Assembly (NCBI GenBank): GCA_963816265.1 | Contig: CAWFJQ010000003.1 | Coordinates: 1,681,620 to 1,745,619 of the forward strand | Source: Vicinamibacterales bacterium | GTDB taxonomy: Bacteria > Acidobacteriota > Vicinamibacteria > Vicinamibacterales > Vicinamibacteraceae | Direction of reading: 5' to 3' | DNA: 64,000 nt | Shown: in pieces, positions 1-64,000 of the stretch | Position numbering within the stretch: the stretch's first letter is position 1 | Layout of the letters: each line of letters opens with the position of its first letter | Notes under the pieces: model-generated | What the model saw: the letters and a program-made list of their open reading frames with translations, nothing else | Database searches by the model: none | What the model was told of the DNA's origin: nothing | Made by a program: the position numbers and the translations under genes

Positions 1-933
1 CCGGCAGGCTGCACGAGCCGGCCGTGCTCGAACGACAGGTCGCGGCGCATGCTGGCCGACGCGCGCTCGCGGGCGCTCGTGACCAACTTCGCCGCGCAGT
101 GGCTGCACCTGCGCAATCTCGCGTCGATCACGCCGGACATGCGGCTGTTCCCGGACTTCGACGACAACCTGCGCCAGGCGTTCCGCCAGGAGACCGAGCT
201 CTTCGTCGAGAGCGTCCTGCGCGAGGATCGGAGCGTGCTCGACCTGCTGCGCGCCGAACTACACGTTCGTCAACGAACGGCTGGCCAAGCACTACGGCAT
301 CCCGCACGTCTACGGCAGCCACTTCCGGCGCGTCGCGCTCGACGAGCGACAGCCAGCGCGGCGGGCTGCTGCGCCAGGGCAGCATCCTGACGGTCACCTC
401 GTATGCGACGCGGACCTCGCCGGTCGCTTCGCGGCAAGTGGGTCCTCGACAACCTGCTCGGCGTGCCGCCGCCGCCGCCGCTGCCCGACGTGCCGACGCT
501 CAAGGACAACACCGTCGACGGCAGCCTCTCCGTCCGCAAGCGGCTGGCCGAGCACCGGAGCAACGCGGTCTGCGCCGGCTGTCACAACCTGATGGACCCG
601 ATTGGCCTGTCGCTCGAGAAGTTCGACGCGGTCGGACGCCGGCGCACGGTCGAGGACGGCGTGCCGATCGACGCGTCCGGAGGTCTTCCCGACGGCAGCC
701 GGTTCGCCGACGTCGACGGCCTCGAAGCGGCGCTGCTGCGGCGGCCGGAACTGTTCGTCGGCGCGTTCGCCGAGAAGCTCCTGACCTACGCCTCGGGACG
801 AGGCGTCGAGTACTACGATGCGCCCGCGGTCCGCACGATCGTCCGCGACGCGCGGGCGCAGGATTTCCGCATCTCGTCGATCGTCCTCGGAGTCGTCAAG
901 AGCCAGCCGTTTCAGATGAGGATGTCACGATGA
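1..933 (+). pseudogene. DUF1588/DUF1592-family (PSD1-like) protein, 3' part. The 5' end lies outside the window and the frame is broken about 3 times.
   Basis: The protein has to be read across three frames. Pieces in order: NFAAQWLHLRNL..FRQETELFVESVLREDRSVLDLL (49..); YTFVNERLAKHYGIPHVYGSHFRRV; GGLLRQGSILTVTSYATRTSPV; RGKWVLDNLLGVPPPPPLPDVP..CAGCHNLMDPIGLSLEKFDAVG (403..933). Shifts lie near 258, 350 and 425. The stop TGA at 931-933 overlaps the next ATG. Confidence 0.7.
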
Positions 934-2278
934 TCATCACCAGGAAGGCATTGCCGCGCCGGACGTTCCTGCGCGGGCCTGGGCGCGAGCGTCGCGCTGC
1001 CGCTGCTCGACGCCATGGTGCCGTCGATGACGGCCCTGGCGAAGACGCGCGGCCGATCCGGTGCGCCGCCTGGGCTTCGTCTACATGCCGATGGGCTGCG
1101 ACCTCCCGCGCTGGACGCCGCCGGGCGAGGGCCGGCTGACGGAGCTGTCGCCGACGCTGCAGTCGCTCGCGCCGGTCGTCGACCAGCTCACGGTCATCAG
1201 CAACCTGGAGCTGAAGAACGCCTATCCCGGCACGCACGCCACGTCCAACGCCGTCGTTCCTGAGCGCGGCCAAGGCGAAGTGGACCGAGAGCACCGACTA
1301 CTACCTGGGCACGACGGTCGATCAGGTCGCCGCGCAAGCAGATCGGCCAGCAGACGCTGCTGCCGTCGCTCGAGCTGTCGATGGACCTGCTCCAGACGGT
1401 CGGCCAGTGCGACAACGGCTACGCCTGCGTCTATCAGAACAACCTCTCGTGGTCGTCGCCGACCACGCCGCTGCCCGCCGAGGCGCATCCGCGCATCGTC
1501 TTCGAGCGCCTGTTCGGCGAGGGCGGCAGCGCGGCCGATCGCCGCGCGGCGCTGCAGCGACGGGCCAGCCTGCTCGATTCGGTGCGCGACGACATCACGC
1601 GCCTGCAGACGAAGCTCGGGCCCGAGGATCGCAGCCGCGTCGGCCAGTATCTCGAGACCGTCCGCGAAGTGGAGCGCCGCATCCAGAAGGCCGAGGCCGA
1701 GCACGGCGGACGCAGCCGCTGCCGGATCTCGATCGGCCGGTCGGCGTGCCGGCCGCCTACGCCGACCACGCGCGGCTGATGTTCGACCTGCAGGTGCTGG
1801 CGCATGCAGGGCGACGTCACCCGGGTCATCACCTTCCAGCTCGCGCGCGAGACGAGCAACCGCACCTACCCCGAGATCGGCGTGCCCGATCCGCATCACC
1901 CGCTCACGCATCACGGCAACGATCCGGACAAGATCGCGCAGGATGGCGCAAGATCAACGCCTTCCACGTGTCGCTGTTCGCCTACTTCCTCGAGAAGCTG
2001 AAGGCGACGCCGGAGGGCGACGGATCGCTGCTGGACCACGCGCTCTATCCTCTACGGCAGCGGCATGGGCAATCCCAACGTGCACGACCACGTGAACCTG
2101 CCGATTCTCGTCGCCGGCGGCGCCGCGGGCCGGCAGTCAAGGGCGGCGCGCCACATCCGGTATGCCGAGCCGACGCCGCTGGCCAACCTGCACCTGACGC
2201 TGCTCGAGCGGGTGGGCGTGCGGCTGGACGCGTTCGCCGACAGCAAGGGCAGGGTCGACGAGCTGCTGCGCTCTATGA
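930..2278 (+). pseudogene. DUF1552-family protein with a Tat-like leader; multiple frameshifts.
   Basis: Starts MIITRKALPRRTFLRG at ATG 930 (ATGA overlap). Later pieces lie in different frames: RRLGFVYMPMGCD..LTVISNLELKNAYPGTHATSNA; MDLLQTVGQCDNGYACVYQNNLSWSSPTTPLP..; VITFQLARETSNRTYPEIGVPDPHHPLTHHGNDPDKI; INAFHVSLFAYFLEKLKATPEGDGSLLDHAL; GNPNVHDHVNLPILVAGG..LANLHLTLLERVGV. The end is assumed to be TGA 2276-2278, which overlaps ATG 2275. Confidence 0.7.
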
Positions 2279-3804
2279 GGACCATGACCGACCGCGATCG
2301 CTTGCCGTGCTCGCTGTCGCTGCTGCTGCTGACGGCTGGCCGCGCGTGCGCGCCGCGGTCCGAGCGCGCCGCTGGCGGATGCCGCGGAGCGAAGGACCGA
2401 TCGCGCCAGGGTGCGCGCGCTCGCTGGCACAGCGTCGCCGATGTGAACGCGCCGCAGGCCGACGGCATGACGGCGCTGCACTGGGCGACGCTATCACGAC
2501 GATCGCGAGATGGCGGCGCTGCTGCTGCGCGCCGGCGCCAACGTGAAGGCGGCGAACCGGTACGGCGTGACGCCGCTCTCGCTGGCCTGCACCAATGGCA
2601 ACGCCGCGATGGTCGAGCTGCTGCTCGAAGGCCGGGGCCGATCCGAACGCACGCCTTGCCCGGCGGCGAGACGCCGCTGATGACGGCCGCGCGCACCGGC
2701 AGCGCTCGCCGTCGGTGAAGGCGCTGCTCGTCGCGCGGCGCCGAGCGTCGACGCCAAGGACGACGCGCGCGGCCAGACGGCGCTGATGTGGGCGGCGGCC
2801 GAAGGCCACGCCGCCGTCGTGCAGGCGCTCATCGAGGCCGGCGCCGATGTCCGCGGCGCGCCTGCCTCCGGCTTCACGCCGCTGCTGTTCGCGGTGCGGG
2901 AAGGGCGCCTCGACGTCGTGCGCGTGCTGCTCGAGGCCGGCGCCGACGTCAACGAGACCGGTCGCGGTCGAGCCGGACGGCGCCGCGGCTATGGCGGTCC
3001 GGCTGCCGCGCGGCCGGCGCCAGCGCCGCTGCTCGCTGGCGGTGAAGAACGCGCACTTCGAGCTGGCGGCCGCGCTGCTCGACGCCGGCGCCAATCCGAA
3101 CGCCGACCTGACCGGCTACACGGCGCTCCACGCGATCACGGTCGGTCCGCAAGCCCGGCGTCGGCGACAACGATCCGGCCCCCGAAGGCTCCGGCACGAT
3201 GACCAGCCTCGAGCTCGTGAAGAAGCTCGTCGCGCACGGCGCGAACGTGAACGCGCAGGATGACCAGGAAGGTGAACCTGAACAACACCCGCGCGAACGA
3301 GATCGGCGCGACGCCGTTCTTCCTGGCCGCGCTGACCGCGGACGCCGAGCTGATGACGACGCTGGCGGCGCTCGGGCGCCGATCCGACGCTCGGCGAACG
3401 TCGAGAACAGCACGCCGCTGATGATGGCCGCCGGCCTGGCGACGCGTTCTCCCGGCGAGGACGCCGGCACCGAAGAGTGAAGTGCTCGAGGCCGTGCAGG
3501 TCGCTGCTTGACGCTCGGCGCCGACGTGAACGCGGTCGACAACAACGGCGAGACCGCGATGCACGCCGCCGCCTACAAGAACCTGCCGAAGGTCGTGAAG
3601 TTCCTCGCCGCCAAAGGCGCCCGGATCGACGTCTGGAATCGGCCGGACAAGTTCGGCTGGACGCCGCTCGCGATCGCCGTCGGCTACCGGTTCGGCAACT
3701 TCAAGCCGTCGCCGGAAACCGAGGCCGCCATGCGCGAAGTGATGATCGCGGCCGGCGTCACGCCGCCGAAGACCGTCGTCGCGAAGACGCAGCAGATCTA
3801 TTGA
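2275..3804 (+). pseudogene. Ankyrin-repeat protein with a signal-like N-terminus; several frameshifts.
   Basis: Repeated ANK motifs are spread over three frames: DVNAPQADGMTALHWAT; RYGVTPLSLACTNGNAAMVELLL; GQTALMWAAAEGHAAVVQALIEAGADV; SGFTPLLFAVREGRLDVVRVLLEAGADVN; GYTALHAI; LVKKLVAHGANVNA; GADVNAVDNNGETAMHAAAYKNLPKVVKFLAAKGA. Stop at 3802-3804. Confidence 0.7.
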
Positions 3805-3834
3805 CCGCGGGCAGCAGGCTACACTGACGCCCGG

Positions 3835-5116
3835 ATGAAGCGCCTCACGGGACATCTCTACTTCTGGGTGCTGCTGGCGATCCTTGCGGGCGGCGTGCTC
3901 GGCTATGTGGATCCGGCCACTGCGGTCACGCTCAAGCCCCTCGGCGACGGGTTCATCTCCCTCGTCAAGGTCCTGATCGGCCCGATCATCTTCTGCACCG
4001 TCGTGCTCGGCATCGCCGGGGCCGGCGACATGAAGAAGGTCGGCCGCGTCGGCGCCAAGGCGCTGCTCTACTTCGAGGTCGTATCGACCGTCGCGCTGCT
4101 GATCGGCCTGGTCGTCGTCAACACGCTCCGGCCCGGCGCCGGCTTCAACGCCGATCCCTCGACCCTCAACGCCACCGCCGTCGCCGACTACGCGAAACGC
4201 GCCACCAACCAGAGCACGACGGACTTCATCCTCAGCATCATTCCGACGACGTTCCTCGACGCCTTCACCGGGTCCGGCAACCTGCTGCAGGTGCTCTTCG
4301 TGGCGATCCTGTTCGGCTACGCCCTGACCCGGATGGGCGCCAACGGACGGGCCGTGCACCAGTTCATCGAGGAGTGCTCGCACATCTTCTTCGCGATGAT
4401 GAACGTGATGATGAAGCTGGCGCCGATCGGCGCCGGCGGCGCCATGGCCTTCACCATCGGGCGCTACGGTATCGAGGCACTGCGCCCCCTGGCGTTTCTG
4501 ATGGCCAGCTTCTACCTGACCTGCGCGATCTTCATCGTGCTGGTGCTCGGGGCGATCGCGGCCCTCGCCGGCTTCAACATCCTGCGCTTCATCGCTTACA
4601 TCAAGGACGAGCTGCTGACGGTCCTGGGGACGTCCTCGTCGGAATCGGCGCTCGTGCCGCTGATGCAGAAGCTGGAGCGGCTCGGGTGCTCCAGATCGGT
4701 CGTCGGCCTGGTCGGTACCGGCCGGCTATTCGTTCAATCTGGACGGGACGAACATCTACCTCACGATGGCGGCGATGTTCGTGGCGCAGGCGCTCAATGT
4801 CGACCTGACCATCCGCGATCAGGTGGCCGTCCTCGCCGTCGCCATGCTGACGTCGAAGGGCGCGTCCGGCGTCACCGGAGCGGGTTTCGTCACGCTCGCC
4901 GCCACGCTGGCGGTCGTCCCGTCGATTCCGGTGGCCGGCCTGGCCCTCATCCTCGGGATCGACCGGTTCATGTCGGAGGCACGGTCGGTCACGAACTTCA
5001 TCGGCAACGGCGTCGCGGCGATCGTCGTCGCGCGGTGGGAGAACGAGCTCGACGTGCCGCGGATGACCGCCGAACTCAGGGGACACGCGCTGGCGCAGCC
5101 ACCCGTGCCTCGATAG
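3835..5116 (+). CDS. dctA: C4-dicarboxylate transporter DctA (sodium:dicarboxylate symporter family); one apparent 1-nt indel near 4710-4720.
   Basis: The 3835 frame reads [61 protein letters not shown]. The expected [27 protein letters not shown]..[17 protein letters not shown] continues in the 4766..5116 frame. Confidence 0.85.
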
Positions 5117-5318
5117 CAACGGGGCCGCTCACCGAACGCTCACCCAATGGTCACGGTCCAGTGAAGACCTCGGTGGGCTCACGCCCGGCGGCTGGCGCGG
5201 GCCCTGGTCGCCTCAGGCGCCACGACGACCTACGCCCTCGGCTGGACCGTCGCGACCGCGCGGCTCGCCGGCGCACCGGTGCGGGTCGTCAGCCACCGGG
5301 GTAGCCCGGCAGGCGGCC

Positions 5319-5484
5319 CTAGCAGCCCGTGGTGAAAGTGCCGCTGCATTCGACGGGCGATGCATCCCGGCGTTCGGCGTTGCTCGTCGTTCGAATATGG
5401 CCGATATTCTCGCTCCTCGCGCCTGGATCGCCGGGCGCCTCGCCCGTCTCGGTGCGACGCGGCACTTCCACCACGGGCTGCTAG
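5319..5484. repeat. 166-bp nested-palindrome repeat element, copy E3 (core in reverse orientation relative to E1 and E2).
   Basis: The terminal arms are CTAGCAGCCCGTGGTGAAAGTGCCGC (5319-5344) and GCGGCACTTCCACCACGGGCTGCTAG (5459-5484). They are complementary with 1 mismatch. The core aligns with the elements at 38032 and 56597. It sits between the convergent dctA and NMO genes. Confidence 0.8.
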
Positions 5485-5499
5485 CCGCCTTGGCTGGTC

Positions 5500-6918
5500 T
5501 CAGGCGCTCAGCAGCGTGGCGATCACGTCGGCGGCCGAGTAGCGGGTGGTGTCACCGGCCATGAACCGCGTCAGGCTCGTCACATCGTCCCCGGCGGTGA
5601 TGATCCCCGGCTCGCGATCGGCGCCGCGCACCTGGCCCAGTCCGATGTTGGCGACCAGCGCGTTGCAGATGCACTTGCGCCCGACGGTGTCCTCGACCAG
5701 GCCGCCCTTGCCGAGGTAGACGCTGACCGGCTCGGCGGCGCACCGGAATCCGATTGCCCCGTCGTCGCGGCGGTAGGCCTCGCGGAGATAGCCGAGATCG
5801 CAGACGCGCGTCCGCGCCTGGTAGATGGCCGGATCCGACAGCGTGCCGGCCAGCCCGGCGACCTTGAACGGAAACGACGTCGGCGACGCGAGCGGGTCGG
5901 TGTGGACGCGCGCCTCGCCGGCGCGGACCTGGGCCAGGAGGGCGTCCTTGTAGTCGGCGCGCAACCCGGACTCGTCGCAGAGCGCGAACGCCGTGCCCAC
6001 CTGGACGCCGGCGGCGCCCGCGGCCCGGGCGGCCTCGAGCATCGTGGCGCTGCCGTAGCCGCCGGCCAGCCAGAAGGGCCGCCCGAGCGCTCGCATCGCC
6101 TCGAGATCGACCACGTCGCGTTCGCCGTAGATCGGCTCGCCCGCGTCATTGAGCTGGCGCTTGCCGCGAGGCGGGGCGTTGTGGCCGCCGGCCGTCGGCC
6201 CTTCGACCACGAAGCCGTCGATGATGCCGTTGGCCCGCTTGAGCAGCGCCGCCGCCAGCACGTGCGAGGAGACGATGGCGATGAACGCCGGCCGCCCGAG
6301 CGGCGGGATGTCGATGTCGACGAAGTCGCGTGGGTTGAAGGTGAGCGACGCGGCGGCCCGGTCCTTGTCTCCGACGACCGCGACCGGGTAGCTGGCCGGC
6401 GCGTGCTGGGCGAGTTGCTCGAGCACGCCCGGGATCCGCGCGGGAATGCCGGCGCCCATCAGGACGTAGTCAACCCCGGCCAGCATGGCGCCGTAGATGG
6501 ACGGGAGATGCGGCAGCTGGATCTTCTCCAGATAGTTGATGCCGACCGGCTGGGCGTGCCCCTCGCGCGCGAGCAGCACCTCGACGAAATTGGCGGCGAG
6601 GCAGAGCTCGACGAGCTCCCGCGGCGGCTGCATCTGGTGGAGCGGAGGCGTCTTGAACGGCCGGCCCGGGTCCTTGCCGCCGGGGGCGTGGTCCTGCTGC
6701 CAGATGCGGTCCGCGATGTCCGGAACCGGGAAGCGGTCGAGGCCCCGCCGCACGTGCCCGCCGGGGTCCCCCATCTGCAGGCGTCGCGTCAGGATGACGT
6801 CGAGCGCCGTGCCGGAGACGACACCGAGCTGCCCCTGCGAGGAGACGGCGCGCGCCAGGCGCCAGTCGGACACGCCGGCGCCCATGCCGCCCTGGATGAT
6901 CGTCGGAACGTGATGCAT
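5500..6918 (-). CDS. Nitronate monooxygenase / 2-nitropropane dioxygenase-like FMN enzyme (NMO family).
   Basis: Intact 472-aa ORF. Reads MHHVPTIIQGGMGAGVS..FVVEGPTAGGHN..WLAGGYGS..GAAGVQVGTAF, which are typical NMO TIM-barrel motifs. Confidence 0.8.
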   Translation of the reverse strand: MHHVPTIIQGGMGAGVSDWRLARAVSSQGQLGVVSGTALDVILTRRLQMGDPGGHVRRGLDRFPVPDIADRIWQQDHAPGGKDPGRPFKTPPLHQMQPPRELVELCLAANFVEVLLAREGHAQPVGINYLEKIQLPHLPSIYGAMLAGVDYVLMGAGIPARIPGVLEQLAQHAPASYPVAVVGDKDRAAASLTFNPRDFVDIDIPPLGRPAFIAIVSSHVLAAALLKRANGIIDGFVVEGPTAGGHNAPPRGKRQLNDAGEPIYGERDVVDLEAMRALGRPFWLAGGYGSATMLEAARAAGAAGVQVGTAFALCDESGLRADYKDALLAQVRAGEARVHTDPLASPTSFPFKVAGLAGTLSDPAIYQARTRVCDLGYLREAYRRDDGAIGFRCAAEPVSVYLGKGGLVEDTVGRKCICNALVANIGLGQVRGADREPGIITAGDDVTSLTRFMAGDTTRYSAADVIATLLSA

Positions 6919-6933
6919 GATCGCGACGAACCC

Positions 6934-6949
6934 AGCAAGAGTGCGGCCA
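6934..6949 (-). promoter_or_regulatory. Sigma-54 (-24/-12) promoter candidate upstream of the NMO-like gene.
   Basis: The reverse complement reads TGGCCGCACTCTTGCT against the consensus TGGCACG-N4-TTGCW, with correct GG/GC spacing. It is intergenic. The -12 GC is only 17 nt from ATG 6918, which leaves a very short leader. Confidence 0.35.
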
Positions 6950-7063
6950 ATGGGCGCGGGGCGGGAATCCCGAACACCTCGACGGCGGTCCGCAGGCCTG
7001 CCGCCGAACGCGGGGACTATCTCCGCATGACGCGGGAAATTCCCCTTCGCCGAGCCCCGCTCC

Positions 7064-9190
7064 TCAGTGCTCGGCCCGGCGCAGGGTCGACCGGATCCGG
7101 GCCAGGAACCGGTCGCCTTCGAGCGGCTTGCGGACGTAGTCGTTGGCTCCGGCGTCGAGCGACTGCACCTCCGTCTCGTCGCCCGCCGCCCCGGTGACGA
7201 CGACGACCGGCAGCAGACTGGTCGCGACGCGACCGCGCAGGCGGCGCAACACCTCGAGGCCGTCGATCCCCGGCATCGCCAGGTCGAGGACGATCAGCGA
7301 GACTGGCGGGCCGGACTCGACGCGGGCCAGCGCCTCGAGGCCGTCGGCAGCTTCCGAGACACGCATCCCCTGGCTGCGGAGCAGCGCCGCCGCCAACGCG
7401 CGCGACACGGGGTCGTCGTCCACCACCAGGATGTGCGCGGCGCTCTCCGGCTCGGCCGCCGGCGCATCCGCCTCGCCGAGCTCGCGGTCGATCTCCTCGA
7501 GGGTCGTCTCACCGGCCCGGACACGGGCCGCCGCCGCTTCGTGCAGCGACCGCATCCCGCCGGCGATTGCGGCGGCCTGCAGCGGCGACGCCGGCGCGCC
7601 GCCGATGATGGCGAGTTCCAGCGCCGGGCTCGCGACCATCACCTCGAGCAGCGGGATCCGGCCGTGGTAGCCGGTGTGGCTGCACGCCGCGCAGCCGATC
7701 GCCCGCACCACCGGCTCGACCCCGTAGCGCAAGGCGAGCCGCTGTTCGACCGGCGTCGCCGCGCCGCTGATCCGTTGGGCGCAGCGGGGGCAGATGCGGC
7801 GCACGAGCCGCTGCGCCGTCGCGCCGCGCAGCGTGCTGGCGATCTCGCCGCGCTCGACGCCGAGATCGGCGAGGCGGCCGACCGCGCCGACGGCGTCGTT
7901 GGTGTGCAGCGAGGCGAGCACGAGATGGCCGGTCAGGCTGGCCTGCACCGCGATGGCGGCGGTCTCGGCGTCGCGGATCTCGCCGATGAAGATGACGTCG
8001 GGATCCTGCCGCAGGATGGATCGCAACGCGGTGACGAAGGTGACGTCGCGCTTCGGCTCGACCTGGATCTGGGTCAGGCCGGGCAGCTCGTACTCGACCG
8101 GATCCTCGACCGTCATCACGTTCAGCTCGCCGGCCGGCATCTCGCGCAACGCCGCGTACAACAGCGTCGTCTTGCCGGATCCGGTCGGTCCGGTGACCAG
8201 CACGATGCCGTCGCGGTGGCCGAGCAGCGTCCGCAGCGGCGCCACCTCGCAGCTTTCGAGCGACAGGTCCTCGAGGCGCCGCGCGTTGCCCGGATCGAGC
8301 AGCCGGATGACCGCCTTCTCGGACTCGCGCGTCGGCACGGTCGACAGCCGCAGATCGATCGAGCGCTCGTCGATCCGGATGCGGGCCCGGCCGTCCTGCG
8401 GCCGCAGCCGGTCGGCGATGTCCATCTTGCCGATGATCTTGATGCGCGAGACGACCCGGTTCAGGATCGGCAGCGACAGCCGGGTGTAGGGCTGGAGCAC
8501 GCCGTCGACGCGAAACCGTACCCGGCCGCCGTCGCGGTCGGGTTCGATGTGGACGTCGCTGGCGCGCGCGTGGACCGCGTCGCGCAGGATCAGGCTGGTC
8601 AGGCGCATGATCGGCGCCGACTCGGCCTCGCGCGCGGCGACCGGCGCCGGGCCCGACTCCGTCTCGATGTGGACCGCCGACGCCAGACCCGCGCCGACGC
8701 TGCCGAGCAGCCGCTCGATGGCGCGGTCGGGCGCATAGTGAGCGTCGATCAGCTCCTGGATCGCGTCCGGCGGCGCCACCTCCAGCACCGGCCGCCGCCC
8801 AGTCACGAAGCCGACCAGGTGCTCGCCTTCGATGTCGAGCGGATCGGCCGCGGCGACGACGATCTCGTGGTCGCTCTCACGCAGGCCGATGAGGTGCCGC
8901 GCCCGCGCCAGCTTCTCGGGGATGAGGGCCACGGCCCGGGCCTGGATGGTGGCCAGGTCGGCGAGCCCAACATGGCGGCTGGCGGCGACCGCGGCGGCCG
9001 GCAGGGCCGGCGACACGCCGGCGGCCCGGGCGATCGTCCGCCACTGGTCGACGATGGTCGCGGCGGCCTCGAGCAGCGGCGCGTCACCGGTGAGAAGCCC
9101 GCTCTCGCGGGCGACCTCGAGCAGCCAGGGGGTGAGGTGGGCGTCGCGGGTCGGGTGGGCGGCGAGATCGTCGAGCGGGGATGTCGGCAT
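7064..9190 (-). CDS. GspE/PilB-family secretion ATPase fused to a C-terminal response-regulator receiver domain.
   Basis: Intact 708-aa ORF with these parts: a T2SSE N-domain; Walker A GPTGSGKTT; Asp box DPDVIFIGEIRD; LASLHTN; a tetracysteine CPRC..CAAC; then a REC domain (ILVVDDD..LIVLDLAMPGIDG..DYVRKP). Confidence 0.85.
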   Translation of the reverse strand: MPTSPLDDLAAHPTRDAHLTPWLLEVARESGLLTGDAPLLEAAATIVDQWRTIARAAGVSPALPAAAVAASRHVGLADLATIQARAVALIPEKLARARHLIGLRESDHEIVVAAADPLDIEGEHLVGFVTGRRPVLEVAPPDAIQELIDAHYAPDRAIERLLGSVGAGLASAVHIETESGPAPVAAREAESAPIMRLTSLILRDAVHARASDVHIEPDRDGGRVRFRVDGVLQPYTRLSLPILNRVVSRIKIIGKMDIADRLRPQDGRARIRIDERSIDLRLSTVPTRESEKAVIRLLDPGNARRLEDLSLESCEVAPLRTLLGHRDGIVLVTGPTGSGKTTLLYAALREMPAGELNVMTVEDPVEYELPGLTQIQVEPKRDVTFVTALRSILRQDPDVIFIGEIRDAETAAIAVQASLTGHLVLASLHTNDAVGAVGRLADLGVERGEIASTLRGATAQRLVRRICPRCAQRISGAATPVEQRLALRYGVEPVVRAIGCAACSHTGYHGRIPLLEVMVASPALELAIIGGAPASPLQAAAIAGGMRSLHEAAAARVRAGETTLEEIDRELGEADAPAAEPESAAHILVVDDDPVSRALAAALLRSQGMRVSEAADGLEALARVESGPPVSLIVLDLAMPGIDGLEVLRRLRGRVATSLLPVVVVTGAAGDETEVQSLDAGANDYVRKPLEGDRFLARIRSTLRRAEH

Positions 9191-9214
9191 GGGGAGCTCT
9201 CCGCCCGATCAGAG

Positions 9215-9230
9215 GGCAAGCTCCGTACCC
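9215..9230 (-). promoter_or_regulatory. Sigma-54 promoter candidate upstream of the GspE-REC gene.
   Basis: The reverse complement reads GGGTACGGAGCTTGCC, with correct GG/GC spacing. The -12 GC lies 26 nt from ATG 9190, with the SD GGAGAG in between. Confidence 0.4.
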
Positions 9231-9297
9231 ACGGGCGGCGCGTCCAGGCCGGCAGCCGTCGACCTGCGGCTGCATGAAACGGCTCGCGATTGGGTGG

Positions 9298-9669
9298 TCA
9301 GTCCGGCGGGAAGTTTTCGCTCCGCTGCGGGATTGTCCGCTCGGCGTCCCGCAGCATGATCAGGAGCATCCGCGACGCCTCCGGGGCGAGCACCGCGTGC
9401 GGCACGTTGGCGGGCATCAGCACGATCGTCTGCGGCGCTGTCCGCACCTCGACGCCGCCAATGGTCAGCGTCAGCGCGCCGGACAACGTCAGCGCCAGCG
9501 CGTCGAACGGCGCCGTGTGCTCCGAGAGCTCCTCGCCGGCATCGAACGCGAACAGCGTGATGTTGCCGGCCGCGGTGCGCGCCAGCACCCGGCTCGCGAT
9601 CCCCTGGGCGGTCGGCGTGACCAGTGACTCCAGCGTGAACAATTCTCCGGCCGGCAGCGTGCTTGCCAT
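9298..9669 (-). CDS. Cupin-domain protein.
   Basis: Start ATG 9669 is preceded by GGGGGAG. Reads MASTLPAGELFTLESL..ITLFAFDAGEELSEHTAPFDALALTLSGAL..VLMPANVPHAV. The upstream part of the 9298..9963 track ORF looks non-coding. Confidence 0.75.
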   Translation of the reverse strand: MASTLPAGELFTLESLVTPTAQGIASRVLARTAAGNITLFAFDAGEELSEHTAPFDALALTLSGALTLTIGGVEVRTAPQTIVLMPANVPHAVLAPEASRMLLIMLRDAERTIPQRSENFPPD

Positions 9670-9933
9670 GGTTACTCCCCCACCGCAGCACCGGCAGGCG
9701 TCCGATGATCGTCGAAGCTGTCCATGGTGAGGGCCCAGTCTGACGCCAGACGATGCGGTGTCAAGCGAAGAGTGATTCGCGCACCCGCTCAGGACAAGCG
9801 ACGCTGCGCCAGACGTGACGGATTCTCCGCCGTTCCGCAGGAATCCCCGGCCCTGAGGAATCTTCCGCGCGACGCGCCGACCGAGCCGTGGGCCGCGCTG
9901 GCTCGGCACGCCCGGGAGCGTCACCCCCGCGCA

Positions 9934-9949
9934 AGGCACGTCGCTTGCA
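9934..9949 (+). promoter_or_regulatory. Sigma-54 promoter candidate upstream of the lipoprotein-ubiB pair.
   Basis: Reads AGGCACGTCGCTTGCA. Its 15-mer GGCACGTCGCTTGCA is identical to the promoter upstream of the HPF-like gene at 47076-47091. It is intergenic and in the right orientation. Confidence 0.65.
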
Positions 9950-9961
9950 GCCGACCTCGCC

Positions 9962-10985
9962 ATGCTACGCCGCCAGGCTGGATGCGTCGGCCGTCGAATG
10001 CGGCGGGACCTTCACCACGGGCTCCTGGGCCTCGCGGCGATCGCGATGGCCGGCTGCCAGCCCAGCCCTGAACGGGCCGCGACGGGCGGTCGCGCCCACC
10101 AGCCCGTCATCCGCCACAGTGACGTCCGGCCGTGCCGGCGCCGAGGCCACGCCGGCAGCCACCGCTCGCCCGGTCCCACTGCCGCCGGCCGGAGGCTCGG
10201 CGTTCGGCGACCGCATCGCGTTCCCACCGCGCAACGAGCCGTTCCAGTTCCGGCAGGCGCTCGAGGAGAAATACCGGTTCGGCCTGGGACGCGGGCCGAC
10301 GGCGACCTTCGTCGACGTCGAGGGGGACATCGTCTGGACGCAGGAGTACCTGCGCTATCGCGTCAACGGCTGCGACCACGACACCGCCGCGGCACGCGTC
10401 TTCAGCCAGATCCGCAGCGGCGCCATCGCCCCGACGTGCGGCGAGGCCCCGGAGGGGATGGTCGCCTTTCCACCGCGCAACGAACCGTTCGCGTTTCGCG
10501 TCGAGCTCGAAGCGTTCTACCGCGACGCGCTCCAGCGAGGCCTGACGTCGACCTTCGTCGACATCGAGGGCGACATCGTGTGGACCCAGGAATACCTGCG
10601 CTACCGGGTCAATGGCTGCGAGCACGTGCAGGCGACGGTCAACGTCCTGCGCCAGATCGACGGCGGCGGCATCGCGCCGATCTGCGCCGGCGTCCTGAAC
10701 GGCGTCTGGAACGGGGTGATGCTCGACTACCCGGGCGGGCGCACGTTCCGGATGGAGCTGTCGATGATCGGCGATCGCGTCACCGGCCGGATCACCGGCG
10801 ACGGCACCGGCGGCGGCGGCTTCATGACCGGGACGTATCCGGGCAGCGGACCGGTCCACCTCGAGGCCGACTTCGGCGACGGCAAGCAGTACTTCGACGG
10901 GGACTTCGACGGCGCGCAGAAGATCCGGGGCACGACGACCTACAACCTTCGGCCGCCCCGCTACCGCTTCGAGATGACGCGATGA
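9962..10985 (+). CDS. Putative lipoprotein with two tandem 82-aa modules and a C-terminal Gly-rich domain; one apparent frameshift near 10060-10110.
   Basis: The frame of ATG 9962/9998 gives the lipobox leader MRRDLHHGLLGLAAIAMAGC. The body is in the 9888 frame: FPPRNEPFQFRQALEEKYRF..VDVEGDIVWTQEYLRYRVNGCDH.., repeated as FPPRNEPFAFRVELEAFYRD..VDIEGDIVWTQEYLRYRVNGCEH... The stop overlaps the ubiB ATG. Confidence 0.65.
10221..10712 (+). repeat. Intragenic tandem duplication, 2 x about 246 bp, inside the lipoprotein gene.
   Basis: TTCCCACCGCGCAACGAGCCG.. at 10221 recurs as TTTCCACCGCGCAACGAACCG.. at 10467. The protein modules are clearly homologous. Confidence 0.75.
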
Positions 10986-12680
10986 ACGCGGCGGCACCGA
11001 CCAGACGGCGGATCGGGCGGGCGGTGCACGTCCGCCGCTACACCGAGATCGTCGGCATCCTCGTCCGCTACGGCTTCGTCGACGTCGTCGACGCGCTGCA
11101 TCTGGGGCCCTACCTCGCCGCCGGGCGGCGGATGCTCTCGGCCTTCGGCCGTCGCGACCAGCCGGAGGCGAGCCGGGCCGTCCGCCTCCGCCTCGCGTTC
11201 GAGGCGCTCGGGCCGACGTTCATCAAGTTCGGCCAGGCCCTGAGCACGCGGGCGGATCTGCTGCCGGCCGAGGTCGTCGCCGAACTGACGCTGCTCCAGG
11301 ACAACGTGCCGCCCCTGCCGGCAGGCGCGGCCGAGCGGGCGATCGAGGAGGCCACCGGGCGCCGCGTCGAGGATCTCTTCCTGGCGTTCGACCCGCAGCC
11401 GCTGGCGGCGGCGTCGATCGCCCAGGTGCACCGGGCGACGCTGCCGTCCGGCGAGCTCGTCGCGGTCAAGGTCCGGCGGCCCGGCCTGGCCGCCGTCGTC
11501 GAAGCCGATCTCGGCGATCCTGGCCGACCTGGCCGCGCTGGCGGAGCGCCATTGGCCCGACGCCGCGCTCTACAGCCTGGGCGAGCTGGTGGCCGAGTTC
11601 GCCCGGACCATCCGCCGCGAGCAGGACCTCGTGCGGGAGGGACGGCTGATCGAGCGGGTCGCGGCGCAGTTCGCCGGCGACGCCACCATCCGCCTGCCGC
11701 GGATCCACTGGCCGCTGAGCCGCGCGGCGGTGCTCACGATGGAGTTCCTGGACGGCGTGAAGGTGAGCGCCGTCGGCACCGACGAAGCCCCCGGCCTCGA
11801 TCGCCGCCTGGTGGCGCGGCGCGGCGCCGACGCGGTGCTGCGGCAGGTGCTGATCCACGGCTTGTTCCATGCCGACCCGCATCCCGGCAACCTGCTCGTC
11901 CTGCCGCAGAACGTCGTCGCCTTCGTCGACTTCGGCATCGTCGGCCGCCTCGATCGCCGGATGCGCGACCGGCTCGCCGAGATGGTCATGGCGATCCATG
12001 CCCACGACGCCGATCGGCTCGCCGGCATCGTCGTCGGCGTCGCCACGCCGCTGCGTCCGGTCGACGGGGCGGCGCTGTCGCGCGACCTCGACGAGATGCT
12101 GGACCAGTACGCGGGCCTGGCGCTGGGGCAGCTCTCGCTGCGGGCGCTGTTCGGGTCGATCACGGAGGCGATGGCCCGGCACCGCCTGAAGCTGCCGGCC
12201 GATCTCCTGCTGCTGATCAAGTCACTGACGACAATCGAGGCGGTCGGCCGTCAGCTCGACCCGGACTTCGAGATCGTGGAATACGCCACGCCGTTCGTGA
12301 CGGCGCTGCTCTCGGAGAAGCGGAGCCCGACGGCGGTGGCGCGCCGGACCGCCCGCGCCAGCCGCCGCGCCCTCCGCGCGATGGGAGCGGCGGCGACCGA
12401 CCTGGCCGAGATCACCCGACGCGTCCGGCGCGAGGGCGTCCAGGTGCAGTTCGTCCACCGCAACCTTGATCACTTCGTCCGCGAGATGGATCGGTCGAGC
12501 AATCGCCTCAGCTTCGCGATCGTCATCGCCGCGATCCTGATCGGCTCGTCGATCATCGTCCTGGCCGGCGCCGGTCCGCAGCTGCTCGGCTACCCGCTCC
12601 TCGGCCTGGCCGGGTTCCTGAGCGCCGCGATCCTCGGCCTCGGCCTCGCCGTGGGCGTCCTCCGCTCCGGGCGTCTGTGA
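10982..12680 (+). CDS. ubiB: UbiB/ABC1-family atypical kinase; one apparent frameshift near 11500-11590.
   Basis: Starts MNAAAPTRRRIGRAVHVRRYTEIVGILVRYGF..LGPTFIKFGQALSTRADLLP..AAASIAQVHRATLPSGELVAVKVRRPG. It continues in the 11589 frame with EFLDG..HADPHPGNLLV..FVDFGIVGRL and two C-terminal TM helices. Confidence 0.85.
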
Positions 12681-12707
12681 TCGCTCGACGCTGACCGTCT
12701 CCCTCCC

Positions 12708-15700
12708 TCAACGATCGCGCGCGGGACGCGGCCGCCGGGCCAGCGCCTCGTTCAGCCGGGCGTCGTGGCGGTAGATGTCGTCGGCGAAGTAGACCTCGCC
12801 GTCCGCCGAGACGACGGCCGCGGTCGTGTAGAAGAGCACCACCCTGATCGGCGCCGCCAACTCCACCCGTGACGACACCGCGCCGGCCATCGCCGCCTCG
12901 ATCCGGGCCCGGTCCCAGCCCGTCTCGTCGCGCAGCACCCACTCGGCCAACGCCGTCGGGTCCTCGACCCGGACGCAGCCGTGGCTGAAGTCCCGGCGCT
13001 GCTGCTGGAACAACCCGACCGCCGGCGTGCCGTGCAGGTAGACGTCGGAGGCGTTGGGGAAGACGAATTTGACAAGGCCGAGCGCGTTGCCCGGGCCCGG
13101 TCGCTGGCGCAGCCGGAGCGTCCCGGCTCGCAGCCCGGCGAGTGCCGCCGCTGTCGCCGGGACCGCGTCGGCCTCGTCGCTCTGGCCGTCGACGATCTCG
13201 TAGTCGGCCGGGAGCCGCCGGGTCGGATCGCGCTCGAGTTCCGGCAGCATCTCCTTGAGCAGGATCGATCGCGGCACGTTCCAGTACGGCCGGAAGATCA
13301 CCGTTCGCATCAGGGCGGTGAACACCGGCGTCTCGGTGAGCAGCGCCCGTCCGACGATGACCCGCATCCGCAGCGCCGGTCGGGACGCGTCGGCGCCATC
13401 CCACGCCCCGAGCCGGAACATCGGGATGTTCAGCGCGACGATGCGCTCGTCGCCGGCATCGGGCAACCAGCGCAGCCGCTCGAGCGACAGCTCGATCTGG
13501 CGGATGCGCGCTCGCACGGGCACCGCCAGGGCGGCCCGTGTCGCACGCCCAAGCACACCGTCCGACGCCAGGCCGTGACGCGCCTGGAAGCGGCACACGC
13601 CAGCCACGAGCGTGTCGTCGTAGACGCCGGCGTCAGCGGCCGGCGGCGCATCCGCCGGCAGATCGCCGAACGCCGCCAGGCGCTGGCGCAGGGCGTTGGC
13701 CGTCTCCAGCCGGTCGCTCGGGCGGATCGCCTGCGGTACTGAAGGCCAGGCCGTGTCGGGCAGATCGCCGATGGCACGATACCGGGCCAGTTGGCGACGC
13801 AGCGCCTGGTACTGCGGGAGGGAAGGCGCCAGGGTGGCGGCAACGGCCGGCACGTCGTGCGCGGCCAACGCCGCCTGCAGGAGACCGACGAACGCATGGC
13901 GTTCGGGCTCGGCGTCGAGCGAGATGCCGAGCGACCGGGGATCGACGCGGCCCCGATGGACGTGACGGAAGTAGCGCAGCATCCCGGCGCTCAGCCGGAC
14001 GTCGAAGGCGGCCAGCCGTTCGGCGTCCGGCGCCGGCGCCGCGGCCACCGCCGCGGCCAGCTCGCGCAACGTGTCCAGGCCGTAGTCCGCCGGATCGAGC
14101 CCATCATCCGGCGCTGCGGCGAGCACGCCGATCGCCTCGCGCGCGTCTGTGGTGAGCCGTCCGGAGGCGTCGCTCCACAGGGCCAGGCCCGGTCCCGCAG
14201 CGTAGAGCGCGTCGAGCTCCGCTCGCTCGGACGCGGTGAGGCCAGCCGGGATCTGGCCAGCCGGGATCTGGCCCGTCGGGATCTGGCACGTCGGGCCGGC
14301 CCAGGCACTCGGTGGGAGCGACAGCGTCACGGCCAGCACGAGCAGGGCGTCCCGGGTCGAACGCGGCCAGCGCTTGACCGCTTGCCCCACCAGGGCCGGC
14401 AGGGCCGCCAGGCCGACGACGACCAGCCACTCGGTCCCATCGAGCGGCGTCAGTCCGATCGTCGACGCGATGCCGGGCACGGCGACCGACAGCCACTGCA
14501 GCCCCACCGCAACCGCGACGGCGAGCAGCGCGTAGGGATTGGCCAAGGCCCGCGACGGGTGCAGCACGTGGTGCGGGCTCCGGGCGTTGCCCAGATGGAA
14601 GATCTGGGTCAGGCCCAGCGTCATGAAGCAGACCGTCGTCGCGTGCCCCGGAGCACGGCCCAGCGCCCAGAGGAAGGCGGCCAGCGCCACGACCGTGATG
14701 AGCACGGCATAGAAGACGATCGAGCCGACGAACGAGGCGGACAGCAAGGCCTCGCGCGGATCCCGCGGCGGGCGCTTCATGACGTCGTGATCCGCCGGCT
14801 CCAGCGCCAGCGCCAGCGCCGGGAACGTGTCCGTGACCAGGTTCAGCCACAGGATCTGCAGCGGCAACAGCGGCAGCGGCAGCGCGGCCAGGCCCGCGAC
14901 CGTCAGCACGAGCACCTCGGCGAGGTTGCAGCTGAAGAGATAAAAGACGAACTTGCGGATGTTGTCGTAGACGACCCGGCCTTCCTCGACGGCGGCCGCG
15001 ATGGTCTCGAAGCGGTCGTCCTGCAGGACGATGGCGGCGGCCTCCTTCGCGACGTCGGTGCCGCGCCGGCCCATGGCGACGCCGACGTCCGCCTGCTTGA
15101 GGGCGGCGGCATCGTTGACGCCATCGCCCAGCATCGCGACCACGTCGCCCTGCTCCTGCAGCGACTGGACGACGCGCAGCTTGTCTTCCGGCGCGATGCG
15201 GCTGAACGCGCCCGCGGCGCTGATCCGCTCGCGCAGCTCGGCCGGCGACAGCCCCGCCAGCTCGCGGCCGTCGATCACCTCCGAGACGGCGCCGACGATC
15301 CCCAGCTCCCGGCCGACGGCGGCGGCCGTGTTGCGCTGATCACCGGTGAGCATGACGGTCCGCATGCCGGCCGCTCGCAGCCGGACGATCGTCTCCCGCA
15401 CGCCGTCGGCGGGCGGATCCATCAGCCCGACGAACCCGATGAAGGTCAGGCCGCCGAGGTGTGACTCGTCCGGCTGATCCACCGGGCCGCCCGCGACACC
15501 GAGCACGCGGAGGCCGCCGGCGGCGAGCCGCTCGTTGACGGCGACCAGCTCCGCCCGCCCAGCCTCGTCCAACGACTCGAGGCGACCGTTCCGGCGAACG
15601 TGCCGGCAGAGATCGACGATGCGGCCGGGCGCGCCCTTCACGCTGGCGACGACGGCGCCCGCTTCCCGACCGAAGGTGGCGGCCAGCTTGCGCTCGCTCG

Positions 15701-17030
15701 AGAACGGCACTATGCCAATCGGGGCGGCACCGGTCGCGTCGGCGAGACCGAGGCCGGCCGCTTCGGCGCCGCGCACCAGAGCGCGATCGACGGGATCGTC
15801 GACCGCGCCCGCGTCATCGAGGTCGGCGGCGGGCGGCCGACTGGCCCGGACCGCCACCCGCATCGCCTCCGCGCACGCCGCCGCGGGCGGCTCGCCGGTA
15901 CGGCGGCCCGGCTCGAACACCGCGTCCGGCGTCCAGACCGTGACCAGGGTCATGTCGCCGGAGGTGAGCGTTCGCGTCTTGTCGCTGCACACGACGGTGA
16001 CCGAGCCGAGGGCCTCGACGGCGGCGAGACGGCGGACCAGCGCGCGGCGCGCGGCCATGCGTCGCAGACCGATGGCGAGCGCGATGGTGGCGACCGCCGG
16101 CAGCGCCTCCGGCACCGCGGCCACCGCCAGCGCAATCCCCATCTCGAGCACGAGCGGCAGCGGCTGGCCGTGCAGCAGGTTGAGGCCCGAGGCGGCGGCC
16201 GTCATCGCGAGCACCAGCCAGACCAGGCGGCGGCCGAGCTCGTCGAGACGGCGCTCGAGGGGCGTCGGCGCCTCGGGAATCGCCGCGACGAGCGTGCTGA
16301 TGCGGCCCAGCTCGGTGCGGTCACCGGTCGCGGCGACGACCGCGCGGCCGGTGCCGGCGATGACGGTCGTGCCCTTGTAGATCATGGTGACGCGGTCGGC
16401 GAGCGGGACGCCGGGGTCGAGCACCACCGTCGCGTGCTTCGATACCGGCATCGACTCGCCGGTCAGGGCCGCTTCCGAGACGCGCAGGTCATGCGTGGTC
16501 AGCACCCGCGCGTCGGCCGGGACGCTCTGCCCGCGGCCGACCTCGATCACGTCGCCCGGGACCAGCATCTGCGCGTCGACGATCGCCGTGACGCCGTCGC
16601 GCACGACCGCGCAGCGTGAGACGTCGAGCCCCAGCAGGGCATGCATGGCGCGCCGGGCCCGCAGGTCGATGGTGAAGCCCAGCGCGGTGTTCAGCACCAG
16701 GACCGCGCCGATGGCGGTGGCCTCGGCGAGATCGCCGATGGCGAGCGAGATCGCCGTCGCGGCGATCAACAGCCACACCACGATGCTGCGCAGCTGGGCG
16801 CGGAGGATTTGGCTCGCCGAGACCGGGCTGGCCGGGGCGAGCCGATTCGGCCCGCCGCACGCCAGGCGTTCCGCCGCGACGTCCTGCGTCAGACCCTCCG
16901 CACTCGAGTCGAGGCGCGACAGGGCCTCGTACGGGGTCAGGGTGTGCCAGGCGACGACGGGCGGTGCGGTGCCGGGGCTCACGGCGGCCACAGTCGGCTC
17001 AGGAGCAGGCGGCAGGTACGGTTCCGGCAC
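12708..17030 (-). CDS. Single 1440-aa ORF: an N-terminal P-type (type II, Ca/Mg-like) cation ATPase joined in frame to a C-terminal YcbB/LdtD-like L,D-transpeptidase.
   Basis: ATPase part: cation-ATPase N-domain, TGES, phosphorylation loop CSDKTRTLT, MLTGD, GDGVNDAAAL and TM helices. The junction reads ..ALVGQAVKRWPRSTRDALLVLAVTLSLPPSAWAGP and looks like a Sec signal peptide. After it come a PG-binding domain (VCRFQARHGLASDGVLG) and a YkuD domain with the catalytic SHGCVRV. Confidence 0.8.
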   Translation of the reverse strand: MPEPYLPPAPEPTVAAVSPGTAPPVVAWHTLTPYEALSRLDSSAEGLTQDVAAERLACGGPNRLAPASPVSASQILRAQLRSIVVWLLIAATAISLAIGDLAEATAIGAVLVLNTALGFTIDLRARRAMHALLGLDVSRCAVVRDGVTAIVDAQMLVPGDVIEVGRGQSVPADARVLTTHDLRVSEAALTGESMPVSKHATVVLDPGVPLADRVTMIYKGTTVIAGTGRAVVAATGDRTELGRISTLVAAIPEAPTPLERRLDELGRRLVWLVLAMTAAASGLNLLHGQPLPLVLEMGIALAVAAVPEALPAVATIALAIGLRRMAARRALVRRLAAVEALGSVTVVCSDKTRTLTSGDMTLVTVWTPDAVFEPGRRTGEPPAAACAEAMRVAVRASRPPAADLDDAGAVDDPVDRALVRGAEAAGLGLADATGAAPIGIVPFSSERKLAATFGREAGAVVASVKGAPGRIVDLCRHVRRNGRLESLDEAGRAELVAVNERLAAGGLRVLGVAGGPVDQPDESHLGGLTFIGFVGLMDPPADGVRETIVRLRAAGMRTVMLTGDQRNTAAAVGRELGIVGAVSEVIDGRELAGLSPAELRERISAAGAFSRIAPEDKLRVVQSLQEQGDVVAMLGDGVNDAAALKQADVGVAMGRRGTDVAKEAAAIVLQDDRFETIAAAVEEGRVVYDNIRKFVFYLFSCNLAEVLVLTVAGLAALPLPLLPLQILWLNLVTDTFPALALALEPADHDVMKRPPRDPREALLSASFVGSIVFYAVLITVVALAAFLWALGRAPGHATTVCFMTLGLTQIFHLGNARSPHHVLHPSRALANPYALLAVAVAVGLQWLSVAVPGIASTIGLTPLDGTEWLVVVGLAALPALVGQAVKRWPRSTRDALLVLAVTLSLPPSAWAGPTCQIPTGQIPAGQIPAGLTASERAELDALYAAGPGLALWSDASGRLTTDAREAIGVLAAAPDDGLDPADYGLDTLRELAAAVAAAPAPDAERLAAFDVRLSAGMLRYFRHVHRGRVDPRSLGISLDAEPERHAFVGLLQAALAAHDVPAVAATLAPSLPQYQALRRQLARYRAIGDLPDTAWPSVPQAIRPSDRLETANALRQRLAAFGDLPADAPPAADAGVYDDTLVAGVCRFQARHGLASDGVLGRATRAALAVPVRARIRQIELSLERLRWLPDAGDERIVALNIPMFRLGAWDGADASRPALRMRVIVGRALLTETPVFTALMRTVIFRPYWNVPRSILLKEMLPELERDPTRRLPADYEIVDGQSDEADAVPATAAALAGLRAGTLRLRQRPGPGNALGLVKFVFPNASDVYLHGTPAVGLFQQQRRDFSHGCVRVEDPTALAEWVLRDETGWDRARIEAAMAGAVSSRVELAAPIRVVLFYTTAAVVSADGEVYFADDIYRHDARLNEALARRPRPARDR
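14241..14297. repeat. 15-bp tandem repeat (about 3.8 copies) encoding QIPxG repeats just after the internal signal peptide.
   Basis: Reads GCCAGCCGGGATCTG GCCAGCCGGGATCTG GCCCGTCGGGATCTG GCACGTCGGGCC. On the coding strand this translates as CQIPTGQIPAGQIPAG. Confidence 0.85.
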
Positions 17031-17496
17031 TGGCCGTGGCCGAATGCCGCGCCGGCGTGCCGACGCTGATCCCGGCGAGCACGTCGAGCACGGCGATCCG
17101 CAGCGGATCGGTGCCCGGCGCCTGGGCGGCCCACCGCACGATGTCGTCGATCGACACGATGCCGACCAGGACGCCCCCGTCCCCGAGCACCGGCAGGCGC
17201 CGCACGTGGTACTGCACCATCGTCAGCAAAGCCACGACGCTGTCGTCGTCCGGGGCGCAGCCAATCACCGGCTGCGTCATCACGTTGCGGGCCACCAGCG
17301 TCGACGCCGGCACGTCCCGTCTGCCGAGCGCGATGCAGGCATCACGGTCGGTGACGACGCCGACGGCCTCGCCGCGCTCGTTGACGACCGGCACGATACC
17401 GCACCCGTAGGTGCTCATGGTGTCGATGATGGAGCCCAGGTTGGTGTCGGGACCGCAGGTCCTGACCGTTCCGCCCATGATGGCCTTGATCTTCAT
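16999..17496 (-). CDS. CBS-pair domain protein.
   Basis: ATG 17496 is preceded by AAGGGAG. Reads MKIKAIMGGTVRTCGPDTNLGSIIDTMSTYGCGIVPVVNERGEAVGVVTDRD..VMTQPVIGCAPDDDSVVALLTMVQYHVRRLPVLGDGGVLVGIVSIDDI. The 3' end overlaps the ATPase start by 32 nt. Confidence 0.8.
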   Translation of the reverse strand: MKIKAIMGGTVRTCGPDTNLGSIIDTMSTYGCGIVPVVNERGEAVGVVTDRDACIALGRRDVPASTLVARNVMTQPVIGCAPDDDSVVALLTMVQYHVRRLPVLGDGGVLVGIVSIDDIVRWAAQAPGTDPLRIAVLDVLAGISVGTPARHSATASAGTVPAACS

Positions 17497-17529
17497 GGCT
17501 GCTCCCTTGTTATTGCTCGGTACGGCTGC

Positions 17530-17545
17530 TGCAAGTCCGCCTCCA
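17530..17545 (-). promoter_or_regulatory. Sigma-54 promoter candidate upstream of the CBS and ATPase-Ldt genes.
   Basis: The reverse complement reads TGGAGGCGGACTTGCA: TGG and TTGCA at consensus spacing. It is intergenic, with the -12 element about 35 nt from ATG 17496. Confidence 0.35.
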
Positions 17546-17692
17546 AGGCCGCCCAGGGACGCCCCGTGGGCCAAGGGGTGCCGGCCCGCTGCCCCCGCCT
17601 GGCCGCTGCGCGCTATTCCCCACCCGTCGGGAACTTCCACGAAGGAACGCCCGCTACTGGGATCGCCGGCCGGCCGGCGGTGTGGCTCGTCG

Positions 17693-17708
17693 CGGCATCG
17701 CTCTTGCG
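17693..17708 (+). promoter_or_regulatory. Sigma-54 promoter candidate upstream of the 17745 gene.
   Basis: Reads CGGCATCGCTCTTGCG: GGCAT and TTGC at consensus spacing. It is divergent from the previous candidate. Confidence 0.4.
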
Positions 17709-17744
17709 ATCCCATCGGCAGACGGGTTGTCGACCGGATGAGCC

Positions 17745-18278
17745 ATGGGATACCGACTGGCGGCCGCAGGCCTCGCCGCGATACTCGCGACGTCACCGAC
17801 CGTCGCCGAGGGCCAGAGCCAGAGCCTCGGCGACGTCCAGCAGCAGCTGCGGCACGGCGACCGAATCCGGGTCGTCGCTCGCGACGGGGCCGTCGTCGAT
17901 GCCGACTTCGACGGTGTGTCCGGCTCGTCGCTCAGGGTGGTTCGCCGAGGCGCCATCGTCGAGTTCCCGGCGGCGCAGATCACACGCATCCGCAGGCCGC
18001 GTCGTGAAGCCGACGGGATCCTGATCGGGCTCGGCATCGGCGCCGGCGCAGGCCTCGGGTTCGTGGCGCTGCGCTGCAGTCAGTCGAGCGAATCGAGCGA
18101 CTGCCGTCGCGTCGGCACCCTCGTCGTGGCCGGGCCGGCCGCGGCGGCCGGGGCGGGCCTGGACGGGGCGTTCAGGAGGTTCGACACCATCTTCGAGATG
18201 CCGTCTGCGACTCGACTGCGCGTCGGGCCGATACTGACGGATCGCCGCCGGGGCATCGCGATCGCGCTGATCTACTGA
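17745..18278 (+). CDS. Hypothetical exported/membrane protein.
   Basis: Signal-like MGYRLAAAGLAAILATSPTVAEG, a Gly-rich TM segment ILIGLGIGAGAGLGFVAL, and good third-position GC. Confidence 0.6.
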   Translation: MGYRLAAAGLAAILATSPTVAEGQSQSLGDVQQQLRHGDRIRVVARDGAVVDADFDGVSGSSLRVVRRGAIVEFPAAQITRIRRPRREADGILIGLGIGAGAGLGFVALRCSQSSESSDCRRVGTLVVAGPAAAAGAGLDGAFRRFDTIFEMPSATRLRVGPILTDRRRGIAIALIY

Positions 18279-18312
18279 CGGGGCCGGGCCCGCCGGAAAT
18301 GGGAAGGACGCC

Positions 18313-18840
18313 ATGGACTTCGCGAAACGGGTCATCGGTGCGATGCGGATGGATGCGGCGACCTACGAGGCCATCGAAGCCGACCCGGGCGCGCTGCGCC
18401 AGGCCATCGTGGTCGTCGTCGGCTTCGGCGTCGCCGCCGGCGTCGGGCTGGCGGGAACCGCGCCCACCGTCCGGTCCATCGTCGTCGCCACCGCGTCCGC
18501 CCTGGTCGGCTGGCTGTCGTGGGCGTTCGTCGTCTACAACGTCGGCGTGCGCGTCTTCCCCGAACCGCAGACGAGGAGCGATGTTGCCGAAATCGCCCGG
18601 ACCATCGGCTTCAGCGCGGCGCCGGGCCTGCTGCTGGCGCTGGTGGCGGTGCCCGTGGCCCGTCCGGCCACCTTCACCGTGATCGCGGTGTGGATGCTGG
18701 CGGCGATGGTCGTCGCGGTGCGGCAGGCGCTCGACTTCACGCACCTGTCCCGGGCCCTGGCCGTCTGCCTGGCGGGATGGATCGTTGCGGCGATCTTCAT
18801 CTTCGCGCTCGGGTTCGCGTTCGGCCCGCTCGTGTCCTAA
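18313..18840 (+). CDS. Yip1-like multi-pass membrane protein.
   Basis: Reads MDFAKRVIGAMRMDAATYEAIEADPGALRQAIVVVV.., followed by 4-5 hydrophobic helices. Confidence 0.65.
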   Translation: MDFAKRVIGAMRMDAATYEAIEADPGALRQAIVVVVGFGVAAGVGLAGTAPTVRSIVVATASALVGWLSWAFVVYNVGVRVFPEPQTRSDVAEIARTIGFSAAPGLLLALVAVPVARPATFTVIAVWMLAAMVVAVRQALDFTHLSRALAVCLAGWIVAAIFIFALGFAFGPLVS

Positions 18841-18855
18841 GCCAGGGCCACTCGT

Positions 18856-20425
18856 TCAGGACCGGGGCAGGCGGCTCCGCGCGTCGGACAGCACGATGGG
18901 CGCGGCCGCTGACGCGTCGAGCCGCGGCCACCGGACCGGGCCGGGATCCAGGCGCAGCTGTTCGAGCACCACGCCTGCATCCGCATCGGACGCGTCGCCG
19001 ACCCGCGCCTCGACGCGGCTCGTCAGCACGGCGGGAGAGGCCTCCAGCCACAATCCGGTGAACGGAACCCCTGCGTCCGCCGCCACCGCCTCGATGGCGG
19101 CCCGATCGGCGGGGCGCAGGAAGGCGGCATCGGCGACGACGGCGTGGCCGGCCCGGAGGGCCGTCCGGGCCTGCCCGGCGAGCGCAGCGTACACGCGAGC
19201 CGAGACGTCCGCGGAGTAGCCAGCGTGGCCCAGATGGTCGGACGGCTGCGCGCCCAGCAGCGACTTGCGGATGACGTCGGAGCGCAGCACGAGGGCGCCA
19301 GGCGCCGCACCGATGTCCGGCGCCACCGCCCGCGCCACGGTCGACTTCCCGGAGCCGGACAGCCCGCCGACGGCGACGAGGCTCGCCGGCGCGGGCCGCA
19401 GGAACGCCGCGGCCATCACCAGGTATTCGCGGGCCAGCGCTTCGACCTCGTCGCGCCGCGGGCCGGCCGGCTGGAGCCGCGCCGTGGTCGCGCTCGTCTT
19501 GGCGCGCACGGCGGCGCGGCACGAGAGGAAGAGCGGCAGCAGCGCCAGGCCGTCGAGAATCGAGCGTCCGGCCGAGATACGCGCCGAGCAGCGCGTTCGC
19601 CTGGCGCCGCAGCCCTCGCCGCCACAGGTCCATCAGCAGGAAGGCCAGGTCGTAGAAGACGTCTCCGCACGAGATCGCGTCGTTGAATTCGATGGCGTCG
19701 AACGGCGTCGGGACGCCGTCGATCAGCACGATGTTGCGCAGGTGCAGGTCGCCGTGGCACTGGCGGACGAAGCCGGCCGCGCGCCGGCCATCGAGCCGCG
19801 CGGCCTGTCGTTCGAGCACCTCGAGCGCCGCGGTCGTCAGCGTCAGGCACGATCGGGCGTCGAGGATCTCCCGGCCCTGCTCGGCGAAGCCCTGGGCATT
19901 GCCCGTGATCACCCACCGCATGCCGGCGGCGCCGCCCTGATCCCGGCGGGGCTCGGCCGCGACGTGGAAGGACGCGACGACGGCGGCCAGGGACTCGGCC
20001 ATCTCAACGGTCACGGCGTCACGCGCGGCGAGTCGATCGAGCAGCGCGTCCTGCTCGAAGCGGACCATGTCGACGCACCAGTCCTCGGGCTCGCCCGTTC
20101 CATCGAGCGCCAGCCGGCCGTCCGGCTCGCGGGTGACGGCGACCACGCCGCGGTAGATGGACGGCGCGGTGCGCCGGTTGACGCGGACCTCGCCTTCGCA
20201 GGCGGCGTGCCGCAGGGCCGGCGTCGAGAAGTCCAGATAGTCGAAGGCGACGGCGCGCTTCAGCTTCAGGGCCCGCCCGCCAGCCAGGAACACGACGGCG
20301 CTGTGCGTGTCGATGCGCTCGACCGGGAGGCCACCATGGGTCGCGGGCACGGCCAGGAAGTCGATCACGGCCTGCTGCGGCTCGCCGGCGGCTGGCGCGA
20401 CGGCACGCGTCGTCGGGATGGGCAT
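18856..20425 (-). CDS. Bifunctional APH-like kinase domain plus P-loop (AAA_33-type) kinase domain; one apparent frameshift near 19510-19560.
   Basis: The N-terminal frame (20425..) contains CHGDLHLRNIVLIDG..FDAIEFND, a kinase catalytic loop. The C-terminal frame (18856..19509) contains VAVGGLSGSGKSTVAR, a Walker A motif. Confidence 0.75.
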
Positions 20426-20440
20426 CGCCTCTACGCCGGG

Positions 20441-22819
20441 TCAGCTCGCCGCGTGAGCGAGCGGGGCCGACTGCCGCGCTTCCGCCTCCGCGACCCGCAA
20501 CGCCGTCCTGATGGCGGTGTCGGGGTTCAGGGAGATCGAGTCGATGCCCTGCTCGACCAGCCAGGCGGCGAAGTCCGGAAAGTCCGACGGCGCCTGGCCG
20601 CAGATCCCGATCGGCTTGCCGACGCGCTTGGCGGCGGCGATGGCCCGGCCGATCATCCAGCGGACGGCGCCGTCGCGCTCGTCGAACAGCCGCGCGACCG
20701 TCTCGGAATCGCGATCGAGGCCGAGCGTCAGCTGGGTCAGGTCGTTCGAGCCGATCGAGTAGCCGTCGAAGATACGCAGGAACTCCTCCGCCAGGACGAC
20801 GTTGGCCGGGATCTCGCACATGGCGTAGACCTCGAGGCCGGCGTCGCCCTGGCGCAGGCCGTGTTCCGCCATGACGGCGAGGACGCGGCGCGCCTCGTCG
20901 AGCGTCCGGCAGAACGGGATCATCACCTTCACGTTACGCAAGCCCATCTCGTCGCGGACGCGCTTCACGGCGCGGCATTCCAAGGCGAAGCCGGCAGCAT
21001 AGCGCGGGTCGTAGTAGCGCGATGCGCCGCGGAAGCCGATCATCGGGTTCTCCTCCCGGGGCTCGAACTCGCGGCCGCCGAGCAGCGCGGCGTACTCGTT
21101 GGTCTTGAAGTCGCTCATCCGCACGATGACCGGCTTGGGGAAGAAGGCGGCCGCGATCCGGCCGATGCCTTCGGACAGGCGACGGACGAAGAACTCGGCC
21201 GGCGCTTCCTCGCCGATCCGCGCCGTGATGGCCGCGACCGCCGCCGCGTCGGCGAGGGCCGGATAGCGGGCCAGCGCCATCGGGTGGATGCCGATGTCGT
21301 TGGTGATGATGAACTCGATCCGGGCCAGCCCGACGCCGTCGTTGGGGATCGCGGACAGCGCGAACGCCCGGCCGGGGTCGCCGACGATCAGCATGATCCG
21401 CGTCCGTCGCGGCGCCGCCAACGCCTGGGGGTCGATGCGCTCGACGGCGAACGGCAGCAGCCCGGCGTAGACGTGTCCTTCGCTGCCTTCGGCGCAGCAC
21501 ACGGTGACCAGGTCGCCGGTCCGGATGGCGCTCGTCGCGGTGCCCGTTCCAACGATGCAGGGCAGGCCGAACTCGCGCGACACGATGGCGGCGTGGGCCG
21601 TCCGGCCGCCGGAATCGGTGACGATCGCCGCGACGCGGCGCATGACCGGCTCCCAGTCCGGATCGGTGCGCTCGGCGACGAGCACCTCGCCGGCCTGGAC
21701 CTCGGCCAGGCCGGCCACGTCCTTCACCACCCGCGCCCGGCCGCTGGCGATCTTCTCGCCGACGGCCTGGCCGGTGACGACGGCACGGCTCGGCGAGCCG
21801 GTCAGCCGGTACGATTCCGCTGCCGCCGTCGGCAGCTTGCGCGAATGGATCGTTTCGGGCCGGGCCTGGACGATGAACAACCCGCCGCTCTGGCCGTCCT
21901 TCGCCCACTCGATGTCCATCGGCTGGCTGTGACCGGCCCGCGACGAGTAGTGCCGTTCGATGAGCAGCGACCAGCGCGCCAGCGTCAGGACCTCGTCGTC
22001 CGACAGGCAGAACCGGCTGCGCTCCGCTGCTGGCGTGGCCTCGCTGCGAGTCGTACGGCTGCCGTCGGCGTAGACCAGCCGCACCTCCTTCGAGCCGAGA
22101 CGGCGGCCGACGATCGGCCGGGCGCCCTCGGCCAGCGCCGGCTTGAAGACGGTCCATTCGTCGGGCGTGACGACGCCCTGGACGACGTACTCGCCCAGGC
22201 CGTAGGCCCCGGTGACCACGACGGCATCACGGAACCCCGATTCGGTGTCGAGCGTGAAGATGACGCCCGAGCTCGCCAGGTCGGCCCGCACCATCGGCAT
22301 GACGCCGACCGACAACGCGACCTTGAGATGGTCGTAGCCGAGCCGGGCCCGGTAGCTGATCGCCCGATCGGTGAAGATCGAGGCGCAGCAGGCATGGACG
22401 GCCCGCAGCAGCGCGTCGACGCCGCGGACGTTGAGGAACGTCTCGGCGGCGCCCGCGAACGAGGCCTCGGGCAGGTCCTCGGCGGTGGCCGAGGAGCGCA
22501 CGGCCAGCGAGGCCTCGCCGCCATGGCGGGCACAGAGCCGCGCGTACGCGGCGATGACCGCGTCGCGCATGGCCGCCGGCAGCGGCGTCTCGAGCACGCT
22601 CGAGCGGGCGGCATGGCCGCGCTCGGCCAGCTCGGCGAGGTTCTCGGGGTCGAAGCCGGTCAGCAGCGAGCGCAGGCGCTCGCCGAGATCCCCTTCGGCG
22701 AGGAGCAGCCGGTAGGCCTCCGCGGTGGTGGCGAACCCGTCCACGACCCCGACCCCTTGCGGCTTCAGGCTTCGAAACAGTTCGCCGAGGGAGGCGTTCT
22801 TGCCGCCGACCCGTGGCAC
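20441..22819 (-). CDS. ppsA: Phosphoenolpyruvate synthase (PEP/pyruvate-binding, phosphohistidine and PEP-utilising TIM domains).
   Basis: 792-aa ORF with RVGGKNASLGE near the N-terminus, SGGRTAHAAIVSREFGLPCIVG, and SIGSNDLTQLTLG. A strong AGGAG plus ATG at 22865 lies out of frame, so the true start is probably there with an indel in the first ~12 codons. Confidence 0.9.
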   Translation of the reverse strand: MPRVGGKNASLGELFRSLKPQGVGVVDGFATTAEAYRLLLAEGDLGERLRSLLTGFDPENLAELAERGHAARSSVLETPLPAAMRDAVIAAYARLCARHGGEASLAVRSSATAEDLPEASFAGAAETFLNVRGVDALLRAVHACCASIFTDRAISYRARLGYDHLKVALSVGVMPMVRADLASSGVIFTLDTESGFRDAVVVTGAYGLGEYVVQGVVTPDEWTVFKPALAEGARPIVGRRLGSKEVRLVYADGSRTTRSEATPAAERSRFCLSDDEVLTLARWSLLIERHYSSRAGHSQPMDIEWAKDGQSGGLFIVQARPETIHSRKLPTAAAESYRLTGSPSRAVVTGQAVGEKIASGRARVVKDVAGLAEVQAGEVLVAERTDPDWEPVMRRVAAIVTDSGGRTAHAAIVSREFGLPCIVGTGTATSAIRTGDLVTVCCAEGSEGHVYAGLLPFAVERIDPQALAAPRRTRIMLIVGDPGRAFALSAIPNDGVGLARIEFIITNDIGIHPMALARYPALADAAAVAAITARIGEEAPAEFFVRRLSEGIGRIAAAFFPKPVIVRMSDFKTNEYAALLGGREFEPREENPMIGFRGASRYYDPRYAAGFALECRAVKRVRDEMGLRNVKVMIPFCRTLDEARRVLAVMAEHGLRQGDAGLEVYAMCEIPANVVLAEEFLRIFDGYSIGSNDLTQLTLGLDRDSETVARLFDERDGAVRWMIGRAIAAAKRVGKPIGICGQAPSDFPDFAAWLVEQGIDSISLNPDTAIRTALRVAEAEARQSAPLAHAAS

Positions 22820-22891
22820 GTCCTCGAGCGTGAGAATCAGCGAAGTCGACGGTGAGTGCGGTCATGATAGGGCTCCTCATGAACGAACCAC

Positions 22892-22907
22892 TGCGCGTCC
22901 GGTGCCA
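22892..22907 (-). promoter_or_regulatory. Sigma-54 promoter candidate upstream of ppsA.
   Basis: The reverse complement reads TGGCACCGGACGCGCA. The -24 element is perfect and the -12 GC is correctly spaced, but the TT is missing. It lies 28 nt from ATG 22865. Confidence 0.4.
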
Positions 22908-23054
22908 GGCGCAGGCGACCTGCTCGAGTGGCATTTCGGCACGGCGGCCGTCGGCTCGCGCCGGCAGCTGTGGAAGATTCCACGCGGCCGAGGGATTTTG
23001 CCCGGGCGTCCGGCATTTCCCCGGCCAGGGCGCGCCCGCAGGCGAGCTGGCGGC

Positions 23055-23070
23055 GGGAAGGATTCTTGCG
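23055..23070 (+). promoter_or_regulatory. Weak sigma-54 promoter candidate upstream of the cytochrome c gene.
   Basis: Reads GGGAAGGATTCTTGCG: GG and TTGC at consensus spacing. It lies 27 nt before ATG 23096 with the SD in between. The -24 half is poor. Confidence 0.25.
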
Positions 23071-23095
23071 AGAGCGGACCATCGGAGGGGACACC

Positions 23096-23515
23096 ATGGG
23101 ATGGCCACGTTGGGTTGGCTGGTCAAGCGTCGCGCTCGCATTCGCGTTGGCCGCCCGGCCGAGCACCTTGGGCGCGAATCGCCAGGACGCCGCACTCGGC
23201 CGCGGACGGCAGCTCTTTCGGACGCACTGCGCGACGTGCCACGGCATCAGCGGACACGGTGACGGCCCGATGGTCCAGTACCTGCGCGTGCCGCCGGCGA
23301 ACCTGACGACCATCGCCGCCCGCAACAAGGGCGTGTTTCCGGTCGACGCGGTCCATCGCGCGATCGACGGACGCCAGGCGGTGCGGGCGCACGGAGACTC
23401 GGCGATGCCCATCTGGGGCGATGCGTTCTCGCCGGCGGAGCAGACGGTGACCGAACGGATTCGCGATCTGGTGGTCTACCTCGAATCGATCCAGGAGCAC
23501 CCCGGCAACGACTGA
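23096..23515 (+). CDS. Monoheme class I c-type cytochrome, exported.
   Basis: ATG 23096 follows GGAGGGG. The leader is MGWPRWVGWSSVALAFALAA. Heme motif CATCH, then a distal ..HGDSAMPIWG. Confidence 0.8.
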   Translation: MGWPRWVGWSSVALAFALAARPSTLGANRQDAALGRGRQLFRTHCATCHGISGHGDGPMVQYLRVPPANLTTIAARNKGVFPVDAVHRAIDGRQAVRAHGDSAMPIWGDAFSPAEQTVTERIRDLVVYLESIQEHPGND

Positions 23516-23522
23516 CGGCCCG

Positions 23523-26091
23523 GTGTTCAGGAGGGGCTATCGCCACGGCACCGTACTGGAGTCGCGACGTCGGCGAACTCAGCGCCTCCCTCGGCTCGGG
23601 TCCGAATGGGCTGACGACGGCGCGGGCCGCCGAGCGACTGGCGGTCGTCGGCCCGAACAGCGTCGAGGACGCTCAGCGTCTCGGCCCGCTGCGCCTGCTC
23701 TGGCGGCAGGTCGAGAGCCCGCTCGTCCTGATCCTGATCTTCGCCGCCGCGGTGTCGCTCGGCCTCTCCCAGTGGGTCGACGCGGCGATCATCCTCGCGA
23801 TCGTGGTTGGCTCCACGCTGCTCGGCTTCTACCAGGAGTACCGGGCGTCCGCGGCCGTCGAGGAGCTGAAGAAGCGCCTCGCGCTCACCTGCCGCGTGGT
23901 GCGCGACGGCGTCGAAGGGACCGTGCACGCCGACGCGCTCGTGCCCGGCGACGTCCTCGTGCTCTCGGCGGGCAACCTGATTCCCGCCGACGGACGGATC
24001 CTCGAGGCGAGGGACTTCCTCGTCAGCGAGGCGAGCATGACCGGCGAGTCGTTCCCGGTGGAGAAGCAGCCCGGAGTCGTCGCCGCCGACGCGCCGCTCG
24101 CCCGGCGGACGAACGTCGTGTTTCTCGGGGCGTCGGTGCGCAGCGGCACGGCGAGGGTCCTCGTCGTCGAGACGGGACGCCGCACCGCGTTCGGCGCGAT
24201 CGCCGCACGGCTGCGCGCGCGGGAGCCCGAGACCAACTTCGCCCGCGGGCTCCGGCAGTTCGGCTACCTGCTGATCCGGTCGATGGTCGTCATCGTCCTC
24301 TTCGTCCTGACGGTGAATCTCCTGCTCCACCGTCCGCTCGTCGAGTCGCTGCTCTTCTCGGTCGCCCTCGCCGTCGGCCTCTCGCCCGAGCTCCTGCCCG
24401 CGATCGTGAGCGTCACGCTCTCGGCCGGCGCGCGGGCGATGAGCAAGGCAGGGCGTCATCGTCCGCCGCCTGGACGCGATCGAGAACCTGGGCAGCATGA
24501 CCGTCCTCTGCACCGACAAGACCGGCACGCTGACCGAAGGGACGATCGTCCTCGCCGACGCCACGGATCCGAGGGGGCGCACGTCGGCCGCGGTCCGGCA
24601 GCTCGCGTTCCTCAACGCCTCCTTCGAGACCGGCATCGACAACCCGATCGACGCGGCGATCGTCGACGGCAGGGGAACAGGCGGGGCTCTCGACCGCGGG
24701 CCACGACAAGATCGACGAGATCCCCTACGACTTCCTGAGAAAGCGCCTGACGATCGTGATGGCCGAGGGGGGCGACGCCGAGCGGCATCTCGTCGTCACC
24801 AAGGGCGCGTTCGCGAACGTGCTCTCGATCTGCACGCAGGTGGAGCGCGACGGCGCCGTGCTGCGCGCTGACGGACGCCGTCGCCGCCGAGCTCTCGCGC
24901 GTACTACGAAGCGAAGGGCAAGGCGGGCTTTCGCGTGCTCGCGCTCGCGACGCGCGCCGTCTCGGCCAAGGGGGCCTATCAGCGCGACGACGAAGCGGAG
25001 ATGGTCTTCGCGGGCTTTCTGCTCTTCCTCGACCCGCCCAAGGCCGATGCGGCGCGCGTGCTCGGCGACCTCGCGAGGCTGAACGTCGAGGTCAAGGTCA
25101 TCACGGGGGACAACCGCTTCGTGACCGGCCACCTCGCCGAGACCGTCGGGCTCGACCCGACCTCGATGCTCACGGGGGAGGCGCTGGCGAAGCTCGACGA
25201 CGAGGCGCTCTGGCATGCGGCGCCCAAGACGTCGCTCTTCGCCGAGATCGATCCGCAGCAGAAGGAGCGCATCGTCCGCGCGCTCCAGCGCACCGGCCAC
25301 TCGGTCGGCTACCTCGGCGACGGGATCAACGACGCCCCCGCGTTGCACGCGGCCGACGTCGGCATCTCGGTCGACCAGGCCGTGGACGTCGCACGCGAGA
25401 GCGCCGACATCATCCTGCTGAAGCGCGACCTCGACGTCCTGCGCACGGGCGTGGAGGACGGGCGCCGCACCTTCGCGAACACGCTCAAGTACATCTCGAT
25501 CACGACGAGCGCGAACTTCGGGAACATGGTCAGCATGGCGCTCGCGTCGCCGCTCCTGCCGTTCCTGCCGCTGGTCGCCAAGCAGATCCTGCTCAACAAC
25601 TTCCTCTCCGACGTGCCGTCGATGGCGATCTCGACCGACCGGGTCGACCCCGAGCGCGTGACGCACCCGCAGCGCTGGGACATCACGGAGGTCCGGCGCT
25701 ACATGGTCGTGTTCGGGCTCGTCAGCTCCGATCTTCGACCTCCTGACCTTCGCCGCGCTCCTGCTGCTCTTCCGCGCCGGCGAGGCCACGTTCCAGACGA
25801 CGTGGTTCGTGGTGTCGCTGCTCACCGAGCTCGGCGTCGTGCTCATCCTGCGCACGCGGGGGCCCGCGTGGCGCAGCCGGCCAAGTGCCCTGCTGCTGTG
25901 GACGACGGTCGCGGCCACGGCGTTCGCCCTCGCCGTCCCGTTCTTCGGGCGCGGGTCCAGCGCTGTTCGGCTTCGTGCCGCTCTCGACCGTGGAGATGGG
26001 CACCGTCGTCGGGATCGTGGCGACCTACCTCGCGGCCACCGAGGCGACCAAGCGCTGGTTCTTCCGCCCCGGCGGCCGGGCACCCGCCTGA
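23523..26091 (+). pseudogene. MgtA-type (type III) P-type ATPase; at least 5 frameshifts.
   Basis: Pieces lie in several frames: WSRDVGELSASLGSGPNGLTTARAAERL; SEASMTGESFPVEK; MTVLCTDKTGTLTEG; VVTKGAFANVLSIC; VITGDN..GYLGDGINDAPALHAADVGISV; and the C-terminal TM helices ending ..ATKRWFFRPGGRAPA. Confidence 0.8.
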
Positions 26092-26123
26092 CGACGCGGA
26101 GCCCGGCCTCAGGAGGGGTGGGC

Positions 26124-26510
26124 TCAGCGAGCGAGGCCGTAGTGGGCCTTCACCTTGGCCACGATCTGCGGATCGGTCAGCCGGTCGGTGCTCTCGACGG
26201 CGACGACGCGGTCGGACGCCACGGCGGAGCGCCCGAGACGCTCCTTGAGCTGCAGCTTCGCTTCACCGGGCCCGAAGAGCAGGAGCGCGTCCGGCGTGCC
26301 GAGCTGACCGATGACCTGGTCGTAGTAGCGGTCGAGGTGCTGGTCGTGGCGCACCTCGTACTTCCTCTCCCCGCCCCTCTCGAGAGAGCCTGAGTAGTGC
26401 GGATGCCCCTCGACATCCGATTGAAGCGTCCGGGTGGTGACGTCACCAGCCGCGATCGACACGATGACGGCCTTCTTGTGGTCGATCCACACGCCTACGT
26501 CTTGCCTCAT
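26124..26510 (-). CDS. Small conserved-looking protein, possibly of the eRF1/Pelota-like (host-attachment / bacterial aeRF1-like) fold.
   Basis: ATG 26510 follows GGAGGGG and overlaps the upstream stop (ATGA). Reads MRQDVGVWIDHKKAVIVSI..LLLFGPGEAKLQLKERL..VVAVESTDRLTDPQIVAKVKAHYG. The fold assignment is pattern recognition from memory only. Confidence 0.6.
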   Translation of the reverse strand: MRQDVGVWIDHKKAVIVSIAAGDVTTRTLQSDVEGHPHYSGSLERGGERKYEVRHDQHLDRYYDQVIGQLGTPDALLLFGPGEAKLQLKERLGRSAVASDRVVAVESTDRLTDPQIVAKVKAHYGLAR

Positions 26511-27071
26511 AACCCCTCCACACCCAGCGCCCGCGCCAGTCGTTCGTTGGCCCGCCACTGGTCGAAATGCCGTCTCGAGAGCCGCTCGGTCCAATAGGCC
26601 GCGAACGAGATCCGCTCGAATCCAGCCCAGGGTCCGAATCAGGCGCCGGTGCCGCGGGGCCCGGGCGATGAGGGCCCGTTCCACGATCGCGCTCAGGGCG
26701 TTGTTGCCCGCGCTTCGCCCGAGCAGCCCGATCGTGTCGCGAGCAATGCGTCTGTTGCCGGCCGCGTAGCTCACCGGCGTATCGATCGGGCGACCGCTGA
26801 TGGTGTAGCCGGGATTGGCTTCGATGTATCCCGCCTTGAACAGCAGCTGGGAGCTCGACCAATCGAGCTGGCGCGCGGTGTAGACCACCACCGTCGGTGC
26901 ATACGTGGTCGGGTCGAGCGCCACCCGGCGGGCGATCTCCGCGAACAGCGCCGGCTGCGCCTCGGCGGCCGGCTCCTGCGCCCGTGCGTCGGCGGCGACC
27001 GCGACGGCGGCGACCAGGCAGAGGACGACGCCGGCATGTCGCGCCGCATCGCCCGCCAGTCGTCCGAACAT
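26507..27071 (-). CDS. Hypothetical exported protein; one apparent frameshift near 26590-26610.
   Basis: ATG 27071 follows GGAGGG. The leader is MFGRLAGDAARHAGVVLCLVAAVAVAADARA. The C-terminus AYWTERLSRRHFDQWRANERLARALGVEGL-stop is in another frame and ends in the ATGA overlap with the next gene. Confidence 0.55.
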
Positions 27072-27094
27072 CGCACCCTCCACCGTCATCGTCG

Positions 27095-27110
27095 TGCACA
27101 GGACGTGCCA
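27095..27110 (-). promoter_or_regulatory. Sigma-54 promoter candidate upstream of the 27071 and 26510 operon.
   Basis: The reverse complement reads TGGCACGTCCTGTGCA, matching 11 of the 12 defined consensus positions. The -12 GC lies 25 nt from ATG 27071, leaving a short SD-containing leader. Confidence 0.65.
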
Positions 27111-27467
27111 CCGGCGGGACGGCGCACGGCCACGGTCGCCCGCGTCGGCGGCCGCGACGCATCGGCCACCGACCGGTGTAGGTCGGCGCACCACGGTCGC
27201 AGGTGGAGACGAACGTGCCGCTCATCACGCCACGGCCGAGCGTGCCAGCGAAGGTCGCCTGGGCGGTACACGAGCGATCGGGATCCCAGTACGGCGACAA
27301 CGCCCCGGTCACCCGTCCGTCGAGGGCTCGCACGACGCTTGCATCGCCTCGCCGCCCGCACCCGCACTCGGCCGCCGGTGCGGGAACGGTCCGTGACTTG
27401 CCCTTTCAGCCGTCGCTGCTGCGCGCGACGATTGCCGGGCTGGTGCGCTTCGACCGGTGATCCGCCG

Positions 27468-28056
27468 TCAGCCCACGTGCTGCATCCGCGGCCCGGCGGC
27501 GCTCGGCACCGGCCCGCCGAGCACCGTCACGAGATCCGCCGCCACCTCCCGCACCTGGTTCCAGTCGGTGTACTCATGATCGCTCGATGTGTCGGTCGAG
27601 CCGCCCGCCCGCGCGGCGATGCGGCGCATGATGAAGCGCTTCAGCCAGCCGGTACTGCGTGTAGGCCAGTCGACCGGCCACGCAGACGACGCGGCCGGCG
27701 TTCCAGCCGAGCTGCCTCGGGAAGCGGTCCGCGGTGGCGCGCGCCCCCTCGACCTCCCGAGACACGCGCGAGCCGATGGCGAGTCTCACCGAGAGGAAGA
27801 CCGACGGCCTCTCGTTGAACTGCGCGAGATGCGTCCGGACGAACGTGCCGGCCTGACGCTGATGTTTCCCGGCATGGACGGACGCCGCGATCACGACGGC
27901 ACGCGCGGGGGCCCATGGGAAGGCCGCCGCCTGGGCGGAAGCCACGTCGATGGCCCGGCTGTCGAACCCCGCCTTGCCGATCTCGGCGGCGAGCGTCTCG
28001 GCGATGCGTCGCGTCTGTCCTTCGGTAGTGGCGTAGAACACTGGCACGTCACACAT
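27468..28056 (-). CDS. HemG-like long-chain flavodoxin (menaquinone-dependent protoporphyrinogen oxidase family); one apparent 1-nt indel near 27650.
   Basis: ATG 28056 follows GAGGAG. Reads MCDVPVFYATTEGQTRRIAETLAAEI..VVIAASVHAGKH..RLAYTQYR. The expected WLKRFIMRRIAARAGGSTDTSSDHEYTDWNQV continues in the adjacent frame to the stop at 27468-27470. Confidence 0.7.
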
Positions 28057-28112
28057 GGCCGGTCTCCTCAATCGACGACGCCGCCACGCGACGTCGTCCT
28101 GGCCCGCCAAGG

Positions 28113-28128
28113 TGCAATGGATGGGCCC
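28113..28128 (-). promoter_or_regulatory. Sigma-54 promoter candidate upstream of the HemG-like gene.
   Basis: The reverse complement reads GGGCCCATCCATTGCA: GGC and TTGCA at consensus spacing. Intergenic. Confidence 0.4.
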
Positions 28129-28287
28129 GTGGCGGCGCGGCTCCGCGCGCTTGCTTCCGCGGCGGCCGGCGCCGGCCGCGGGGAATTCTCCCAGCGGTCG
28201 CGGATGTTTCCCCTTCCCCGGGGCCGTCGTCCTCGCGCCCTGCCCACCGTCGCCCACTTCGACGGCCGAAAGGCCAGACGGCGGACC

Positions 28288-28303
28288 GGGCATACGGCTT
28301 GCT
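28288..28303 (+). promoter_or_regulatory. Sigma-54 promoter candidate upstream of the small wHTH gene and the diheme cytochrome gene.
   Basis: Reads GGGCATACGGCTTGCT: GGCA and TTGCT at consensus spacing. It lies 25 nt before ATG 28327, with GGAG in between. Confidence 0.45.
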
Positions 28304-28326
28304 TTGCCTTCGCCTCGGAGATGTCG

Positions 28327-28551
28327 ATGCCAGCAGCCGCGTACGCCACGAACACGAATGGGCTCGGGACGATCATCAGCGGCGAGTTCAACGAGATGCC
28401 GGGGATGCGGCTGACGCTCTCCCAGGTCTGTCGGCTGTGGACGCTGACGCGCTCCGAGGCCGAAGTCGTCCTTCGCTCGCTCATCAATCGCGGCGTGCTC
28501 GCCGTCGACGACGGCGGCCGCGTCTGCCGCACGCAGGATCTCGACGACTGA
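28327..28551 (+). CDS. Small protein with a winged-helix-like C-terminal half (alternative start at 28321).
   Basis: Reads MPAAAYATNTNGLGTIISGEFNEMPGMRLTLSQVCRLWTLTRSEAEVVLRSLINRGVLAVDDGGRVCR. Third-position GC is high. Confidence 0.55.
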   Translation: MPAAAYATNTNGLGTIISGEFNEMPGMRLTLSQVCRLWTLTRSEAEVVLRSLINRGVLAVDDGGRVCRTQDLDD

Positions 28552-28600
28552 GGTCCGGCTCGGCGCCCGAGGACCCTTTCCATCGACCCGGGAGGCTTGC

Positions 28601-29359
28601 GTGCGCGCTCACCATCACTCCGGTCCACTGTTCCCGCTGCTCGTGGCGACGGCGGTCGCCACCGTGAGCGTCGCCGCCGCGCGGGTGTCGTCGGCACCGG
28701 CCGCCGCCCAGGCCGTGCCGCCCCAGGCCGAGCGGGCCGCCCACATGCAGGTGCACTTCTCGCAGGTCATGACGGTCCACGAGGCGGTGATTCGCGGCGA
28801 TCTGGCGGCGGTCCGGGCGCCGGCGACGTGGCTGGCGGAGCACGACGCCCCACGCTCCCTGCCGACCGGATCCGAGCCGTTCGTCGCCCAGATGCGGCGC
28901 GCGGCGCGGCGGACGGCTCAGGCCTCGACCGTGCTCGAGGCCGCCCTGGGCGCCGCCGACATGCTCAAGACGTGCGGCGATTGCCATCGCGGCGTCGGCA
29001 CGATGCCCGCCGTCAGGCAGCCCAGCAGCCCCGACGTCGGTGGCCTGGTCGGCCACATGCTGACGCACCAGCGGTCGGCCAATCAGATGCTGCAGGGCCT
29101 GATCGTGCCGTCCGCCGCGATGTGGCGGGCCGGCGCCGACGGGTTCAGCGGCGCACCGCTGCGCGCCGAGTCGCTGCCGGACGATCCGAAGCTCACGCGC
29201 GAGCTCGCGGCGTCGGAAAAGCGGCTCCACGAGCTCGCCGCCCAGGCCGGCAAGGCCGCCGACAGCGGCGCCATGGCGATCTTCTACGGACAGATGATCG
29301 CCCGGTGCGCCGACTGCCACGCCGTCCACCGGAAGGTGTGGGGCCCCTCCCGCCGCTGA
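28601..29359 (+). CDS. Exported diheme c-type cytochrome, helical.
   Basis: GTG 28601 follows GGGAGG. It has a signal peptide ..VSVAAARVSSAPAAAQA and two heme motifs, CGDCH and CADCH. Confidence 0.75.
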   Translation: MRAHHHSGPLFPLLVATAVATVSVAAARVSSAPAAAQAVPPQAERAAHMQVHFSQVMTVHEAVIRGDLAAVRAPATWLAEHDAPRSLPTGSEPFVAQMRRAARRTAQASTVLEAALGAADMLKTCGDCHRGVGTMPAVRQPSSPDVGGLVGHMLTHQRSANQMLQGLIVPSAAMWRAGADGFSGAPLRAESLPDDPKLTRELAASEKRLHELAAQAGKAADSGAMAIFYGQMIARCADCHAVHRKVWGPSRR

Positions 29360-29499
29360 CGCTCTCGGCGGCCACTCCATCCAGAAAAACTCCGCGGCTA
29401 TGGGGAATTGTGCGCGATCCGCCTGCGGATCGGGTGCCCCAATCGGTCGTGGTCGGCGTCGGGCTGCGTGTTCACGTGGCGCGCCGGTGGTGCCGGCTT

Positions 29500-29515
29500 C
29501 GGCACGGCACATGCA
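29500..29515 (+). promoter_or_regulatory. Sigma-54 promoter candidate upstream of the USP and ADH genes.
   Basis: Reads CGGCACGGCACATGCA, matching 10 of the 12 defined positions. It is intergenic and about 70 nt before ATG 29586. The leader contains the palindrome TGCGGACGCAGTCCGCA (29531-29547). Confidence 0.55.
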
Positions 29516-29585
29516 CCAGAACCCATCGAGTGCGGACGCAGTCCGCATCGAGGTGATTCCCCACCGGAACCAAAGGACGGACACC

Positions 29586-30083
29586 ATGCATCCCTTCCAC
29601 ACCATCGTCGTCGCGGTCGACTTCAGCGACACGTCGGCGGACACCATCGACACCGCCCTCGAGCTGGCGCGAGGTCAGCAGGATCGCGTCCATCTGGTCC
29701 ATGTCGTCACGGACGTCTTCCGTTCGATGGGCCTCACCGAAGCGCCGACCATCGACTGGCCCGAAGTGCAGCGCACCTGGGTCGAACAGGCGCGGAACCA
29801 GCTCATTGGCCTGGCCGCGGGCTGCAAGCTCAATCCGCAGCGCGTCACCATCGCCGTCGAGGCCGGAGCGCCGGCGGCCGAAATCCTGCGCTACGCGCAC
29901 GACCATGGCGCCCAGGCAATCGTCCTCGGATCGCACGGCCACGGCCTCGTCAGGCGCTTCATCCTCGGCGGCGTCGCCGACCGTGTACTGCGTCAGGCCT
30001 CCTGCCCGGTCATGCTCGTTCCGCACCGCTCGCTCCACCTGACGTCCTTCGAGGTCAAGGCCGCCAGCGGCGTCGAATCCTGA
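29586..30083 (+). CDS. Universal stress protein (UspA family).
   Basis: Reads MHPFHTIVVAVDFSDTS..ILRYAHDHGAQAIVLGSHGHGLVRRFILGGVADRVLRQASCPVMLV. Confidence 0.85.
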   Translation: MHPFHTIVVAVDFSDTSADTIDTALELARGQQDRVHLVHVVTDVFRSMGLTEAPTIDWPEVQRTWVEQARNQLIGLAAGCKLNPQRVTIAVEAGAPAAEILRYAHDHGAQAIVLGSHGHGLVRRFILGGVADRVLRQASCPVMLVPHRSLHLTSFEVKAASGVES

Positions 30084-30091
30084 GGTGAGCC

Positions 30092-31204
30092 ATGGACACC
30101 ATGAAGGCAGTGGCATTCCTCGGCACCGGCCGGATCGGCATCGTCGAGCGCCCCAAGCCGAAGCCGGGACCTGGCCAGGCCGTCGTCCGCATCACGACGA
30201 CGACCATCTGCGGCACCGACGTCCACATCGTCAAGGGCGAGTACCCGGTGCGACCGGGCCTCGTCCTCGGCCACGAGCCGGTCGGCGTGATCGAGGCCCT
30301 GTCTGACGGTCTCGAGCCCGAGTACCACGTCGGCCAGCGGGTGATCGTCGGCGCCATCACCCCGTGCGGGCAGTGCTTCTACTGCCTGAACGGCACCCAC
30401 TCCCAGTGCGGCGGCGCGCTCGGCGGCTGGCGCTTCGGCAACACGATCGACGGCGCCTGGGCCGAGTACCTGCTGGTCCCGGACGCCCGCGCCAACCTCG
30501 CGCCGATTCCGGACGGCCTGACCGACGAGCAGGTCGTCCTCGCGCCGGACATCTTCTCGACCGGGCTGGGCGGCGCCGAGAGCGCGAACATCAAGGTCGG
30601 CGATTCCGTGGCGGTCTTCGCGCAGGGACCGATCGGCCTCTGCGCCACCGTCGGGGCGCGGCTGCGTGGGGCCGCGTTGATCATCGGGGTCGACTCGGTG
30701 CCCGAACGCCTGGCCATGGCCCGGCGCCTCGGCGCCGACGTTGTGATCAACCACCGCGAGGAAGACGCCGTCGCCACGATCAAGCGACTGACCGACGGAC
30801 GCGGCGTCGACGTCGCCATCGAGGCGCTCGGCCGGCAGGAGACGTTCGAAAGCGCCCTGCGCGCCATCCGTCCGGGCGGCACGTTGTCGAGCCTCGGGGT
30901 CTACTCGGGCAAGCTCGTGGCGCCCTACGAGGCGTTCTACGCCGGCCTCGGCGACCAGCGCATCGTCACCACGCTCTGTCCGGGCGGCAAGGAACGCATG
31001 CGGCGCCTGATGGCGCTGATCGCGCACCGGCGTGTGGACCTGGAGCCGCTGGTCACCCATCGCTTCGCGCTGGACCAGATCGAGGACGCGTTCGATCTGT
31101 TCAGCAACCAGCGGCAGGGCGTGCTCAAGGTCGCGCTGCATCCCACCGCGCCGGCCGCGGCCCTCGCCCGCGACGTGGTCGCCGACGAGCGCGCCACGGT
31201 CTGA
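30092..31204 (+). CDS. Zinc-dependent alcohol dehydrogenase (MDR family).
   Basis: Intact 370-aa ORF. It has CGTDVH, GHEPVG, the structural-Zn cysteines CGQCFYCLNGTHSQC, and GxGxxG-type VAVFAQGPIG. Confidence 0.85.
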   Translation: MDTMKAVAFLGTGRIGIVERPKPKPGPGQAVVRITTTTICGTDVHIVKGEYPVRPGLVLGHEPVGVIEALSDGLEPEYHVGQRVIVGAITPCGQCFYCLNGTHSQCGGALGGWRFGNTIDGAWAEYLLVPDARANLAPIPDGLTDEQVVLAPDIFSTGLGGAESANIKVGDSVAVFAQGPIGLCATVGARLRGAALIIGVDSVPERLAMARRLGADVVINHREEDAVATIKRLTDGRGVDVAIEALGRQETFESALRAIRPGGTLSSLGVYSGKLVAPYEAFYAGLGDQRIVTTLCPGGKERMRRLMALIAHRRVDLEPLVTHRFALDQIEDAFDLFSNQRQGVLKVALHPTAPAAALARDVVADERATV

Positions 31205-31259
31205 CGCTTCGGGGAGTGGACGGGTCGTCGCCCGGCGGCCCGTCCGCGTCTCTCCGTCG

Positions 31260-32069
31260 TCAGCGCCCGCCGACCAGCGCCACCGCCCGCGCCAGCGCCC
31301 TCTGGAAGTAGTCCTGGGGCGCCTCATCAGGACAGCGCAGCTCCAGCATCGCCCAGCCGTCGAACCGGATCGCCTCGAGGCTGGCCGCGATCTCGGCCCA
31401 GTCAATCGTCCCTTCGCCGGGCACGAGGTGGTCGTCGTAGTGGCCGTGGTTGTCGCTGGCGTGGATGTGCACGAGCCGGCCGTCGCAGAGTTCGGCGAAG
31501 CGACGCCAGGAGCGACCGAGCGCGACGTGGCCGGTGTCGAGGCAGACGCCGGCGCCGTCGTCGACGTGGGCGAGCAGCCAGGCGAACTCGTCGGGGTGCC
31601 CGCCGATCAGGTGCGGCAGGGGCGACTCGATGGCGAGCTGCATCCCTTCGGCGCGGCACGCCGCCGCGACGGCACGGAGGCTGGCGGCCGAGGCCTCGAG
31701 TCGAGCGCCGACGTCTGCTCCATGGCGCGCCAGGTCGCTGGGGTGGGTGACGACGATGCGTCCGCCCAGCTGCTTGAGGGTCCGCGCGGCCGCGATCGTC
31801 GCGTCGATGCCGGCGTCGCGATGCCGCGCATCGGGATGGGCGAGGTCGAGCGACTCACCGAACGGTGCGTGAATCGAGACGGCGCGGAGCGGCAGGCTCT
31901 GCAGGCGATGGCCGACGGCGGCCACCTCGCTCGCCTTCCACAGATCGAAGTGGCGGGGCGGCGTCCCCAGCTCGACGCCCGAGGCTCCGGCGTCGTGCAG
32001 CGTCTGCAGGACGTCGCAGATGGGTCGGTCGACGCACGCGCCGGTGGCGATGCCGATGGACCAGCTCAT
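31260..32069 (-). CDS. Xylose-isomerase-like TIM-barrel protein (sugar-phosphate isomerase/epimerase or AP-endonuclease-2 superfamily).
   Basis: ATG 32069 overlaps the upstream stop (ATGA). Reads MSWSIGIATGAC..VELGTPPRHFD..VSIHAPF..LAIESP..CLDTGH..HIHASDNHGHYDDHLVPGEGTIDW. Confidence 0.75.
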   Translation of the reverse strand: MSWSIGIATGACVDRPICDVLQTLHDAGASGVELGTPPRHFDLWKASEVAAVGHRLQSLPLRAVSIHAPFGESLDLAHPDARHRDAGIDATIAAARTLKQLGGRIVVTHPSDLARHGADVGARLEASAASLRAVAAACRAEGMQLAIESPLPHLIGGHPDEFAWLLAHVDDGAGVCLDTGHVALGRSWRRFAELCDGRLVHIHASDNHGHYDDHLVPGEGTIDWAEIAASLEAIRFDGWAMLELRCPDEAPQDYFQRALARAVALVGGR

Positions 32070-33518
32070 ACCCGGCCTCTCGAGAGCAGGCGATCGCGGT
32101 CCTGGCGCAGGTCGAACGCGCACCCCGTGCCGGGACAGACGCCCTTCTCCTGGGCCGAGACGCAGTTGTAGTCGATCAGCCGATCGAGGCCGGTCGCGAC
32201 GAGACCGGCGAACACGCGCACGTCGAACTCGGCGCGGGTTCGTGGGTGCATGCGGGTCCAGCGGTCGCCCCACTGGTGATCCGCTTCGTACTCGGCGCGC
32301 ACCAGGCCGGCGATGTCGCACGCCGGCCAGTCGCGCGCCAGCAGCGCGCGGGTGAGGTACTGCAGGTGTTCCGGGCGCAGCAGCAGGTCGTTCGGCTTGA
32401 CGAGGCAGGCCGAGATGCAGGGCGGCAGGGACGCCACGTCGAGGGGTCGCACCGCATCGGGCGCGGCGCGGACGCCTTCCTGAAAGGCGCGGTGAAAGGC
32501 CGCGAGCGGGGACGAGACGTACTCGGCGAGCATCAGGCCGATGCCGGCCTCCAGGCTCGGCAGGGCGGCCGGCGCCAGCCCGGCCTCGCGCGCCGCGGTG
32601 TCGACGCCGCGGCCGCGGCTCAGCATGCCGACCAGCCCCCGGTGCCGTCGCGGCAGCGCCACCAGCGGCGGAAACGAGGCGGCCGCCCGGCCGAAGATGT
32701 CCGGCCGGAAGCGGTGCCATTGATAGGTCCCGAACGCGATCCGCGCGTGCCGGATGTCGAGCGGGTCGCCGGCATGCGAGAAGTCGATCGACGCGCATTC
32801 ACGGCCGACGGCGCCGGCGTGCCCGACCACCGTCCCGTTGACGACGACGGGGATAGTGCTCGTCTGGGCCGTCCGGCGCAGCACCAGCTGGGCGAGATGC
32901 TCCAGCAGCAGGCCGAGGCCCGCCGATGCGCGCGCCTGTCGCTCCGTCATCGCCGCATCGACGCCGGCCGGCCGCCGCCGTGCACAGGTCGCATGCCACG
33001 CTGGCGTCTCGAGCACGAGCTCGGCGAGCTGGTCGACCACGGCGTGCTCGAGAGGAATCCGACCGGTGAAGTGGTAGCCCCGCCCGGTCATCAGGTCCAG
33101 TGCCGGTACGGCGAAGCGCGCCAACACGTGTCGGACGGCCCGGTAGACGGGCTCGAGCTTGAAGAACACCTCGGCCGGATGCGTGAAGGGCTCCTGCGGC
33201 GCATCGACGTTCTGATAGTCCAGGTCGAGGACGAACAGGAGGTTCCGCGTGTCCCACAGCGAACGCGACAAATCGCCGGGCTTGGCGAACAGGGTCGGCA
33301 TCCGTTCGGCCGGCACGCACACCGACCGGTCCCAGGTCAGGTGCGGACGCTGGTCGTCGCGCAAGGCCGCGACATAGACGGCGGTGAGCGGAGTGCCCGC
33401 GCCGCCGCCGCAGGTACTCGACCAGCCGCTCGCGCACCGCCGGCCGCGCATAGTAGGCAGCGACGTCATGCGCGTCGCGCGGACGGGGCCCGGGTGCGGC
33501 CATGGCGACGGCCCTCAC
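32066..33518 (-). CDS. Hypothetical protein with an archaeo-eukaryotic-primase-like motif pattern (tentative); one apparent frameshift near 33400-33420.
   Basis: The N-terminus, in the frame of GTG 33518 / ATG 33503, reads MAAPGPRPRDAHDVAAYYARPAVRERLVEYL. The body contains NLLFVLDLDYQN (a DxD-like strand), MTGRGYHFTGRI (GxGYH) and SIDFSHAGDPLDIRHARIAFGTY. The C-terminus is Cys-rich. The start overlaps the upstream stop (GTGA). Confidence 0.5.
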
Positions 33519-35302
33519 GCCGGCACTGCGGCGCGCGCTCGCTCGGCCCGCGCCTTGACGCCACGCAGCATCCGTCGATCCATCTCGCCGCCAATCGGCT
33601 CCACGAGCGCTGGCCCGAACGCCAGCCGGGTGCGCAGATCATCCGAGCACGCGGCCCGATACCGGCTGACGAGGCGGCAACGCCCGGGGCCCGACGGCTC
33701 GAGCAGGAACAGCCAGCTCGCCTCGACCCAGGGCCGACCGGCCGCTTTGGCAGCGGGCGGCGCCGGGACGTGCGCGATCAGATACTTCCCGCGATCGACC
33801 GCGACAGGAAGCGGCGGCATGGCCGGATGGAGGACGAGCACCTGGCCGGTGCCGAGCTCCCACTCGGGGTGGACGATCTCGGCGTTGCGCAGCCGGCAGC
33901 CGGCCACGTTCTCGAGCCATTGATAGCTGTAGAACCCGCCGCGATCGGCCCCGATCTGCGCCACCCACGGCCACACCGCCGCCGGCGGCGCGTCGATGTC
34001 GATGCCGTGCGTCCAGCTCCAGCGCGGCGAGGCGATGAGTTCGTCGCCAGGCATCGCCTGCGTGACCGACTGCGGGTCGCTCCCCCACCGCGCGCGACGG
34101 CCGCGCAGGAAAGGCGTCACCAGGCCGAAGGCCATTCGAACGGCGCCGACCACGCCCTCCCTCATGTCGCGCCAGTCGTCGCGGGGCAGCCGCCCTTCGG
34201 CGCGCGCGGCGAGGTGACGGAGCTGGGCCGCCTGCATCACCGGATGAATCACACCCATCCACAGCGCCCGCGTGCGCTCGCGGCGTGAGAACGCGCCGCG
34301 GACGCGAACGGTCACCCGCGTGCTCCTGGCGTCGAGCGGCTCGAGGACGAAGGCCCACGTCATGTGCCAGAACCGATCAGGGCGAGCGCTGGCAAAGGCC
34401 AGCTGGCGCCTCGACGCCGGGTCGAAGAGCCCGCCCAGCAGCAGCGTGCGCGGCGCAGCCATGCCGAGGACCTCGAAGCCGCTCGACTCGCGCGGCGTCG
34501 CGGGCAGCACGTCGCCGACCGCCAGGCCCTGCCAGTCCGGGTGGATCTCGCGCGCGCTGCGCGCGCCGCCGTTGTCGAGCGCGTCGATGCTGTAGAAGCC
34601 CGCCCGGCGGCCGCCCATCTGCACCAGCCAGGGCCAGATCTCGTCGGCCGTGGCGGCGATGTCGACCCGGTGCGTCATCTGCGCCCGGGCGTCGGGCAGC
34701 CGGCTGTCGCCCGGCAGGATGCGTTCTTCGTCCGTGCCGGCGGGTCGGCCGAACTCCCGCGCCAGCGCGCCGAGCAGCGAGCGGCGGATGAAGCGGGAGG
34801 CCGGGCCAATCAGCCGGAAGTAGCGGCGGAACTTGCGCCAGGACGCGTCGTCGGTGGCGGTCACCCGCACTTCGACTTCGAGGTGCGACCTGCCCGGCCC
34901 GAGGGGTGACACCCGGATCGCCCAGGCCACCTTGACGTAGGACGGCGTGGCGAAGCGGAGGAAGTCGCCGGCGCCGTCGACGTGGACGAAGGGAATGCTG
35001 AGACGCCAGACCTGGCCGATCGCTCCGACGGCCACCTCGCGCGGCGGGTCGTCGACGAGGACCTGGAACCCGGGATGTTCGGCGGACGACCGCATGTCAT
35101 CGAGCTTGACGCGGGCGGGGGCCGGCGTCTCGCCGCCGCGGTCGACGAGGGTCCGCAGCGCGAACAACGCCCGTGTCGTCGGCGAGTGGGCCAGGCCGGC
35201 GTGGCGCACGCGACGCCACACCTGCTCCGCTGGAGCGGCCAGGTCGACGCGGTCGACCTCCACCAGCCGGGCATTCGGGATGAGCCTGTCGAGTGCGGTC
35301 AT
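33515..35302 (-). CDS. Protein with three tandem SRPBCC (START/polyketide-cyclase-like) domains.
   Basis: ATG 35302 follows GAGGAGG. The module recurs three times: ..VWRRVRH..FQVLVDDPPREVAVGAIGQVW..; ..IWPWLVQMGGRRAGFYSIDALDN..; ..VWPWVAQIGADRGGFYSYQWLEN... Confidence 0.7.
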   Translation of the reverse strand: MTALDRLIPNARLVEVDRVDLAAPAEQVWRRVRHAGLAHSPTTRALFALRTLVDRGGETPAPARVKLDDMRSSAEHPGFQVLVDDPPREVAVGAIGQVWRLSIPFVHVDGAGDFLRFATPSYVKVAWAIRVSPLGPGRSHLEVEVRVTATDDASWRKFRRYFRLIGPASRFIRRSLLGALAREFGRPAGTDEERILPGDSRLPDARAQMTHRVDIAATADEIWPWLVQMGGRRAGFYSIDALDNGGARSAREIHPDWQGLAVGDVLPATPRESSGFEVLGMAAPRTLLLGGLFDPASRRQLAFASARPDRFWHMTWAFVLEPLDARSTRVTVRVRGAFSRRERTRALWMGVIHPVMQAAQLRHLAARAEGRLPRDDWRDMREGVVGAVRMAFGLVTPFLRGRRARWGSDPQSVTQAMPGDELIASPRWSWTHGIDIDAPPAAVWPWVAQIGADRGGFYSYQWLENVAGCRLRNAEIVHPEWELGTGQVLVLHPAMPPLPVAVDRGKYLIAHVPAPPAAKAAGRPWVEASWLFLLEPSGPGRCRLVSRYRAACSDDLRTRLAFGPALVEPIGGEMDRRMLRGVKARAERARAAVPA

Positions 35303-35323
35303 ACGCGCCTCCTCTGAAGCCGC

Positions 35324-35339
35324 TGCAAGATCCCATCCG
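35324..35339 (-). promoter_or_regulatory. Weak sigma-54 promoter candidate upstream of the SRPBCC operon.
   Basis: The reverse complement reads CGGATGGGATCTTGCA: GG and TTGCA at consensus spacing. It lies 23 nt from ATG 35302 with the SD in between. The -24 half is poor. Confidence 0.3.
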
Positions 35340-35473
35340 GGCCGAGCCGCCCCCTTCCGGCGCTCGATGGCAGACGACGAGCCGCGGACTATCGCGCAGC
35401 GAGCGGGAGGAATTCCGCACCCCGACACCGGGCTGTGCGCTCGCCGACCGATTTCCCGCTGGCTCGATTCTTG

Positions 35474-36563
35474 ATGCGATCGGGCGCCCGGATGGATCTG
35501 CCAGCCGGCATCGAACAGGCGCGCCTGCTGGCGCAGTTCAAGTACGCCCTCGATCAGGCCGCCATCGTGGCCATCACCGATCGCGGCGGGCGCATCACCT
35601 ACGCCAACGATCGCTTCTGCGCCATCTCGCAGTACGCCCGGGAGGAGCTGCTCGGGCAGGATCATCGCCTGGTCAATTCAGGCCTCCACTCGCACGAGTT
35701 CATGGCCGACCTGTGGCGGACCATCACCGGCGGCCGGGTCTGGCGCGGCGAGCTCCGCAACCGGGCCAAGGATGGCTCGCACTACTGGGTCGACACCACC
35801 ATCGTGCCGCTGCTCGACGAGAGCGGCCGATCGCAGCAGGACCCTGGCGATCCGCTACGACGTGACCCAGCGCAAGGCGGCCGAGATCAAGCTGCGGGAA
35901 CAGGCGGCGCTCGCCAAGCTCGGCGAGCTCGCCGCGATTGTGGCGCACGAGGTGCGGAACCCGCTCGCCGGCCTCCGCGGCTCGCTCCAGGTGCTGGGCA
36001 CACGCATCCCGCCCGGCATGCGGGGCGGCGAAATCATCGGCGCCATGGTGGAGCGCATCGACGCCCTGGCCGACCGCGTCTCCGACATCCTGATGCTGGC
36101 GGCGGCACGCGAGGCGCGGCTGCGGCCAGTGCGTCTCGGCCCGATCCTCGTCGAGGCGGCGATGAGCGCCCACGCCGCCGTGCCGGGCGTGCCGATGCCG
36201 GTGCTGGCCGAGGCCAATCCCGAGGTCGTCGCCGATCCGGAGATGTTGCGCGAGCTGTTGCTGAACCTGGTGATGAACGCCTGTCAGGCGTCGCGGACGC
36301 ACACCAGCGAGGCCGTCCGCGTCCAGGTCACGACCGCTGACGGCTCGTGCCGGATCGAGGTGCTCGATTGCGGCAGCGGCATCGATCCCGGCATCCGCGA
36401 CCGCATCTTCGAGCCGTTCTTCACCACCAAGCATGGCGGGACCGGACTGGGCCTGGCCATCGTCAAGCGCCTGGTCGACCTCCAGGGCGGCGGCGTGACC
36501 CTCGGCGACCGCGAGGGCGGCGGCGCCTGCGCCCGGGTGACGCTCCCCATCCACCAGCGCTGA
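35474..36563 (+). CDS. Soluble PAS-domain sensor histidine kinase; one apparent frameshift near 35830-35850; the start is uncertain (35435, 35474 or 35492).
   Basis: PAS domain: [68 protein letters not shown]. The next frame reads [11 protein letters not shown].., then the H-box [13 protein letters not shown], the N-box [12 protein letters not shown], and the G-boxes DCGSGI and GGTGLGLAI. Confidence 0.8.
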
Positions 36564-36635
36564 TCCCGCGCCGGCAGGCCCGGTCCCGCCTCGTGCTGGC
36601 ACGGACCCCCGCCGTCGGACGATACTGTCCGCAAC

Positions 36636-38000
36636 ATGCGCAATGCCACGATCCTCGTCGTCGACGACGAGCAGCTCGTTCGGTGGTCCCTCAGCGAGCG
36701 ACTGCGGGCCGACGGCTACCGCGTCGTCGAAGCCGCCACCGGCCAGGACGCCCTCGATCGCGCCGCTGACGGCGTCGACCTGGTGCTGCTCGACTACAAG
36801 CTGCCCGACACCGACGGCGTGACCGTGCTGCGCAAGATCAAGGAGCAGGACCCGGACATCCTCGTCATCCTGCTCACCGCCTACGCCACCGTCGAAACCG
36901 CGGTCGAGGCGATGAAGATCGGCGCCTACCACTTCGCCAACAAGCCCTTCAACCTCGACGACATCTCGCTGACGGTCGCCAAGGCGCTCGAGACGACGCA
37001 GCTGCGCCGCGAAGTGCGGATGCTGCGGGCCAGCCAGGCCCAGCCCTACGGCTTCGACCGCATCGTCGGCGAATCGCCGGTGATGGGCGCGCTGCGGGAG
37101 CTGCTCCGCAAGGTGGCCGCCAGCCCGGCGTCGACCGTGCTCCTGACCGGCGAGAGCGGCACCGGCAAGGACCTGGCCGCCAAGGTCCTCCATTTCAACA
37201 GCCAGCGCGCCAGCCGGCCGTTCGTCAACATCACCTGCTCGGCGATCCCCGAGGCGCTGCTCGAAAGCGAGCTGTTCGGTCACGAGCGTGGGGCGTTCAC
37301 CGACGCGCGCCAGCAGAAGCGCGGGCTGTTCGAGCAGGCCGACGGCGGCACCGTCTTTCTCGACGAGATTGGCGAGATGGTGCCGGCCCTCCAGGCCAAG
37401 CTGCTGCGCTTCCTCGAAGAGAAGTCGTTCAAGCGCGTCGGCGGGGCGCACGACATCACGGTCGACGTGCGCGTGGTGGCGGCCACCAACCGCAACCTCG
37501 AGGAACAGGTGCGCGCCGGCCAGTTCCGCGAGGATCTCTTCTACCGGTTGAACGTACTGCCGATCGTCCTGCCGTCGCTGCGGGGCCACCTCGACGACGT
37601 CCCGGCCCTGGTCGACTTCTACATCGATCAGTTCAACCGGGAGTTCCGCAAGAGCGTGCGCGGCACGTCGCCCGACGCAGCCCGCGATCTCCGCGCCTAC
37701 GGGTGGCCGGGCAATGTCCGTGAAGTGCGCAACGCCGTCGAGCGGGCCATGCTGCTCGCCGACGGCGACTGGCTCGAGCCACACGACTTCCCCGCCGTCG
37801 CGGTGCGCCGTCAGGCCGGGCACGACATCGCGCTGCCGGCCGACGGCGTCGACCTCGAGCAGCTCGAGAAGAGCCTGGTCGTCCAGGCCCTCGAGCGAAG
37901 CGGCCACAACCAGACGCGCGCCGCCGCGCTCCTCGGTCTCAACCGCGATCAGATCCGCTATCGCATCGAAAAGTTCGGCTTGATGAAGCCGGCCTCGTAG
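36636..38000 (+). CDS. Sigma-54-dependent response regulator (NtrC/AtoC family enhancer-binding protein).
   Basis: Intact 454-aa ORF. REC domain ([20 protein letters not shown]). AAA+ domain ([48 protein letters not shown]). C-terminal Fis-type HTH. Confidence 0.9.
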
Positions 38001-38031
38001 CCCGCCCAGGCACCAGGACCGGTCCGCCGCG

Positions 38032-38197
38032 CTAGTCCCCTGGAACCGTGATAGCTGGGACAAGTCCCGGAGCGCGGCGCCCCGCGGGCAAGGCGCGACG
38101 AGGAAGGATATTGGGCATATTCGACCGAGGAGCAACGCCGCCCCCGGGGATGCCCCGCCCGGGAATTGTTCTAGAAATCACGGTTCCAGGGGACTAG
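38032..38197. repeat. 166-bp nested-palindrome repeat element, copy E1.
   Basis: The arms are a perfect 21-bp inverted repeat: CTAGTCCCCTGGAACCGTGAT (38032-38052) and ATCACGGTTCCAGGGGACTAG (38177-38197). The core is conserved with the copies at 5319 and 56597. It lies between convergent genes, and the right arm contains the TAG stop of the 38194 gene. Confidence 0.85.
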
Positions 38198-38640
38198 GCA
38201 GCCGGGGTGTCCCGGTGGAGCTGGCCGGTGACGAGCGCGACCACAGCGGCCGAGTCGACCGGCTTGGCGACGACCGTCACCCCCTCCAGACGGCTGGCGG
38301 AGACATCGCCGCCCGAGTCGAGGACGAGGCACGGCGCCACTCCGGTCTGGGCCCGCAGGTCGCGAAGGCTGGCCGCGTCCCGGCCCTCGAGCATCTCACC
38401 GTCGACCATCACCAGATCGGGCGCGACAGCCCCGCGCAGGGCGGTCGAGGCCTCGGCCAACGACCCGCACGGCACGACGTCGACAGCGCAGCCGCGCAGC
38501 GACTCGGCGACGAACCAGCGATACAGCGCCTCCCGATCGACGAGCAGCACCGTCGCGGCAGCGGAAGGGACAGCAGGGGGATCCCGCGAGCGCGGATGGT
38601 CCGGCACGATCAGCCTCACGGCGTCCGACGCAACAGACAT
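38194..38640 (-). CDS. Stand-alone receiver-domain protein.
   Basis: ATG 38640 follows GAGGTGG. Reads ..TVLLVDREALYRWFVAESL..PDLVMVDGEM..VVAKPVD. Confidence 0.6.
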   Translation of the reverse strand: MSVASDAVRLIVPDHPRSRDPPAVPSAAATVLLVDREALYRWFVAESLRGCAVDVVPCGSLAEASTALRGAVAPDLVMVDGEMLEGRDAASLRDLRAQTGVAPCLVLDSGGDVSASRLEGVTVVAKPVDSAAVVALVTGQLHRDTPAA

Positions 38641-38768
38641 GCCACCTCGCTGGCGCAGCCTGGGACGCCAGCTGCCCGCTGGTCGCGTGATGCGCCACGA
38701 CCTGGCCGCGAGAAAGCTCGCCGAGGCGGGGATTTTTGCGACGCCCTCGGGCGGCTGCGTCGGGTGGC

Positions 38769-40163
38769 TCAGGCCCCCACGCCCAGCGTGGCCACGAACC
38801 GGCTGCCGGCTTCGCTCGCTTCGAGCTGGAGGCTGCCCCCATGCTGCTCGGCAATCCAGCGTGCGATGGGCAGGCCGAGTCCCCCTCCAGCGGTCGGCCG
38901 GGAGGTTTCCAGCCGCACGAACCGCTCGAAGACGTGGTCCCGCCTGGCCTCCGGAATGCCGGGCCCGGCGTCGTCGACGGTCAGCCGGATCTGCCCCAGC
39001 GTGACGGCCACCGCGACGGCGACCGCACTGCCCTCCGGCGAGTAGCGGATCGCGTTGTCGAGCAGGTTCATCACCATCCGCCGCAGCAGCTCGTCGTCGC
39101 CGCGCATCTGGACGCCCTCGGGCGCCTCGAGCGCGATGGTGATGCCGCGCTCGGCGGCGAGCACCGCCGCGGCCCGCACGCACTCGGCCACGACCTCGTC
39201 GAAGTAGAGATGGCGCGGCTCCAGCGTCCGCCCGCCGACGTCGGCCAGCGCCAGCACGAACATGTCGTCGACGACGCGCGTCAGCCGCTCGGTCTGACTG
39301 GCGACGATGTCGAGCGCCTCGCGATACTCGGCCTCGGTCCGGCTCGGGGCGGCGAGCGTGACCTGGGCGGCCGTCCGCGCCACCGACACGGGGGTGCGCA
39401 GCTCGTGCGAGGCGTCGGCCATGAAGCGGCGCTGGACGCCGACGGACGCCGACAGGCGGTCGAGCACGCCGTTGAAGGCCACCGTCAGCCGCCCCAGCTC
39501 GTCGCGCGGGCCGGGGACCGGCAATCGCGCGTCGACATGCCGCGGATCGATCGCATCGGCATGCGCCGCCGTCTGCGCGAGCGGGAGTAGCGCGCGCCAC
39601 ACGAGCAGCCAGCCGCCAGCCAGCGCGACCAGCGCGGCAATCGGGATGGCGATGCGGACGGTGTTCATGACCGTGGCATGGTCGCGGTCCAACGGCGCCA
39701 GCGCGGTCCACACGACGACCGCGTAGGCGTTCGTTCCTTGGCGCCACCGCGACGCCGCGACCCGCAGCCGCTCCGGCTCGAGCGTGCGGGGCACGTCCGT
39801 CGCCACGACCTGCTGTTGCCGCTCCGGGCTCAGCGCCGGCGCGCCGCCATACCGTGTCGCCAGCTGGCGGCCGCTTTCGTCCAGCACCGACACGCCGACG
39901 CCGGGCAGCTCCAGCTCGACCATCGCTTCGAGCGCACCGGCCGCCAGCGACCGCCGCTCGGTGACTTCGCTGTTCACGACGCCGGCAGCCGACCGCATCG
40001 CGTGCGTCAGATCGGTGTCGATGCGGGCGAGTCCGAGCCGTTCGTGGACGGTGCCGACCGCGAAGGCAAGGACGGTGAGGACCGCGACCATGACGAGGCC
40101 GTAGCTCACGGCCAGTCGGGTCCGGACCCCGAGCCATCGACGTCCCGGGACGGGCGGACTCAT
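38769..40163 (-). CDS. Membrane sensor histidine kinase (two TM helices, HAMP, HisKA, HATPase).
   Basis: ATG 40163 overlaps the RR stop (ATGA). It has the H-box ADASHELRTP, LLDNAIRYSP, DDAGPGIP and GGGLGLPIA. Confidence 0.85.
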   Translation of the reverse strand: MSPPVPGRRWLGVRTRLAVSYGLVMVAVLTVLAFAVGTVHERLGLARIDTDLTHAMRSAAGVVNSEVTERRSLAAGALEAMVELELPGVGVSVLDESGRQLATRYGGAPALSPERQQQVVATDVPRTLEPERLRVAASRWRQGTNAYAVVVWTALAPLDRDHATVMNTVRIAIPIAALVALAGGWLLVWRALLPLAQTAAHADAIDPRHVDARLPVPGPRDELGRLTVAFNGVLDRLSASVGVQRRFMADASHELRTPVSVARTAAQVTLAAPSRTEAEYREALDIVASQTERLTRVVDDMFVLALADVGGRTLEPRHLYFDEVVAECVRAAAVLAAERGITIALEAPEGVQMRGDDELLRRMVMNLLDNAIRYSPEGSAVAVAVAVTLGQIRLTVDDAGPGIPEARRDHVFERFVRLETSRPTAGGGLGLPIARWIAEQHGGSLQLEASEAGSRFVATLGVGA

Positions 40164-40852
40164 GACTCCTGCTCGCTCCCGTCGGCGCTGAGCAGGTAGC
40201 CGGCGCCGCGGCGGGTCCGGATCGCGTCGTGGCACGCGGTCGGCGCCAGCTTGGCCCGCAGCCGGCGGACGTAGACGTCGATGACGTTCGAGAGCGGATC
40301 GTAGGAGCTGTCCCAGACGTGCTCGGCGATGTCCTCGCGGGTGACGACCCGGCCGGCGCGCCGGGCCATGAACTCGAGGAGCGCGTACTCGCGGGTCGTC
40401 AGCGGCAACGCCGCGTCGCGGCAGAACGCCAGCTGGGCATGCGTGTCGAGCACCAGCTCGCCGACGTGCAGGCGCTCGTTCTCCGGCGGCCGGGCTCCAC
40501 GTCTGGTCAGCGCCCGGAGGCGCGCCAGCAGCTCGCCGAAGTCGAACGGCTTGAGCAGATAGTCGTCGGCTCCGCTGTCGAGCCCGGCGATGCGGGAGTC
40601 GACGGCGTCGCGGGCGGTGAGGATGAGGATCGGCGCCGTCGTGCCGGCGGCCCGGATCCGCCGGCACAGCGTCAGGCCGTCGACGTCGGGCAGGCCGAGA
40701 TCGAGGACGATGAGGTCGTAGTCGTGGTCGGCGACGAGGGCCGCGGCCCCGCGCGCGCTCTGGGCGACGTCGACCGCGTAGGCTTGTTCCCGCAGTCCCT
40801 TGGCGAGCATGCGGATGGTGAGCGGCTCGTCCTCGATCAGCAGGAGGCGCAC
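40160..40852 (-). CDS. OmpR-family response regulator.
   Basis: Reads MRLLLIEDEP..LIVLDLGLPDVDG..DDYLLKPF.., followed by a winged-helix domain LTTREYALLEFMARRAGRVVTRE..VDVYVRRLRAKL. Confidence 0.9.
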   Translation of the reverse strand: MRLLLIEDEPLTIRMLAKGLREQAYAVDVAQSARGAAALVADHDYDLIVLDLGLPDVDGLTLCRRIRAAGTTAPILILTARDAVDSRIAGLDSGADDYLLKPFDFGELLARLRALTRRGARPPENERLHVGELVLDTHAQLAFCRDAALPLTTREYALLEFMARRAGRVVTREDIAEHVWDSSYDPLSNVIDVYVRRLRAKLAPTACHDAIRTRRGAGYLLSADGSEQES

Positions 40853-40958
40853 GACGCCATTGTCTCCGAGGCCAGCGGCGATGGCGCTGTCATTCGCGGT
40901 TCATCTTGGTCCACTAGTGTTTTGCGTCACCATCGCGGGCGGGGGGGCCGGGGCGCAC

Positions 40959-41420
40959 ATGAACGAACCGTCGGTCACGCTTCGCCGCCTGCTGCTCTGG
41001 CTGCTGCTCGTGGGCCTGGCCGGCATGGCCACCGAACTGACGCTCCTCAGGCACTACGACAGCACGAGCATGGTGATACCGTTTCTCGCGATGGCCGTGG
41101 CCGCTGCAGGCGCTGCGTGGCGGCTGGTCCGGCCGTCGGCGGCCAGCGTCCGCTGGCTGCGCGCGGCGATGGTGCCGATGATGGCGGCCGGCGCGACGGG
41201 TGCCTACCTGCACTACCTGGCCGGCCTGGACTTCCAGGCCGACATGGACCCGACGCTGTCGCGGTGGCAGCTGCTCTGGAAGGTGCTGCACATGCAGGCG
41301 CCCCCGATGCTCGCGCCGGGTGTGCTGGTCCAGTTCGCGCTGCTGGGCCTCGTCTCGACCTACCGTGATCCCCTGACGGCCGCGTCCGCCGCCGATTCAG
41401 CGAGAGGAGTCCGCCCGTGA
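40959..41420 (+). CDS. Hypothetical 4-TM membrane protein; first gene of the redox operon.
   Basis: Reads MNEPSVTLRRLLLWLLLVGLAGMATELTLL.., with four hydrophobic helices. The stop overlaps the next GTG (GTGA). Confidence 0.6.
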   Translation: MNEPSVTLRRLLLWLLLVGLAGMATELTLLRHYDSTSMVIPFLAMAVAAAGAAWRLVRPSAASVRWLRAAMVPMMAAGATGAYLHYLAGLDFQADMDPTLSRWQLLWKVLHMQAPPMLAPGVLVQFALLGLVSTYRDPLTAASAADSARGVRP

Positions 41421-42101
41421 CCCAACACCTGTCGTCGACCGTCATCCCGAGCGACCAGCCGAGGCCCAGACGAGCCGCGCTCCTGGCCGCCACGATCGCC
41501 GTGGCCCTCGTGCTGCTCGCGGCCCCTGCGCAGGCACAGGTGGGCGCCGGGCTCGCCGACCTCAACGCCGTGCCCGAGGCTACGCTCGCCACGATGCCGG
41601 GCCTGACGCCGGCAATCGCCAAGGCCTTCGTCGCCGCCAGGCCCTTTGGAACGATCGTCGAGGCCAACGCCTTCCTGCTCCGGCAGTCGCTGACCGCGGA
41701 GCAGCTGGCGCTCCTCTACCAGAAGGCGTTCGTGCACGTGAACCTGAACACCGCCACGGCGCCCGAGGTCCTGCTCATCCCGCGCATCGCGCGCCGGATG
41801 GCGCACGAGTTCGAGGAATACCGGCCGTGGGTGTCGATGGCGCAATTCGACAAGGAGATCGGCAAATACGTCGATGCGGCCGAAGTCGCCCGGCTGAAGC
41901 AGTACCGTCTTCATTCCGCTCGATCTGAACACCGCGACCGACGATGCCTTCAAGACCATCCCGAACCTGCCCGCCACCATGCTGCGGGAGTTCAAGGAAT
42001 ATCGCCCCTGGAAGACCAAGGCGCAGTTCGAGAAGGAGATCGGCAAGTACGTCGGTCCGCTGGAAACGGCCCGGCTCTGGCGTTTCATGGTCATCAAATA
42101 G
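41417..42101 (+). CDS. Exported protein with helix-hairpin-helix-like repeats; one apparent frameshift near 41905-41915.
   Basis: Signal ..LVLLAAPAQAQ. Repeated modules: VNLNTATAPEVLLIPRIARRMAHEFEEYRPWVSMAQFDKEIGKYVDAAEVARL and LDLNTATDDAFKTIPNLPATMLREFKEYRPWKTKAQFEKEIGKYVGPLETARL. The second lies in the shifted frame and ends at TAG 42099-42101. Confidence 0.65.
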
Positions 42102-42104
42102 CTC

Positions 42105-43256
42105 GTGCCTGTTCGAGTGACGCCGCTGCGGCAGATGGCGGCGCTGACCTGCTGGCTGGCAGCGCTGGCCGGCGTGTCGGCGCAGTCGAGGCGGGCCGAC
42201 GTCCCGCCCGTGGCGACCGCCGCGCCGGCGCTGGCTGCGGCCGCGACCGGCGAGGAGGTCTACCGGGCGGCCTGCCTCACCTGTCACGGCCAGCGTGGCA
42301 CCGGATCGCCGCGATCGGTCGTCGGCTTCGACACGGCGCTGCCCGACTTCACGGACTGCGCCTTTGCGTCCGCGGAAGCCGATGCCGATTGGCATGCCGT
42401 CGTGCACGAGGGTGGCCGGATTCGCGGCCTGGCGCGGCGCATGCCGGCGTTCGGCGACGCGCTGAGCGACGCGAACATCGCAGCGGTCATCGGCTACGTC
42501 CGGCAGTTCTGCACCGATCGCGCCTGGCCGTCGGGTGACCTGAACCTGCCGCGAGCGATGTTCACCGAGAAGGCGTTCCCGGAGAACGAGGTCGTCTACA
42601 CGAGCACGATCGCCCGCGGCGACGATGCCGTCGTCGGCAGCCAGGTCGTCTACGAGCGCCGCATCGGCGCGCGCAACCAGATCGAGGCCGTCGTGCCGGT
42701 CGACCGGGTGAAGCACGACGGCAGCTGGCGAACGGGCCTCGGAGACGTGGCGCTCGCCTTCCGACGTACCGTCTTCGCCAGCCGCCGGAGCGGAACGGTG
42801 GCGGCTGCCGGCGCCGAGGTGGCCTTCCCCACCGGAGACGCCGCCAGCGGTCTCGGCAACGGGCACCGCGTCGTCGAGCCTTTCGCGATGGTCGGCCAGG
42901 TCCTCCCGCGCAACGCCTTCCTCCAGGTGCACGGGGGGCTCGAGATTCCCTCGGACGGGTCGGCCGCCAAGGAGGCCTACCTGCGGAGCGCCGTGGGCTT
43001 CACCTACCTGGCGGACCGGAGTTTCGGCCGCGCCTGGTCGCCGCAAGTCGAGGTACTGTTCGCCAGGCCGTTCGGCGGCTCCGCCGAATGGGATGTCGTG
43101 CCGCAGATGCAGGTGACGCTGTCGAAGATCCAGCACGTCAGCGTGGCCGGCGGCGTGCGCATCCCGCTGAGCCAGCGCGGCGAGCGCGGGGCCGCCGTCG
43201 TCAGCTATCTGCTCTGGGACTGGTTCGACGGTCCGTTCACCAGCTTCTGGAAGTAG
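42105..43256 (+). CDS. Fusion of a class I cytochrome c domain and a predicted outer-membrane beta-barrel.
   Basis: Intact 383-aa ORF. Signal ..WLAALAGVSAQS. Heme motif CLTCH with a distal RRMPAFG. After that come about 250 aa of alternating-hydrophobic strands (about 12), ending ..GPFTSFWK. Confidence 0.7.
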   Translation: MPVRVTPLRQMAALTCWLAALAGVSAQSRRADVPPVATAAPALAAAATGEEVYRAACLTCHGQRGTGSPRSVVGFDTALPDFTDCAFASAEADADWHAVVHEGGRIRGLARRMPAFGDALSDANIAAVIGYVRQFCTDRAWPSGDLNLPRAMFTEKAFPENEVVYTSTIARGDDAVVGSQVVYERRIGARNQIEAVVPVDRVKHDGSWRTGLGDVALAFRRTVFASRRSGTVAAAGAEVAFPTGDAASGLGNGHRVVEPFAMVGQVLPRNAFLQVHGGLEIPSDGSAAKEAYLRSAVGFTYLADRSFGRAWSPQVEVLFARPFGGSAEWDVVPQMQVTLSKIQHVSVAGGVRIPLSQRGERGAAVVSYLLWDWFDGPFTSFWK

Positions 43257-43258
43257 CG

Positions 43259-44938
43259 ATGCGGCGACCTCCGCGGCCACCGTCCCACGCCCTGCTCGGC
43301 TGTGCCGGCCTGGCGCTGCTGCTCGCCGTGTCGCTGCGGGCGCAGTCGCCGCCGAGCGCCGGCACGAAGAGTGGACCGCCGGCGCGCCACGCAGCGGCGG
43401 CGCCCTTCAGCCATTCCGACGACTGCGTCGCCTGTCACAACGCCCTGACCGCCCCGTCCGGCGAAGACGTGTCGATCGGCGCCGCGTGGCGGTCGACGAT
43501 GATGGCCAACTCCGCCCGCGATCCCTACTTCCACGCGAGTCTCCGCCGGGAGACGATGGACCATCCGACGCGGGCCGCCGAGATCCAGGACGAATGCGCC
43601 GCCTGCCACGTGCCGATCGGGCACCGGACGGCACATGCCGCCGGCCGTTCCGCAGTCGTGCTCCAGGCCCTCGACGGAGGCGGCACGGCCGCGGCCGCGG
43701 CCGAGCCCGACCGGCTGGCGGGCGACGGCGTCTCGTGCACCGTCTGTCACCAGATCGCGCCTGACGGACTGGGGTCGCCGGCCTCGTTCAACGGCAACTT
43801 CGTCGTGCGACCGCCGCGCGCCGACGGCGTCCGCGAAGCCTTCGGGCCGTTCGACGTGGATCCGGGCCGGCACACGATCATGCGCTCGGTCACCGGCTTC
43901 GAGCAGGTCGAAGGCGGGCACGTCCGCCAGTCGGAGCTGTGCGCCACCTGCCACACCCTCATCACCCAGGCGTTCGATCGCGACGGACGCGTGATCGGCT
44001 CGCTGCCGGAACAGATGAACTACCAGGAGTGGCGGCACAGCGCCTTCTACGACGAAGGGCGCAGCTGCCAGAGCTGTCACATGCCGAGGGCCGCGGGACC
44101 GATCCGGGTCTCGTCCGTGCTCGGCGCCGAGCGCGACGGGTTGTCCCGTCATGCCTTCGTCGGCGGCAACGCCTTCATGCTGCGGCTGCTCAACCGCTTC
44201 CGCGACGAGCTCGGCGTCGAGGCGCCGCCGGAGGCGCTCGAGGCCACCGCGCGTCTGACGGAGCGTCAGCTCAGCTACGACACGGCGACGGTCGAGGCGA
44301 CGGCGCCCCAGCGATCCGGCGACGGCATCGAGTTCGACGTCGTCGTGCGCAACCTCACCGGCCACAAGTTCCCGACCGGCTATCCGTCCCGGCGCGCCTG
44401 GCTGCACGTGACCGTGACCGACGACGGCGGCCAGGTGCTGTTCGAGTCGGGCGCGACGGCGCCGGACGGATCCATCGCCGGCAGCGACAGCGACGCCGAT
44501 GCGCAGGCCTTCGAGCCGCACTACGACGTGATCGATCGGCCGGAGCAGGTCCAGATCTACGAGTCCGTCATGGGCGACGTGGCGGCACGGCCGACGACGG
44601 GGCTGCTGTCCGCCGTGCGCTACCTGAAGGACAACCGGCTGCTGCCGCGCGGCTTCGACAAGCGGACGGCGCCCGCGGAGATTGCCGTCGTCGGGGACGC
44701 GGTCACCGACGCCTCGTTCGCCGCCGGCGCCGATCGCCTCCGCTACCGGGTGCGGATCCCCGCGGATCGCCGGCTGGGACGGGTTGCGGTGGAACTCCGG
44801 TATCAGCCGATCGCGTATCGCTGGGCCCGCAACCTCGGCACCTACGCGGCCCCTGAGCCGGCCCGCTTCGTGAGCTTCTTCGACCAGCTGGCGAGCGCCG
44901 CTTCGGTGATCGTCGCGACAGCCGCGCGGGACAACTAG
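43259..44938 (+). CDS. Exported pentaheme c-type cytochrome.
   Basis: ATG 43259 with signal ..LLLAVSLRAQS. Five CXXCH motifs: CVACH, CAACH, CTVCH, CATCH and CQSCH. The C-terminal domain contains NLTGHKFPTGYPSRRAWL. Confidence 0.85.
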   Translation: MRRPPRPPSHALLGCAGLALLLAVSLRAQSPPSAGTKSGPPARHAAAAPFSHSDDCVACHNALTAPSGEDVSIGAAWRSTMMANSARDPYFHASLRRETMDHPTRAAEIQDECAACHVPIGHRTAHAAGRSAVVLQALDGGGTAAAAAEPDRLAGDGVSCTVCHQIAPDGLGSPASFNGNFVVRPPRADGVREAFGPFDVDPGRHTIMRSVTGFEQVEGGHVRQSELCATCHTLITQAFDRDGRVIGSLPEQMNYQEWRHSAFYDEGRSCQSCHMPRAAGPIRVSSVLGAERDGLSRHAFVGGNAFMLRLLNRFRDELGVEAPPEALEATARLTERQLSYDTATVEATAPQRSGDGIEFDVVVRNLTGHKFPTGYPSRRAWLHVTVTDDGGQVLFESGATAPDGSIAGSDSDADAQAFEPHYDVIDRPEQVQIYESVMGDVAARPTTGLLSAVRYLKDNRLLPRGFDKRTAPAEIAVVGDAVTDASFAAGADRLRYRVRIPADRRLGRVAVELRYQPIAYRWARNLGTYAAPEPARFVSFFDQLASAASVIVATAARDN

Positions 44939-45039
44939 TCATCCGCCATTCATCTTGCAGTCATACGCTCGGGGTGAGGGCGGCGGAGCGGCGGTGCCTG
45001 CCGGAAGCAGCCGCGCCACGACTCACCTGGAGGATCTCG

Positions 45040-45627
45040 ATGATGTATCTGGATTGGAAGCGCGGGCTGGCCGCCGCGGTCGTTCTCTGTCTGCCGGCCG
45101 CCGGCGCATCCGGGCAGTCGATTCGCGCCTCGGCCGAGACCGCGGCCGCCCTGGCTGCGGCCGAGCCCGTCAGCGCACAGACGGCGCCGCCGCCGCAGGC
45201 CTTCGACTACAGCGACGCCTACCGCCTCCGCGCCAAGATCCACAAGGTGTCGAGCCTGGCGACGCTGCCGCTCTTCGCCACCGAAGGCATCATCGGCCAG
45301 TCGCTCTACTCGAATCCGACCGGCGGCAAGAAGGACGCGCACCTGGCCGTCGCCGCCGGGATCGGCGCGTTGTTCGCCGTCAACAGCGTGACGGGCGTGT
45401 GGAACCTGATCGAGGCGCGGAAGGATCCGAATCATCGCCAGCGTCGTCTCCTGCACGGCCTGCTGATGCTCGGCGCCGACGCCGGCTTCGTCACCACCGC
45501 GGCGCTCGCGCCCGAAAGCGAGCACGGCTCGGCCTCCGGCTCACGCGGCGCCCACCGGGCGGCGGCCTTCACGGCGATCGGGCTGGCGACCACGGGCTAC
45601 CTGGTGATGCTGCTCGGGGACCACTGA
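45040..45627 (+). CDS. Hypothetical membrane protein: signal plus about 4 TM helices.
   Basis: ATG 45040 follows CTGGAGGA. Reads MMYLDWKRGLAAAVVLCLPAAGASG.., with C-terminal helices. Confidence 0.55.
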   Translation: MMYLDWKRGLAAAVVLCLPAAGASGQSIRASAETAAALAAAEPVSAQTAPPPQAFDYSDAYRLRAKIHKVSSLATLPLFATEGIIGQSLYSNPTGGKKDAHLAVAAGIGALFAVNSVTGVWNLIEARKDPNHRQRRLLHGLLMLGADAGFVTTAALAPESEHGSASGSRGAHRAAAFTAIGLATTGYLVMLLGDH

Positions 45628-45628
45628 G

Positions 45629-46111
45629 ATGCCGGCGATTCGAGCGATCGTCGAGACCTGGGCCGCCTTCTACGCCAACTCGCCCGCCGCCCGCAGCGCC
45701 CTCACCTTCACCCACGTCGGCGCGCTGGTCGTCGGCGGCGGCTCCGCGATCGCGGCCGACCTGGGCACGGTCGGCGCGCTCCGCCGCGAGGCTCCCGCGC
45801 TGCGCGCCGAGCTGGAGCGGCTCCACGCGACCCACCGCCTGGTCACGACCAGTCTCGGGCTGGTCGTGTTGAGCGGCATCCTGCTCGTGCTCGCCGACCT
45901 CGACGCCTACCTCGCGTCGACGGCGTTCTGGATCAAGATGGGCCTGTTCGCCGCCCTCATCGTGAACGGCGCGATGGTGGTCGCGGCGTCGGCCCCGGCG
46001 CGCCAGGACAGCCCGCGCAACCGTGCCCGGCTGCGTCTGGCTGCTGTCGCCAGCCTGACGCTGTGGCTGGCGACCCTCCTCCTCGGCACGGTGGTGCCCA
46101 ATGTCCTGTAG
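45629..46111 (+). CDS. Hypothetical 4-TM membrane protein.
   Basis: Reads MPAIRAIVETWAAFYANSPAARSALTFTHVGALVVGGG.. The gap to the upstream gene is 1 nt, and it overlaps the Rieske gene. Confidence 0.55.
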   Translation: MPAIRAIVETWAAFYANSPAARSALTFTHVGALVVGGGSAIAADLGTVGALRREAPALRAELERLHATHRLVTTSLGLVVLSGILLVLADLDAYLASTAFWIKMGLFAALIVNGAMVVAASAPARQDSPRNRARLRLAAVASLTLWLATLLLGTVVPNVL

Positions 46112-46586
46112 CGAGCGGTCGCGCCGCGATTTCCTGCACCATGGAGCCTGCGCACTGCTCACGGCTGGCGCGCTGGGCCTGTCGTCGCTCGACGTCTCGG
46201 CCCTCCCGGTGTCGTTCGTGACCGCCGTGACCGCCGCGGGAGAGCGTCGCTATCCGCTTCCCGCCGCCGACGGCGTGAGCATCGATCGGGTGGCGCAGGT
46301 CATCCTCGTCCGGGCCGGGCGGAGCGTCTACGCGATGGCGCTCGCCTGCCCGCACCAGAACGCGGCGGTCAAGTGGGTGGAGAAAGAACACCGGTTCCAG
46401 TGCTCGAAGCACGACTCGCGCTACACGCCCGATGGCAGCTACACCTCGGGGCGGGCGACGCGGAACCTCGATCGTTTCCCCGTCCGGCTGGAGGGCGATA
46501 CCGTCGTCGTCGGCACCGATCACGTCTTCCGCTCGGATCAGGACAAGGGCGCCTGGAGCGCGGCTCACGTCGAGCTGCCGGCGTGA
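46101..46586 (+). CDS. Tat-exported Rieske [2Fe-2S] domain protein.
   Basis: Twin-arginine leader SRRDFLHHGACALL. Cluster ligands ACPHQ (CxH) and QCSKHDS (CxxH). Confidence 0.8.
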   Translation: MSCSERSRRDFLHHGACALLTAGALGLSSLDVSALPVSFVTAVTAAGERRYPLPAADGVSIDRVAQVILVRAGRSVYAMALACPHQNAAVKWVEKEHRFQCSKHDSRYTPDGSYTSGRATRNLDRFPVRLEGDTVVVGTDHVFRSDQDKGAWSAAHVELPA

Positions 46587-46622
46587 CCGTCCGGCTCTGC
46601 TGATTCGCCCTCGCGGCCGCCG

Positions 46623-46997
46623 TTACTGACGGACCGCCGCGCGCTGCCGCACCCTGGCCAGCCGGCGGCCGGCGTAGGTCTGCAGGATCCGGCCGGCCGA
46701 CTCGAACGCCTCGTGCATCGCGTGCAGCCAGCGATATTCGGCGATCGGCGGGCGTTGCCCATCGGGCATCGCGGTTCCCTCCGGCTCGGATTCGTACAAC
46801 GCGACCAGCTGTTCGTTGGGAACGCTCACTTCGACGACGACCCGCAGCATCCCGGCGTCATTCGGCTCCAGGAGCACGCGGCAATCGACGATACGGCCAC
46901 AGAACCGATCGAGGCGGCCGGCCTGGTCACGCGCGTACTCCTCGAGATCGGCCCGCGCCGACATGTGGCGGAAGGTGACGTAGACGGGCGTGGACAT
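46623..46997 (-). CDS. HPF/RaiA-like ribosome-associated (sigma-54-modulation family) protein.
   Basis: Reads MSTPVYVTFRHMSARADLEEYARDQAGRLDRFCGRIVDCRVLLEP..LRVVVEVSVPNEQLVA... This is a beta-alpha-beta-beta-beta-alpha pattern typical of the family. Assigned from motif memory. Confidence 0.55.
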   Translation of the reverse strand: MSTPVYVTFRHMSARADLEEYARDQAGRLDRFCGRIVDCRVLLEPNDAGMLRVVVEVSVPNEQLVALYESEPEGTAMPDGQRPPIAEYRWLHAMHEAFESAGRILQTYAGRRLARVRQRAAVRQ

Positions 46998-47075
46998 GAT
47001 GGCCCTCCCTCGGATCGTGGCGTGTCGCGCGCTGACTCGGCCGCGAGGCCGGAGAGCGCCCGCAGCCGCATGACG

Positions 47076-47091
47076 TGCAAGCGACGTGCCC
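47076..47091 (-). promoter_or_regulatory. Sigma-54 promoter candidate upstream of the HPF-like gene.
   Basis: The reverse complement reads GGGCACGTCGCTTGCA, matching 11 of the 12 defined positions. It is intergenic and about 80 nt from ATG 46997. Confidence 0.65.
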
Positions 47092-47166
47092 GTCCTGGTC
47101 CCCTGGAACCGCCACGAAGTCGGGGGCGGATGCGGAACATTCCGCGCCTGCTGGGGATTCTTCGGG

Positions 47167-48075
47167 TCACCTCAACTGGACGTCATGGTGCGCCTCGCGA
47201 CAGGGCGTCCCGAGATCTACCTGAAGGGTCGAGTGGCGGATGCCGAACCGCTCGGCGAGGCACGCCTGGGAACGGCGGAGCACGTCCGGGATGTCGGCCG
47301 TCGCCGGAACGACCAGATGCGCCGACAGGGCCACGAACCCGCTGGTGATGCTCCACACGTGGAAGTCGTGCACGTCGTCGACGCCGGCGACGTCGTGCAG
47401 GGCTTCGAGGACGGCAGCCGGTTCGATGTGCGCCGGCGTCCCCTCCATCAGGACGCCGACCGACTGCCGGAGCAGGCTCCAGGACGAATAGACGACGAGG
47501 AGCGCGATGAGGATCGACGCCACCGGATCGATCCAGGTCACGCCGAAGGTCCAGATGAGGGCGGCGGCGCCGATGGCCTGGGCGCTGCCGAGCGCGTCGG
47601 TCAGGACGTGCAGCCAAGCCCCTCGCACGTTCAGGTTCCCGTGCCGGCCGTCCCGGAGGAGCAGGAGGCCGGCGAGGTTGACGAGCAACCCTCCGCAGGC
47701 GATCGCCAGCATCAGCGGGCCCTCCACCGCGACGGGATGGCGAAGACGCGCGATGGCCTCGACGAGGATCACGAGCGCGATGCCGACCAGGGTCGACCCG
47801 TTGACCAGCGCCGCCAGGATCTCGGCCCTGAAGTAGCCGAAGGTCCGGGTCGGGGTCGGGGCGCGGCGAGCGAAGCGCATCGCGAACAGCGTCAGGCCGA
47901 TCGCCGCCGCGTCCGAGAGCATGTGGCCGGCATCGGCCAGCAGCGCCAGAGAACCAGACACGAAACCGCCGATGACCTCGGCGCCCGCGTAGGCCAGCAC
48001 CAGGACCAGGGTCCACGCCAGCCGCGTGGTGCTGGCCTCCGCCGATGCGTGCGAATGAGCGTGGGCGCTGTTCAT
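47167..48075 (-). CDS. czcD: Cation diffusion facilitator (CzcD/ZitB-type).
   Basis: ATG 48075 overlaps the czcA stop. It has a His-rich N-terminus MNSAHAHSHAS, then LLADAGHMLSD, HVLTDALGS, and the C-terminal domain HDFHVWSITSG. Confidence 0.85.
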   Translation of the reverse strand: MNSAHAHSHASAEASTTRLAWTLVLVLAYAGAEVIGGFVSGSLALLADAGHMLSDAAAIGLTLFAMRFARRAPTPTRTFGYFRAEILAALVNGSTLVGIALVILVEAIARLRHPVAVEGPLMLAIACGGLLVNLAGLLLLRDGRHGNLNVRGAWLHVLTDALGSAQAIGAAALIWTFGVTWIDPVASILIALLVVYSSWSLLRQSVGVLMEGTPAHIEPAAVLEALHDVAGVDDVHDFHVWSITSGFVALSAHLVVPATADIPDVLRRSQACLAERFGIRHSTLQVDLGTPCREAHHDVQLR

Positions 48076-51000
48076 GATGTCGACTCCCCGAGCCGGTCGA
48101 CGGCGCCAACTCGTTCTTCCCGAGCGCTCAGCCAACGATGCACATGGAGGTAGAACACCGGCAATACGAACAGCGTGAACAACGTTGACGTAACCAGCCC
48201 GCCGATCATGACGATGGCCAGCGGGCGTTCGATCTCCGTGCCGTGGAGCCGCAGCAACAGCAGCGGCAACAGGCCGAGCGTCGCGGTGCCCGCGGTCATC
48301 AGCTTGGGCCGAACGCGCCCCACGCTGGCCTCGCGCACGGCTTCTTCGATCGGACGGCCGTCCTGCTCCAACCCTCGTGACTGGGTGACCAGGACCAAGC
48401 TGTTCTGAACGGCGATCCCGAACAGTCCAATCAGGCCGACCAGGGACGACACATTCCACGTCTCACCGGCCACCAGCAGGGCCAGGATGCCCCCGACGAA
48501 CGCGATGGGCACGGTGACGAGGATGAGCGACGCCTCCACCGCTGATCCGAGGGCCATGTTCAGCAGGATGAAGACGCCAAACAGCGACGCCAGGATCGCA
48601 ATGGTCAGCGCTCGTGAGGCGCGTGCCTGGCTGTCGACCCGGCCGGCGAGATCGAAGAAAAAGCCGCTTGGCAGTTTCAACTGAGCGGCGAGTCGTTCGC
48701 GCACCTCGGCTGCGGCACTTCCCAAGTCACGGCCCGTGACCGACGCTTCAACGGCGATTCTCCTGGTGCCCGCTTCACGGCGGATCGACGCCGGGCCAAA
48801 GGTCTGGGTGATATCCGCGAGCTGGTCCAGGGGAATCTTGGTCCCGTCATGTCCATCGATGAGCAGCGTCTTGAGTCCTGCGAGACTGTTCCGACGGTCG
48901 TCGCGCAACCGCACGACCAGGTCGAAGCGACGCTGACCGTTCCACACCTGCGCGCCCTCTTGCCCGATCAGACCGATGCTGATCGCGCGGATCACGTCGC
49001 CGGGAGCCAGCCCGACGCGCGCCGCGGCCTGGCGATTCACCGTGATCTGAAGCTGTGGCAGTCCAGTCAGCGCTTCAGCACGGAGGTCGGTCAGCCCGTC
49101 GACGCTGGTCATGATGCGCTCGGCCTCTTCGGCAAGCGTGGCGAGCTGCCCGAGGTCTGGGCCGAACACGCGAACGGAGATGTCGGCGGGCGTTCCGCCC
49201 AAACCCTCGTCGATACGCATCCCGAGGGGGGTCGTGAACAGAACAGCGATACCGGGCAGGTTCGCCAGTCGCTCTCGCATGTCGTCCTCGATGGCCGCGA
49301 GCTCCCGGGTGCGATCGGCCTTCAACGTCACGAGGACATCAGACAGCGTGTGAGGCATCGGATCCTCGGTCCGTTCGGCGCGCCCCGTACGGCGGACGAC
49401 GTCTTCAACCTCCGGAACCGTTCGCAGAACATCCTCCACGCGATGGTTGAGTCGGTCGACTTCGTCCAGCGAGGCTTCGGTCGGTAGAACCGTCTGCAAC
49501 AGAAAGGCTCCCTCATCGAGTTGGGGCATGAAGTCGCTTCCGACCAGAAGCCCCAGCCCGAGTGAGGGCCCCGCCAAAAGGACTGTCGCCAGCAGCACAA
49601 GGCGTGGGTGGGCGAGGCATCCGTCCAGGATCGGTCGGTAGCGAACCTTGACCCATCGCAACAGCCAGACGTCTTCGGGAGCCTCGGGCTTCGGCGGACG
49701 CAACACCAGCGCCGAGACGATTGGTACAACGGTCACTGCCAGCACCAGCGATGCCGCCATGGCGGCCATGACCGCCGCCGCGAGCGGCTGGTACATGCGT
49801 CCCTCGATCCCCGACATGCCGAAGAGCGGCAGGAAGACGACGATGACGATCAGCGTCGCAAAGGCGATGGGCCGCGCGACTTCGATCGCAGCCGACAGCG
49901 CGCGCTCGCGCCGCGCCGCCCGGGTCGACGCACCGGCCAGGCGGTGAAGGATGTTCTCGACCATGATGATCGCCGCATCCACCAACAAGCCGACAGCAAT
50001 GGCGAGTCCGCCCAATGTCATCGTGTTCAGGCCCACGTCGAGCCAGTGCAGCAGGAGCCCGGCGAGGGCGATGGACACGGGAATGGTCAAGGTCACGACG
50101 AGGGCCGCCCGCCAGTTGCCGAGCAATCCGAGAATCACCAGCACGACGAACACCGCCCCCAGCATGACGGCGCGACCGACGCCACCCAGGGCCGAGGTGA
50201 CCAGTTCGGACTGGTCGTAGACGATGCGGAGCTGGACGCCGCGCGGCAGCCCCCGTCGAATATCGTCGACCGCCTGCCTGACCCCGGCGGCGACGGCCAC
50301 GGTGTCTGCGCCGAACTGCTTGGTGACCCTTGCGCTCACGACCTCCCCGGCGAGTCGATGGGCCACACCGCGACGCACCGCTGCGGCTTCGCGGATGTCC
50401 GCTACATCGCCCAGCAACACGGGCACATTGCCCCGGACGGTGACAACGGTGTTGCGGAGGTCCTCGGTCGTGCGGACGCGGCCGACCGCGCGCACCGTCC
50501 ACTCGATTGGCCCCTGGGCGATGACGCCGCCGGACGCGTTGACGTTGGATTCGTCGACCGCGTGCAGCACCTCGTCGAGACTGACCCGTCGGGCAGACAT
50601 CCGCTCCGGGTCGAGCTGAACCTGGAACTGGCGCAGGTAGCCGCCCAGGCGCTCGACCGCCGCAACGCCCGGCACAGCGAGCAGCCGATTCTTGACGTCG
50701 AACTCCGCCAGGTCGCGGAGGGTCATCAGGTCGGCGCTGCCAGCGTCCGCCTCGAGCGTGAACTCGAAGATCTCGTTCAAGCGGCCGGTCAAGCTCGAGA
50801 TGAGCGGTGGCTCGGTACCCGCGGGGAGCTGGCCTGCGGCCTGCGCGACGCGCTCCGCCACGAACTGCCGCGACCGGTAGTAGTCCGCATTCGGCTCGAA
50901 CTCGACCGTGACCTGGGCGACGCCGAGCTGTGAATTCGAGCGAATCCGGCGGACGTCCGGGAGTCCCGCGAGTTCGACCTCGAGCGGGATGGCGATCGCG

Positions 51001-51188
51001 GTCTCCAGTTCCTCGGCGCCCATCGCGGCGTTCTGAGCGATGACGTTGAAGACCGGAGCGGACAGATCCGGGAAGACGTCACGCCGCAGGTCCTGTAGCC
51101 ACACGGTGCCAATCGTGGCCCCGGCCGCAATCAGCAGCGACGTGATGAGCGGTGCCTGGAACGCCGTACGAATGGTGCGGGCAATCAT
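48072..51188 (-). CDS. czcA: Heavy-metal efflux RND transporter (CzcA/CusA family).
   Basis: Intact 1038-aa ORF with 12 TM helices and two large periplasmic loops. N-terminus ..LRRDVFPDLSAPVFNVIAQNAAMGAEELE... Confidence 0.9.
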   Translation of the reverse strand: MIARTIRTAFQAPLITSLLIAAGATIGTVWLQDLRRDVFPDLSAPVFNVIAQNAAMGAEELETAIAIPLEVELAGLPDVRRIRSNSQLGVAQVTVEFEPNADYYRSRQFVAERVAQAAGQLPAGTEPPLISSLTGRLNEIFEFTLEADAGSADLMTLRDLAEFDVKNRLLAVPGVAAVERLGGYLRQFQVQLDPERMSARRVSLDEVLHAVDESNVNASGGVIAQGPIEWTVRAVGRVRTTEDLRNTVVTVRGNVPVLLGDVADIREAAAVRRGVAHRLAGEVVSARVTKQFGADTVAVAAGVRQAVDDIRRGLPRGVQLRIVYDQSELVTSALGGVGRAVMLGAVFVVLVILGLLGNWRAALVVTLTIPVSIALAGLLLHWLDVGLNTMTLGGLAIAVGLLVDAAIIMVENILHRLAGASTRAARRERALSAAIEVARPIAFATLIVIVVFLPLFGMSGIEGRMYQPLAAAVMAAMAASLVLAVTVVPIVSALVLRPPKPEAPEDVWLLRWVKVRYRPILDGCLAHPRLVLLATVLLAGPSLGLGLLVGSDFMPQLDEGAFLLQTVLPTEASLDEVDRLNHRVEDVLRTVPEVEDVVRRTGRAERTEDPMPHTLSDVLVTLKADRTRELAAIEDDMRERLANLPGIAVLFTTPLGMRIDEGLGGTPADISVRVFGPDLGQLATLAEEAERIMTSVDGLTDLRAEALTGLPQLQITVNRQAAARVGLAPGDVIRAISIGLIGQEGAQVWNGQRRFDLVVRLRDDRRNSLAGLKTLLIDGHDGTKIPLDQLADITQTFGPASIRREAGTRRIAVEASVTGRDLGSAAAEVRERLAAQLKLPSGFFFDLAGRVDSQARASRALTIAILASLFGVFILLNMALGSAVEASLILVTVPIAFVGGILALLVAGETWNVSSLVGLIGLFGIAVQNSLVLVTQSRGLEQDGRPIEEAVREASVGRVRPKLMTAGTATLGLLPLLLLRLHGTEIERPLAIVMIGGLVTSTLFTLFVLPVFYLHVHRWLSAREERVGAVDRLGESTS

Positions 51189-51195
51189 CGTGGCC

Positions 51196-52386
51196 TCAGT
51201 GATCGTCGTGGCCGGCTTCGGATTTTTCGGCCTGCGACTTCAGGAGGAAGGCTCCGTCGACCACGATGGTCTGGTCGGCGGTGAGCCCTGATAGCACTTC
51301 CACCTCGGTTCCGAGGTCCCGGCCGCGCCCGATAGGCCGAATCTCGAACACACCGCTAGCCTTGGGCACGAAGACGCACCAGTGCTCACCGACCCGCTGA
51401 ACCGCCGAGACCGGAACGGCCAGAATCGGCGTACTGCTGATGCCGATGGGAACGGCCGCGGTCGCCGACATGCCAGGGCGCAGCACGGCATCGCGATTGC
51501 GAACCAAGATCCGGACGTCGATCGTCCGAGACTCGCTCGACACTTGCCGGCCCACCAGGACGACCTGGCCCGGGAAGTCCTGAGCGGGCAGCGCGGAGAA
51601 GGTGACGCGCGACGGTGTTCCTGCTTGGATGCGCAGAGCGTCACGCTCGAAGGCGTGGACTGTCAGCCAGAGCGTCGACAGGTTTGCGATCCGAAAGGCC
51701 GCGGTCCCCGGCTCGAGCATCTGGCCCTGCATGGCACGGCGCTCAATCACGGTGCCAGTCACTGGCGACCGAAGCGTGAAGAACGAGGCCCGCGCCATAT
51801 CGGTCGCTCGCTCGTCTGGCACGCCCACCCCCATCGCATACAGAACCGAAGCCGCCCCCCGTGCCGCGGCTCGCGCGGACGCGGCCTCGGCTTCGGCTTC
51901 CTGCACTTCGCGCTGAGGGGCAATGCGCTCCGCCGCGAGTTCCCGCTTTCGCGCCAAGGCGCTCTCTGCGAGGGACTGGCGCGCCGTCGCCGTCACGTAG
52001 TCGGCTCGGGCTTGACCAACGGTCGTCGACTGCAGTTCCATCAACGCCTGCTCGGCGCGCACCGCCTCGCCGAGGCCGACTATCAAACGCACGACCCGCG
52101 ACGCGACCGGCACGCCAACCTCGGCATAGGCGCGTTCGTCGACGGCCAGCTCACCAAGAAGGGTCAGCTGCTCGTCGCCGCGGCGCGACTCGACCTTCGC
52201 GGTCGTGATTCGCAGGTCTCGCAGCATGCCTGCTTCGATACGCACCTCCGAGGCATTGCCATGGGCGTCGCCGGCTTCCGGCTGCGCTTCCTGCGCGTCG
52301 GCCTTTGGGGCGGGCGATTCGGCGGGCCGACGACAGCCGGCGAGTCCGAGACACGCCGCAAGGACGAGAGCGACTAGGCGAGTCAT
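51196..52386 (-). CDS. czcB: Efflux RND periplasmic adaptor (membrane fusion protein) with a lipoprotein leader.
   Basis: Starts MTRLVALVLAACLGLAGC. It has coiled-coil and beta-barrel MFP modules. It overlaps the czcC stop by 4 nt. Confidence 0.85.
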   Translation of the reverse strand: MTRLVALVLAACLGLAGCRRPAESPAPKADAQEAQPEAGDAHGNASEVRIEAGMLRDLRITTAKVESRRGDEQLTLLGELAVDERAYAEVGVPVASRVVRLIVGLGEAVRAEQALMELQSTTVGQARADYVTATARQSLAESALARKRELAAERIAPQREVQEAEAEAASARAAARGAASVLYAMGVGVPDERATDMARASFFTLRSPVTGTVIERRAMQGQMLEPGTAAFRIANLSTLWLTVHAFERDALRIQAGTPSRVTFSALPAQDFPGQVVLVGRQVSSESRTIDVRILVRNRDAVLRPGMSATAAVPIGISSTPILAVPVSAVQRVGEHWCVFVPKASGVFEIRPIGRGRDLGTEVEVLSGLTADQTIVVDGAFLLKSQAEKSEAGHDDH

Positions 52387-53591
52387 CGCAGCACCGCGGC
52401 CGTCGCGTCGATCTCGACACGCGCCAGTGCGGCCTCCAGCAGGGTGTGCAAATACTGGGCGCGCGTCTCGAGCAGCTCGCGCCGAATGAGGAGCAGGTCT
52501 GGTAAGCCAATCTGTCCAACCTCGAAGCTACGCGCGGTTAGCGCATCGTTCTCGTCGAGGCTCGGAAGCGCATCGGCCTCGAGCGTACGGGCCGCGGTCA
52601 CTCGCTTCTCGTAGACCTCGAGGGCGGTGTCGAGTTCAGTGCGAATGCGCGACCTGGCGGCTTCGAGCTCCATCCGCAGCCGGCTTGCGCGCGCCGTGCC
52701 GACGGCGAGTAGCTCCTGTCCCTTGGAGAAGACGGGCACGGTGATCGTGACGGCGCCGAGAATGATCCGACTGCCCTCCTCGCGGGCGAATCGAACGCCA
52801 ACGCCGTACTCGGGCCGCGACAGCGAACGGGCCATCGCGACGTCGGACTCGGCGTCGCGAACCGCCGCGTCGAGCGTCCGCAACTCCGGACAATCCGCCG
52901 CCAAGCGCGTCAGTTCGATAGCGTCGGGTGGCTGCCCTGGCGCCAAGCTGCCCTGAACAGCGATCGGACCTGGCAGCTGCAGCAACGTTCGGAGTGCGCC
53001 CAGGGCGGCCGCCTGCTCGGCCTCGCCGGTTCGTCGCTCGGCTCGCGCCCGCGCGCGCGATGCGCGCGCCAGGTTGACGTCGAGCGCGGGAATGTCGCCA
53101 GCGCGGTAGCGACGGTCGGCCGCGTCGAATACCGCGCTCGCCAACGTCTCGGCGGTCATGAACAGACGAATGCGTTCCGCTGCGAAGACCGCTTGGTAGA
53201 ACGTGCGGGCAGCGTCGCGCAGCACGCCACGGGTGGTCTCGTCCGCGCTCGCCGCCGCTTCCGCCAGACGCGCGTTGGCACCGGCGATGCGGGCCGACCG
53301 CACACCTGGCGGCTCGAATCGCTGCGACAGCCCCAGCTCGAGGTCGGTCGAACGCGAGCCGTTGCGACGATCGCCGCCGGCGGCGGCGATCTCGGGATTC
53401 GTCAGGCGCACCGATGCTCCAACGACCCGGCCGCGCGCCTCTGCCAGACCCAGACGGCCGCTGACAATCTGCGGCGCGCGTTCGCGCGCCCTCGTCAGGA
53501 CGTCGGCCAAGGTGAGAACCGTCTGAGCGCCAGCGGCGGGACACAGCAACACGACGCCCGCCAAAGCGAGCGCGGCACGCGCAACACGCAT
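52383..53591 (-). CDS. czcC: TolC-like outer-membrane efflux protein.
   Basis: ATG 53591 follows GGGGGAAG. Signal MRVARAALALAGVVLLCPAAGAQ. Two OEP repeats. Confidence 0.8.
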   Translation of the reverse strand: MRVARAALALAGVVLLCPAAGAQTVLTLADVLTRARERAPQIVSGRLGLAEARGRVVGASVRLTNPEIAAAGGDRRNGSRSTDLELGLSQRFEPPGVRSARIAGANARLAEAAASADETTRGVLRDAARTFYQAVFAAERIRLFMTAETLASAVFDAADRRYRAGDIPALDVNLARASRARARAERRTGEAEQAAALGALRTLLQLPGPIAVQGSLAPGQPPDAIELTRLAADCPELRTLDAAVRDAESDVAMARSLSRPEYGVGVRFAREEGSRIILGAVTITVPVFSKGQELLAVGTARASRLRMELEAARSRIRTELDTALEVYEKRVTAARTLEADALPSLDENDALTARSFEVGQIGLPDLLLIRRELLETRAQYLHTLLEAALARVEIDATAAVLR

Positions 53592-53650
53592 GACTTCCCC
53601 CGAATTTGTGATGGAGCGAGACTGCGAGAACGCAGTCCTACGGCACGGAC

Positions 53651-53947
53651 CTACGCCAGTGCCGGTCGGGGGACGTGCAGCACGTCGTTCGGAGATGCGA
53701 GGACAGCGACGGTGAGGGGGTCGGCCCACTCGATGGTCGCCAGCGGCGTCTCGGGCAGCAGCACCGTGGCCACCACGTCATAGGGGCGCGCGCAGTGGCA
53801 GCGAAGACAGGTCGGAGGACACCGGCCGTCCCCTTGAGAAGAAGCGGCGTCAGTGCCGATGCACTCCTCCGGGAAGACGAGCTCGAACACGCCACTCGTC
53901 GTGGTGGAAAGCAGGCCGACGAGGAGCAGCATCAACAGACGACTCAT
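53651..53947 (-). CDS. Small exported Cys-rich protein heading the czc operon.
   Basis: Reads MSRLLMLLLVGLLSTTTSG.. then ..EECIGTDAASSQGDGRCPPTCLRCHCARP... It lies 60 nt upstream of czcC on the same strand. Confidence 0.5.
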   Translation of the reverse strand: MSRLLMLLLVGLLSTTTSGVFELVFPEECIGTDAASSQGDGRCPPTCLRCHCARPYDVVATVLLPETPLATIEWADPLTVAVLASPNDVLHVPRPALA

Positions 53948-53988
53948 GGCCGTCAGTCGTTATACACCCACGAGGCGAGCCGGCGGAA

Positions 53989-55044
53989 CTATCCTTTGCC
54001 TTTGCCATCGACCGAGAGGCGCTCGAGCACCACGTCGAGGTTGCTGCGCATGACGACGTAGGGAACCACGCGCTGGTTGGACGCCGGCCGCTGACGGCTC
54101 TGGAGAAACTGGCAGAGGGACTGGAGCGCGATGCGGCCCTGCGTCAGCGGACGCTGGTAGACCGTCGCCGCGACCTTGCCCTGGCGCATCAAGTCGACGA
54201 GCTCTGGGAAGAGGTCGGTGGCGACGATGGTCAGTCCGGCCAGGCGCCCTTCCCGTTCGGCAGCGCGGAGCACCGGCAGAGAGTTGCTGGTGCTGATGTA
54301 GAGCCCCTGCAAGCGCGGATGCGCGCGCAGCACCTCCCGCGTGCGACGGCGCGCCTCCCGTTCGTCGTCGTGGGCTTCGACGACGGGACCGAGGGTCAGG
54401 CTCGGATTGGTCGCCGCCAGGCCCGAGGTGAACCCGCGCAGCTTGTCGCCGTGATCCTGGGTCGTCAGCCAGCCGGTGAAGAAGCCGACCTGGCCCCCAG
54501 CCGGAAGGAAACGGCCGAGCAGCTCGCCGGCGATCGCACCCACCGTGAATGAATTCGCGGAGACCGACAGCAGGCGCGGGCTGTCGGGAGCGTCGGTGAC
54601 GACGCAGACCACCGGGATGTCGCGCCGGGCCGCCTCCTCGAGATGCGGCGCCAGGGCGTCGGGGTTTCCCGGCGCGATGATGAGCCCGTCGACGCCGTCG
54701 GCGAGCGCCTGCTCGATCAGCGGGATGTCGCCCTCGCCGAGTCGGGGATACGAGCGGAACTCGACCTGGATCGCCGGCGCGAACTGCGCCGCGGCTTCGC
54801 GAATGCCCTCGCGCAGCGCCTCCCAGAACAGGGCGCCCCGGTCGGGCAGATGCACTTCGATCCGCCGCTGCCGGCGGGAGCTCAGGTAGCTGGCGGCGAG
54901 GTTCGGCGAATAGCCGAGCGTCGTCGCGGCGGCAAGGACGCGTTCCCGCGTCACCGGGCTGATGCCCCGCTTGCCGTGGAGCGCGCGGTCCACCGTCCCG
55001 ATGGAAACGCCGCTCCGCTGCGCGATGTCCTTCATGCCGACCAT
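53989..55044 (-). CDS. LacI-family transcriptional regulator.
   Basis: Reads MVGMKDIAQRSGVSIGTVDRALHGKRGISPVTRERVLAAATTLGYSPN, followed by a periplasmic-binding-fold sugar domain. Confidence 0.85.
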   Translation of the reverse strand: MVGMKDIAQRSGVSIGTVDRALHGKRGISPVTRERVLAAATTLGYSPNLAASYLSSRRQRRIEVHLPDRGALFWEALREGIREAAAQFAPAIQVEFRSYPRLGEGDIPLIEQALADGVDGLIIAPGNPDALAPHLEEAARRDIPVVCVVTDAPDSPRLLSVSANSFTVGAIAGELLGRFLPAGGQVGFFTGWLTTQDHGDKLRGFTSGLAATNPSLTLGPVVEAHDDEREARRRTREVLRAHPRLQGLYISTSNSLPVLRAAEREGRLAGLTIVATDLFPELVDLMRQGKVAATVYQRPLTQGRIALQSLCQFLQSRQRPASNQRVVPYVVMRSNLDVVLERLSVDGKGKG

Positions 55045-55093
55045 GGCCGAAGCCAACGGTCGGAGCCGACGCACAGCCGTTATCACCGGCCGG

Positions 55094-55441
55094 TCAGGCG
55101 GGCCACGGCTCGGCCTCCTCGACGGCGACGTGGGCGGCGGGAGCGGCGTCGCTCGACACGTCGGCCACGAGCCAGGCGATCTCGACGATGCACTCGCCGC
55201 GCGCCTCGTCCCACGTGACGCGCGTCGGCGTGAAGACGCGCCGCTCGCCCTGGACCACGACCGCGATGTCGACGTGCGGACTCGCCAGAGCAAGAGGCAT
55301 CGAGATCCGCTTGAGGAACGAGGAGACGAGCTTCGGCTCTCCGCTCGCCTCGTCGGGAACCATGAGGCACAGCCTCAACACGACGGAGGACTCGGCAGAA
55401 CCAGCGTCGCGGGAGGCTCCAGGCGCGGACACAGGATGCAT
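55094..55441 (-). CDS. Hypothetical small protein; the start is uncertain (ATG 55363 is more likely).
   Basis: Third-position GC is high from MVPDEASGEPKLVSSFLKRISMPLALASPHVDIAVVVQGERRVF.. onward. I recognise no motif. Confidence 0.4.
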   Translation of the reverse strand: MHPVSAPGASRDAGSAESSVVLRLCLMVPDEASGEPKLVSSFLKRISMPLALASPHVDIAVVVQGERRVFTPTRVTWDEARGECIVEIAWLVADVSSDAAPAAHVAVEEAEPWPA

Positions 55442-55465
55442 GGGCGAGAGCGCGGACGATACGAA

Positions 55466-55483
55466 CTGTATGCGCTTTCATAC
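55466..55483. promoter_or_regulatory. LacI-type operator candidate in the divergent region upstream of the 55614 LacI gene.
   Basis: Reads TGTATGCGCTTTCATACA, with 6-bp inverted arms. It shares the 12-mer GTATGCGCTTTC with the site at 56907. It sits in a locally AT-rich intergenic stretch. Confidence 0.45.
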
Positions 55484-55613
55484 ATGGCCGTCAAAACTAT
55501 CCGCATGCCGCGTCATATATCCTTAAATTGTTGACCAAAACTAGTTGCGGCACGCTTACACCAGCTACCCCAGTCCGGGACTTGCTGCTCGCGGTGCGTG
55601 AGAAGATGCCGCG

Positions 55614-56600
55614 ATGACGCTCCAGGAAGTGGCCCGGCGCGCGCGCGTGTCCACGGCCACCGTATCGCGGGTGCTGAACAAGGGCACGTCGGTCAAGAGC
55701 TCGACGCGGGCCCGCGTGCTCAAGGTGATCCAGGAGCTGAAGTACAGCCCCAACCTGCACGCCCAGAGCCTGGCCGGCGGCCGGAGCCGGAGCATCGGCG
55801 TGATCGTCTCGAACATCGAGAACCCGTTCTTCCTGGACATCTACAAGACGGTCGAGGCGGGCGCCCATGCGGAGGGCTATGAGGTGATCATGGCCAACAC
55901 CGACTACAGCTCGGAGCGCCTGGTCACCAGCATCCGGCTGATGCTCGGGCGGCGGCTCGCCGGCGTGGCGGCCATCGTCTCCGAGATGGACGCCGCCTTG
56001 ATCCAGGAGCTGAGCGGCCAGCGGATCCCGGTGGTGTTCTACGACGTCGGGACGCCGCGGCGGAACATCACCAACATCCGCGTCGACTATCGGGGGGGCA
56101 TGGCCAAGCTCACCTCCTACCTGTGCAGCCTGGGCCATCGACGCGTGGGCTACGTCGGCCACCACGCCTCACTGGGTCCCATCCAGGAGCGCGTGCAGTC
56201 GTTGCGCGACGCCACCAGCAAGTACCCCGGCCTGGAAGTCGAGACGGCCACCGATGCGGACACGCTCGAGGGCGGTCGGCAGGCCGCGCGCGTCCTGCTC
56301 GGCCGGTCGCCACGCCCAACCGCCCTGATCTGCGTCAACGACGTCATGGCCGTCGGCGCGCTGCGCGAAGTCCGCGCCCGCGGCTTGCGCGTGCCCGAGG
56401 ACGTGTCCGTCACCGGCTTCGACAACGTGACGCTGGCGCAATTCGCCGTGCCGGCGCTGACCACCGTGCACATTCCCCGCGAGCAGATCGGACGCACCAT
56501 CTGCGCCTGCCTGATGCGGGACGACGTCCCGCGCGAGCAGGAGTTCGTCGTCGAGCCGGAGCTCGTGGTTCGCGACTCGACCGGTCCGGCGCCCCGCTAG
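55614..56600 (+). CDS. LacI-family transcriptional regulator.
   Basis: Reads MTLQEVARRARVSTATVSRVLNKGTSVKSSTRARVLKVIQELKYSPN, followed by a sugar-binding domain. Confidence 0.9.
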   Translation: MTLQEVARRARVSTATVSRVLNKGTSVKSSTRARVLKVIQELKYSPNLHAQSLAGGRSRSIGVIVSNIENPFFLDIYKTVEAGAHAEGYEVIMANTDYSSERLVTSIRLMLGRRLAGVAAIVSEMDAALIQELSGQRIPVVFYDVGTPRRNITNIRVDYRGGMAKLTSYLCSLGHRRVGYVGHHASLGPIQERVQSLRDATSKYPGLEVETATDADTLEGGRQAARVLLGRSPRPTALICVNDVMAVGALREVRARGLRVPEDVSVTGFDNVTLAQFAVPALTTVHIPREQIGRTICACLMRDDVPREQEFVVEPELVVRDSTGPAPR

Positions 56601-56761
56601 TGTCCCGAGTCAGAGATTCGGTGCACAAATCGCGGGCGCGGCGCCCGGATCGCAAGGCGCGAGGAGTGAGCATATTGGCGATATGTGAGCGACGAGCAAC
56701 GCGGCGAGGCGGGATGCCCCGCCCGCGAGTTGTGTGGCGAATCTCTGACTCAGGACACTAG
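56597..56761. repeat. 165-bp nested-palindrome repeat element, copy E2.
   Basis: The arms are CTAGTGTCCCGAGTCAGAGATTCG (56597-56620) and CGAATCTCTGACTCAGGACACTAG (56738-56761), with 1 mismatch. Inner stems are CACAA/TTGTG and TCGCGGGCG/CGCCCGCGA. The core is conserved. The left arm contains the LacI TAG stop. Confidence 0.85.
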
Positions 56762-56906
56762 TCGCCTGGAACTTCAGGGGACAAGCAGCTAGCCGCACGC
56801 TCCTCGCCTTGGCGTGGCGTCATCGGCCAGGGGCCTGCATGTAAGCGATTGCCGCGAAGAACCTGAGCGCCGCTGCCTGGCTCGGCCGATGTTGACGGCC
56901 GGAACT

Positions 56907-56924
56907 GAAAGCGCATACGCTTTC
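56907..56924. promoter_or_regulatory. LacI-type operator candidate upstream of the GH51 gene.
   Basis: Reads GAAAGCGCATACGCTTTC: perfect 7-bp inverted arms around a 4-bp centre. It lies about 80 nt before ATG 57006. Confidence 0.5.
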
Positions 56925-57005
56925 GGCCCAACCCCGACTCTACTTCTCAACGCTCGCCCGCATTCGCGCCGGCCCAATCGGCGTGCGCCCCCCGGAGAGG
57001 CATCG

Positions 57006-58643
57006 ATGATCGTTTCAGTTCCGCGTCACGCCCGGCTGTTCGTTGGAAGCGCGATGGCCACCGTGGTCGTCGCCGCGTGCGGTCTCGCCGTCCTGGGAGC
57101 GGCACCCCAGGCGCCGCCGAGTGCCGCTCCCATCGCCGTGACCCTCGACGCGTCCACGACCGGGCCGAAGATCGACCGCCATCTGTTCGGCCAGTTCGCC
57201 GAGCACCTCGGCAAGGGCGTCTACGAAGGAGTCTGGGTCGGGCCCGACTCCTCCATCCCGAACACGCGCGGGATCCGCAACGACGTCGTCGCCGCCCTGA
57301 AGGCGATCAAGGTGCCCAACGTGCGGTGGCCGGGCGGCTGCTTCGCCGACGAGTACCACTGGCGGAAGGGCATCGGTCCGCTGAAGGACCGCCCCGCCAC
57401 GCTCAACCCGAACTGGGGCGGCGTCGTCGAGCCGAACACGTTCGGCACGCACGAGTTCCTGGACTTCGTCGACCAGATCGGCGCGGAGGCCTTCCTGTCG
57501 GTGAACGTCGGCTCCGGCACGCCCGCCGAGGCGGCCGACTGGTTCGAGTACCTCACGACCTCCGAGCCGACGGCGCTGGCGAAGGAGCGCGCGGCGAACG
57601 GCCGGAAGGCGCCCTACAAGATCGCCATCCTCGGCATCGGCAACGAGAACTGGGACTGCGGCGGCAACATGTCGGCGGAGTACTACCTGAGCCAGCTCCG
57701 CATCTACAGCCGCTTCGTCCGCAACTTCAACCCGGCGCAGCAGAAGTCCGACCGGATGAAGAAGATCGCGGTCGGCCCGGGCGGCGGTGATCCGCGCTTC
57801 GCCGAGTGGACCGAGACGATCATGAAGTCGTGGAAGGGCCGCCACTGGAGCTGGGACCACATGGACGGCCTGTCGCTGCACAACTACACCGTGGTGCGCT
57901 TCCCGGCCTCCTACAAGTCGGTCGGCTTCGACGAGAAGGCATACGCCGAGATCCTGCAGGACACGCTGAAGATGGACGCCCTCGTCAAGCAGCACTCGGC
58001 GATCATGGACAAGTACGACCCGCAGAAGCAGGTCGCGCTGGTGGTCGACGAATGGGGCGCGTGGTACGCGCAGCTCCCCGGCACCACGCCCGGCTTCCTG
58101 GCGCAGCAGAACAGCGTCCGCGACGCGATCATCGTCGCGCTGAACATCAACATCTTCGCGCGGCATGCGGACCGGGTCCGGGCGGCGAACATCGCCCAGA
58201 TGGTGAACGTGCTCCAGGCGATGATCCTGACCGACGGGCCGAAGATGGTGCTGACGCCGACCTACCACGCCTTCAAGATGTACGTGCCGTTCCAGGACGC
58301 GACCGTCGTGCCGGTGGCCTTCGAGGCCGGCCGCTACACGCACGGCAGCATCACGCTCCCGCGCGTCGATGCGATTGCCGCCAAGGACGCCTCGGGCACG
58401 CTCTGGCTCTCCTTCACCAACGTCGATCCGACCACGCCGGCGGACATCGCGACGACGCTGAGCGGCATCGCGCCTCGATCGGCGACGGGCGAGACGCTGA
58501 CGGGGCCGGCCATCGACAGCGTGAACACGTTCGACGCACCGAACACCGTCGCGCCGAAGCCGGTCCAGGTGAAGCTCGACGGCAATCGCCTGTCGCTGAC
58601 GCTGGCACCGAAGTCGGTCACGGTGATTGGAGTGCGGCCGTGA
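57006..58643 (+). CDS. abfA: Exported GH51 alpha-L-arabinofuranosidase.
   Basis: It has a signal peptide, then HLFGQFAEHLGKGVYEGVW, VRWPGGCFADEYHWRKGIGP and LGIGNENWDCGG (acid/base Glu), followed by a C-terminal beta-sandwich. Confidence 0.85.
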   Translation: MIVSVPRHARLFVGSAMATVVVAACGLAVLGAAPQAPPSAAPIAVTLDASTTGPKIDRHLFGQFAEHLGKGVYEGVWVGPDSSIPNTRGIRNDVVAALKAIKVPNVRWPGGCFADEYHWRKGIGPLKDRPATLNPNWGGVVEPNTFGTHEFLDFVDQIGAEAFLSVNVGSGTPAEAADWFEYLTTSEPTALAKERAANGRKAPYKIAILGIGNENWDCGGNMSAEYYLSQLRIYSRFVRNFNPAQQKSDRMKKIAVGPGGGDPRFAEWTETIMKSWKGRHWSWDHMDGLSLHNYTVVRFPASYKSVGFDEKAYAEILQDTLKMDALVKQHSAIMDKYDPQKQVALVVDEWGAWYAQLPGTTPGFLAQQNSVRDAIIVALNINIFARHADRVRAANIAQMVNVLQAMILTDGPKMVLTPTYHAFKMYVPFQDATVVPVAFEAGRYTHGSITLPRVDAIAAKDASGTLWLSFTNVDPTTPADIATTLSGIAPRSATGETLTGPAIDSVNTFDAPNTVAPKPVQVKLDGNRLSLTLAPKSVTVIGVRP

Positions 58644-59875
58644 AGCACCCCGGGGTCCGCGTGACGACACGACTGCTGCTGACGCTCGGCGCCTGGATCG
58701 GCATCGCCGCCCCCGCCGCCGCCCAACCGCCGGCGGACTGCAAGCCCAGCGCGCTCAACATCCCCGGCGCCCCGTACCCCTGCGTCCTGCCCGACAACCG
58801 GGTGATGCTCCGGGTCGCGGCGCCGGAAGCCCAGAAGGTCCGCGCGCGGGTGGGCGCCGGGTTCGACATGACCAAGCAGGCCGACGGGCTGTGGCACGTG
58901 ACGACCTCGCCCCAGGTGATCGGCTTCCACTACTACACGATCCAGATTGACGGCGCCGTCGTTGCCGATCCCGCCACGCGCTCGTTCTTCGGCGGCGGCT
59001 GGTGGAACAGCGCCATCGAGGTGCCGGACCCGGAGGGCGCCTACTTCACGCTGCAGGACGTGCCCCACGGCGAGGTGCGCCAGCGTTGGTACCGCTCCAC
59101 GGTGACGGGCGCCTGGCGTCGCGCCTACGTCTACACGCCCCCGGGCTACGACACCGACACCAAGACCAGGTACCCCGTTCTCTACCTGATGCACGGCTGG
59201 GGCGAGAACGAGCAGGGCTGGCACGTCCAGGGCCACGTCGACGTGATCATGGACAACCTGCTCGCGGCGCGGCAGGCCCGCCCCATGATCGTCGTCATGG
59301 AGAACCTGAACGCGGTGAAGCCCGGCGAGAGCGCCGCGCTCTACTTTGCCCGGGGCGCCTTGACGCAGGCCGTTCCCGAACCGCCGCCGGCTCCCGGCGC
59401 AGCGCCTCTGGCGCGCCGCCCGCTCGGCCCCCTCGGCAGCGGCGTCTTCACCGAGATGATGCTGACCGACCTCATCCCGATGGTCGAGAAGACCTTGCGC
59501 GTCGCCCCCGGCCGCGAGAACCGGGCCATGGCCGGCCTCTCGATGGGCGGCTTCCAGACCTTCACCACGACGCTGGCCCACCTCGACACATTCGCCTACA
59601 TCGGCGGCTTCAGCGGCAGCACCGGCGGGCGCGGCGGCTTCGACGCCAAGACGGCCCACGACGCGGTGTTCGCCGATGCCGCGGCCTTCAACAAGAAGGT
59701 CAAGGTCTTGTTCCTTGGCATCGGATCCGAAGAGGGTCCTGGAACCAAGACCTTCGCCGAGCAACTCACCCAGGCGGGCATTCGCAACGTCTTCTACGAG
59801 TCGAAGGGCACGGCGCACGAGTGGCTGACGTGGCGGCGGTGCTTCAAGGAGTTCGCGCCGCAGCTGTTCCGCTGA
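58640..59875 (+). CDS. Exported esterase (CE1 / feruloyl- or enterochelin-esterase-like) with an N-terminal Ig-like module.
   Basis: GTG 58640 overlaps the abfA stop (GTGA). It has YVYTPPGYD..YPVLYLMHGWGENEQGW and the nucleophile elbow GLSMGG. Confidence 0.8.
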   Translation: MKHPGVRVTTRLLLTLGAWIGIAAPAAAQPPADCKPSALNIPGAPYPCVLPDNRVMLRVAAPEAQKVRARVGAGFDMTKQADGLWHVTTSPQVIGFHYYTIQIDGAVVADPATRSFFGGGWWNSAIEVPDPEGAYFTLQDVPHGEVRQRWYRSTVTGAWRRAYVYTPPGYDTDTKTRYPVLYLMHGWGENEQGWHVQGHVDVIMDNLLAARQARPMIVVMENLNAVKPGESAALYFARGALTQAVPEPPPAPGAAPLARRPLGPLGSGVFTEMMLTDLIPMVEKTLRVAPGRENRAMAGLSMGGFQTFTTTLAHLDTFAYIGGFSGSTGGRGGFDAKTAHDAVFADAAAFNKKVKVLFLGIGSEEGPGTKTFAEQLTQAGIRNVFYESKGTAHEWLTWRRCFKEFAPQLFR

Positions 59876-59916
59876 TGGCCGGCGGCCGTCGACGACGACC
59901 CGGAGGGAGCACCAGG

Positions 59917-60987
59917 ATGCAACGCGGCGCACGCACACTTCTCGCGATGGCACTACTCGCCCTGCCGGCCACGGCCGTGGCCCAGGTGCAGACCGAAGTG
60001 CCGGCCCCGGTCGCCGGTGCCAAGCCGGTGACCGTCGAGCGCCTCAAGGTCCGCGGAGCGGCCCTCGAGGGCAACCTCGAAGGCAACGCCGTCGACCGCG
60101 AGGTCCTCGTCTACCTGCCGCCGAGTTACTCGACGGACAAGCGTCGGCGCTATCCCACGGTCTACGCACTGCACGGCTACTCGATCGGCGCCGAACAGTG
60201 GAGCGGCGAGATCCACGTGCCGCAGACGATCGAGGGCGCGTTCGCGCAGGGCGCGCGCGAGATGATCGTCGTCCTGCCGGATTCGAAGACCCGCCATAAC
60301 GGCTCGATGTATTCGAGCTCGCCGACGGTCGGCGATTTCGAGCGCTACGTCGCGGGCGACCTCGTGGCCTACATCGACGCCCACTACCGGACGCTCGCCA
60401 ACCGCAACAGTCGAGGCCTGGTTGGTCACTCGATGGGCGGCTACGGCGCCACGCGGATCGGCATGAAGCACGCCGACGTCTTCGGCAGCCTCTACGTCAT
60501 GAGCCCCTGCTGCCTGTCGCCCCGTGGTCCCGGGCAGCCGAACAGCGACCTCGAGAAGACCCTCGCCGCCGCCCAGGGTCCGGAAGACGTGAGCGGCCTG
60601 CCGTTCGGCGCCCGCGCCCAGCTCGCGGCGGCGGCGGCCTGGGCGCCGAATCCGCTGGCGCCACCGTTCTATCTCGATCTGCCGACCAAGGACGGCGCTC
60701 CCCAGCCGGACGTGCTGGCGAGGTTCGCCGCCAACTCGCCGCTCGCCTTCATCGACCAGTGGATCGGCAACCTGCGCCGCTATCGCGCCATCGCCATCGA
60801 TGTCGGCGACAAGGACGGCCTCCGCGTCGACGCCGGCAAGCTGCACGACGTGCTCGATCGCTACACGATCGCCAACACCTTCGAGATCTACCCCGGCACC
60901 CACACGAGCCGGGTGGCCGACCGCTTCCAGAACCACGTGCTCCCGTTCTTCCATCGCACGCTGTGCGCGGACAAGGCGTGCCAGTAG
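59917..60987 (+). CDS. Exported alpha/beta-hydrolase esterase (esterase-D-like).
   Basis: ATG 59917 follows GGAGGGA. It has VLVYLPPSY..YPTVYALHGY and the nucleophile elbow GHSMGG. Confidence 0.8.
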   Translation: MQRGARTLLAMALLALPATAVAQVQTEVPAPVAGAKPVTVERLKVRGAALEGNLEGNAVDREVLVYLPPSYSTDKRRRYPTVYALHGYSIGAEQWSGEIHVPQTIEGAFAQGAREMIVVLPDSKTRHNGSMYSSSPTVGDFERYVAGDLVAYIDAHYRTLANRNSRGLVGHSMGGYGATRIGMKHADVFGSLYVMSPCCLSPRGPGQPNSDLEKTLAAAQGPEDVSGLPFGARAQLAAAAAWAPNPLAPPFYLDLPTKDGAPQPDVLARFAANSPLAFIDQWIGNLRRYRAIAIDVGDKDGLRVDAGKLHDVLDRYTIANTFEIYPGTHTSRVADRFQNHVLPFFHRTLCADKACQ

Positions 60988-61022
60988 GTCATGGTCGCGC
61001 GAGTATCTCGGGTGGAGGGTTC

Positions 61023-62566
61023 ATGAACCGCTGGATCGCGGCCGTCGCGATGCTCGTGCTCCTGCCGCCGGTGCTGGCCTTGGACGGCGAGCCCGGATTG
61101 CACGACCCGTCGACCGTGATCCAGGCCGACGGCAAGTTCTACAGCTACGGCACGGGCAACGGTCTGCCGGCCTATGTCTCCGACGACGGGTGGACCTGGC
61201 GCCGTGCCGGGCCGGTGATGCAGGCCGTTGCCGGCGGTAAGCCCGGTCCGGAGGTGCTCGCCAAGGGCGGCAACAACACCTGGGCCCCGGACATCATCCG
61301 GAGCGGCGACCGCTACTTCCTCTACTACTCCGCTCCCGGCCCGCAGCCGAAGTCGGCGATCGGCCTCCTGGTGGGAAAGACACTCGATCCCGCCTCGCCC
61401 GACTACAAATGGGAGGACGCCGGTCCGGTCGTCTGGTCCGACGGCGTCGAGGACTGCAACGCGATCGACCCGGGCGTGTTCCGGGATCCCACCAACGGGA
61501 CCCTGTGGCTCACCTACGGGTCCTACTTCGGCTACATCCGCCTGGTGCAGCTCGATCCGAAGACCGGCCAGCGGCTCCATCCGGCGCGCCCGCCGGTCAA
61601 CGTCGCCATCAACTCCGAGGCGTCGATCATGACCTTCCGTGACGGCTGGTACTACCTGCTCGTCACGCACGGATCCTGCTGCGCCGGCGCCAACTCCAGC
61701 TACAACATCCGCATGGGGCGGGCGCGCAAGGTGACCGGGCCGTTCCTGGACAACATGGGCATCGACATGCTCCAGGGCGGCGGCAAGCTGTTCGCGGGCT
61801 CGACGGGGCGCCACATCGGTGCGGGCCACTTCGGCCGGCTCGATCTCGGCGGCGGCGTCGAGAAGTTCTCACTGCACTACGAAGCCGACCTCGATCGCGG
61901 CGGCATCAGCGTCCTGGACATCCGGCCGCTGCTCTGGCGCGACGGGTGGCCGGTGGCCGGCGACAACCTCACCGCCGGGACCTACCAGATCGAATCGGCG
62001 CGCACCGGGACCGTCCTCGAGATGGCGGTGCAGGGCGTCCCGGTGGGCGGTCCGCGCCAGCGGGGACCGGGCGGACCCGGCGGACCTGGTGGGTCCGGCG
62101 GACCCGGCGGACGCCCGGTGGACCTGGACCCGGCGCGCGCGTGGCCGGGCCACCGATCCCGGCGCAGGAACCCGCGCAAGTCGGCGGCGCCTGGCCGGCC
62201 GGCGCGGTCGGCGTCCGCATGGCACCGCACCTGGTCCAGGCGCAGCAGAAATGGTCGATCGAGCCGGCGCCGAACGCCGGCGGCTATCCGGGCGCGCCCT
62301 ACTTCACGATCGCGATCGCCGGCACGGACCGCGTGCTGGCGGCTGCCACCGGCGGCGAACTGACCGTCCTTCCCGCCTTCACCGGCGCACCGGAACAGCT
62401 CTGGCGCGTCGATCAGCTCACCGACGGCACCTATCGGCTGATGCCCAAGGCGGTGCCAGGCGCGGGCGAGCCTCTGGCGTTATCGGCGATCGGCAGCAGC
62501 ACGCCGACGCTGGCCACGTTCAGGCCCGACAGCGATCGCCAGCGCTGGCTGGTCAAGGCGCCGTAG
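61023..62566 (+). CDS. GH43 arabinanase-like catalytic domain, a Gly/Pro linker and a ricin-B-like lectin domain; one apparent frameshift inside the linker (about 62050-62140).
   Basis: Reads LHDPSTVIQADGKFYSYGTG, NNTWAPDIIRSGDRYFLYYS, AIDPGVFRDP and TLWLTYGSYFG. The linker reads GPGGPGGPGGSGGPGG. The next frame gives QKWSIEP..YFTIAIAGTDRVLAA..EQLWRVDQLTDGTYRL..SDRQRWLV. Confidence 0.8.
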
Positions 62567-62587
62567 CCTCCGGGCGGAAACGCAGTC

Positions 62588-63310
62588 ATGCAGTCACCTC
62601 AGCCACTCCGTGCCTCGGCGTTGTGCGCGCTGATCATCGTCGGCGGCGCCGTGCTCGCCGCCGGCGGCGGCCAGCAGCCGCCCGCAGCGCCGGCGCCGGC
62701 GCGTCCGCCCGCGGCGTCGCTCGTGCGTCCCGCCACGCCGTCCAAGACCCCGGATGCCGCCGGCTTCATCCAGCGCTGGCTCGTGCTCGAGCCGATCCCG
62801 GTGTCGAATCAGCTCACCGAGACGGCCGTCCAGACGGCGGTGAAGCAGCACGCCCTCGACCCGTCGGGCGCGCTGCCACGCGACGCCCAGACGGTCACCG
62901 TCGGCAGCCAGACCCGGACGTGGCACGCCGTCGACACCCTCGGCTACAACGTGAACCTGTTCCACTTCGCTTACGCGATGAACAAGCCCACGTCGAACGT
63001 GCTCTTCTGGGCCGTGACGGCGGTGCAGGCGCCGCGCGACCTGCCCGGGGTGCGGCTGGCGATCGGCTCGAACGCCGCCTCGGTGTGGTGGCTCGATGGC
63101 GAGGAGGTCATCCGCCTCTACAACGATCGCCAGGCCGTCATCGATGACGGCGTCTCGAAACGGGTGACGTTGAAGAAGGGCACCACCGTCATTCGCGCCG
63201 CCATCGTCAACGCGGGGGGCGCGACCGACTTCTGCGCGCGGTTCATCGACGAGGACGGCCATCCGGTCAAGGGCCTCACGATCGAATCTCGCCGGCGGAC
63301 GTACGCCGCG
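62588..63310 (+). CDS. Hypothetical exported protein (jelly-roll / galactose-binding-like guess). There is no stop codon before the next gene.
   Basis: This ORF is not in the supplied track because it runs off the window. Reads MQSPQPLRASALCALIIVGGAVLAAGG..GFIQRWLVLEPIPVS..NVLFWAVTAVQAP..VWWLDGEEV..ATDFCARFIDEDGHPV. It reads straight into ATG 63311. Confidence 0.5.
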
Positions 63311-64000
63311 ATGACCGGCAGCCTCCGGCGCGGCGCGTCCGGCGCGGCGGGCCTTCTGCTCGCGGCCGTCTCGCTGGTCGCCCAGACTCCCGCCGCCGTT
63401 CAATTCGTCGGCGAGGCACCGCCGCCGTCCTCGGCACTCACCCTGTGGTACCGCGCCCCGGCAGCCGAGCGGCCGCTGACGCCGCGCCCGACCGGTCGCG
63501 ACGCAGGCGCCGAATGGGTGCGCGCCCTACCGGTCGGCAACGGACGTCTGGGGGCCATGGTGTTCGGCGGGGTCGTCCACGAGCGGCTGCAGCTGAACGA
63601 AGACACGCTCTGGGCCGGTCGCCCCTACGACCCGGTCAATCCCGACGCCAAGGCGGCGGTGCCGGAGGTGCGGCGCCTGCTGGCCGAGGCACGCTACGGC
63701 GACGCCGCCGCGCTGGCCGGGAAGAGCATGATGGCGAAGCCGCTGGCGCAGATGCCCTACCAGGTGCTCGGCGATCTCGGCCTGACGTTCCCCGCCGCCG
63801 ACGTCGTCGAGCGCTACCGCCGCGACCTCGATCTGTCGACGGCGACGGCGCACGTGTCGTACACCACCGGCGGCGTCACCTTCGACCGCGAGGTCTTCGC
63901 CAGCGCTCCCAGCCAGGTGATCGTCGTGCGGCTGACGGCGAATCGACCGGGCCAGATCTCGTTCGACGCGAGGCTGCACACACCGCAGCGCGCGACCGTC
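63311..64000 (+). CDS. GH95-type alpha-L-fucosidase/galactosidase, N-terminal part; the 3' end lies outside the window.
   Basis: Own signal MTGSLRRGASGAAGLLLAAVSLVAQ, then LTLWYRAPA..EWVRALPVGNGRLGAMVFGGVVHERLQLNEDTLWAGRPYD. Confidence 0.75.
   Translation, partial: MTGSLRRGASGAAGLLLAAVSLVAQTPAAVQFVGEAPPPSSALTLWYRAPAAERPLTPRPTGRDAGAEWVRALPVGNGRLGAMVFGGVVHERLQLNEDTLWAGRPYDPVNPDAKAAVPEVRRLLAEARYGDAAALAGKSMMAKPLAQMPYQVLGDLGLTFPAADVVERYRRDLDLSTATAHVSYTTGGVTFDREVFASAPSQVIVVRLTANRPGQISFDARLHTPQRATV

Follow-up and report, generated by a model that had tools for sequence, protein, structure and literature searches.

What is a palindrome of 165–166 bp that occurs three times in a single 64,000-nucleotide stretch of a bacterial genome (the window), with arms that differ from copy to copy around a common centre? 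The three palindromes are copies of a small mobile repeat, not described before, from soil Acidobacteria of the Vicinamibacterales, an abundant, mostly uncultured group of soil bacteria. The copies are probably non-autonomous mobile DNA of the bacterial MITE/REPIN kind, resident mainly in Vicinamibacterales (Acidobacteriota).

Copies in the window and in related genomes

The initial annotation had placed three copies of 165–166 nt with CTAG caps in the window, and all three are confirmed at their coordinates, with near-perfect arms of 21–26 bp. It had missed the lineage-A fragment and the arm remnant, which are listed here with the full copies and their cores:

5319..5484, minus strand: E3, full copy of arm lineage A (CTAGCAGCCCGTGGTG...), 166 nt, covariance-model match
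5356..5444, minus strand: conserved core of E3, from alignment and column conservation
9964..10028, plus strand: 3'-terminal fragment of a lineage-A element, from about GCAACGCC to a degenerate CTGG end, from arm match and local alignment
38032..38197, plus strand: E1, full copy of arm lineage B (CTAGTCCCCTGGAACCGTGAT...), 166 nt, covariance-model match of 156.7 bits over model positions 1–165
38072..38158, plus strand: conserved core of E1, from column conservation and pair counts
56597..56761, plus strand: E2, full copy of arm lineage C (CTAGTGTCCCGAGTCAGAG...), 165 nt, covariance-model match
56636..56722, plus strand: conserved core of E2, from alignment, the stretch common to many copies in metagenome contigs
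56758..56790, no strand assigned: arm remnant CTAGTCGCCTGGAAC/TTCAGGGGACAAGCAGCTAG, abutting E2 and sharing its 3' CTAG

CTAG stands at both ends of E1, E2 and E3. The core patterns GGCGCGASGAGNNAGNATATYGGNNATAT and GAGCAACGC-N8-GGGATGCNNCGCCCG each match only these three copies in the window, with 0 mismatches (0.00–0.02 matches expected from shuffles), and a covariance model made from relatives' copies finds the same three full copies and no others there, at 153–161 bits. Their boundaries are sharp: metagenome contigs with other copies part from E1 exactly at 38032 and 38197/38198, copy boundaries in such contigs fall at CTAGs, and core depth is 10–30x that of the flanks, as seen for the E2 core in both DNA and RNA metagenome contigs. 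The fragment at 9964..10028 is identical to E3 positions 102–164 at 51 of 63 positions (local alignment) and overlaps the first codons of the ORF 9962..12469, while the remnant beside E2 matches the E1 5' arm at 14 of 15 positions and looks like collapsed lineage-B arms that have lost their core.

Pattern scan and covariance model together find more than 120 copies in MAGs of Vicinamibacterales and other Acidobacteriota, and none of them matches Rfam. The pattern scan alone gave >115 stretches, nearly all from Vicinamibacterales or other Acidobacteriota MAGs, and the model 126 distinct matches in the collected loci; control loci (276 kb) gave 0 matches, as did viral contigs and plasmids. The element is G+C-rich (64–67%) and its length is 165–167 nt in 69 of 98 copies; core-only copies without arms also occur. 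The arms fall into about five lineages that recur across species at non-orthologous sites, so that the outer stems, described initially as copy-specific, do differ among E1–E3 but return as the same arm types in other genomes. In the literature and databases searched, neither a repeat family nor a structured RNA that matches has been described for Vicinamibacterales, which makes the CTAG element the first repeat family for this group within that scope.

A strand-specific hairpin around a conserved core

E1, E2 and E3 each fold end to end into a single rod hairpin. Their minimum free energies lie between -110 and -116 kcal/mol, where shuffles reach about -62 to -65 (z -11.3 to -12.5; for E1 RNA, -115.9 kcal/mol and z -11.3), and the ssDNA fold is also far better than in shuffles (z -7.6). 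Across the family, 94.5% of cells pair, compared with 74.5% in shuffles and 35–40% in slid controls, and double changes occupy 643 cells as against 192 in shuffles; helix 1 is likewise 94.5% paired. These counts support the earlier proposal of covarying stems under selection for structure, and in the larger alignment, where covariation was to be looked for, 38 of 52 pairs carry double changes. The selection is moreover strand-specific: one strand shows 278 G·U as against 48 A·C, and the sense strand is the better-folding one in 92 of 98 copies.

Conservation is unevenly spread along the rod. Identity within and between lineages is 80% and 50% for the outer arms, 73% and 35% for the middle stem, and 82% and 78% for the core, so the asymmetric centre singled out initially is indeed the most conserved zone, even between lineages. 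The ~166 bp unit is built of CTAG-capped, lineage-specific terminal inverted repeats (~16–25 bp), a middle stem that evolves fast and retains pairing and length only, and a ~90 nt core that is nearly invariant in every lineage. The core, as laid out for E1, comprises an invariant helix, GCGYGGCGCCC / GGGAUGCNNCGC, in which one G·U is fixed and an A bulges out, a zipper of three near-invariant tandem G·A/A·G mismatches and an apical stem-loop. The tandem G·A positions are conserved in 59–66 of 66, whereas the covarying pairs between them use all four Watson-Crick types. The ATAT-N5-ATAT centre, proposed as a protein-binding site, is not a fixed site of this kind: it forms the hairpin's apical stem, and other copies have covarying GC-rich stems in its place (GCGGCC...GGCCGT, CGGAC...GTCCG). 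Since the centre is conserved and the ends are variable, the usual MITE pattern is inverted; the contrast drawn earlier with classical MITEs, which keep their terminal repeats constant, nevertheless does not hold, as the outer ~16 bp are terminal inverted repeats specific to a lineage, whose members keep them ~80% conserved from species to species.

What could such a hairpin be for? Its strand-specific maintenance suggests that one strand is read single-stranded, as RNA or ssDNA, in propagation or persistence. Successful copies would be required to keep the strand-specific hairpin with its fixed G·U and three tandem G·A/A·G mismatches, and the most likely reader would be a protein whose binding site is the invariant core, a fixed distance away from the base with its CTAG cap. 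The data are best read as a family whose propagation or persistence depends on this hairpin.

A structured core of this kind could also belong to independent small RNA genes present in many copies, or to a new self-cleaving ribozyme, with the ~165 nt rod as the mature molecule and its spread secondary. The high conservation of the asymmetric core, which has unpaired bases that do not vary and non-canonical pairs that are fixed, the strong covariation, the constant length, the core-only copies and the presence of members in metatranscriptomes would all fit. However, there is no sigma-70-like promoter in or beside E1, the hairpin uses the first and last bases of the unit, bases that also serve in neighbours' stop codons, orientation is random relative to host transcription, and the metatranscriptome contigs carry no strand or end information. 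Rfam 15 gave 0 matches at gathering score over the whole window, and relaxing the limit to E up to 10 added nothing but generic miRNA models for long hairpins, all far below threshold; with no covariance-model score near threshold, a known RNA family or known ribozyme class was rejected. We regard this explanation as very improbable.

A bolder proposal concerns the core itself. Its zipper of three tandem G·A pairs, its AAC bulge and its fixed GGCGCCC/GGGAUGC helix might form a new functional nucleic-acid module. A structure-specific enzyme would be brought by it to the sense strand, folded as RNA or ssDNA, and guided to cut and join at the CTAG-capped base, which lies a fixed distance off. We give this only a slim chance. 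If it were true, the family would be a hairpin-borne mobile element of an unrecognised kind whose arms need only to pair, and the module would survive without arms, in frame in dnaE2-like genes, with its pairing maintained. Occasional copies do lie in frame inside a repair polymerase gene (dnaE2-like), and in three dnaE2-embedded core copies pairing has apparently been kept through changes at one orthologous site, which hints at selection in place and not only in a source copy. In any case, with more than 100 natural variants of one compact motif in which non-canonical pairs abound, the family is a well-defined candidate from which to look for a new protein that binds RNA or ssDNA, or for a new route of transposition.

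Insertion at CTAG and the ends of genes

The element inserts at the rare tetranucleotide CTAG, often at a gene's TAG stop codon. The window has 13 CTAG sites where ~170 are expected, and 6 of the 13 are element termini; across the element-anchored loci, roughly 200 of 451 CTAG sites belong to elements, so that about half of these sites in the examined sequence are due to the element. Both ends carry CTAG in 42 of 98 copies, and cap decay is equal on the two sides (15 left, 14 right). In tandem arrays the period is 162, the unit minus 4, one CTAG being common to adjoining copies. Two copies are flanked by non-palindromic direct repeats (TTTA/TTTA at L101, CTGG/CTGG at L112), while four show compensatory terminal variants (TTAG...CTAA twice, CTGG...CCAG twice), which fit a structural cap as well as a duplication. 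As CTAG is palindromic, a target duplication and a stem cap look alike.

The positions of the copies also speak for movement. A homologous flanking ORF is common to only 17 of 4753 element pairs, and six orthologous LacI-family loci (L116, at 93%, and L117, L118, L152, L166 and L171; 85–93% protein identity overall) have no element downstream. None of these relatives' loci offers a precisely alignable empty site, their stop being TGA and not TAG. The initial annotation had read the copies as structure-selected and not MITE-like; the structural selection stands, and the CTAG target, the orthologous sites that are empty, the non-orthologous positions and the CTAG common to tandem copies are hallmarks of mobile insertion.

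It had also noted stop codons in two arms. For E2 this is correct, since its 5' CTAG holds the TAG stop (56598–56600) of a LacI-family gene (55614..56600), and it is probably so for E1, where the minus-strand ORF 38194..40137 reaches the element end (this ORF rests on its codon-usage score and has no Pfam match). E3 contains no such codon: it sits between convergent genes for an SDF symporter (3835..5304, plus strand) and an NMO-family protein (5500..6918, minus strand), which stop 15 and 16 nt outside the element.

Are the copies then host cis-acting 3'-UTR RNA elements, kept for the upstream transcript as mRNA stabilisers, RNase III/E processing sites or terminators? This was in essence the REP/BIME-like interpretation of the initial annotation. 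All three window copies are co-directional with the upstream gene, very stable hairpins and a G·U bias towards one strand would suit such a role, and members are present in soil and sediment metatranscriptome contigs at word depths of 12–60; effects of this sort are documented for ERIC and REP repeats (PMC2229807). But orientation does not follow the genes. Among the 98 copies, the terminal CTAG includes exactly the TAG stop of a neighbouring gene on the 5' side, with the element sense to that gene, in 23 cases and on the 3' side, antisense, in ~23, and between co-directional genes the element is sense 16 times and antisense 13 times. Some copies lie upstream of genes or within coding sequence, flanking genes are unrelated between copies, and the element is missing downstream of orthologous genes. 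The 3' flanks of E1–E3 (GGCAGCCGG, TCGCCTGG, GGGCCGCC) have no T/U run after the hairpin and the scan gave 0 terminator-like sites, and an intrinsic (Rho-independent) terminator was therefore rejected. A 3'-UTR function thus seems to us highly doubtful as the basis of the family, though individual copies may have been co-opted by the host.

The placement at gene 3' ends, where most copies are indeed found, is instead due to the CTAG/TAG target. CTAG is strongly avoided in these 71% G+C genomes and is left mainly as C+TAG stop codons, so that copies gather exactly at gene ends in either orientation.

Candidate enzymes and comparison with known repeats

As mobile DNA, the element would be inserted at CTAG by a putative transposase acting in trans. 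Elements of the IS630 family use CTAG as their target and duplicate TA; those of the IS5 family duplicate a target of 4 bp, YTAR, which is often CTAG. Insertion by either would yield a CTAG per end and one CTAG between tandem inserts, as in the element, and the candidate that would best fit the ends is a DDE enzyme, of IS630 or IS5 type, that duplicates TA or CTAG. In contrast to IS630/Tc1-mariner and IS5 elements, no such transposase or matching ends were found in the loci (the 1.17 Mb of flanking DNA, a small sample, has no motif of IS630/IS5 or RAYT type, and no long element with the same arms around a transposase), and we count this missing autonomous partner against mobility. These enzymes also act on double-stranded ends and do not need a full-length hairpin; a dsDNA cut-and-paste enzyme alone leaves the full-length pairing, the strand-specific G·U and the conservation of the core above the termini without explanation.

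A variant of the mobile-element reading has another enzyme and intermediate: a REPIN-like element moved as ssDNA by an HUH tyrosine transposase of RAYT or TIRYT type. The enzyme would recognise the sense strand in its folded form and cut it at CTAG, in the way that the RAYT of E. coli cuts REPs at their GTAG tag. The strand-specific fold and its G·T-compatible pairs, the quality of the ssDNA fold and the conserved tetranucleotide at the palindrome base all agree with this variant, as do other CTAG/CTAA-capped hairpins with quite different interiors in the same genomes, which suggest recognition of cap and hairpin and not of the interior. An IS110-family IS lies inside one copy, as with REPs (PMC1525189), in-frame copies in a replication/repair gene have likewise been reported for REPs, and Acidobacteria have a distinct group of RAYT-like genes, 'TIRYT', between long TIRs, which in turn make up repeat families as well (PMC3733652). 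However, no YxxxNP(V/L)(R/K)-type motif occurs in the 1.17 Mb of loci (a weak objection, since one copy per genome suffices), and orientation shows no bias relative to local GC skew (44 vs 50), which lagging-strand ssDNA transposition would predict. The equal cap decay conflicts with the asymmetry of a left-target/right-element model. HUH enzymes make no target duplications, yet the direct repeats TTTA/TTTA and CTGG/CTGG have that look, and the arms, unlike REPs, are not short palindromes in their own right. On balance we consider this variant conceivable, though unlikely.

Which known family does the element resemble most? Bacterial MITEs are <200 bp, with TIRs that have TA at their termini, target duplications, long stem-loops and in-frame genic copies (PMC2229807). 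The palindromic ones compared here are ERIC/IRU (127 bp), YPAL/RU-2 (168 bp), Correia/NEMIS and RUP. Like the ERIC/YPAL type, the element is small, non-coding and multi-copy, with TIRs and TA in the termini; it lies between genes inside transcription units, its transcripts would form one long stem-loop, in-frame copies are occasional, and sites are filled or empty between relatives, with copies at non-orthologous positions (PMC2229807). Unlike these A+T-rich MITEs of other phyla, it is G+C-rich, with a strict CTAG cap, a core of tandem G·A pairs, and several arm lineages around one core that is more conserved than the termini. RUP has IS630-Spn1, whereas no parent autonomous IS with the same ends accompanies the CTAG element in the 1.17 Mb of loci (a small sample).

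The likeness to REP/BIME elements suggested initially is apt, the family being multi-copy and mostly at gene 3' ends, and extends to REPINs: palindromes mostly downstream of genes with a conserved tetranucleotide at the stem foot, doublets forming one long hairpin, lineage diversity within and between genomes, IS110-family landing sites and copies inside replication/repair genes (PMC3733652, PMC3116915, PMC1525189). In contrast to REPs, which are 20–40 bp palindromes with a GTAG or CGTC tag at one end, the CTAG element has a self-complementary tag at both ends, arms that are not hairpins and a 166 bp unit with a non-palindromic conserved centre; no RAYT motif was found in the loci and two direct-repeat cases suggest target duplication. 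Membership of REP/BIME/REPIN as short tagged palindromes was rejected on tag, unit size and non-palindromic arms. An integron attC site, with its R''/L''...L'/R' boxes (RYYYAAC ... GTTRRRY) and its arrays of co-oriented cassettes next to intI, was rejected as well: the CTAG ends lack such boxes, and copies are scattered among housekeeping genes in both orientations.

The element acts as a landing pad for an IS110-family element, overlaps stop codons or provides them, and interrupts short-read assemblies at every copy; in these ways it shapes genome structure and annotation in Vicinamibacterales.

The three copies and their relatives

Three CTAG-capped hairpins are found in the window, where the initial annotation had placed them; the window also has a fragment and an arm remnant (sense refers to the strand defined by the conserved asymmetric core):

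5319-5484, sense strand minus: E3, arm lineage A, CTAG at start and end
38032-38197, plus strand: E1, arm lineage B, CTAG at start and end
56597-56761, plus strand: E2, arm lineage C, CTAG at start and end
9964-10028, plus strand: 3'-terminal lineage-A fragment, 51/63 identical to E3
56758-56790: arm remnant, CTAGTCGCCTGGAAC joined to TTCAGGGGACAAGCAGCTAG, abutting E2 with the 3' CTAG in common

Two core motifs match these three elements alone in the 64 kb (shuffles expect 0.00-0.02 matches), and R1, a covariance model built from the relatives' copies, returns exactly the same three; a weak model match at 321-382 was rejected as not being an element. Folded as RNA, each copy forms a single end-to-end rod hairpin of -110 to -116 kcal/mol, compared with -62 to -65 for shuffled sequences (z-scores of -11.3 to -12.5), and E1 also folds far better than chance as single-stranded DNA (z -7.6). 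Neither a gathering-threshold search of the whole window nor an E-value search with E1 found a relevant family in Rfam 15. The remnant looks like two lineage-B arms minus the interior, or like an older insertion hosting E2. The fragment overlaps the first codons of the ORF at 9962..12469, whose annotated start may be spurious, since later residues (LLGLAAIAMAGC) resemble a lipoprotein signal. The surrounding DNA has a G+C content of 71% and carries an SDF symporter gene 82% DNA-identical to one in an Acidobacteriota MAG; by its sequence the window is Acidobacteriota-like.

A scan of species-representative genomes with the pattern GAGCAACGC-N6-10-GGGATGCNNCGCC gave at least 115 matching stretches. 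Among the matches listed, nearly all come from MAGs labelled Vicinamibacterales, Vicinamibacteria or Acidobacteriota, a few from Bryobacterales or Thermoanaerobaculia, and single contigs are labelled Gemmatimonadota, Planctomycetota or Gammaproteobacteria (L070); two matches, in Rhodobacter and Anaerolinea, look like chance. Complete Vicinamibacterales chromosomes with copies include OZ252008.1, OZ244900.1, OY762226.1 and OZ219745.1. The family is large: R1, based on an alignment of 66 full copies (A3), finds 126 distinct matches in the 115 pattern-anchored loci, with no match in 276 kb of unrelated control loci and no copies in the viral contigs and plasmids searched. Eleven of these matches lack the search pattern, which corresponds to about one extra copy per 75 kb, and together with the three copies per 64 kb in the window this extrapolates, roughly, to somewhere between tens and a few hundred copies in each genome. 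In metagenomes holding the window, core depth is 10-30 times flank depth and the contigs break within the element. No publication describing this hairpin family was found in the literature searched.

Other genomes contain the arms of all three window copies as well:

Lineage A: CTAG[C/G]AGCCCGTGGTG..., in 25/66 copies
Lineage B: CTAGTCCCCTGGAACCGTGAT, the window copy being identical to that of locus L080 over 21 nt
Lineage C: CTAGTGTCCCGAGTCAGAG...

At least two more arm lineages exist, and the arm tip CTAG-NNN-CCYG is common to all. The arms had been described as copy-specific, but the same arms in other genomes make them lineage-specific, and the argument that copy-specific arms set the element apart from MITEs falls with that description, leaving selection on structure as the part of the earlier interpretation that holds.

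A covarying hairpin with an invariant core

Element length is nearly constant: among 98 copies, 44 are 166 nt long, 17 are 165 nt and 8 are 167 nt. Pairing was counted in A3 on the RNAalifold structure, with shuffles and slid partners as controls, and the observed values of all three measures were never reached by any shuffle.

Pairing in A3 (observed; shuffled; slid partners)
Cells with standard pairs: 94.5%; 74.5%; 35-40%
Cells in which both sides changed: 643; 192; 81-161
Pairs showing double changes: 38/52; 30.8; 24-30

Sequence identity by region (within lineage; between lineages)
Outermost ~16 bp per arm: 80%; 50%
Middle stem: 73%; 35%
Core: 82%; 78%

The covarying stems, and with them selection on structure as initially proposed, are borne out by the excess of standard pairs over the shuffles. 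In the middle stem identity between lineages is close to random and pairing is nonetheless kept. The core comprises an invariant helix, GCG-NN-GCGCCCG / CGGGAUGC-NN-CGC, in which one A is bulged and one G·U pair is fixed, a variable helix of 3-5 bp, and an invariant 5' strand, AGGCGCGA, facing an invariant 3' strand, GAGCAACGC. There the CAAC stretch bulges in part (AA or AAC, depending on the fold), and three tandem G·A/A·G mismatches are conserved in 59-66 of the 66 copies, with the pairs between them covarying freely (one takes C:G, G:C, A:U and U:A). A reading of the AAC bulge and G·A pairs as a K-turn was rejected on inspection, as the bulge occupies the wrong side, at a distance of two Watson-Crick pairs. 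At the apex is a stem-loop, usually AUAU-rich; since GC-rich stems substitute for it in some copies, the ATAT-N5-ATAT centre noted initially is a stem and not a fixed site.

Some elements carry insertions in the core. Those at L005 3990-4173, L014 3303-3504 and L084 2598-2798, all from chromosome OZ252008.1, contain an 18-nt mini-hairpin, CGGACTGNCGCAGTCCG, present singly or as a tandem pair at the GACCG / AGGAG junction of the zipper's 3' strand, which stretches these elements to 184-202 nt. At L015 5451-5700 (minus strand) the 5' half of the core is split by about 115 nt with two unrelated GC-rich mini-palindromes (CCACCCCACGGCG...CGCCGTGGGG and CCCCCACCGTGC...GCACGGTGGGG), so a second family of small palindromic repeats may nest inside the element there.

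The two strands are not equivalent. On the sense strand 278 paired cells hold G·U or U·G and 48 hold A·C or C·A, an excess that persists without the three G·U-dominated columns (135 vs 46). The mean folding energy is -101.9 kcal/mol for sense RNA and -93.0 kcal/mol for antisense RNA, and the sense form folds better in 92 of the 98 copies. From the G·U excess and the better sense folding, one particular strand of the element appears to be read in single-stranded form; these data fit RNA and single-stranded DNA alike, because DNA too tolerates G·T and tandem G·A pairs. Family members with various arms are present in soil and sediment metatranscriptome Logan contigs at word depths of 12-60, so the element is transcribed, at least via read-through, although the contigs give neither strand nor ends.

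Mobility and the CTAG target

CTAG is found at both ends of 42 of the 98 copies, and most others are one base off at one end. In the window it occurs only 13 times compared with about 170 expected from base composition, a deficit of about 13-fold (GATC occurs 513 and TCGA 710 times). Element termini account for six of the 13, or elements and remnant together for eight, and at least three of the remaining five are TAG ends of listed ORFs (40914, 44935, 52374). With flanking genes classified by codon-usage frame scoring, checked against the Pfam-supported window neighbours, the 5' CTAG contains the TAG stop of a co-directional upstream gene in 23 copies and the 3' CTAG contains the stop of a convergent downstream gene in about 23. 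The location at gene 3' ends with stop codons in the arms, seen initially, follows from CTAG as the target, a sequence persisting mostly as C+TAG. Flank-classified copies have no orientation preference relative to genes (16 sense and 13 antisense between co-directional genes), nor is there a bias relative to local GC skew (44 vs 50).

Insertion sites are unrelated to each other: only 17 of 4753 element pairs have a homologous flanking ORF, mostly distant paralogues, and copies of the same lineage have essentially no synteny. The promising pair of L110 and E3 proved to be at different sites. The LacI-family gene upstream of E2 has orthologues in six metagenome loci (93, 87, 87, 87, 87 and 85% protein identity), none with an element downstream; the distance between stop and TGTAAGCGATTGC motif is about 35 nt in L118, compared with about 240 nt in the window. 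In metagenome contigs similarity to E1 begins or stops at 38032 and 38197/38198 and the flanks differ; no excision joints or empty alleles were seen in these contigs, which break in the element. At L007 5767-6201 there is a tandem array of 2.7 copies at 95% identity with a period of 162, that is, the unit minus 4. The element family behaves as mobile DNA.

An armless core variant is also found in tandem, at L083 5525-5850, with a period of 177 and running off the contig end. At L051 near-identical inverted copies (3508-3675, plus, and 5180-5347, minus) surround a Glu/Leu/Phe/Val-dehydrogenase-like gene at 3657..5183, a layout resembling a composite transposon around a housekeeping gene, without a transposase.

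The element is itself a landing site for IS110, as are the REPs of Pseudomonas and E. coli. At L032 761-2391 (element sense minus) an IS110-family IS of about 1.46 kb, encoding a 480-aa protein with DEDD_Tnp_IS110 and Transposase_20 domains, sits within the core exactly between ...TTTGAGGGAG and GAGCAACGC..., and the window fragment at 9964-10028 begins near this same point. An element in L039 is truncated likewise, with the same 3' arm.

Mobilising enzyme and role of the core

Which enzyme moves the element, then? An IS630-like TA duplication at CTAG, or an IS5-like 4-bp CTAG duplication, would leave CTAG at both ends and one common CTAG in tandem inserts, the pattern observed here. Two copies have non-palindromic direct repeats at their ends (TTTA/TTTA and CTGG/CTGG), which look like duplications, and compensatory terminal variants in four copies (TTAG...CTAA, CTGG...CCAG) fit a paired cap. 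Cap decay is equal on the left and right (15 vs 14), which argues against a left-target/right-end arrangement of the IS200/IS605 style. No transposase with element ends was found among arm matches outside elements or CTAG-capped inverted repeats up to 6 kb, nor did L008 yield one, and 1.17 Mb of loci, a sample far too small to rule out a single gene per genome, contain no IS630/IS5 or RAYT peptide motif. An HUH enzyme as the mobiliser is a live alternative, since Di Nocera et al. (PMC3733652) describe in Acidobacteria a separate clade of RAYT-like 'TIRYT' genes with flanking long TIRs, which form repeat families too.

The same genomes hold other hairpins capped by CTAG, CTAA or TTAG, with unrelated interiors:

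L013 1912-2047: 136 nt
L068 6868-7052: 185 nt
L072 5955-6038: 84 nt
L098 7594-7630: 37 nt
L018 4366-4633: 268 nt, lineage-A arms with a longer divergent core

Some contain GA-rich internal loops. They point to a broader superfamily of such capped hairpins, in which the mobility signal would be the cap and stem, and the conserved core a very successful passenger or cofactor site.

Features in common with bacterial MITEs (PMC2229807) are the small size, the TIRs and their terminal TA, transcripts that form a long stem-loop, and copies lying in frame within genes. Like REP/REPINs (PMC3733652, PMC1525189, PMC3116915), the element has a tagged palindrome foot and a post-gene location, serves as a target for IS110 and is present within repair genes. 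In contrast to both, it is G+C-rich, is capped on either side by the self-complementary CTAG, surrounds one core with several arm lineages and is more conserved at the centre than at the ends. Given these four differences it is not a member of any named family, and we hold, with moderate confidence, that it represents a new family of non-autonomous mobile elements in Vicinamibacterales, which target CTAG, have the shape of a hairpin and carry a structured core that is conserved. Elements of this kind are already known; what is unusual, and can be tested directly, is the G·A-zipper core and the inverted pattern of conservation.

What is the role of this core? Because orientation is random relative to host transcription and the sites are unrelated, the fixed G·U pairs and G·A zipper are best read as requirements inherited from propagating copies and not as adaptations at each locus. 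Cut-and-paste transposition of double-stranded DNA needs neither, which points to an extra step in which the folded sense strand would be read and a protein would recognise the invariant core; the element's constant length is suggestive of a set distance from core to capped base. E1 has no promoter-like or terminator-like site, and no U run follows the hairpin in E1, E2 or E3. A host role in 3'-UTRs is unlikely for the family as a whole. Single copies may have been co-opted by the host, by analogy with the co-option of individual copies reported for ERIC (PMC2229807).

In three genomes a core-only hairpin of about 97-105 nt, without CTAG arms, lies in frame in a DnaE2-like error-prone polymerase gene, at the same gene position:

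L098 955-1048
L074 2960-3056
L034 3531-3627

It encodes ...RRPRSK.R.GSGQAVR.RGATPLRGM..., and the stem flanking it differs between the genomes with pairing retained, a possible sign of compensatory changes at a single orthologous site.

Follow-up and report, generated by a model that had tools for sequence, protein, structure and literature searches.

The kinase-activator pair

The window, that is, the whole 64-kb stretch of DNA analysed here, comes from a soil acidobacterium of the class Vicinamibacteria (Acidobacteriota). A gene for a cytoplasmic histidine kinase with a PAS-HisKA-HATPase architecture (35492-36563, +; HisKA and HATPase_c matches) is followed by one for an NtrC-family enhancer-binding protein (36636-38000, +), whose REC, Sigma54_activat (E=1.5e-68) and HTH_8 domains bear out the NtrC-type activator of the first-pass annotation. 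The kinase gene has an apparent frameshift near 35841 in the assembly, as do the ppsA, ubiB and second P-type ATPase genes described below, and an intact kinase orthologue of 375 aa was found in the same synteny. The PAS domain of the kinase is very close to those of MmoS (its best match, the FAD-PAS of PDB 3EWK, E=5e-55), followed by Aer (8DIK) and NifL (PAS1, 2GJ3), which bind FAD and sense redox (PMC9668731).

No sigma-54 activator other than that at 36636-38000 is encoded in the window, and no rpoN gene was found either there or in the related loci examined. The best solved relatives of the activator, which we take to be Aquifex NtrC4 and NtrC1, are annotated as NtrC-family regulators. The AAA+ domain carries GAFTDA as a variant of the GAFTGA loop, which is conserved in seven relatives of the activator (six 70-80% identical to it and one 51%) and is a tolerated variant, being present too in the studied activator DVU2106 (PMC4641369).

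Oriented -24/-12 elements in the intergenic regions

Just upstream of gene starts in this region, the first-pass annotation had listed 13 sigma-54-type (-24/-12) promoter motifs. All 13 are real, each 16-mer being found with its sequence, coordinates and strand as listed, but two further elements, 38644-38629 (-) and 35460-35475 (+), had been missed. The 15-mer GGCACGTCGCTTGCA is indeed identical at 9935-9949 and 47090-47076. Scores were obtained with a matrix that we built from the consensus TGGCACG-N4-TTGCW, its frequencies being approximate and not drawn from a published count table; the four sites originally called strong reach 12.3-15.9 bits and the other nine of that list 6.3-12.7 bits.

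In a genome of 71% G+C, where GG-N10-GC is very common, such matches might be chance occurrences, and the palindromes described below repetitive or mobile DNA that plays no part in transcription. The bare pattern GGCACG-N5-TGC, found five times versus 2.15 expected, is not significant by itself, and a test pattern mis-spaced by one extra N, which does not cover the canonical spacing, gave 33 matches versus 28.6 expected. What is significant is position together with orientation. Across the 43 non-coding gaps (8.5 kb), matches pointing at a gene start numbered 14 at a threshold of at least 8 bits versus 3.1 expected (~5-fold), and five at no less than 12 bits versus 0.29 expected (~17-fold), and each of these counts was reached in 0 of 1000 dinucleotide shuffles. 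The density is 1.49/kb of oriented intergenic strand versus 0.125/kb in the remaining, mostly coding, sequence. Measured against both shuffled and coding sequence, the claimed placement of these motifs in front of genes thus holds.

For roughly half of the promoters the distance to the start codon is 15-26 nt, so that the predicted leaders are only ~5-16 nt long; at six sites (9230, 22907, 23055, 27110, 28288 and 35339) the -12 GC is 23-28 nt before a plausible ATG, as had been noted at first pass. Leaders of 5-6 nt, as predicted for the NMO and kinase genes, would be exceptionally short at a sigma-54 promoter, and they hinge on the choice of start codons.

Paired palindromes as candidate enhancers

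Expectation-maximisation on the upstream regions recovered a candidate enhancer (UAS) made up of paired 16-bp imperfect palindromes, TGCGGAAwTTTCCGCR, which occur in ten intergenic regions as two or three boxes ~18-22 nt apart; in a scan of the whole window, paired boxes were confined to these ten regions. The regions that the palindrome matrix describes were also those used to train it, which is offset by a leave-one-out test and by other genomes. In the former, seven of 11 regions hold a box equalled by no more than 6 of 62049 background positions, and the modules at 9304, 9816 (leave-one-out) and 38707 are borderline when taken alone, with ~0.07 chance matches expected per region.

The palindrome pairs adjoin 12 of the 13 sites listed at first pass, weak ones included, as well as 38644 (-) and 35460 (+); 14 of the 15 -24/-12 elements are 39-83 nt from a pair, the exception being 27110. 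Each of the 14 UAS flanks oriented to a target-gene start has a sigma-54 score of 6.3-15.9 bits, and a -24/-12 element is absent both from the five flanks facing no gene start (scores of at most 2.9 bits) and from the one facing a cupin gene (0.8 bits). When the 14 flanks were searched for motifs de novo, with no sigma-54 prior, GGCACG-N3-CTTGCA was returned, with GGCACGnnnCTTGCA at the matrix-assigned sites in 13 of the 14 and a log-likelihood of 148.6 versus 111-114 in shuffled flanks. The palindrome pairs are candidates for an enhancer that would be bound by a sigma-54 activator.

Promoters and predicted targets

The leftmost predicted target is an NMO gene, whose element TGGCCGCACTCTTGCT (6934-6949, -; 9.2 bits), also chosen by the de novo search, stands 15 nt before the ATG (6918), 81 nt from the UAS box at 7031 and 60 nt from a weaker box at 7010-7027. 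The corresponding module (7010-7046; 17.2 bits), comprising GCGGGGACTATCTCCGCA (7010-7027) and CGCGGGAAATTCCCCT (7031-7046), was withheld from training in the leave-one-out test, where 1 of 62049 background positions scored as high or higher. A gene for a GspE-REC ATPase has GGGTACGGAGCTTGCC (9215-9230, -; 9.9 bits) 24 nt before its ATG and 73 nt from the UAS pair 9304/9326 (9304-9341; 10.3 and 11.1 bits), which is borderline in the leave-one-out test (26/62049 background positions score equally). Upstream of the lipoprotein-UbiB unit, AGGCACGTCGCTTGCA (9934-9949, +) is the top match in the window at 15.9 bits and lies 64 nt from a module at 9816-9869 with boxes at 9816 and 9854 (15.4 and 17.9 bits) and a third, seen by eye, at ~9833.

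Four modules are each common to a divergent promoter pair; three of these pairs had been recognised at first pass, and 35339/35460 is added here. The module at 17607-17643 (12.0 and 12.0 bits; equalled, left out of training, by 3/62049 background positions) has on one side TGGAGGCGGACTTGCA (17530-17545, -), the weakest site at 6.3 bits, also chosen de novo, 61 nt from the UAS and 33 nt before the ATG of a CBS protein gene that precedes a P-type ATPase gene. On the other side, CGGCATCGCTCTTGCG (17693-17708, +; 8.4 bits), 49 nt from the UAS, is 36 nt before the ATG at 17745; two proteins without assigned identity are encoded at 17745-18840, and homologues of the second (18313-18840) resemble multi-pass membrane proteins. 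The module at 22971-23004 (15.4 and 15.0 bits; left out, equalled by 1 and 3 of 62049 positions) is flanked by TGGCACCGGACGCGCA (22892-22907, -; 7.0 bits), 63 nt from the UAS and 26 nt before the ppsA ATG (22865), and by GGGAAGGATTCTTGCG (23055-23070, +; 8.7 bits), 50 nt from the UAS and 25 nt before the ATG at 23096, downstream of which are genes for a cytochrome c and the second P-type ATPase. In the ppsA flank the de novo search favoured 22924 over 22907, which is hence the least secure assignment.

The third shared module (28179-28214; 15.7 and 10.6 bits; left out, equalled by 0/62049) lies 50 nt from GGGCCCATCCATTGCA (28113-28128, -; 10.8 bits), itself 55 nt before the ATG (28057) of a HemG-like flavodoxin gene, and 73 nt from GGGCATACGGCTTGCT (28288-28303, +; 12.7 bits), which precedes the ATG of a small gene (28321-28551) by 17-23 nt. 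The product of the latter, termed 'wHTH' at first pass, has no Pfam or NCBIfam match, and the next gene encodes a weakly cytochrome c'-like protein. The fourth (35383-35419; 12.1 and 18.1 bits; again 0/62049 when left out) is common to CGGATGGGATCTTGCA (35324-35339, -; 8.9 bits), 43 nt from the UAS and 21 nt before the ATG (35302) of an SRPBCC operon, and to TGGCTCGATTCTTGAT (35460-35475, +; 12.8 bits), which precedes the ATG (35492) of the kinase-activator operon by 16 nt. This last, -24/-12-like element has TTGAT and not TTGC at -12, with GA in place of GC; its distance from the UAS, 40 nt, mirrors that of 35339, and it was chosen de novo.

A representative target unit (29586-31204) encodes a USP (29586-30083, +; Pfam Usp) and a Zn-dependent alcohol dehydrogenase (ADH; 30092-31204, +; ADH_N, ADH_zinc_N). 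Its element CGGCACGGCACATGCA (29500-29515, +; 12.3 bits) is 70 nt before the USP ATG (29586) and 83 nt from a module at 29381-29416 (12.6 and 15.1 bits; 6/62049 when left out), and USP/ADH homologues in other genomes likewise have sigma-54-like elements upstream. The gene for a small REC-like protein has TGGCATGTCTGTTGCG (38629-38644, -; 14.8 bits) 78 nt before its ATG (38550) and 62 nt from the UAS pair 38707/38725 (38707-38740; 11.0 and 13.4 bits), which is borderline in the leave-one-out test (26/62049). An HPF-like ribosome hibernation factor gene (Ribosomal_S30AE, E=6.6e-7) has GGGCACGTCGCTTGCA (47076-47091, -; 14.6 bits), also 78 nt before the ATG (46997), and 39 nt from a module at 47131-47164 that combines the near-perfect palindrome CGCGGAATGTTCCGCA with a second box (16.3 and 10.7 bits; 0/62049 when left out).

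The remaining element, TGGCACGTCCTGTGCA (27095-27110, -; 15.6 bits), is 23 nt before the ATG (27071) of a gene for a secreted protein with a signal peptide, and its core is identical to that of a USP promoter in the related locus L010. No UAS is recognisable within 170 nt of it, the best score being 1.7 bits in a model trained without this region and 4.9 natural-log units under the full one, and 27110 may therefore answer to another activator.

One could hold that only five to seven high scorers (9934, 27110, 38644, 47091, 28288, 29500 and perhaps 28128) are functional, and that 17545, 22907, 17693, 23055, 35339, 6949 and 9230 are chance GG-N10-GC occurrences before genes transcribed by sigma-70 under a palindrome-binding regulator. 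These weak sites score 6.3-9.9 bits, ~3 matches of at least 8 bits should arise by chance among the intergenic sequences, and at ppsA the de novo search settled on another position. Yet each is oriented to a start codon 43-81 nt from a palindrome pair, with a per-flank chance of 0.2-3.8% (outside the regulon regions, 6.3 bits is reached in 3.8% of 95-position windows and 8.4 bits in 0.8%), and elements occupy every target-facing flank and no flank that faces no gene start. The weak sites are also included in the de novo motif, no sigma-70 consensus promoter was found in 6.8-47 kb, and a regulator that combines HTH_8 with an AAA+ sigma-54 domain would not be expected to drive sigma-70 promoters. 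We regard this restriction to the high scorers as quite improbable.

Recurrence in related Vicinamibacteria

With the palindrome matrix trained on the window alone, 22 strong palindromes were found in 11 related loci, and 15 of them have a sigma-54 match of at least 9 bits within 20-115 nt, versus 4.4% under the null (binomial P ~6e-16); divergent promoter pairs around palindromes recur as well. Downstream are genes for USPs, ADH, cytochrome c'-like proteins, a CBS protein and the activator itself; 18313-18840 and the small gene at 28321-28551 also have homologues in such positions. The palindrome-promoter layout is conserved while the surrounding DNA is not, and the ADH of the Vicinamibacteria loci is 77-84% identical at the protein level. 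The reading of the elements as chance matches beside a mobile repeat is effectively refuted by the shuffles, the fixed geometry relative to the palindrome, the de novo motif and this layout with its shared target families.

Activator orthologues 70-91% identical to that of the window, all retaining GAFTDA, accompany palindrome-promoter modules in eight loci (L002, L003, L006, L008, L009, L010, L069 and L081). In the window, L002 and L081, the activator gene has a module of its own; in L003, only a -24/-12 element was detected upstream of it. These observations bear on whether the palindrome is bound by one or more activators encoded elsewhere, the local kinase-activator pair being a mere target of real sigma-54 promoters and enhancers. 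In favour of this, the link between the palindrome and the local activator is one of co-localisation, another factor is clearly required at 27110, and two activator paralogues (P0005 and P0045) are reported on one contig of 34620 bp. Against this, the orthologue is the one regulator repeatedly travelling with the modules, its own gene bears one in three loci and the window encodes no second candidate. An activator from elsewhere is thus unlikely, and we infer from co-localisation that the palindrome is recognised by the protein encoded at 36636-38000.

A predicted redox-responsive sigma-54 regulon

The first-pass proposal of an unusually large local RpoN regulon is supported by the oriented intergenic enrichment, the shared palindrome pairs and their recurrence in other Vicinamibacteria contigs, and the NtrC-type activator at 36636 is its predicted regulator. 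We put at roughly 80% the probability that ~6.9-47.1 kb is a regulon island with ~15 enhancer-dependent sigma-54 promoters, ~25 predicted target genes and a local redox-sensing kinase-activator pair. The kinase would read cellular redox or oxygen status through its flavin-type PAS domain and, as gene adjacency and domain architecture suggest, phosphorylate the REC domain of the activator. The activator would then bind the paired palindromes in the ten intergenic regions, and its AAA+ domain, through GAFTDA, would remodel the sigma-54 holoenzyme at -24/-12 elements 39-83 nt away. Four enhancers would serve divergent promoter pairs, and, as one of these includes the kinase-activator operon, the system is predicted to be positively autoregulated.

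This mechanism is canonical; the regulon is new. In its content (USP, Zn-ADH, PpsA, cytochromes, P-type ATPases, CBS protein, HPF and NMO), the predicted target set resembles the low-oxygen regulons of DosR/lxa, and, by this analogy with low-oxygen and dormancy regulons, its output is likely to be adaptation to oxygen or energy limitation.

Gene-facing sigma-54-type promoter elements

All 13 of the 16-mers that the first-pass annotation had read as -24/-12 promoters were recovered at the positions and with the sequences reported for them. On a sigma-54 matrix derived from the consensus TGGCACG-N4-TTGCW, whose frequencies approximate those of published compilations, the best score in the 64 kb belongs to 9934(+) (15.9 bits), followed by 27110(-) (15.6 bits), 38644(-) (14.8 bits), 47091(-) (14.6 bits), 35460(+) (12.8 bits), 28288(+) (12.7 bits) and 29500(+) (12.3 bits), with the remaining first-pass sites at 6.3-10.8 bits. 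Two of these, 38644(-) and 35460(+), are additions to the earlier list. The GG and GC dinucleotides are correctly spaced, 10 nt apart, in 14 of the 15 elements, the exception being the -24/-12-like 35460, which has GA at -12.

Coding potential was assigned with a codon-usage model and, because of about 20 frame changes in conserved genes, gaps were taken from coding segments rather than from ORFs. In the resulting 43 non-coding gaps (each padded by 25 nt; 8.5 kb in total), 14 gene-start-oriented matches score at least 8 bits, against 3.1 in dinucleotide shuffles of the same gaps, and five score at least 12 bits, against 0.29; none of 1000 shuffles matched the observed counts at either threshold. 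The oriented intergenic density is 12 times that of the rest of the window, which is mostly coding, and the matches thus exceed both the shuffled and the coding control. All of them are confined to 6.9-47.1 kb. The enrichment lies in position and not in the bare pattern: GGCACG-N5-TGC occurs five times in the window versus 2.15 expected, which is not significant, whereas the oriented intergenic counts are.

A one-site-per-sequence motif search of 14 gene-facing flanks, run without sigma-54 information, returned GGCACGnnnCTTGCA, which coincides with the matrix site in 13 of the 14 flanks (total log-likelihood 148.6, versus 111-114 in shuffled flanks). The sole disagreement is the ppsA flank, where the search prefers 22924 over 22907, making 22907 the least secure assignment. 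The 'CTTGCA' boxes might alternatively be read as sigma-70-type or leaderless starts. We reject this reading, as the de novo motif requires the GG 10 nt upstream and a consensus scan, which has little power in such a genome, found no sigma-70-type promoter in 6.8-47 kb.

Some other matches were set aside: TGGCAAGCACGCTGCC at 9668(-) overlaps the cupin start codon and was hence taken as coding; 44944(+) has neither the GG nor an enhancer; and 38041 and 38188 are not promoters but the arms of an inverted repeat. The repeat in question, a 166-nt element at 38032-38197 between the convergent activator and small REC-like genes, has 58-nt terminal inverted arms, 78% complementary, which are the source of these two spurious matches; possible identities are a bidirectional terminator hairpin and a miniature inverted-repeat element. 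Elsewhere, TCGCACGACGCTTGCA at 27328-27343(+), antisense to the flavodoxin gene and pointing into its 3' end, matches 13 of 15 positions of the promoter 15-mer common to 9934 and 47091, with CG replacing the invariant GG; promoter decay, a sequencing error or chance may account for it.

Domain searches found no rpoN among the window proteins, and a regular expression for the RpoN box matched nothing in the window or in 80 loci translated in all six frames, a result that is uninformative at only about 20 kb per genome. As almost all diderm LPS bacteria have sigma-54 (PMC3162934) and an activator of the sigma-54 type is conserved here, the genome is unlikely to lack rpoN.

A candidate paired palindromic enhancer

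Reading through the 220 nt upstream of each candidate showed that boxes like GGAATnTTCCGCG recur in pairs. Expectation-maximization over eleven such regions yielded an imperfect palindrome of 16 bp, with the consensus TGCGGAAwTTTCCGCR over 37 sites from the window and its relatives; to our knowledge, this is not the palindrome of any characterized activator. When each region in turn was left out, 7 of the 11 contained a box with no more than 6 equals among 62,049 background positions; a further three were borderline, and the 27110 region lacks a box. Across the whole window, paired boxes (18-22 nt apart) occur only in ten intergenic regions, namely 7010-7046, 9304-9341, 9816-9869, 17607-17643, 22971-23004, 28179-28214, 29381-29416, 35383-35419, 38707-38740 and 47131-47164. 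Every flank of these pairs that faces a target gene has a -24/-12 match of 6.3-15.9 bits at 39-83 nt, and paired palindromes thereby accompany 14 of the 15 elements at this distance. Five further flanks have no gene start ahead of them; these reach at most 2.9 bits, and lone single boxes within genes have no adjoining promoter. Since 6.3 bits is reached in 3.8%, and 8.4 bits in 0.8%, of 95-position windows outside these regions, a chance origin of the weakest elements is unlikely individually and very unlikely jointly. Four divergent promoter pairs each lie on one enhancer (17545/17693, 22907/23055, 28128/28288 and 35339/35460). Although the cupin gene at 9298-9669(-) also faces the 9816-9869 enhancer, the best -24/-12 score on its side is 0.8 bits and the gene apparently does not belong to the regulon.

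The exception is 27110, a near-consensus element 23 nt ahead of the start codon of a secreted-protein gene, upstream of which the search for an enhancer found only trivial repeats and no palindrome above background. In three related loci (L006, L009 and L010), promoters with the same core as 27110 do have palindromes; in such related USP promoters these are a variant with 17-bp spacing, to which nothing upstream of 27110 is comparable. Either a degenerate enhancer or service by another activator would account for this element.

Predicted target genes and their leaders

Distances below are counted from the 3' terminus of each 16-mer to the start codon judged likeliest, all start codons being predictions. 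By Pfam, the predicted units encode an NMO (5500-6918; element 6949, 15 nt), a GspE/T2SSE ATPase fused to REC (7064-9190; 9230, 24 nt), a lipoprotein with a UbiB/ABC1 kinase (9962-12680; 9934, 12 or 48 nt), a CBS protein (16999-17496) followed by a P-type ATPase (12708-16991; 17545, 33 nt), PpsA (20441-22865; 22907, 26 nt), a cytochrome c followed by a second P-type ATPase (23096-26067; 23055, 25 nt), a HemG-like flavodoxin (27574-28057; 28128, 55 nt), a USP and an ADH (29586-31204; 29500, 70 nt), SRPBCC, an unknown protein and a xylose-isomerase-like TIM-barrel protein (31260-35302; 35339, 21 nt), a small REC-like protein (38194-38550; 38644, 78 nt) and an HPF-like protein (46623-46997; 47091, 78 nt). 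Element 17693 (36 nt) precedes two proteins without a Pfam match (17745-18840), the homologs of the second of which look like multi-pass membrane proteins. The unit at 28321-29359 (28288, 17-23 nt) comprises a small protein without a family match, which had earlier been labeled 'wHTH', and a cytochrome c'-like protein whose similarity is weak (E=3e-4, under Pfam's cut-off). Finally, 35460 lies 16 nt ahead of the kinase gene that heads the activator operon.

If transcription begins about 11 nt past the element, about half of the predicted leaders would be only 5-16 nt long, so that the Shine-Dalgarno sequence would lie at the extreme 5' end or, as for the NMO and kinase genes, be absent. Leaders as short as those predicted from these unverified start codons are unusual, and may bear on translation initiation in Acidobacteriota; the USP genes of relatives likewise show a short element-to-start distance (22-25 nt). 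The 70-nt USP-ADH leader contains, downstream of the predicted start, an imperfect hairpin at 29526-29551(+), TCGAGTGCGGAC GCA GTCCGCATCGA, which could be a regulatory or stabilizing 5' structure.

Several features of the surrounding gene map deserve mention. The window, at 71% G+C, has about 20 sites where a conserved gene switches frame, affecting ubiB, the ppsA N-terminus, the second P-type ATPase, the kinase and the DUF1552/ankyrin region (e.g., 46-3373, 11475-11518, 19559-19578, 22819-22865, 23563-26067 with five junctions, 27646-27653, 35841 and 41904). A JGI contig carries USP, ADH, TIM-barrel protein, unknown protein, SRPBCC, an intact 375-aa PAS kinase and the activator in the same order as the window. 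This intact ortholog suggests that the frameshift in the window kinase is an assembly error, and the frame switches in general are probably long-read assembly indels rather than pseudogenes. The ORF at 12708-16991(-), uninterrupted over 1427 codons, encodes a complete P-type cation ATPase in residues 1-875 and then, in residues 925-1354, Scaffold, PG_binding_1 and YkuD L,D-transpeptidase domains; it is either a true fusion or two genes merged via a lost stop or a frameshift. Directly past the last regulon promoter, a metal/drug efflux cluster of lower G+C (0.67-0.69) at 47167-53729(-), comprising a CDF transporter, an AcrB-type RND pump, a HlyD-type adaptor and an outer-membrane factor, may mark the edge of the island.

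The activator and its kinase

The NtrC-type activator proposed earlier at 36636-38000 is borne out by its Pfam architecture of REC, Sigma54_activat (PF00158, E=1.5e-68), AAA lid and HTH_8. Its REC domain has the phospho-acceptor Asp sequence, and its putative sigma-54 contact loop reads GAFTDA, which is retained in seven related sequences, six orthologs at 70-80% identity and a homolog at 51% (in L069). GAFTDA is listed among the activation-compatible variants and is carried by DVU2106 in a study of the Desulfovibrio regulome (PMC4641369). The protein falls under every NCBIfam equivalog cut-off among AtoC (459 versus 714 bits, the best), NtrC (398 versus 559), PrsR of the PEP-CTERM type (390 versus 503), ZraR (385 versus 760) and NtrX. 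Its closest solved relatives, 4L4U and 1NY5, are annotated as NtrC-family regulators, and we take them to be Aquifex NtrC4 and NtrC1. More than 100 homologs share at least 78% identity, under the names of Vicinamibacteraceae or Vicinamibacteria sigma-54-dependent regulators (NCBI) and AtoC/NtrC family (JGI).

The kinase (35492-36563) has no membrane segment and a single PAS domain, which matches PDB 3EWK with E=5.4e-55 over 92 residues; the next matches are Aer (8DIK, 2.4e-19) and NifL PAS1 (2GJ3, 3.1e-13), and the kinase also matches the NifL model (E=2.8e-19). The structure 3EWK covers the FAD-binding PAS region of Methylococcus MmoS, which, like Aer and NifL, is a flavin redox sensor (PMC9668731). 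By this resemblance, the predicted input of the kinase is most likely a redox or oxygen signal.

Recurrence in related genomes

The Zn-dependent alcohol dehydrogenase (ADH, 30092-31204) has its best matches, at 77-84% amino-acid identity, on contigs of Vicinamibacteria/Vicinamibacterales MAGs. In the ADH-linked related loci, sigma-54-like elements again precede the homologs of USP, ADH, the cytochrome c'-like protein and the products of 18313-18840 and 28321-28551. A palindrome matrix trained on the window alone was run on 11 Vicinamibacteria-type loci: 15 of the 22 strong palindromes have a sigma-54 match of at least 9 bits at 20-115 nt, as against a null of 4.4% (binomial P ~6e-16), with palindrome-to-promoter distances of 36-90 nt. 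The first downstream genes encode USPs (single and tandem), ADH, cytochrome c'-like proteins, a CBS protein, lipoproteins, an apparent OsmC-like protein, a multiheme cytochrome and the activator itself. Divergent promoter pairs recur in four of the loci (L002, L004, L006 and L069), and in six (L002, L003, L006, L008, L009 and L010) the ADH has an activator ortholog of 70-80% identity no more than 10 kb away. Together with the oriented enrichment and the palindrome pairs, this recurrence supports and extends the first-pass view of a dense local RpoN regulon.

The closest relative with available DNA, L081, has a 91% identical activator, with modules ahead of a USP gene, a YceI-SRPBCC-PAS operon, a DUF5335 unit and a divergent acetyl-CoA hydrolase/activator pair. 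Around this activator (5709-7603, 12881-15134 and 18201-20291) are found NapC/NirT-type and cytochrome c552-type heme proteins, along with cupredoxin and NosZ-propeller-like genes, a Crp-family regulator and a ScdA/hemerythrin gene. Such an anaerobic-respiration/nitrosative-stress neighborhood fits a low-oxygen role.

Functional reading and comparison with known systems

On sequence grounds, we interpret the feature as a canonical, previously undescribed enhancer-dependent sigma-54 regulon that is predicted to be conserved across Vicinamibacteria. It would combine an activator orthogroup of its own and a palindromic enhancer not described before with low-oxygen/dormancy-like targets and 15 promoters within 40 kb. 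We advance a broader proposal, to which we give somewhat less than an even chance: Vicinamibacteria may run a DosR/lxa-like low-oxygen/dormancy programme wholly via sigma-54, with a flavin-PAS kinase and a GAFTDA activator acting on an undescribed palindrome and with many near-leaderless mRNAs (leaders of about 5-16 nt). Its genes may include those for USPs, ADH, PpsA, cytochromes, P-type ATPases and a ribosome hibernation factor. If true, this would be an independent, enhancer-dependent answer to hypoxic persistence, conserved in a class of mostly uncultured bacteria. In other phyla, such persistence-type genes are under Fnr/Anr or DosR; the island suggests that they can also come under tight enhancer-dependent control with zero background. 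Vicinamibacteria are abundant but poorly studied soil Acidobacteriota, for which a concrete regulon is now predicted, from the sensor, the activator and the DNA site to 15 promoters with about 25 target genes. In Acidobacteriota metagenomes, the GAFTDA activator and the palindrome could also be used as a pair for regulon prediction.

Among characterized systems, NtrB/NtrC, AtoS/AtoC, ZraS/ZraR and Aquifex NtrC1/NtrC4 share with the activator the domain order REC, AAA+, HTH_8. Like NtrC-family two-component systems in general, the island has the kinase gene immediately upstream of the activator and, by prediction, tandem palindromic upstream sites, -24/-12 promoters and autoregulation. It differs from them in having the loop GAFTDA instead of GAFTGA, and in predicted targets of a stress/low-oxygen type rather than nitrogen, acetoacetate or zinc genes. 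On the sensory side, the kinase PAS is very close in sequence to MmoS PAS-A of Methylococcus capsulatus and similar to Aer and NifL PAS1. MmoS (with MmoQ and the activator MmoR) and NifL (via NifL-NifA) likewise feed into sigma-54-dependent transcription. In contrast to the MmoS/MmoQ-MmoR, NifL and Aer systems, the kinase here is short and soluble, with a single PAS and, by prediction, a direct REC-type activator partner, and the predicted targets are unrelated to methane monooxygenase or nitrogenase.

Our literature search turned up no sigma-54 regulon described for either Vicinamibacteria or Acidobacteriota. A survey of Planctomycetia places UspA-domain proteins and T2SS protein E among predicted sigma-54 targets (PMC12316311), paralleling the USP and GspE-type genes of the window; however, it deals with another phylum, presents neither an enhancer nor an activator, and makes no reference to Acidobacteriota. 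Its activators were restricted to those with an exact GAFTGA (PMC12316311), and the GAFTDA activator would be lost to this filter, as to that of any survey with the same demand.

Close thematic parallels are the low-oxygen-activated (lxa) locus of Burkholderia cenocepacia and, in Mycobacterium tuberculosis, the DosR dormancy regulon, which, like the island, are clusters of many small units, each with one recurring motif. CBS-domain and HPF-like proteins are members of the DosR regulon, and homologs of the island ADH are found at 65-70% identity in Burkholderiales. The lxa locus overlaps the island in gene content, with USPs, a Zn-binding ADH, cytochrome c, a cation-transporting P-type ATPase and 2-nitropropane dioxygenase/NMO under one motif common to its units, and its own authors remark on the overlap with the mycobacterial DosR regulon (PMC3721108). 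The control differs in each case: lxa has an Anr/Fnr-type TGA-N6-TCA motif, CRP-family regulators and no sigma-54-type promoters, and DosR, a regulator of the NarL type, works with sigma-70 promoters, whereas the units of the island have in common the palindrome with its -24/-12 element, under a predicted regulator of the AAA+ kind. The island would at most be a functional analog of lxa and DosR, rather than a member of either, with sigma-54 and an AAA+ protein at its head.

Follow-up and report, generated by a model that had tools for sequence, protein, structure and literature searches.

GGAA-N(0-4)-TTCC dyads as likely upstream activator sequences of a sigma-54 regulon in a Vicinamibacterales-like acidobacterium

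Results

Genes, promoters, and palindromes of the locus

The window (the whole 64-kb stretch of DNA that was analyzed) encodes a histidine kinase, an NtrC-family activator, and a set of genes with sigma-54-like promoters, upstream of which lie short palindromes with GGAA and TTCC half-sites. Dyads are listed without a strand.

6934-6949, minus strand: sigma-54-like promoter TGGCCGCACTCTTGCT of the NMO-like gene (5500-6918)
7013-7024: degenerate second dyad GGGACTATCTCC, centered 20 bp from the 7034 main dyad
7034-7045: main dyad GGGAAATTCCCC (core GGAA-A-TTCC), ~90 nt before the promoter of the NMO-like gene
9820-9828: third candidate dyad GGATTCTCC, 37.5 bp from the 9857 main dyad
9840-9848: second dyad GGAATCCCC with one to two mismatches, centered 18 bp from the 9857 main dyad
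9857-9866: main dyad GGAATCTTCC, ~72 nt before the promoter at 9934
9934-9949, plus strand: sigma-54-like promoter AGGCACGTCGCTTGCA of the ABC1/UbiB-type kinase gene (~9962-12680, reading frame broken)
17530-17545, minus strand: sigma-54-like promoter TGGAGGCGGACTTGCA of the CBS-domain gene (16999-17496) and a P-type ATPase gene (12708-17030)
17612-17619: degenerate second dyad GCTATTCC, centered 18.5 bp from the 17630 main dyad
17630-17638: main dyad GGAACTTCC, between the divergent promoters 17530 and 17693
17693-17708, plus strand: sigma-54-like promoter CGGCATCGCTCTTGCG of hypothetical genes (17745-18278 and 18313-18840)
22892-22907, minus strand: sigma-54-like promoter TGGCACCGGACGCGCA of ppsA (20441-22864)
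22972-22981: main dyad GGAAGATTCC, flanked by the divergent promoters of ppsA and the cytochrome c gene
22992-23021: two more degenerate dyads, GGGATTTTGCC (+20.5 bp) and GGCATTTCC(CC) (+39.5 bp)
23055-23070, plus strand: sigma-54-like promoter GGGAAGGATTCTTGCG of the cytochrome c gene (23096-23515) and a P-type ATPase gene
28113-28128, minus strand: sigma-54-like promoter GGGCCCATCCATTGCA of the Flavodoxin_5 (HemG-like) gene (27574-28056)
28180-28192: dyad GGGGAATTCTCCC (core GGAATTCTCC, one mismatch), between the divergent promoters 28113 and 28288
28202-28212: second dyad GGATGTTTCC(C) with one mismatch, centered 20 bp from the 28180 dyad
28288-28303, plus strand: sigma-54-like promoter GGGCATACGGCTTGCT of an open reading frame (28299-28667) and a cytochrome c'-like gene (28601-29359)
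29384-29393: degenerate partner GAAAAACTCC, 19 bp from the 29402 dyad
29402-29410: weakest candidate dyad GGGGAATTG, two mismatches
29500-29515, plus strand: sigma-54-like promoter CGGCACGGCACATGCA of the USP gene (ends at 30083) and the Zn-alcohol dehydrogenase gene (30092-31204)
35324-35339, minus strand: sigma-54-like promoter CGGATGGGATCTTGCA of the SRPBCC gene (33515-35302) and downstream genes
35409-35416: main dyad GGAATTCC, in the gap that separates the SRPBCC operon from the kinase/activator operon
35435-36563, plus strand: histidine kinase with a flavin-type PAS domain
35460-35475, plus strand: doubtful promoter TGGCTCGATTCTTGAT of the kinase/activator operon (-12 element TTGA, not TTGC)
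36636-38000, plus strand: NtrC-family enhancer-binding response regulator
47076-47091, minus strand: sigma-54-like promoter GGGCACGTCGCTTGCA of the hibernation-factor-like (HPF) gene (46623-46997)
47134-47143: main dyad GGAACATTCC, ~48 nt before the promoter of the HPF gene
47154-47164: degenerate second dyad GGGATTCTTCG, centered 20.5 bp from the 47134 main dyad

The -24/-12 elements have a GG-N10-GC frame and a -12 element that is mostly TTGC. Because the simple consensus used to call them is prone to chance matches (86 matches versus ~76 in shuffles, in DNA of 71% G+C), the assignment of promoters rests on intergenic position and on the TTGC of the -12 element.

The kinase/activator pair

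The 36636 protein has complete REC, AAA+, and HTH_8 domains and carries ESELFGH-x3-GAFTDA, which includes the GAFTDA loop of the AAA+ domain. Its nearest solved structures are Aquifex NtrC4 (4L4U; E = 7.5e-103) and NtrC1 (1NY5). The activator scores below every NCBIfam equivalog cutoff: the best matches are AtoC (459 bits; cutoff, 714) and ZraR (384 bits; cutoff, 760), and the NtrC score is 398 bits (cutoff, 558.6). In relatives, JGI annotators have labeled the activators "AtoC."

The kinase gene, which has a frameshift near 35839 in the assembly, encodes one PAS domain, HisKA, and HATPase. The PAS domain matches PAS-A of MmoS (3EWK; E = 5.6e-37, ~70% identity over 92 residues), as well as Aer (8DIK) and NifL (2GJ3), whose PAS domains are all FAD-binding redox sensors (PMC9668731). 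In contrast to those proteins, a single PAS domain is here joined to HisKA and HATPase, and its flavin binding is putative. The kinase core is closest in NCBIfam to AtoS (175 bits; cutoff, 646) and ZraS (149 bits; cutoff, 479). Thus, AtoS/AtoC and ZraS/ZraR are the best matches for both partners, far below the equivalog cutoffs; the sensor domain differs from those of AtoS and ZraS in being a flavin-type PAS domain, and the locus lacks ato and zra target genes.

Distribution and architecture of the sites

All eight palindromes of the original prediction occur in the sequence where it placed them. The core that it proposed, GGAA-N(0-2)-TTCC, is exact at six of them; at 28180 and 29402, it holds only with one and two mismatches, respectively. 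Dinucleotide shuffles of the window contain far fewer exact cores (mean, 0.97; maximum, 3; 100 shuffles). All six fall within the 1,790 bp of intergenic DNA carrying sigma-54-like promoters, the G+C content of which (70%) is the same as that of the remaining window. When this intergenic DNA was shuffled with its dinucleotides kept, the mean was 0.10 motifs, and none of 2,000 shuffles reached six. There are no exact matches in the 3,384 bp of other intergenic DNA or in the 58.8 kb of coding DNA of the window, so that the motif frequency is not equal among these classes.

Distances from palindrome center to the first base of the -24/-12 16-mer are 48 to 102 nt, in close agreement with the 45 to 95 bp originally estimated. 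The variable spacer, initially regarded as a weakness, is real, and its range widens to 0 to 4 bp, with 2 to 3 bp commonest. Such variation in the center is unusual for a rigid dimer.

Each site is a dyad of ~16 bp, YGSGGAA-N(0-4)-TTCCSCR, and positions of the half-site outside Y-G-S-GGAA are unconserved. The dyads stand in tandem, with centers 18 to 21 bp (two helical turns) apart: distances to the second site peak sharply in this range and show lesser maxima near 40 and 60 bp. A tandem usually consists of one strong and one degenerate dyad, at times with a third. The dyads precede one -24/-12 promoter or a divergent pair by 50 to 115 bp. They are helix-phased, with a periodicity of ~10.5 bp in the distance from dyad to promoter (R = 0.45, n = 32, Rayleigh test, P ~ 0.0015).

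Recurrence in relatives

The comparison set (346 kb) comprised the window and 27 loci of relatives, each encoding an orthologue of the 36636 protein. In these loci, which are not fully independent samples, the motif is ~20-fold enriched in the upstream zone (30 to 160 bp before sigma-54-like promoters, 3.5% of the 346 kb), at 1.52/kb versus 0.07/kb elsewhere. The enrichment is only ~2-fold in 135 loci with unrelated activators (0.26/kb in the zone versus 0.14/kb outside). Across the 27 loci and the window, spacers of 0 to 4 bp give 20 matches in the zone and 21 outside, versus 0 and 25 for spacers of 5 to 12 bp, and the reversed TTCC-N-GGAA is unenriched in the zone. A perfect motif lies upstream of 16 of the 48 promoters (shuffles: mean, 0.58; maximum, 3) versus downstream of only 1 of 48, where there is no enrichment; with up to one mismatch allowed, 36 of 48 promoters have the motif upstream (9.5 in shuffles). 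Orthologous promoter regions have kept the motif, at times with one mismatch.

In relatives, the promoter-plus-motif unit precedes genes for USP, alcohol dehydrogenase, PpsA, P-type ATPase, and the activator. Three loci (L001, L090, and L095) have a sigma-54-like promoter with the motif immediately 5' of the activator gene, and both L161 and the window have a dyad upstream of the activator gene or operon. The 13-residue recognition helix of the 36636 protein is conserved among orthologues. Motif matches per promoter number 0.16 where the activator has a 36636-type DNA-binding domain versus 0.02 to 0.05 in other loci. The same 20-bp tandem adjoins an activator from Anaerolineales whose helix is similar (SRDQLRYRLEKY). 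In L050 and L117, similar motifs precede sigma-54-like promoters, and the adjoining activator has a different DNA-binding domain.

Discussion

Promoter linkage, tandem dyads, helical phasing, and the motif before activator genes support the original prediction that the palindromes are upstream activator sequences (UASs) for an enhancer-binding protein. The 36636 protein shares the REC/AAA+/Fis-type HTH architecture of NtrC-family regulators, including NtrC4 and NtrC1. The sites described here resemble NtrC sites, such as the tandem ones of glnAp2, in their dyad symmetry, their length of ~16 to 17 bp, their presence in multiple copies, and their location ~100 bp before -24/-12 promoters; a further likeness is that, in relatives, the promoter-plus-motif unit also precedes the activator's own gene. 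The enteric NtrC site, however, is TGCACC-N5-GGTGCA, whereas here the dyad has different half-sites, a center of variable length, and a tight 18- to 21-bp tandem. Unlike in NtrC regulons, there are no nitrogen-assimilation genes in the regulon.

A-and-T-containing words are likelier in intergenic DNA, where a 71% G+C genome tolerates them, and the palindromes might for this reason reflect chance or base composition. We give this idea practically no credence: sigma-54 intergenic DNA is as G+C rich as the rest and holds 6 motifs versus 0.10 in shuffles, other intergenic DNA has none, and the spacer and orientation controls, the counts at 48 promoters, and the recurrence across species effectively refute it. 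It is also very improbable that the dyads are architectural elements, for which A/T islands could bend G+C-rich DNA, or promoters of an ECF-type sigma factor, the -35 boxes of which GGAAC and GGAAT resemble. No conserved -10-like element lies 15 to 20 nt from either half-site, and symmetry, a 20-bp tandem, and a fixed relation to flanking -24/-12 elements are not features of ECF promoters.

In many relatives, two or three paralogous activators are encoded near the regulon genes; therefore, the dyads could be genuine regulatory sites bound by a paralogous NtrC-family activator encoded elsewhere (the window covers only 64 kb of the 4.35-Mb contig). A co-regulator or repressor other than an enhancer-binding protein, acting between divergent promoters, is another candidate, and the 0- to 4-bp spacer classes could mean different binders, as could the motifs of L050 and L117. 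We nevertheless consider a different binder unlikely. The motif follows the presence of 36636 orthologues and their recognition helix, it stands before the activator gene itself in several relatives, and its position, tandem spacing, and helical phasing are as expected for enhancer sites. The other regulator encoded in the window is of the OmpR type, whose members bind direct repeats.

With the 36636 protein as the candidate binder, we think it likely, judging from sequence, that GGAA-N(0-4)-TTCC forms the cores of UASs in a sigma-54 regulon run by the 35435/36636 pair. The dyads would most likely be docking sites of this adjoining, putatively redox-sensing two-component activator, which would turn on genes of stress and low-oxygen type. 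We propose that the kinase senses redox or oxygen state through its FAD-type PAS domain and phosphorylates the REC domain of the activator, whose dimers would fill the tandem dyads via the Fis-type HTH and assemble an active AAA+ ring. Through a DNA loop, this ring would remodel sigma-54 holoenzyme at ~11 to 12 promoters. The predicted targets are USP, Zn-alcohol dehydrogenase, ppsA, the HPF-like ribosome hibernation factor, the CBS protein, and P-type ATPases, together with c-type cytochromes, the flavodoxin-like and SRPBCC proteins, the ABC1 kinase, and the NMO-like oxidoreductase. In relatives, the regulon promoters may also drive the activator gene.

The lxa locus of Burkholderia cenocepacia includes genes for several USPs, Zn-alcohol dehydrogenase, cytochrome c, a cation-transporting P-type ATPase, and 2-nitropropane dioxygenase (NMO), and the lxa box is an FNR/Anr-like TGA-N6-TCA (PMC3721108). 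The window regulon overlaps with lxa and the Mycobacterium tuberculosis DosR regulon in clustered gene classes and, like them, repeats one palindromic motif in many intergenic positions within one locus. The DosR regulon includes CBS-domain and ribosome-hibernation proteins. DosR is a NarL-type regulator and lxa boxes presumably lie at sigma-70 promoters, whereas here an AAA+ enhancer-binding protein is paired with -24/-12 promoters. The lxa and DosR systems are low-oxygen and dormancy regulons, to which the window regulon is likened by gene content only.

The element is of a known kind, a UAS of an NtrC-family regulator, and these sites were previously uncharacterized. New here are the Y-G-S-GGAA half-site, the 18- to 21-bp tandem, the ~10.5-bp phasing, the recurrence of the unit in relatives, and a kinase PAS domain ~70% identical to the FAD redox domain of MmoS. 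The regulon probably serves redox- or hypoxia-related survival; from its gene content, we infer a role in enduring hypoxia or energy limitation.

Distribution of the palindromes in the window

The GGAA-N(0-2)-TTCC palindrome (dyad) has six exact matches in the window against 0.97 expected (100 dinucleotide-preserving shuffles, maximum of 3), which bears out the recurrence described in the original prediction. Each of the eight strings listed there is present where it was reported to lie; the 28180 string departs from the motif at one position and the 29402 string at two. With genes mapped by a codon-position G+C model and Pfam, all six exact matches are found in the intergenic regions with sigma-54-type -24/-12 elements (1,790 bp in total), and none occurs in the 58.8 kb of coding DNA or in the remaining intergenic regions of the window (3,384 bp). 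The G+C content of the window is 71%, and in shuffled versions of the sigma-54 intergenic DNA (70% G+C) the motif is found 0.10 times, with 0 of 2000 shuffles reaching six matches. The dyad centers are located 48-102 nt before the promoter 16-mers, close to the claimed placement 45-95 bp upstream.

In a dyad screen, no further palindrome stood out besides the promoter itself (GCA-N7-TGC) and GGA-N4-TCC, and the window has no matches in Rfam or tRNA searches. A string GGAATTGTTCT is located at 38162-38172, in the convergent intergenic region 3′ of the activator gene. Because there is no promoter near it, this string is probably not a functional site.

Promoters and genes of the locus

The 11-12 intergenic GG-N10-GC promoters are located between ~5.5 and 47 kb of the window, mostly have TTGC at -12, and include several divergent pairs. 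The consensus TGGCAC-N5-TTGCW has 86 matches in this 71% G+C DNA versus ~76 in shuffles. Given that such a simple consensus fails to discriminate promoters, the calls are based on intergenic position and the -12 TTGC element. Promoter candidates at 27110 and 38644, which are inside open reading frames (ORFs) and have no dyad, were dropped.

Genes located 3′ of sigma-54-type promoters in the window
NMO-like oxidoreductase
ABC1 kinase
CBS protein and P-type ATPase
two hypothetical proteins
ppsA
cytochrome c and second P-type ATPase
Flavodoxin_5 protein
small ORF and cytochrome c′-like protein
universal stress protein (USP) and Zn-alcohol dehydrogenase (ADH)
SRPBCC operon
HPF-like ribosome hibernation factor

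The middle of the locus encodes a putative sensor and regulator pair:

35435-36563 (+), PAS histidine kinase
36636-38000 (+), NtrC-family activator (the 36636 protein)

Metatranscriptome contigs from sediment, ice, and groundwater (88-99% identity) cover ppsA (20441-22868) and end at 22868, ~14 nt short of the ppsA start predicted from the -12 element; none of these contigs spans 22889-23024. The contig ends agree with the predicted start, at a resolution too coarse for mapping it.

Several genes of the locus are interrupted. The ABC1 kinase gene (9962-12680) changes frame, its profile being divided over ORFs 9962-12469 and 11589-12680. In the second P-type ATPase gene (23523-26248), the E1-E2 and hydrolase domains are in different frames, and the orthologue in the related locus L003 is a single 841-aa ORF. 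The histidine kinase gene is divided over two frames near 35839 (35800-35880), where the orthologue in locus L004 aligns unbroken; this break represents either an assembly error or a pseudogene. The presence of several frameshifts within one locus suggests assembly indel errors. Two other genes have unusual domain content. A 1,440-aa ORF at 12708-17030 (-) combines a complete cation P-type ATPase with Scaffold, PG_binding_1, and YkuD (L,D-transpeptidase) domains; it represents either an atypical fusion or a read-through of two genes. A type II/IV secretion ATPase (T2SSE, MshEN domain) with a C-terminal receiver domain is encoded at 7064-9190 (-), and the end of its gene is just upstream of the 7035 dyad.

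Conservation of the motif in related loci

Orthologue loci were fetched at 61-91% identity (L001-L007, L081-L095, L098, L101, L112, and L161-L163), and, among the matches listed for the activator in genome and metagenome contigs, the orthologues are 61-75% identical. The taxon-named relatives of the activator (78-95% identical proteins) belong to metagenome-assembled genomes of Vicinamibacteraceae/Vicinamibacterales (Acidobacteriota). Three of the closest relatives, P0005, P0003, and P0009, were compared by their gene lists. The orthologue loci share the gene families USP, ppsA, ADH, CBS, P-type ATPase, and hyp18313.

In the window and 27 orthologue loci combined (346 kb), the zone 30-160 nt upstream of sigma-54-like promoters makes up 3.5% of the DNA. 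The pattern GGAA-N(0-4)-TTCC occurs 20 times in this zone and 21 times outside it, while GGAA-N(5-12)-TTCC occurs 0 and 25 times, respectively, and the reversed TTCC-N-GGAA shows no enrichment in the zone at short spacers. Across the 27 orthologous loci, motif density is 1.52 per kb in the zone versus 0.07 outside; across 135 loci from other taxa whose activators are unrelated (39-55% identity), it is 0.26 versus 0.14. When counted per promoter, a perfect motif is found upstream of 16 of the 48 promoters that have TTGC at -12 (0.58 in shuffled upstream DNA, maximum of 3; 1 in the downstream control), and a motif with at most one mismatch upstream of 36 (9.5 in shuffles, maximum of 15; 8 in the downstream control). 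Matches to GGAAGTTCCGCGAGGA in relatives were excluded, as they represent activator coding sequence (GKFREDL motif).

Loss of the motif from orthologous promoter regions would have spoken against a regulatory role. Instead, the orthologous regions without a perfect motif keep one-mismatch variants, such as GGAAATTCG in the ppsA/USP region and GTGAATTTCC in the ADH region of L004.

Architecture of the sites

The half-site is Y-G-S-GGAA, and the dyad covers ~16 bp with a central spacer of 0-4 bp, most frequently 2-3 bp. In the surroundings of 27 perfect sites, nearly all second sites that deviate at no more than one position are located 18-20 bp away, center to center. Allowing two mismatches gives a sharp peak at 18-21 bp and minor rises near 40 and 60 bp. 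Seven of the eight window regions have a partner dyad 18-21 bp away; in the 35409 region the closest qualifying second site is 40 bp off, and three sites are found in the 22972 region (0, +20.5, and +39.5 bp). The cleanest instance of this tandem architecture is in locus L162 (19423-19450), in which divergent sigma-54-like promoters of ADH and USP flank two perfect GGAATTCC sites with a separation of exactly 20 bp. CTAT elements 20 bp from the palindromes were first taken as possible -10 boxes of an ECF-type promoter with GGAAT as its -35 element. This reading was dropped: there is no conserved -10-like position, and the elements are degenerate second dyads.

In relatives, dyad centers are found 48-115 nt upstream of the promoter. 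Distances from the dyad center to the -24 GG cluster at ~50, 60, 72, 81, 91, 102, and 114 nt, with a periodicity of 10.5 bp (R = 0.45, n = 32, Rayleigh P ~0.0015, with three periods tried and sites that are partly non-independent). This periodicity is suggestive of a face-of-helix placement of the dyads relative to the promoter.

Upstream activator sequences of sigma-54 promoters precede a -24/-12 (GG-N10-GC) promoter by some 70-200 bp, and have dyad symmetry and more than one site, which lets the activator form oligomers. The dyads of the window combine the position, the dyad symmetry with multiple sites, the suggested helix-face placement, and an encoded enhancer-binding protein. With every computable defining feature present, the predicted role of the dyads as upstream activator sequences is supported, and, judged from sequence, these elements act like the enhancer of an NtrC-family regulator. 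We consider it very likely that they serve as activator sites for the local NtrC-family regulator or for one of its close paralogues. NtrC-family activators with upstream sites are a textbook mechanism; particular to these sites are the sequence, the variable center, and the tight 20-bp tandem.

The candidate activator

The 36636 protein has REC, Sigma54_activat (1.5e-68), and HTH_8 (2.3e-13) domains, with the loop ESELFGH-x3-GAFTDA. Its sigma-54 contact loop (residues 210-224) reads GAFTDA and not GAFTGA, a variant shared by 116 of 120 relatives. GAFTDA looks odd at first, but it is a frequent natural variant that is found in 56 of the 159 activators of the fetched loci, including those of Geobacter and Desulfuromusa, and is common in other phyla. 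Among solved structures, Aquifex NtrC4 and NtrC1 are the closest. Scores are below every NCBIfam equivalog cut-off, with AtoC as the best match (459 vs 714 bits), followed by NtrC (398 vs 558.6), ZraR (384 vs 760), and NtrX (380 vs 600); by these curated thresholds the protein is not NtrC, AtoC, or ZraR.

Several observations suggest a link between this protein and the dyads. The activator gene is directly preceded by a sigma-54-like promoter with the motif in loci L001, L090, and L095, and a dyad also precedes the activator gene of L161 and, in the window, the kinase/activator operon. The recognition helix (13 residues) is conserved among orthologues, and zone motifs number 0.16 per promoter in loci with this DNA-binding domain versus 0.02-0.05 in others. 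In L010, a locus from an Anaerolineales metagenome genome, the activator is 48% identical overall and its recognition helix, SRDQLRYRLEKY, resembles that of the orthologues; the tandem with 20-bp spacing recurs there as GCAAATTTCCCC-N8-GGGAAATTCCCC (2680-2870), ~125 bp upstream of a strong promoter, TGGCACGAGTCTTGCT (TGGCAC-N5-TTGC). Against this link, similar single motifs are located upstream of strong sigma-54-like promoters in L050 (GGGAAAAATTCCCC, 8497) and L117 (CCGGAAATTCCC, 4836), whose neighboring activators have a different DNA-binding domain. These motifs may reflect a wider use of the motif or chance matches. Two or three paralogous activators are also often found nearby in relatives, and the dyads could be bound by one of these. 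On balance, the 36636 protein itself is the probable binder of the dyads.

The kinase and a possible signal

The PAS domain of the kinase shares ~70% identity with MmoS PAS-A across 92 residues (3EWK; domain E = 5.6e-37), and also matches Aer (4.2e-19) and NifL (4.6e-13), all of which are FAD-binding redox sensors (PMC9668731). Its PAS core has the similarity to solved FAD-PAS domains by which a FAD-PAS domain is predicted.

The predicted target genes of the window share classes with the Burkholderia lxa low-oxygen locus, which includes USPs, Zn-ADH, cytochrome c, a cation-transporting ATPase, and 2-nitropropane dioxygenase; the same paper extends the class overlap to the DosR regulon (PMC3721108). 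The lxa motif is the FNR-like TGA-N6-TCA (PMC3721108), whereas the window motif, GGAA-N(0-4)-TTCC, has neither this form nor the TTGAT-N4-ATCAA form of the FNR/Anr box. Given the motif described there for lxa, any likeness is functional and not mechanistic. Multihaem c-type cytochromes (window 42105-44938) adjoin the activator, and in L161, L162, and L163 NrfH/NrfA-like and MtrB/PioB-type genes occupy the position of these cytochromes. Such neighbors suggest that the regulon may take in alternative respiration. Redox or hypoxia control of the regulon is plausible, with the balance at or just short of even.

Implications for Vicinamibacterales

Vicinamibacterales (Acidobacteriota) are abundant soil and sediment bacteria, and, to our knowledge, transcriptional regulation in Acidobacteria is almost unexplored. 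Our search of the full-text literature returned no account of this activator, motif, or regulon, of sigma-54 in Vicinamibacteria, or of GGAA/TTCC enhancer sites. We tentatively propose, with slightly more doubt than confidence, that Vicinamibacterales run a DosR/lxa-like low-oxygen or energy-starvation survival program wholly via sigma-54, in which a flavin-PAS kinase and an NtrC-family activator would read flexible-spacer tandem dyads 20 bp apart. The program would consist of USPs, ribosome hibernation, ppsA, alcohol dehydrogenase, P-type ATPases, and cytochromes, and the pairing of helix and motif may reach other phyla, as in the Anaerolineales locus. Such gene sets are usually under FNR- or DosR-type regulators; if the proposal is true, a gene set of this type is run instead by sigma-54 promoters and an ATP-dependent activator.

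The analysis provides a cis-element (consensus, tandem spacing, and phasing), a candidate trans-factor with its sensor, and a conserved target set. The dyad model can be used for regulon prediction in hundreds of metagenome-assembled Vicinamibacteria genomes, which opens up regulation in a poorly studied, abundant phylum. Together, these elements offer a directly testable model for the possible entry of abundant and largely uncultured soil bacteria into a low-oxygen/low-energy survival state.
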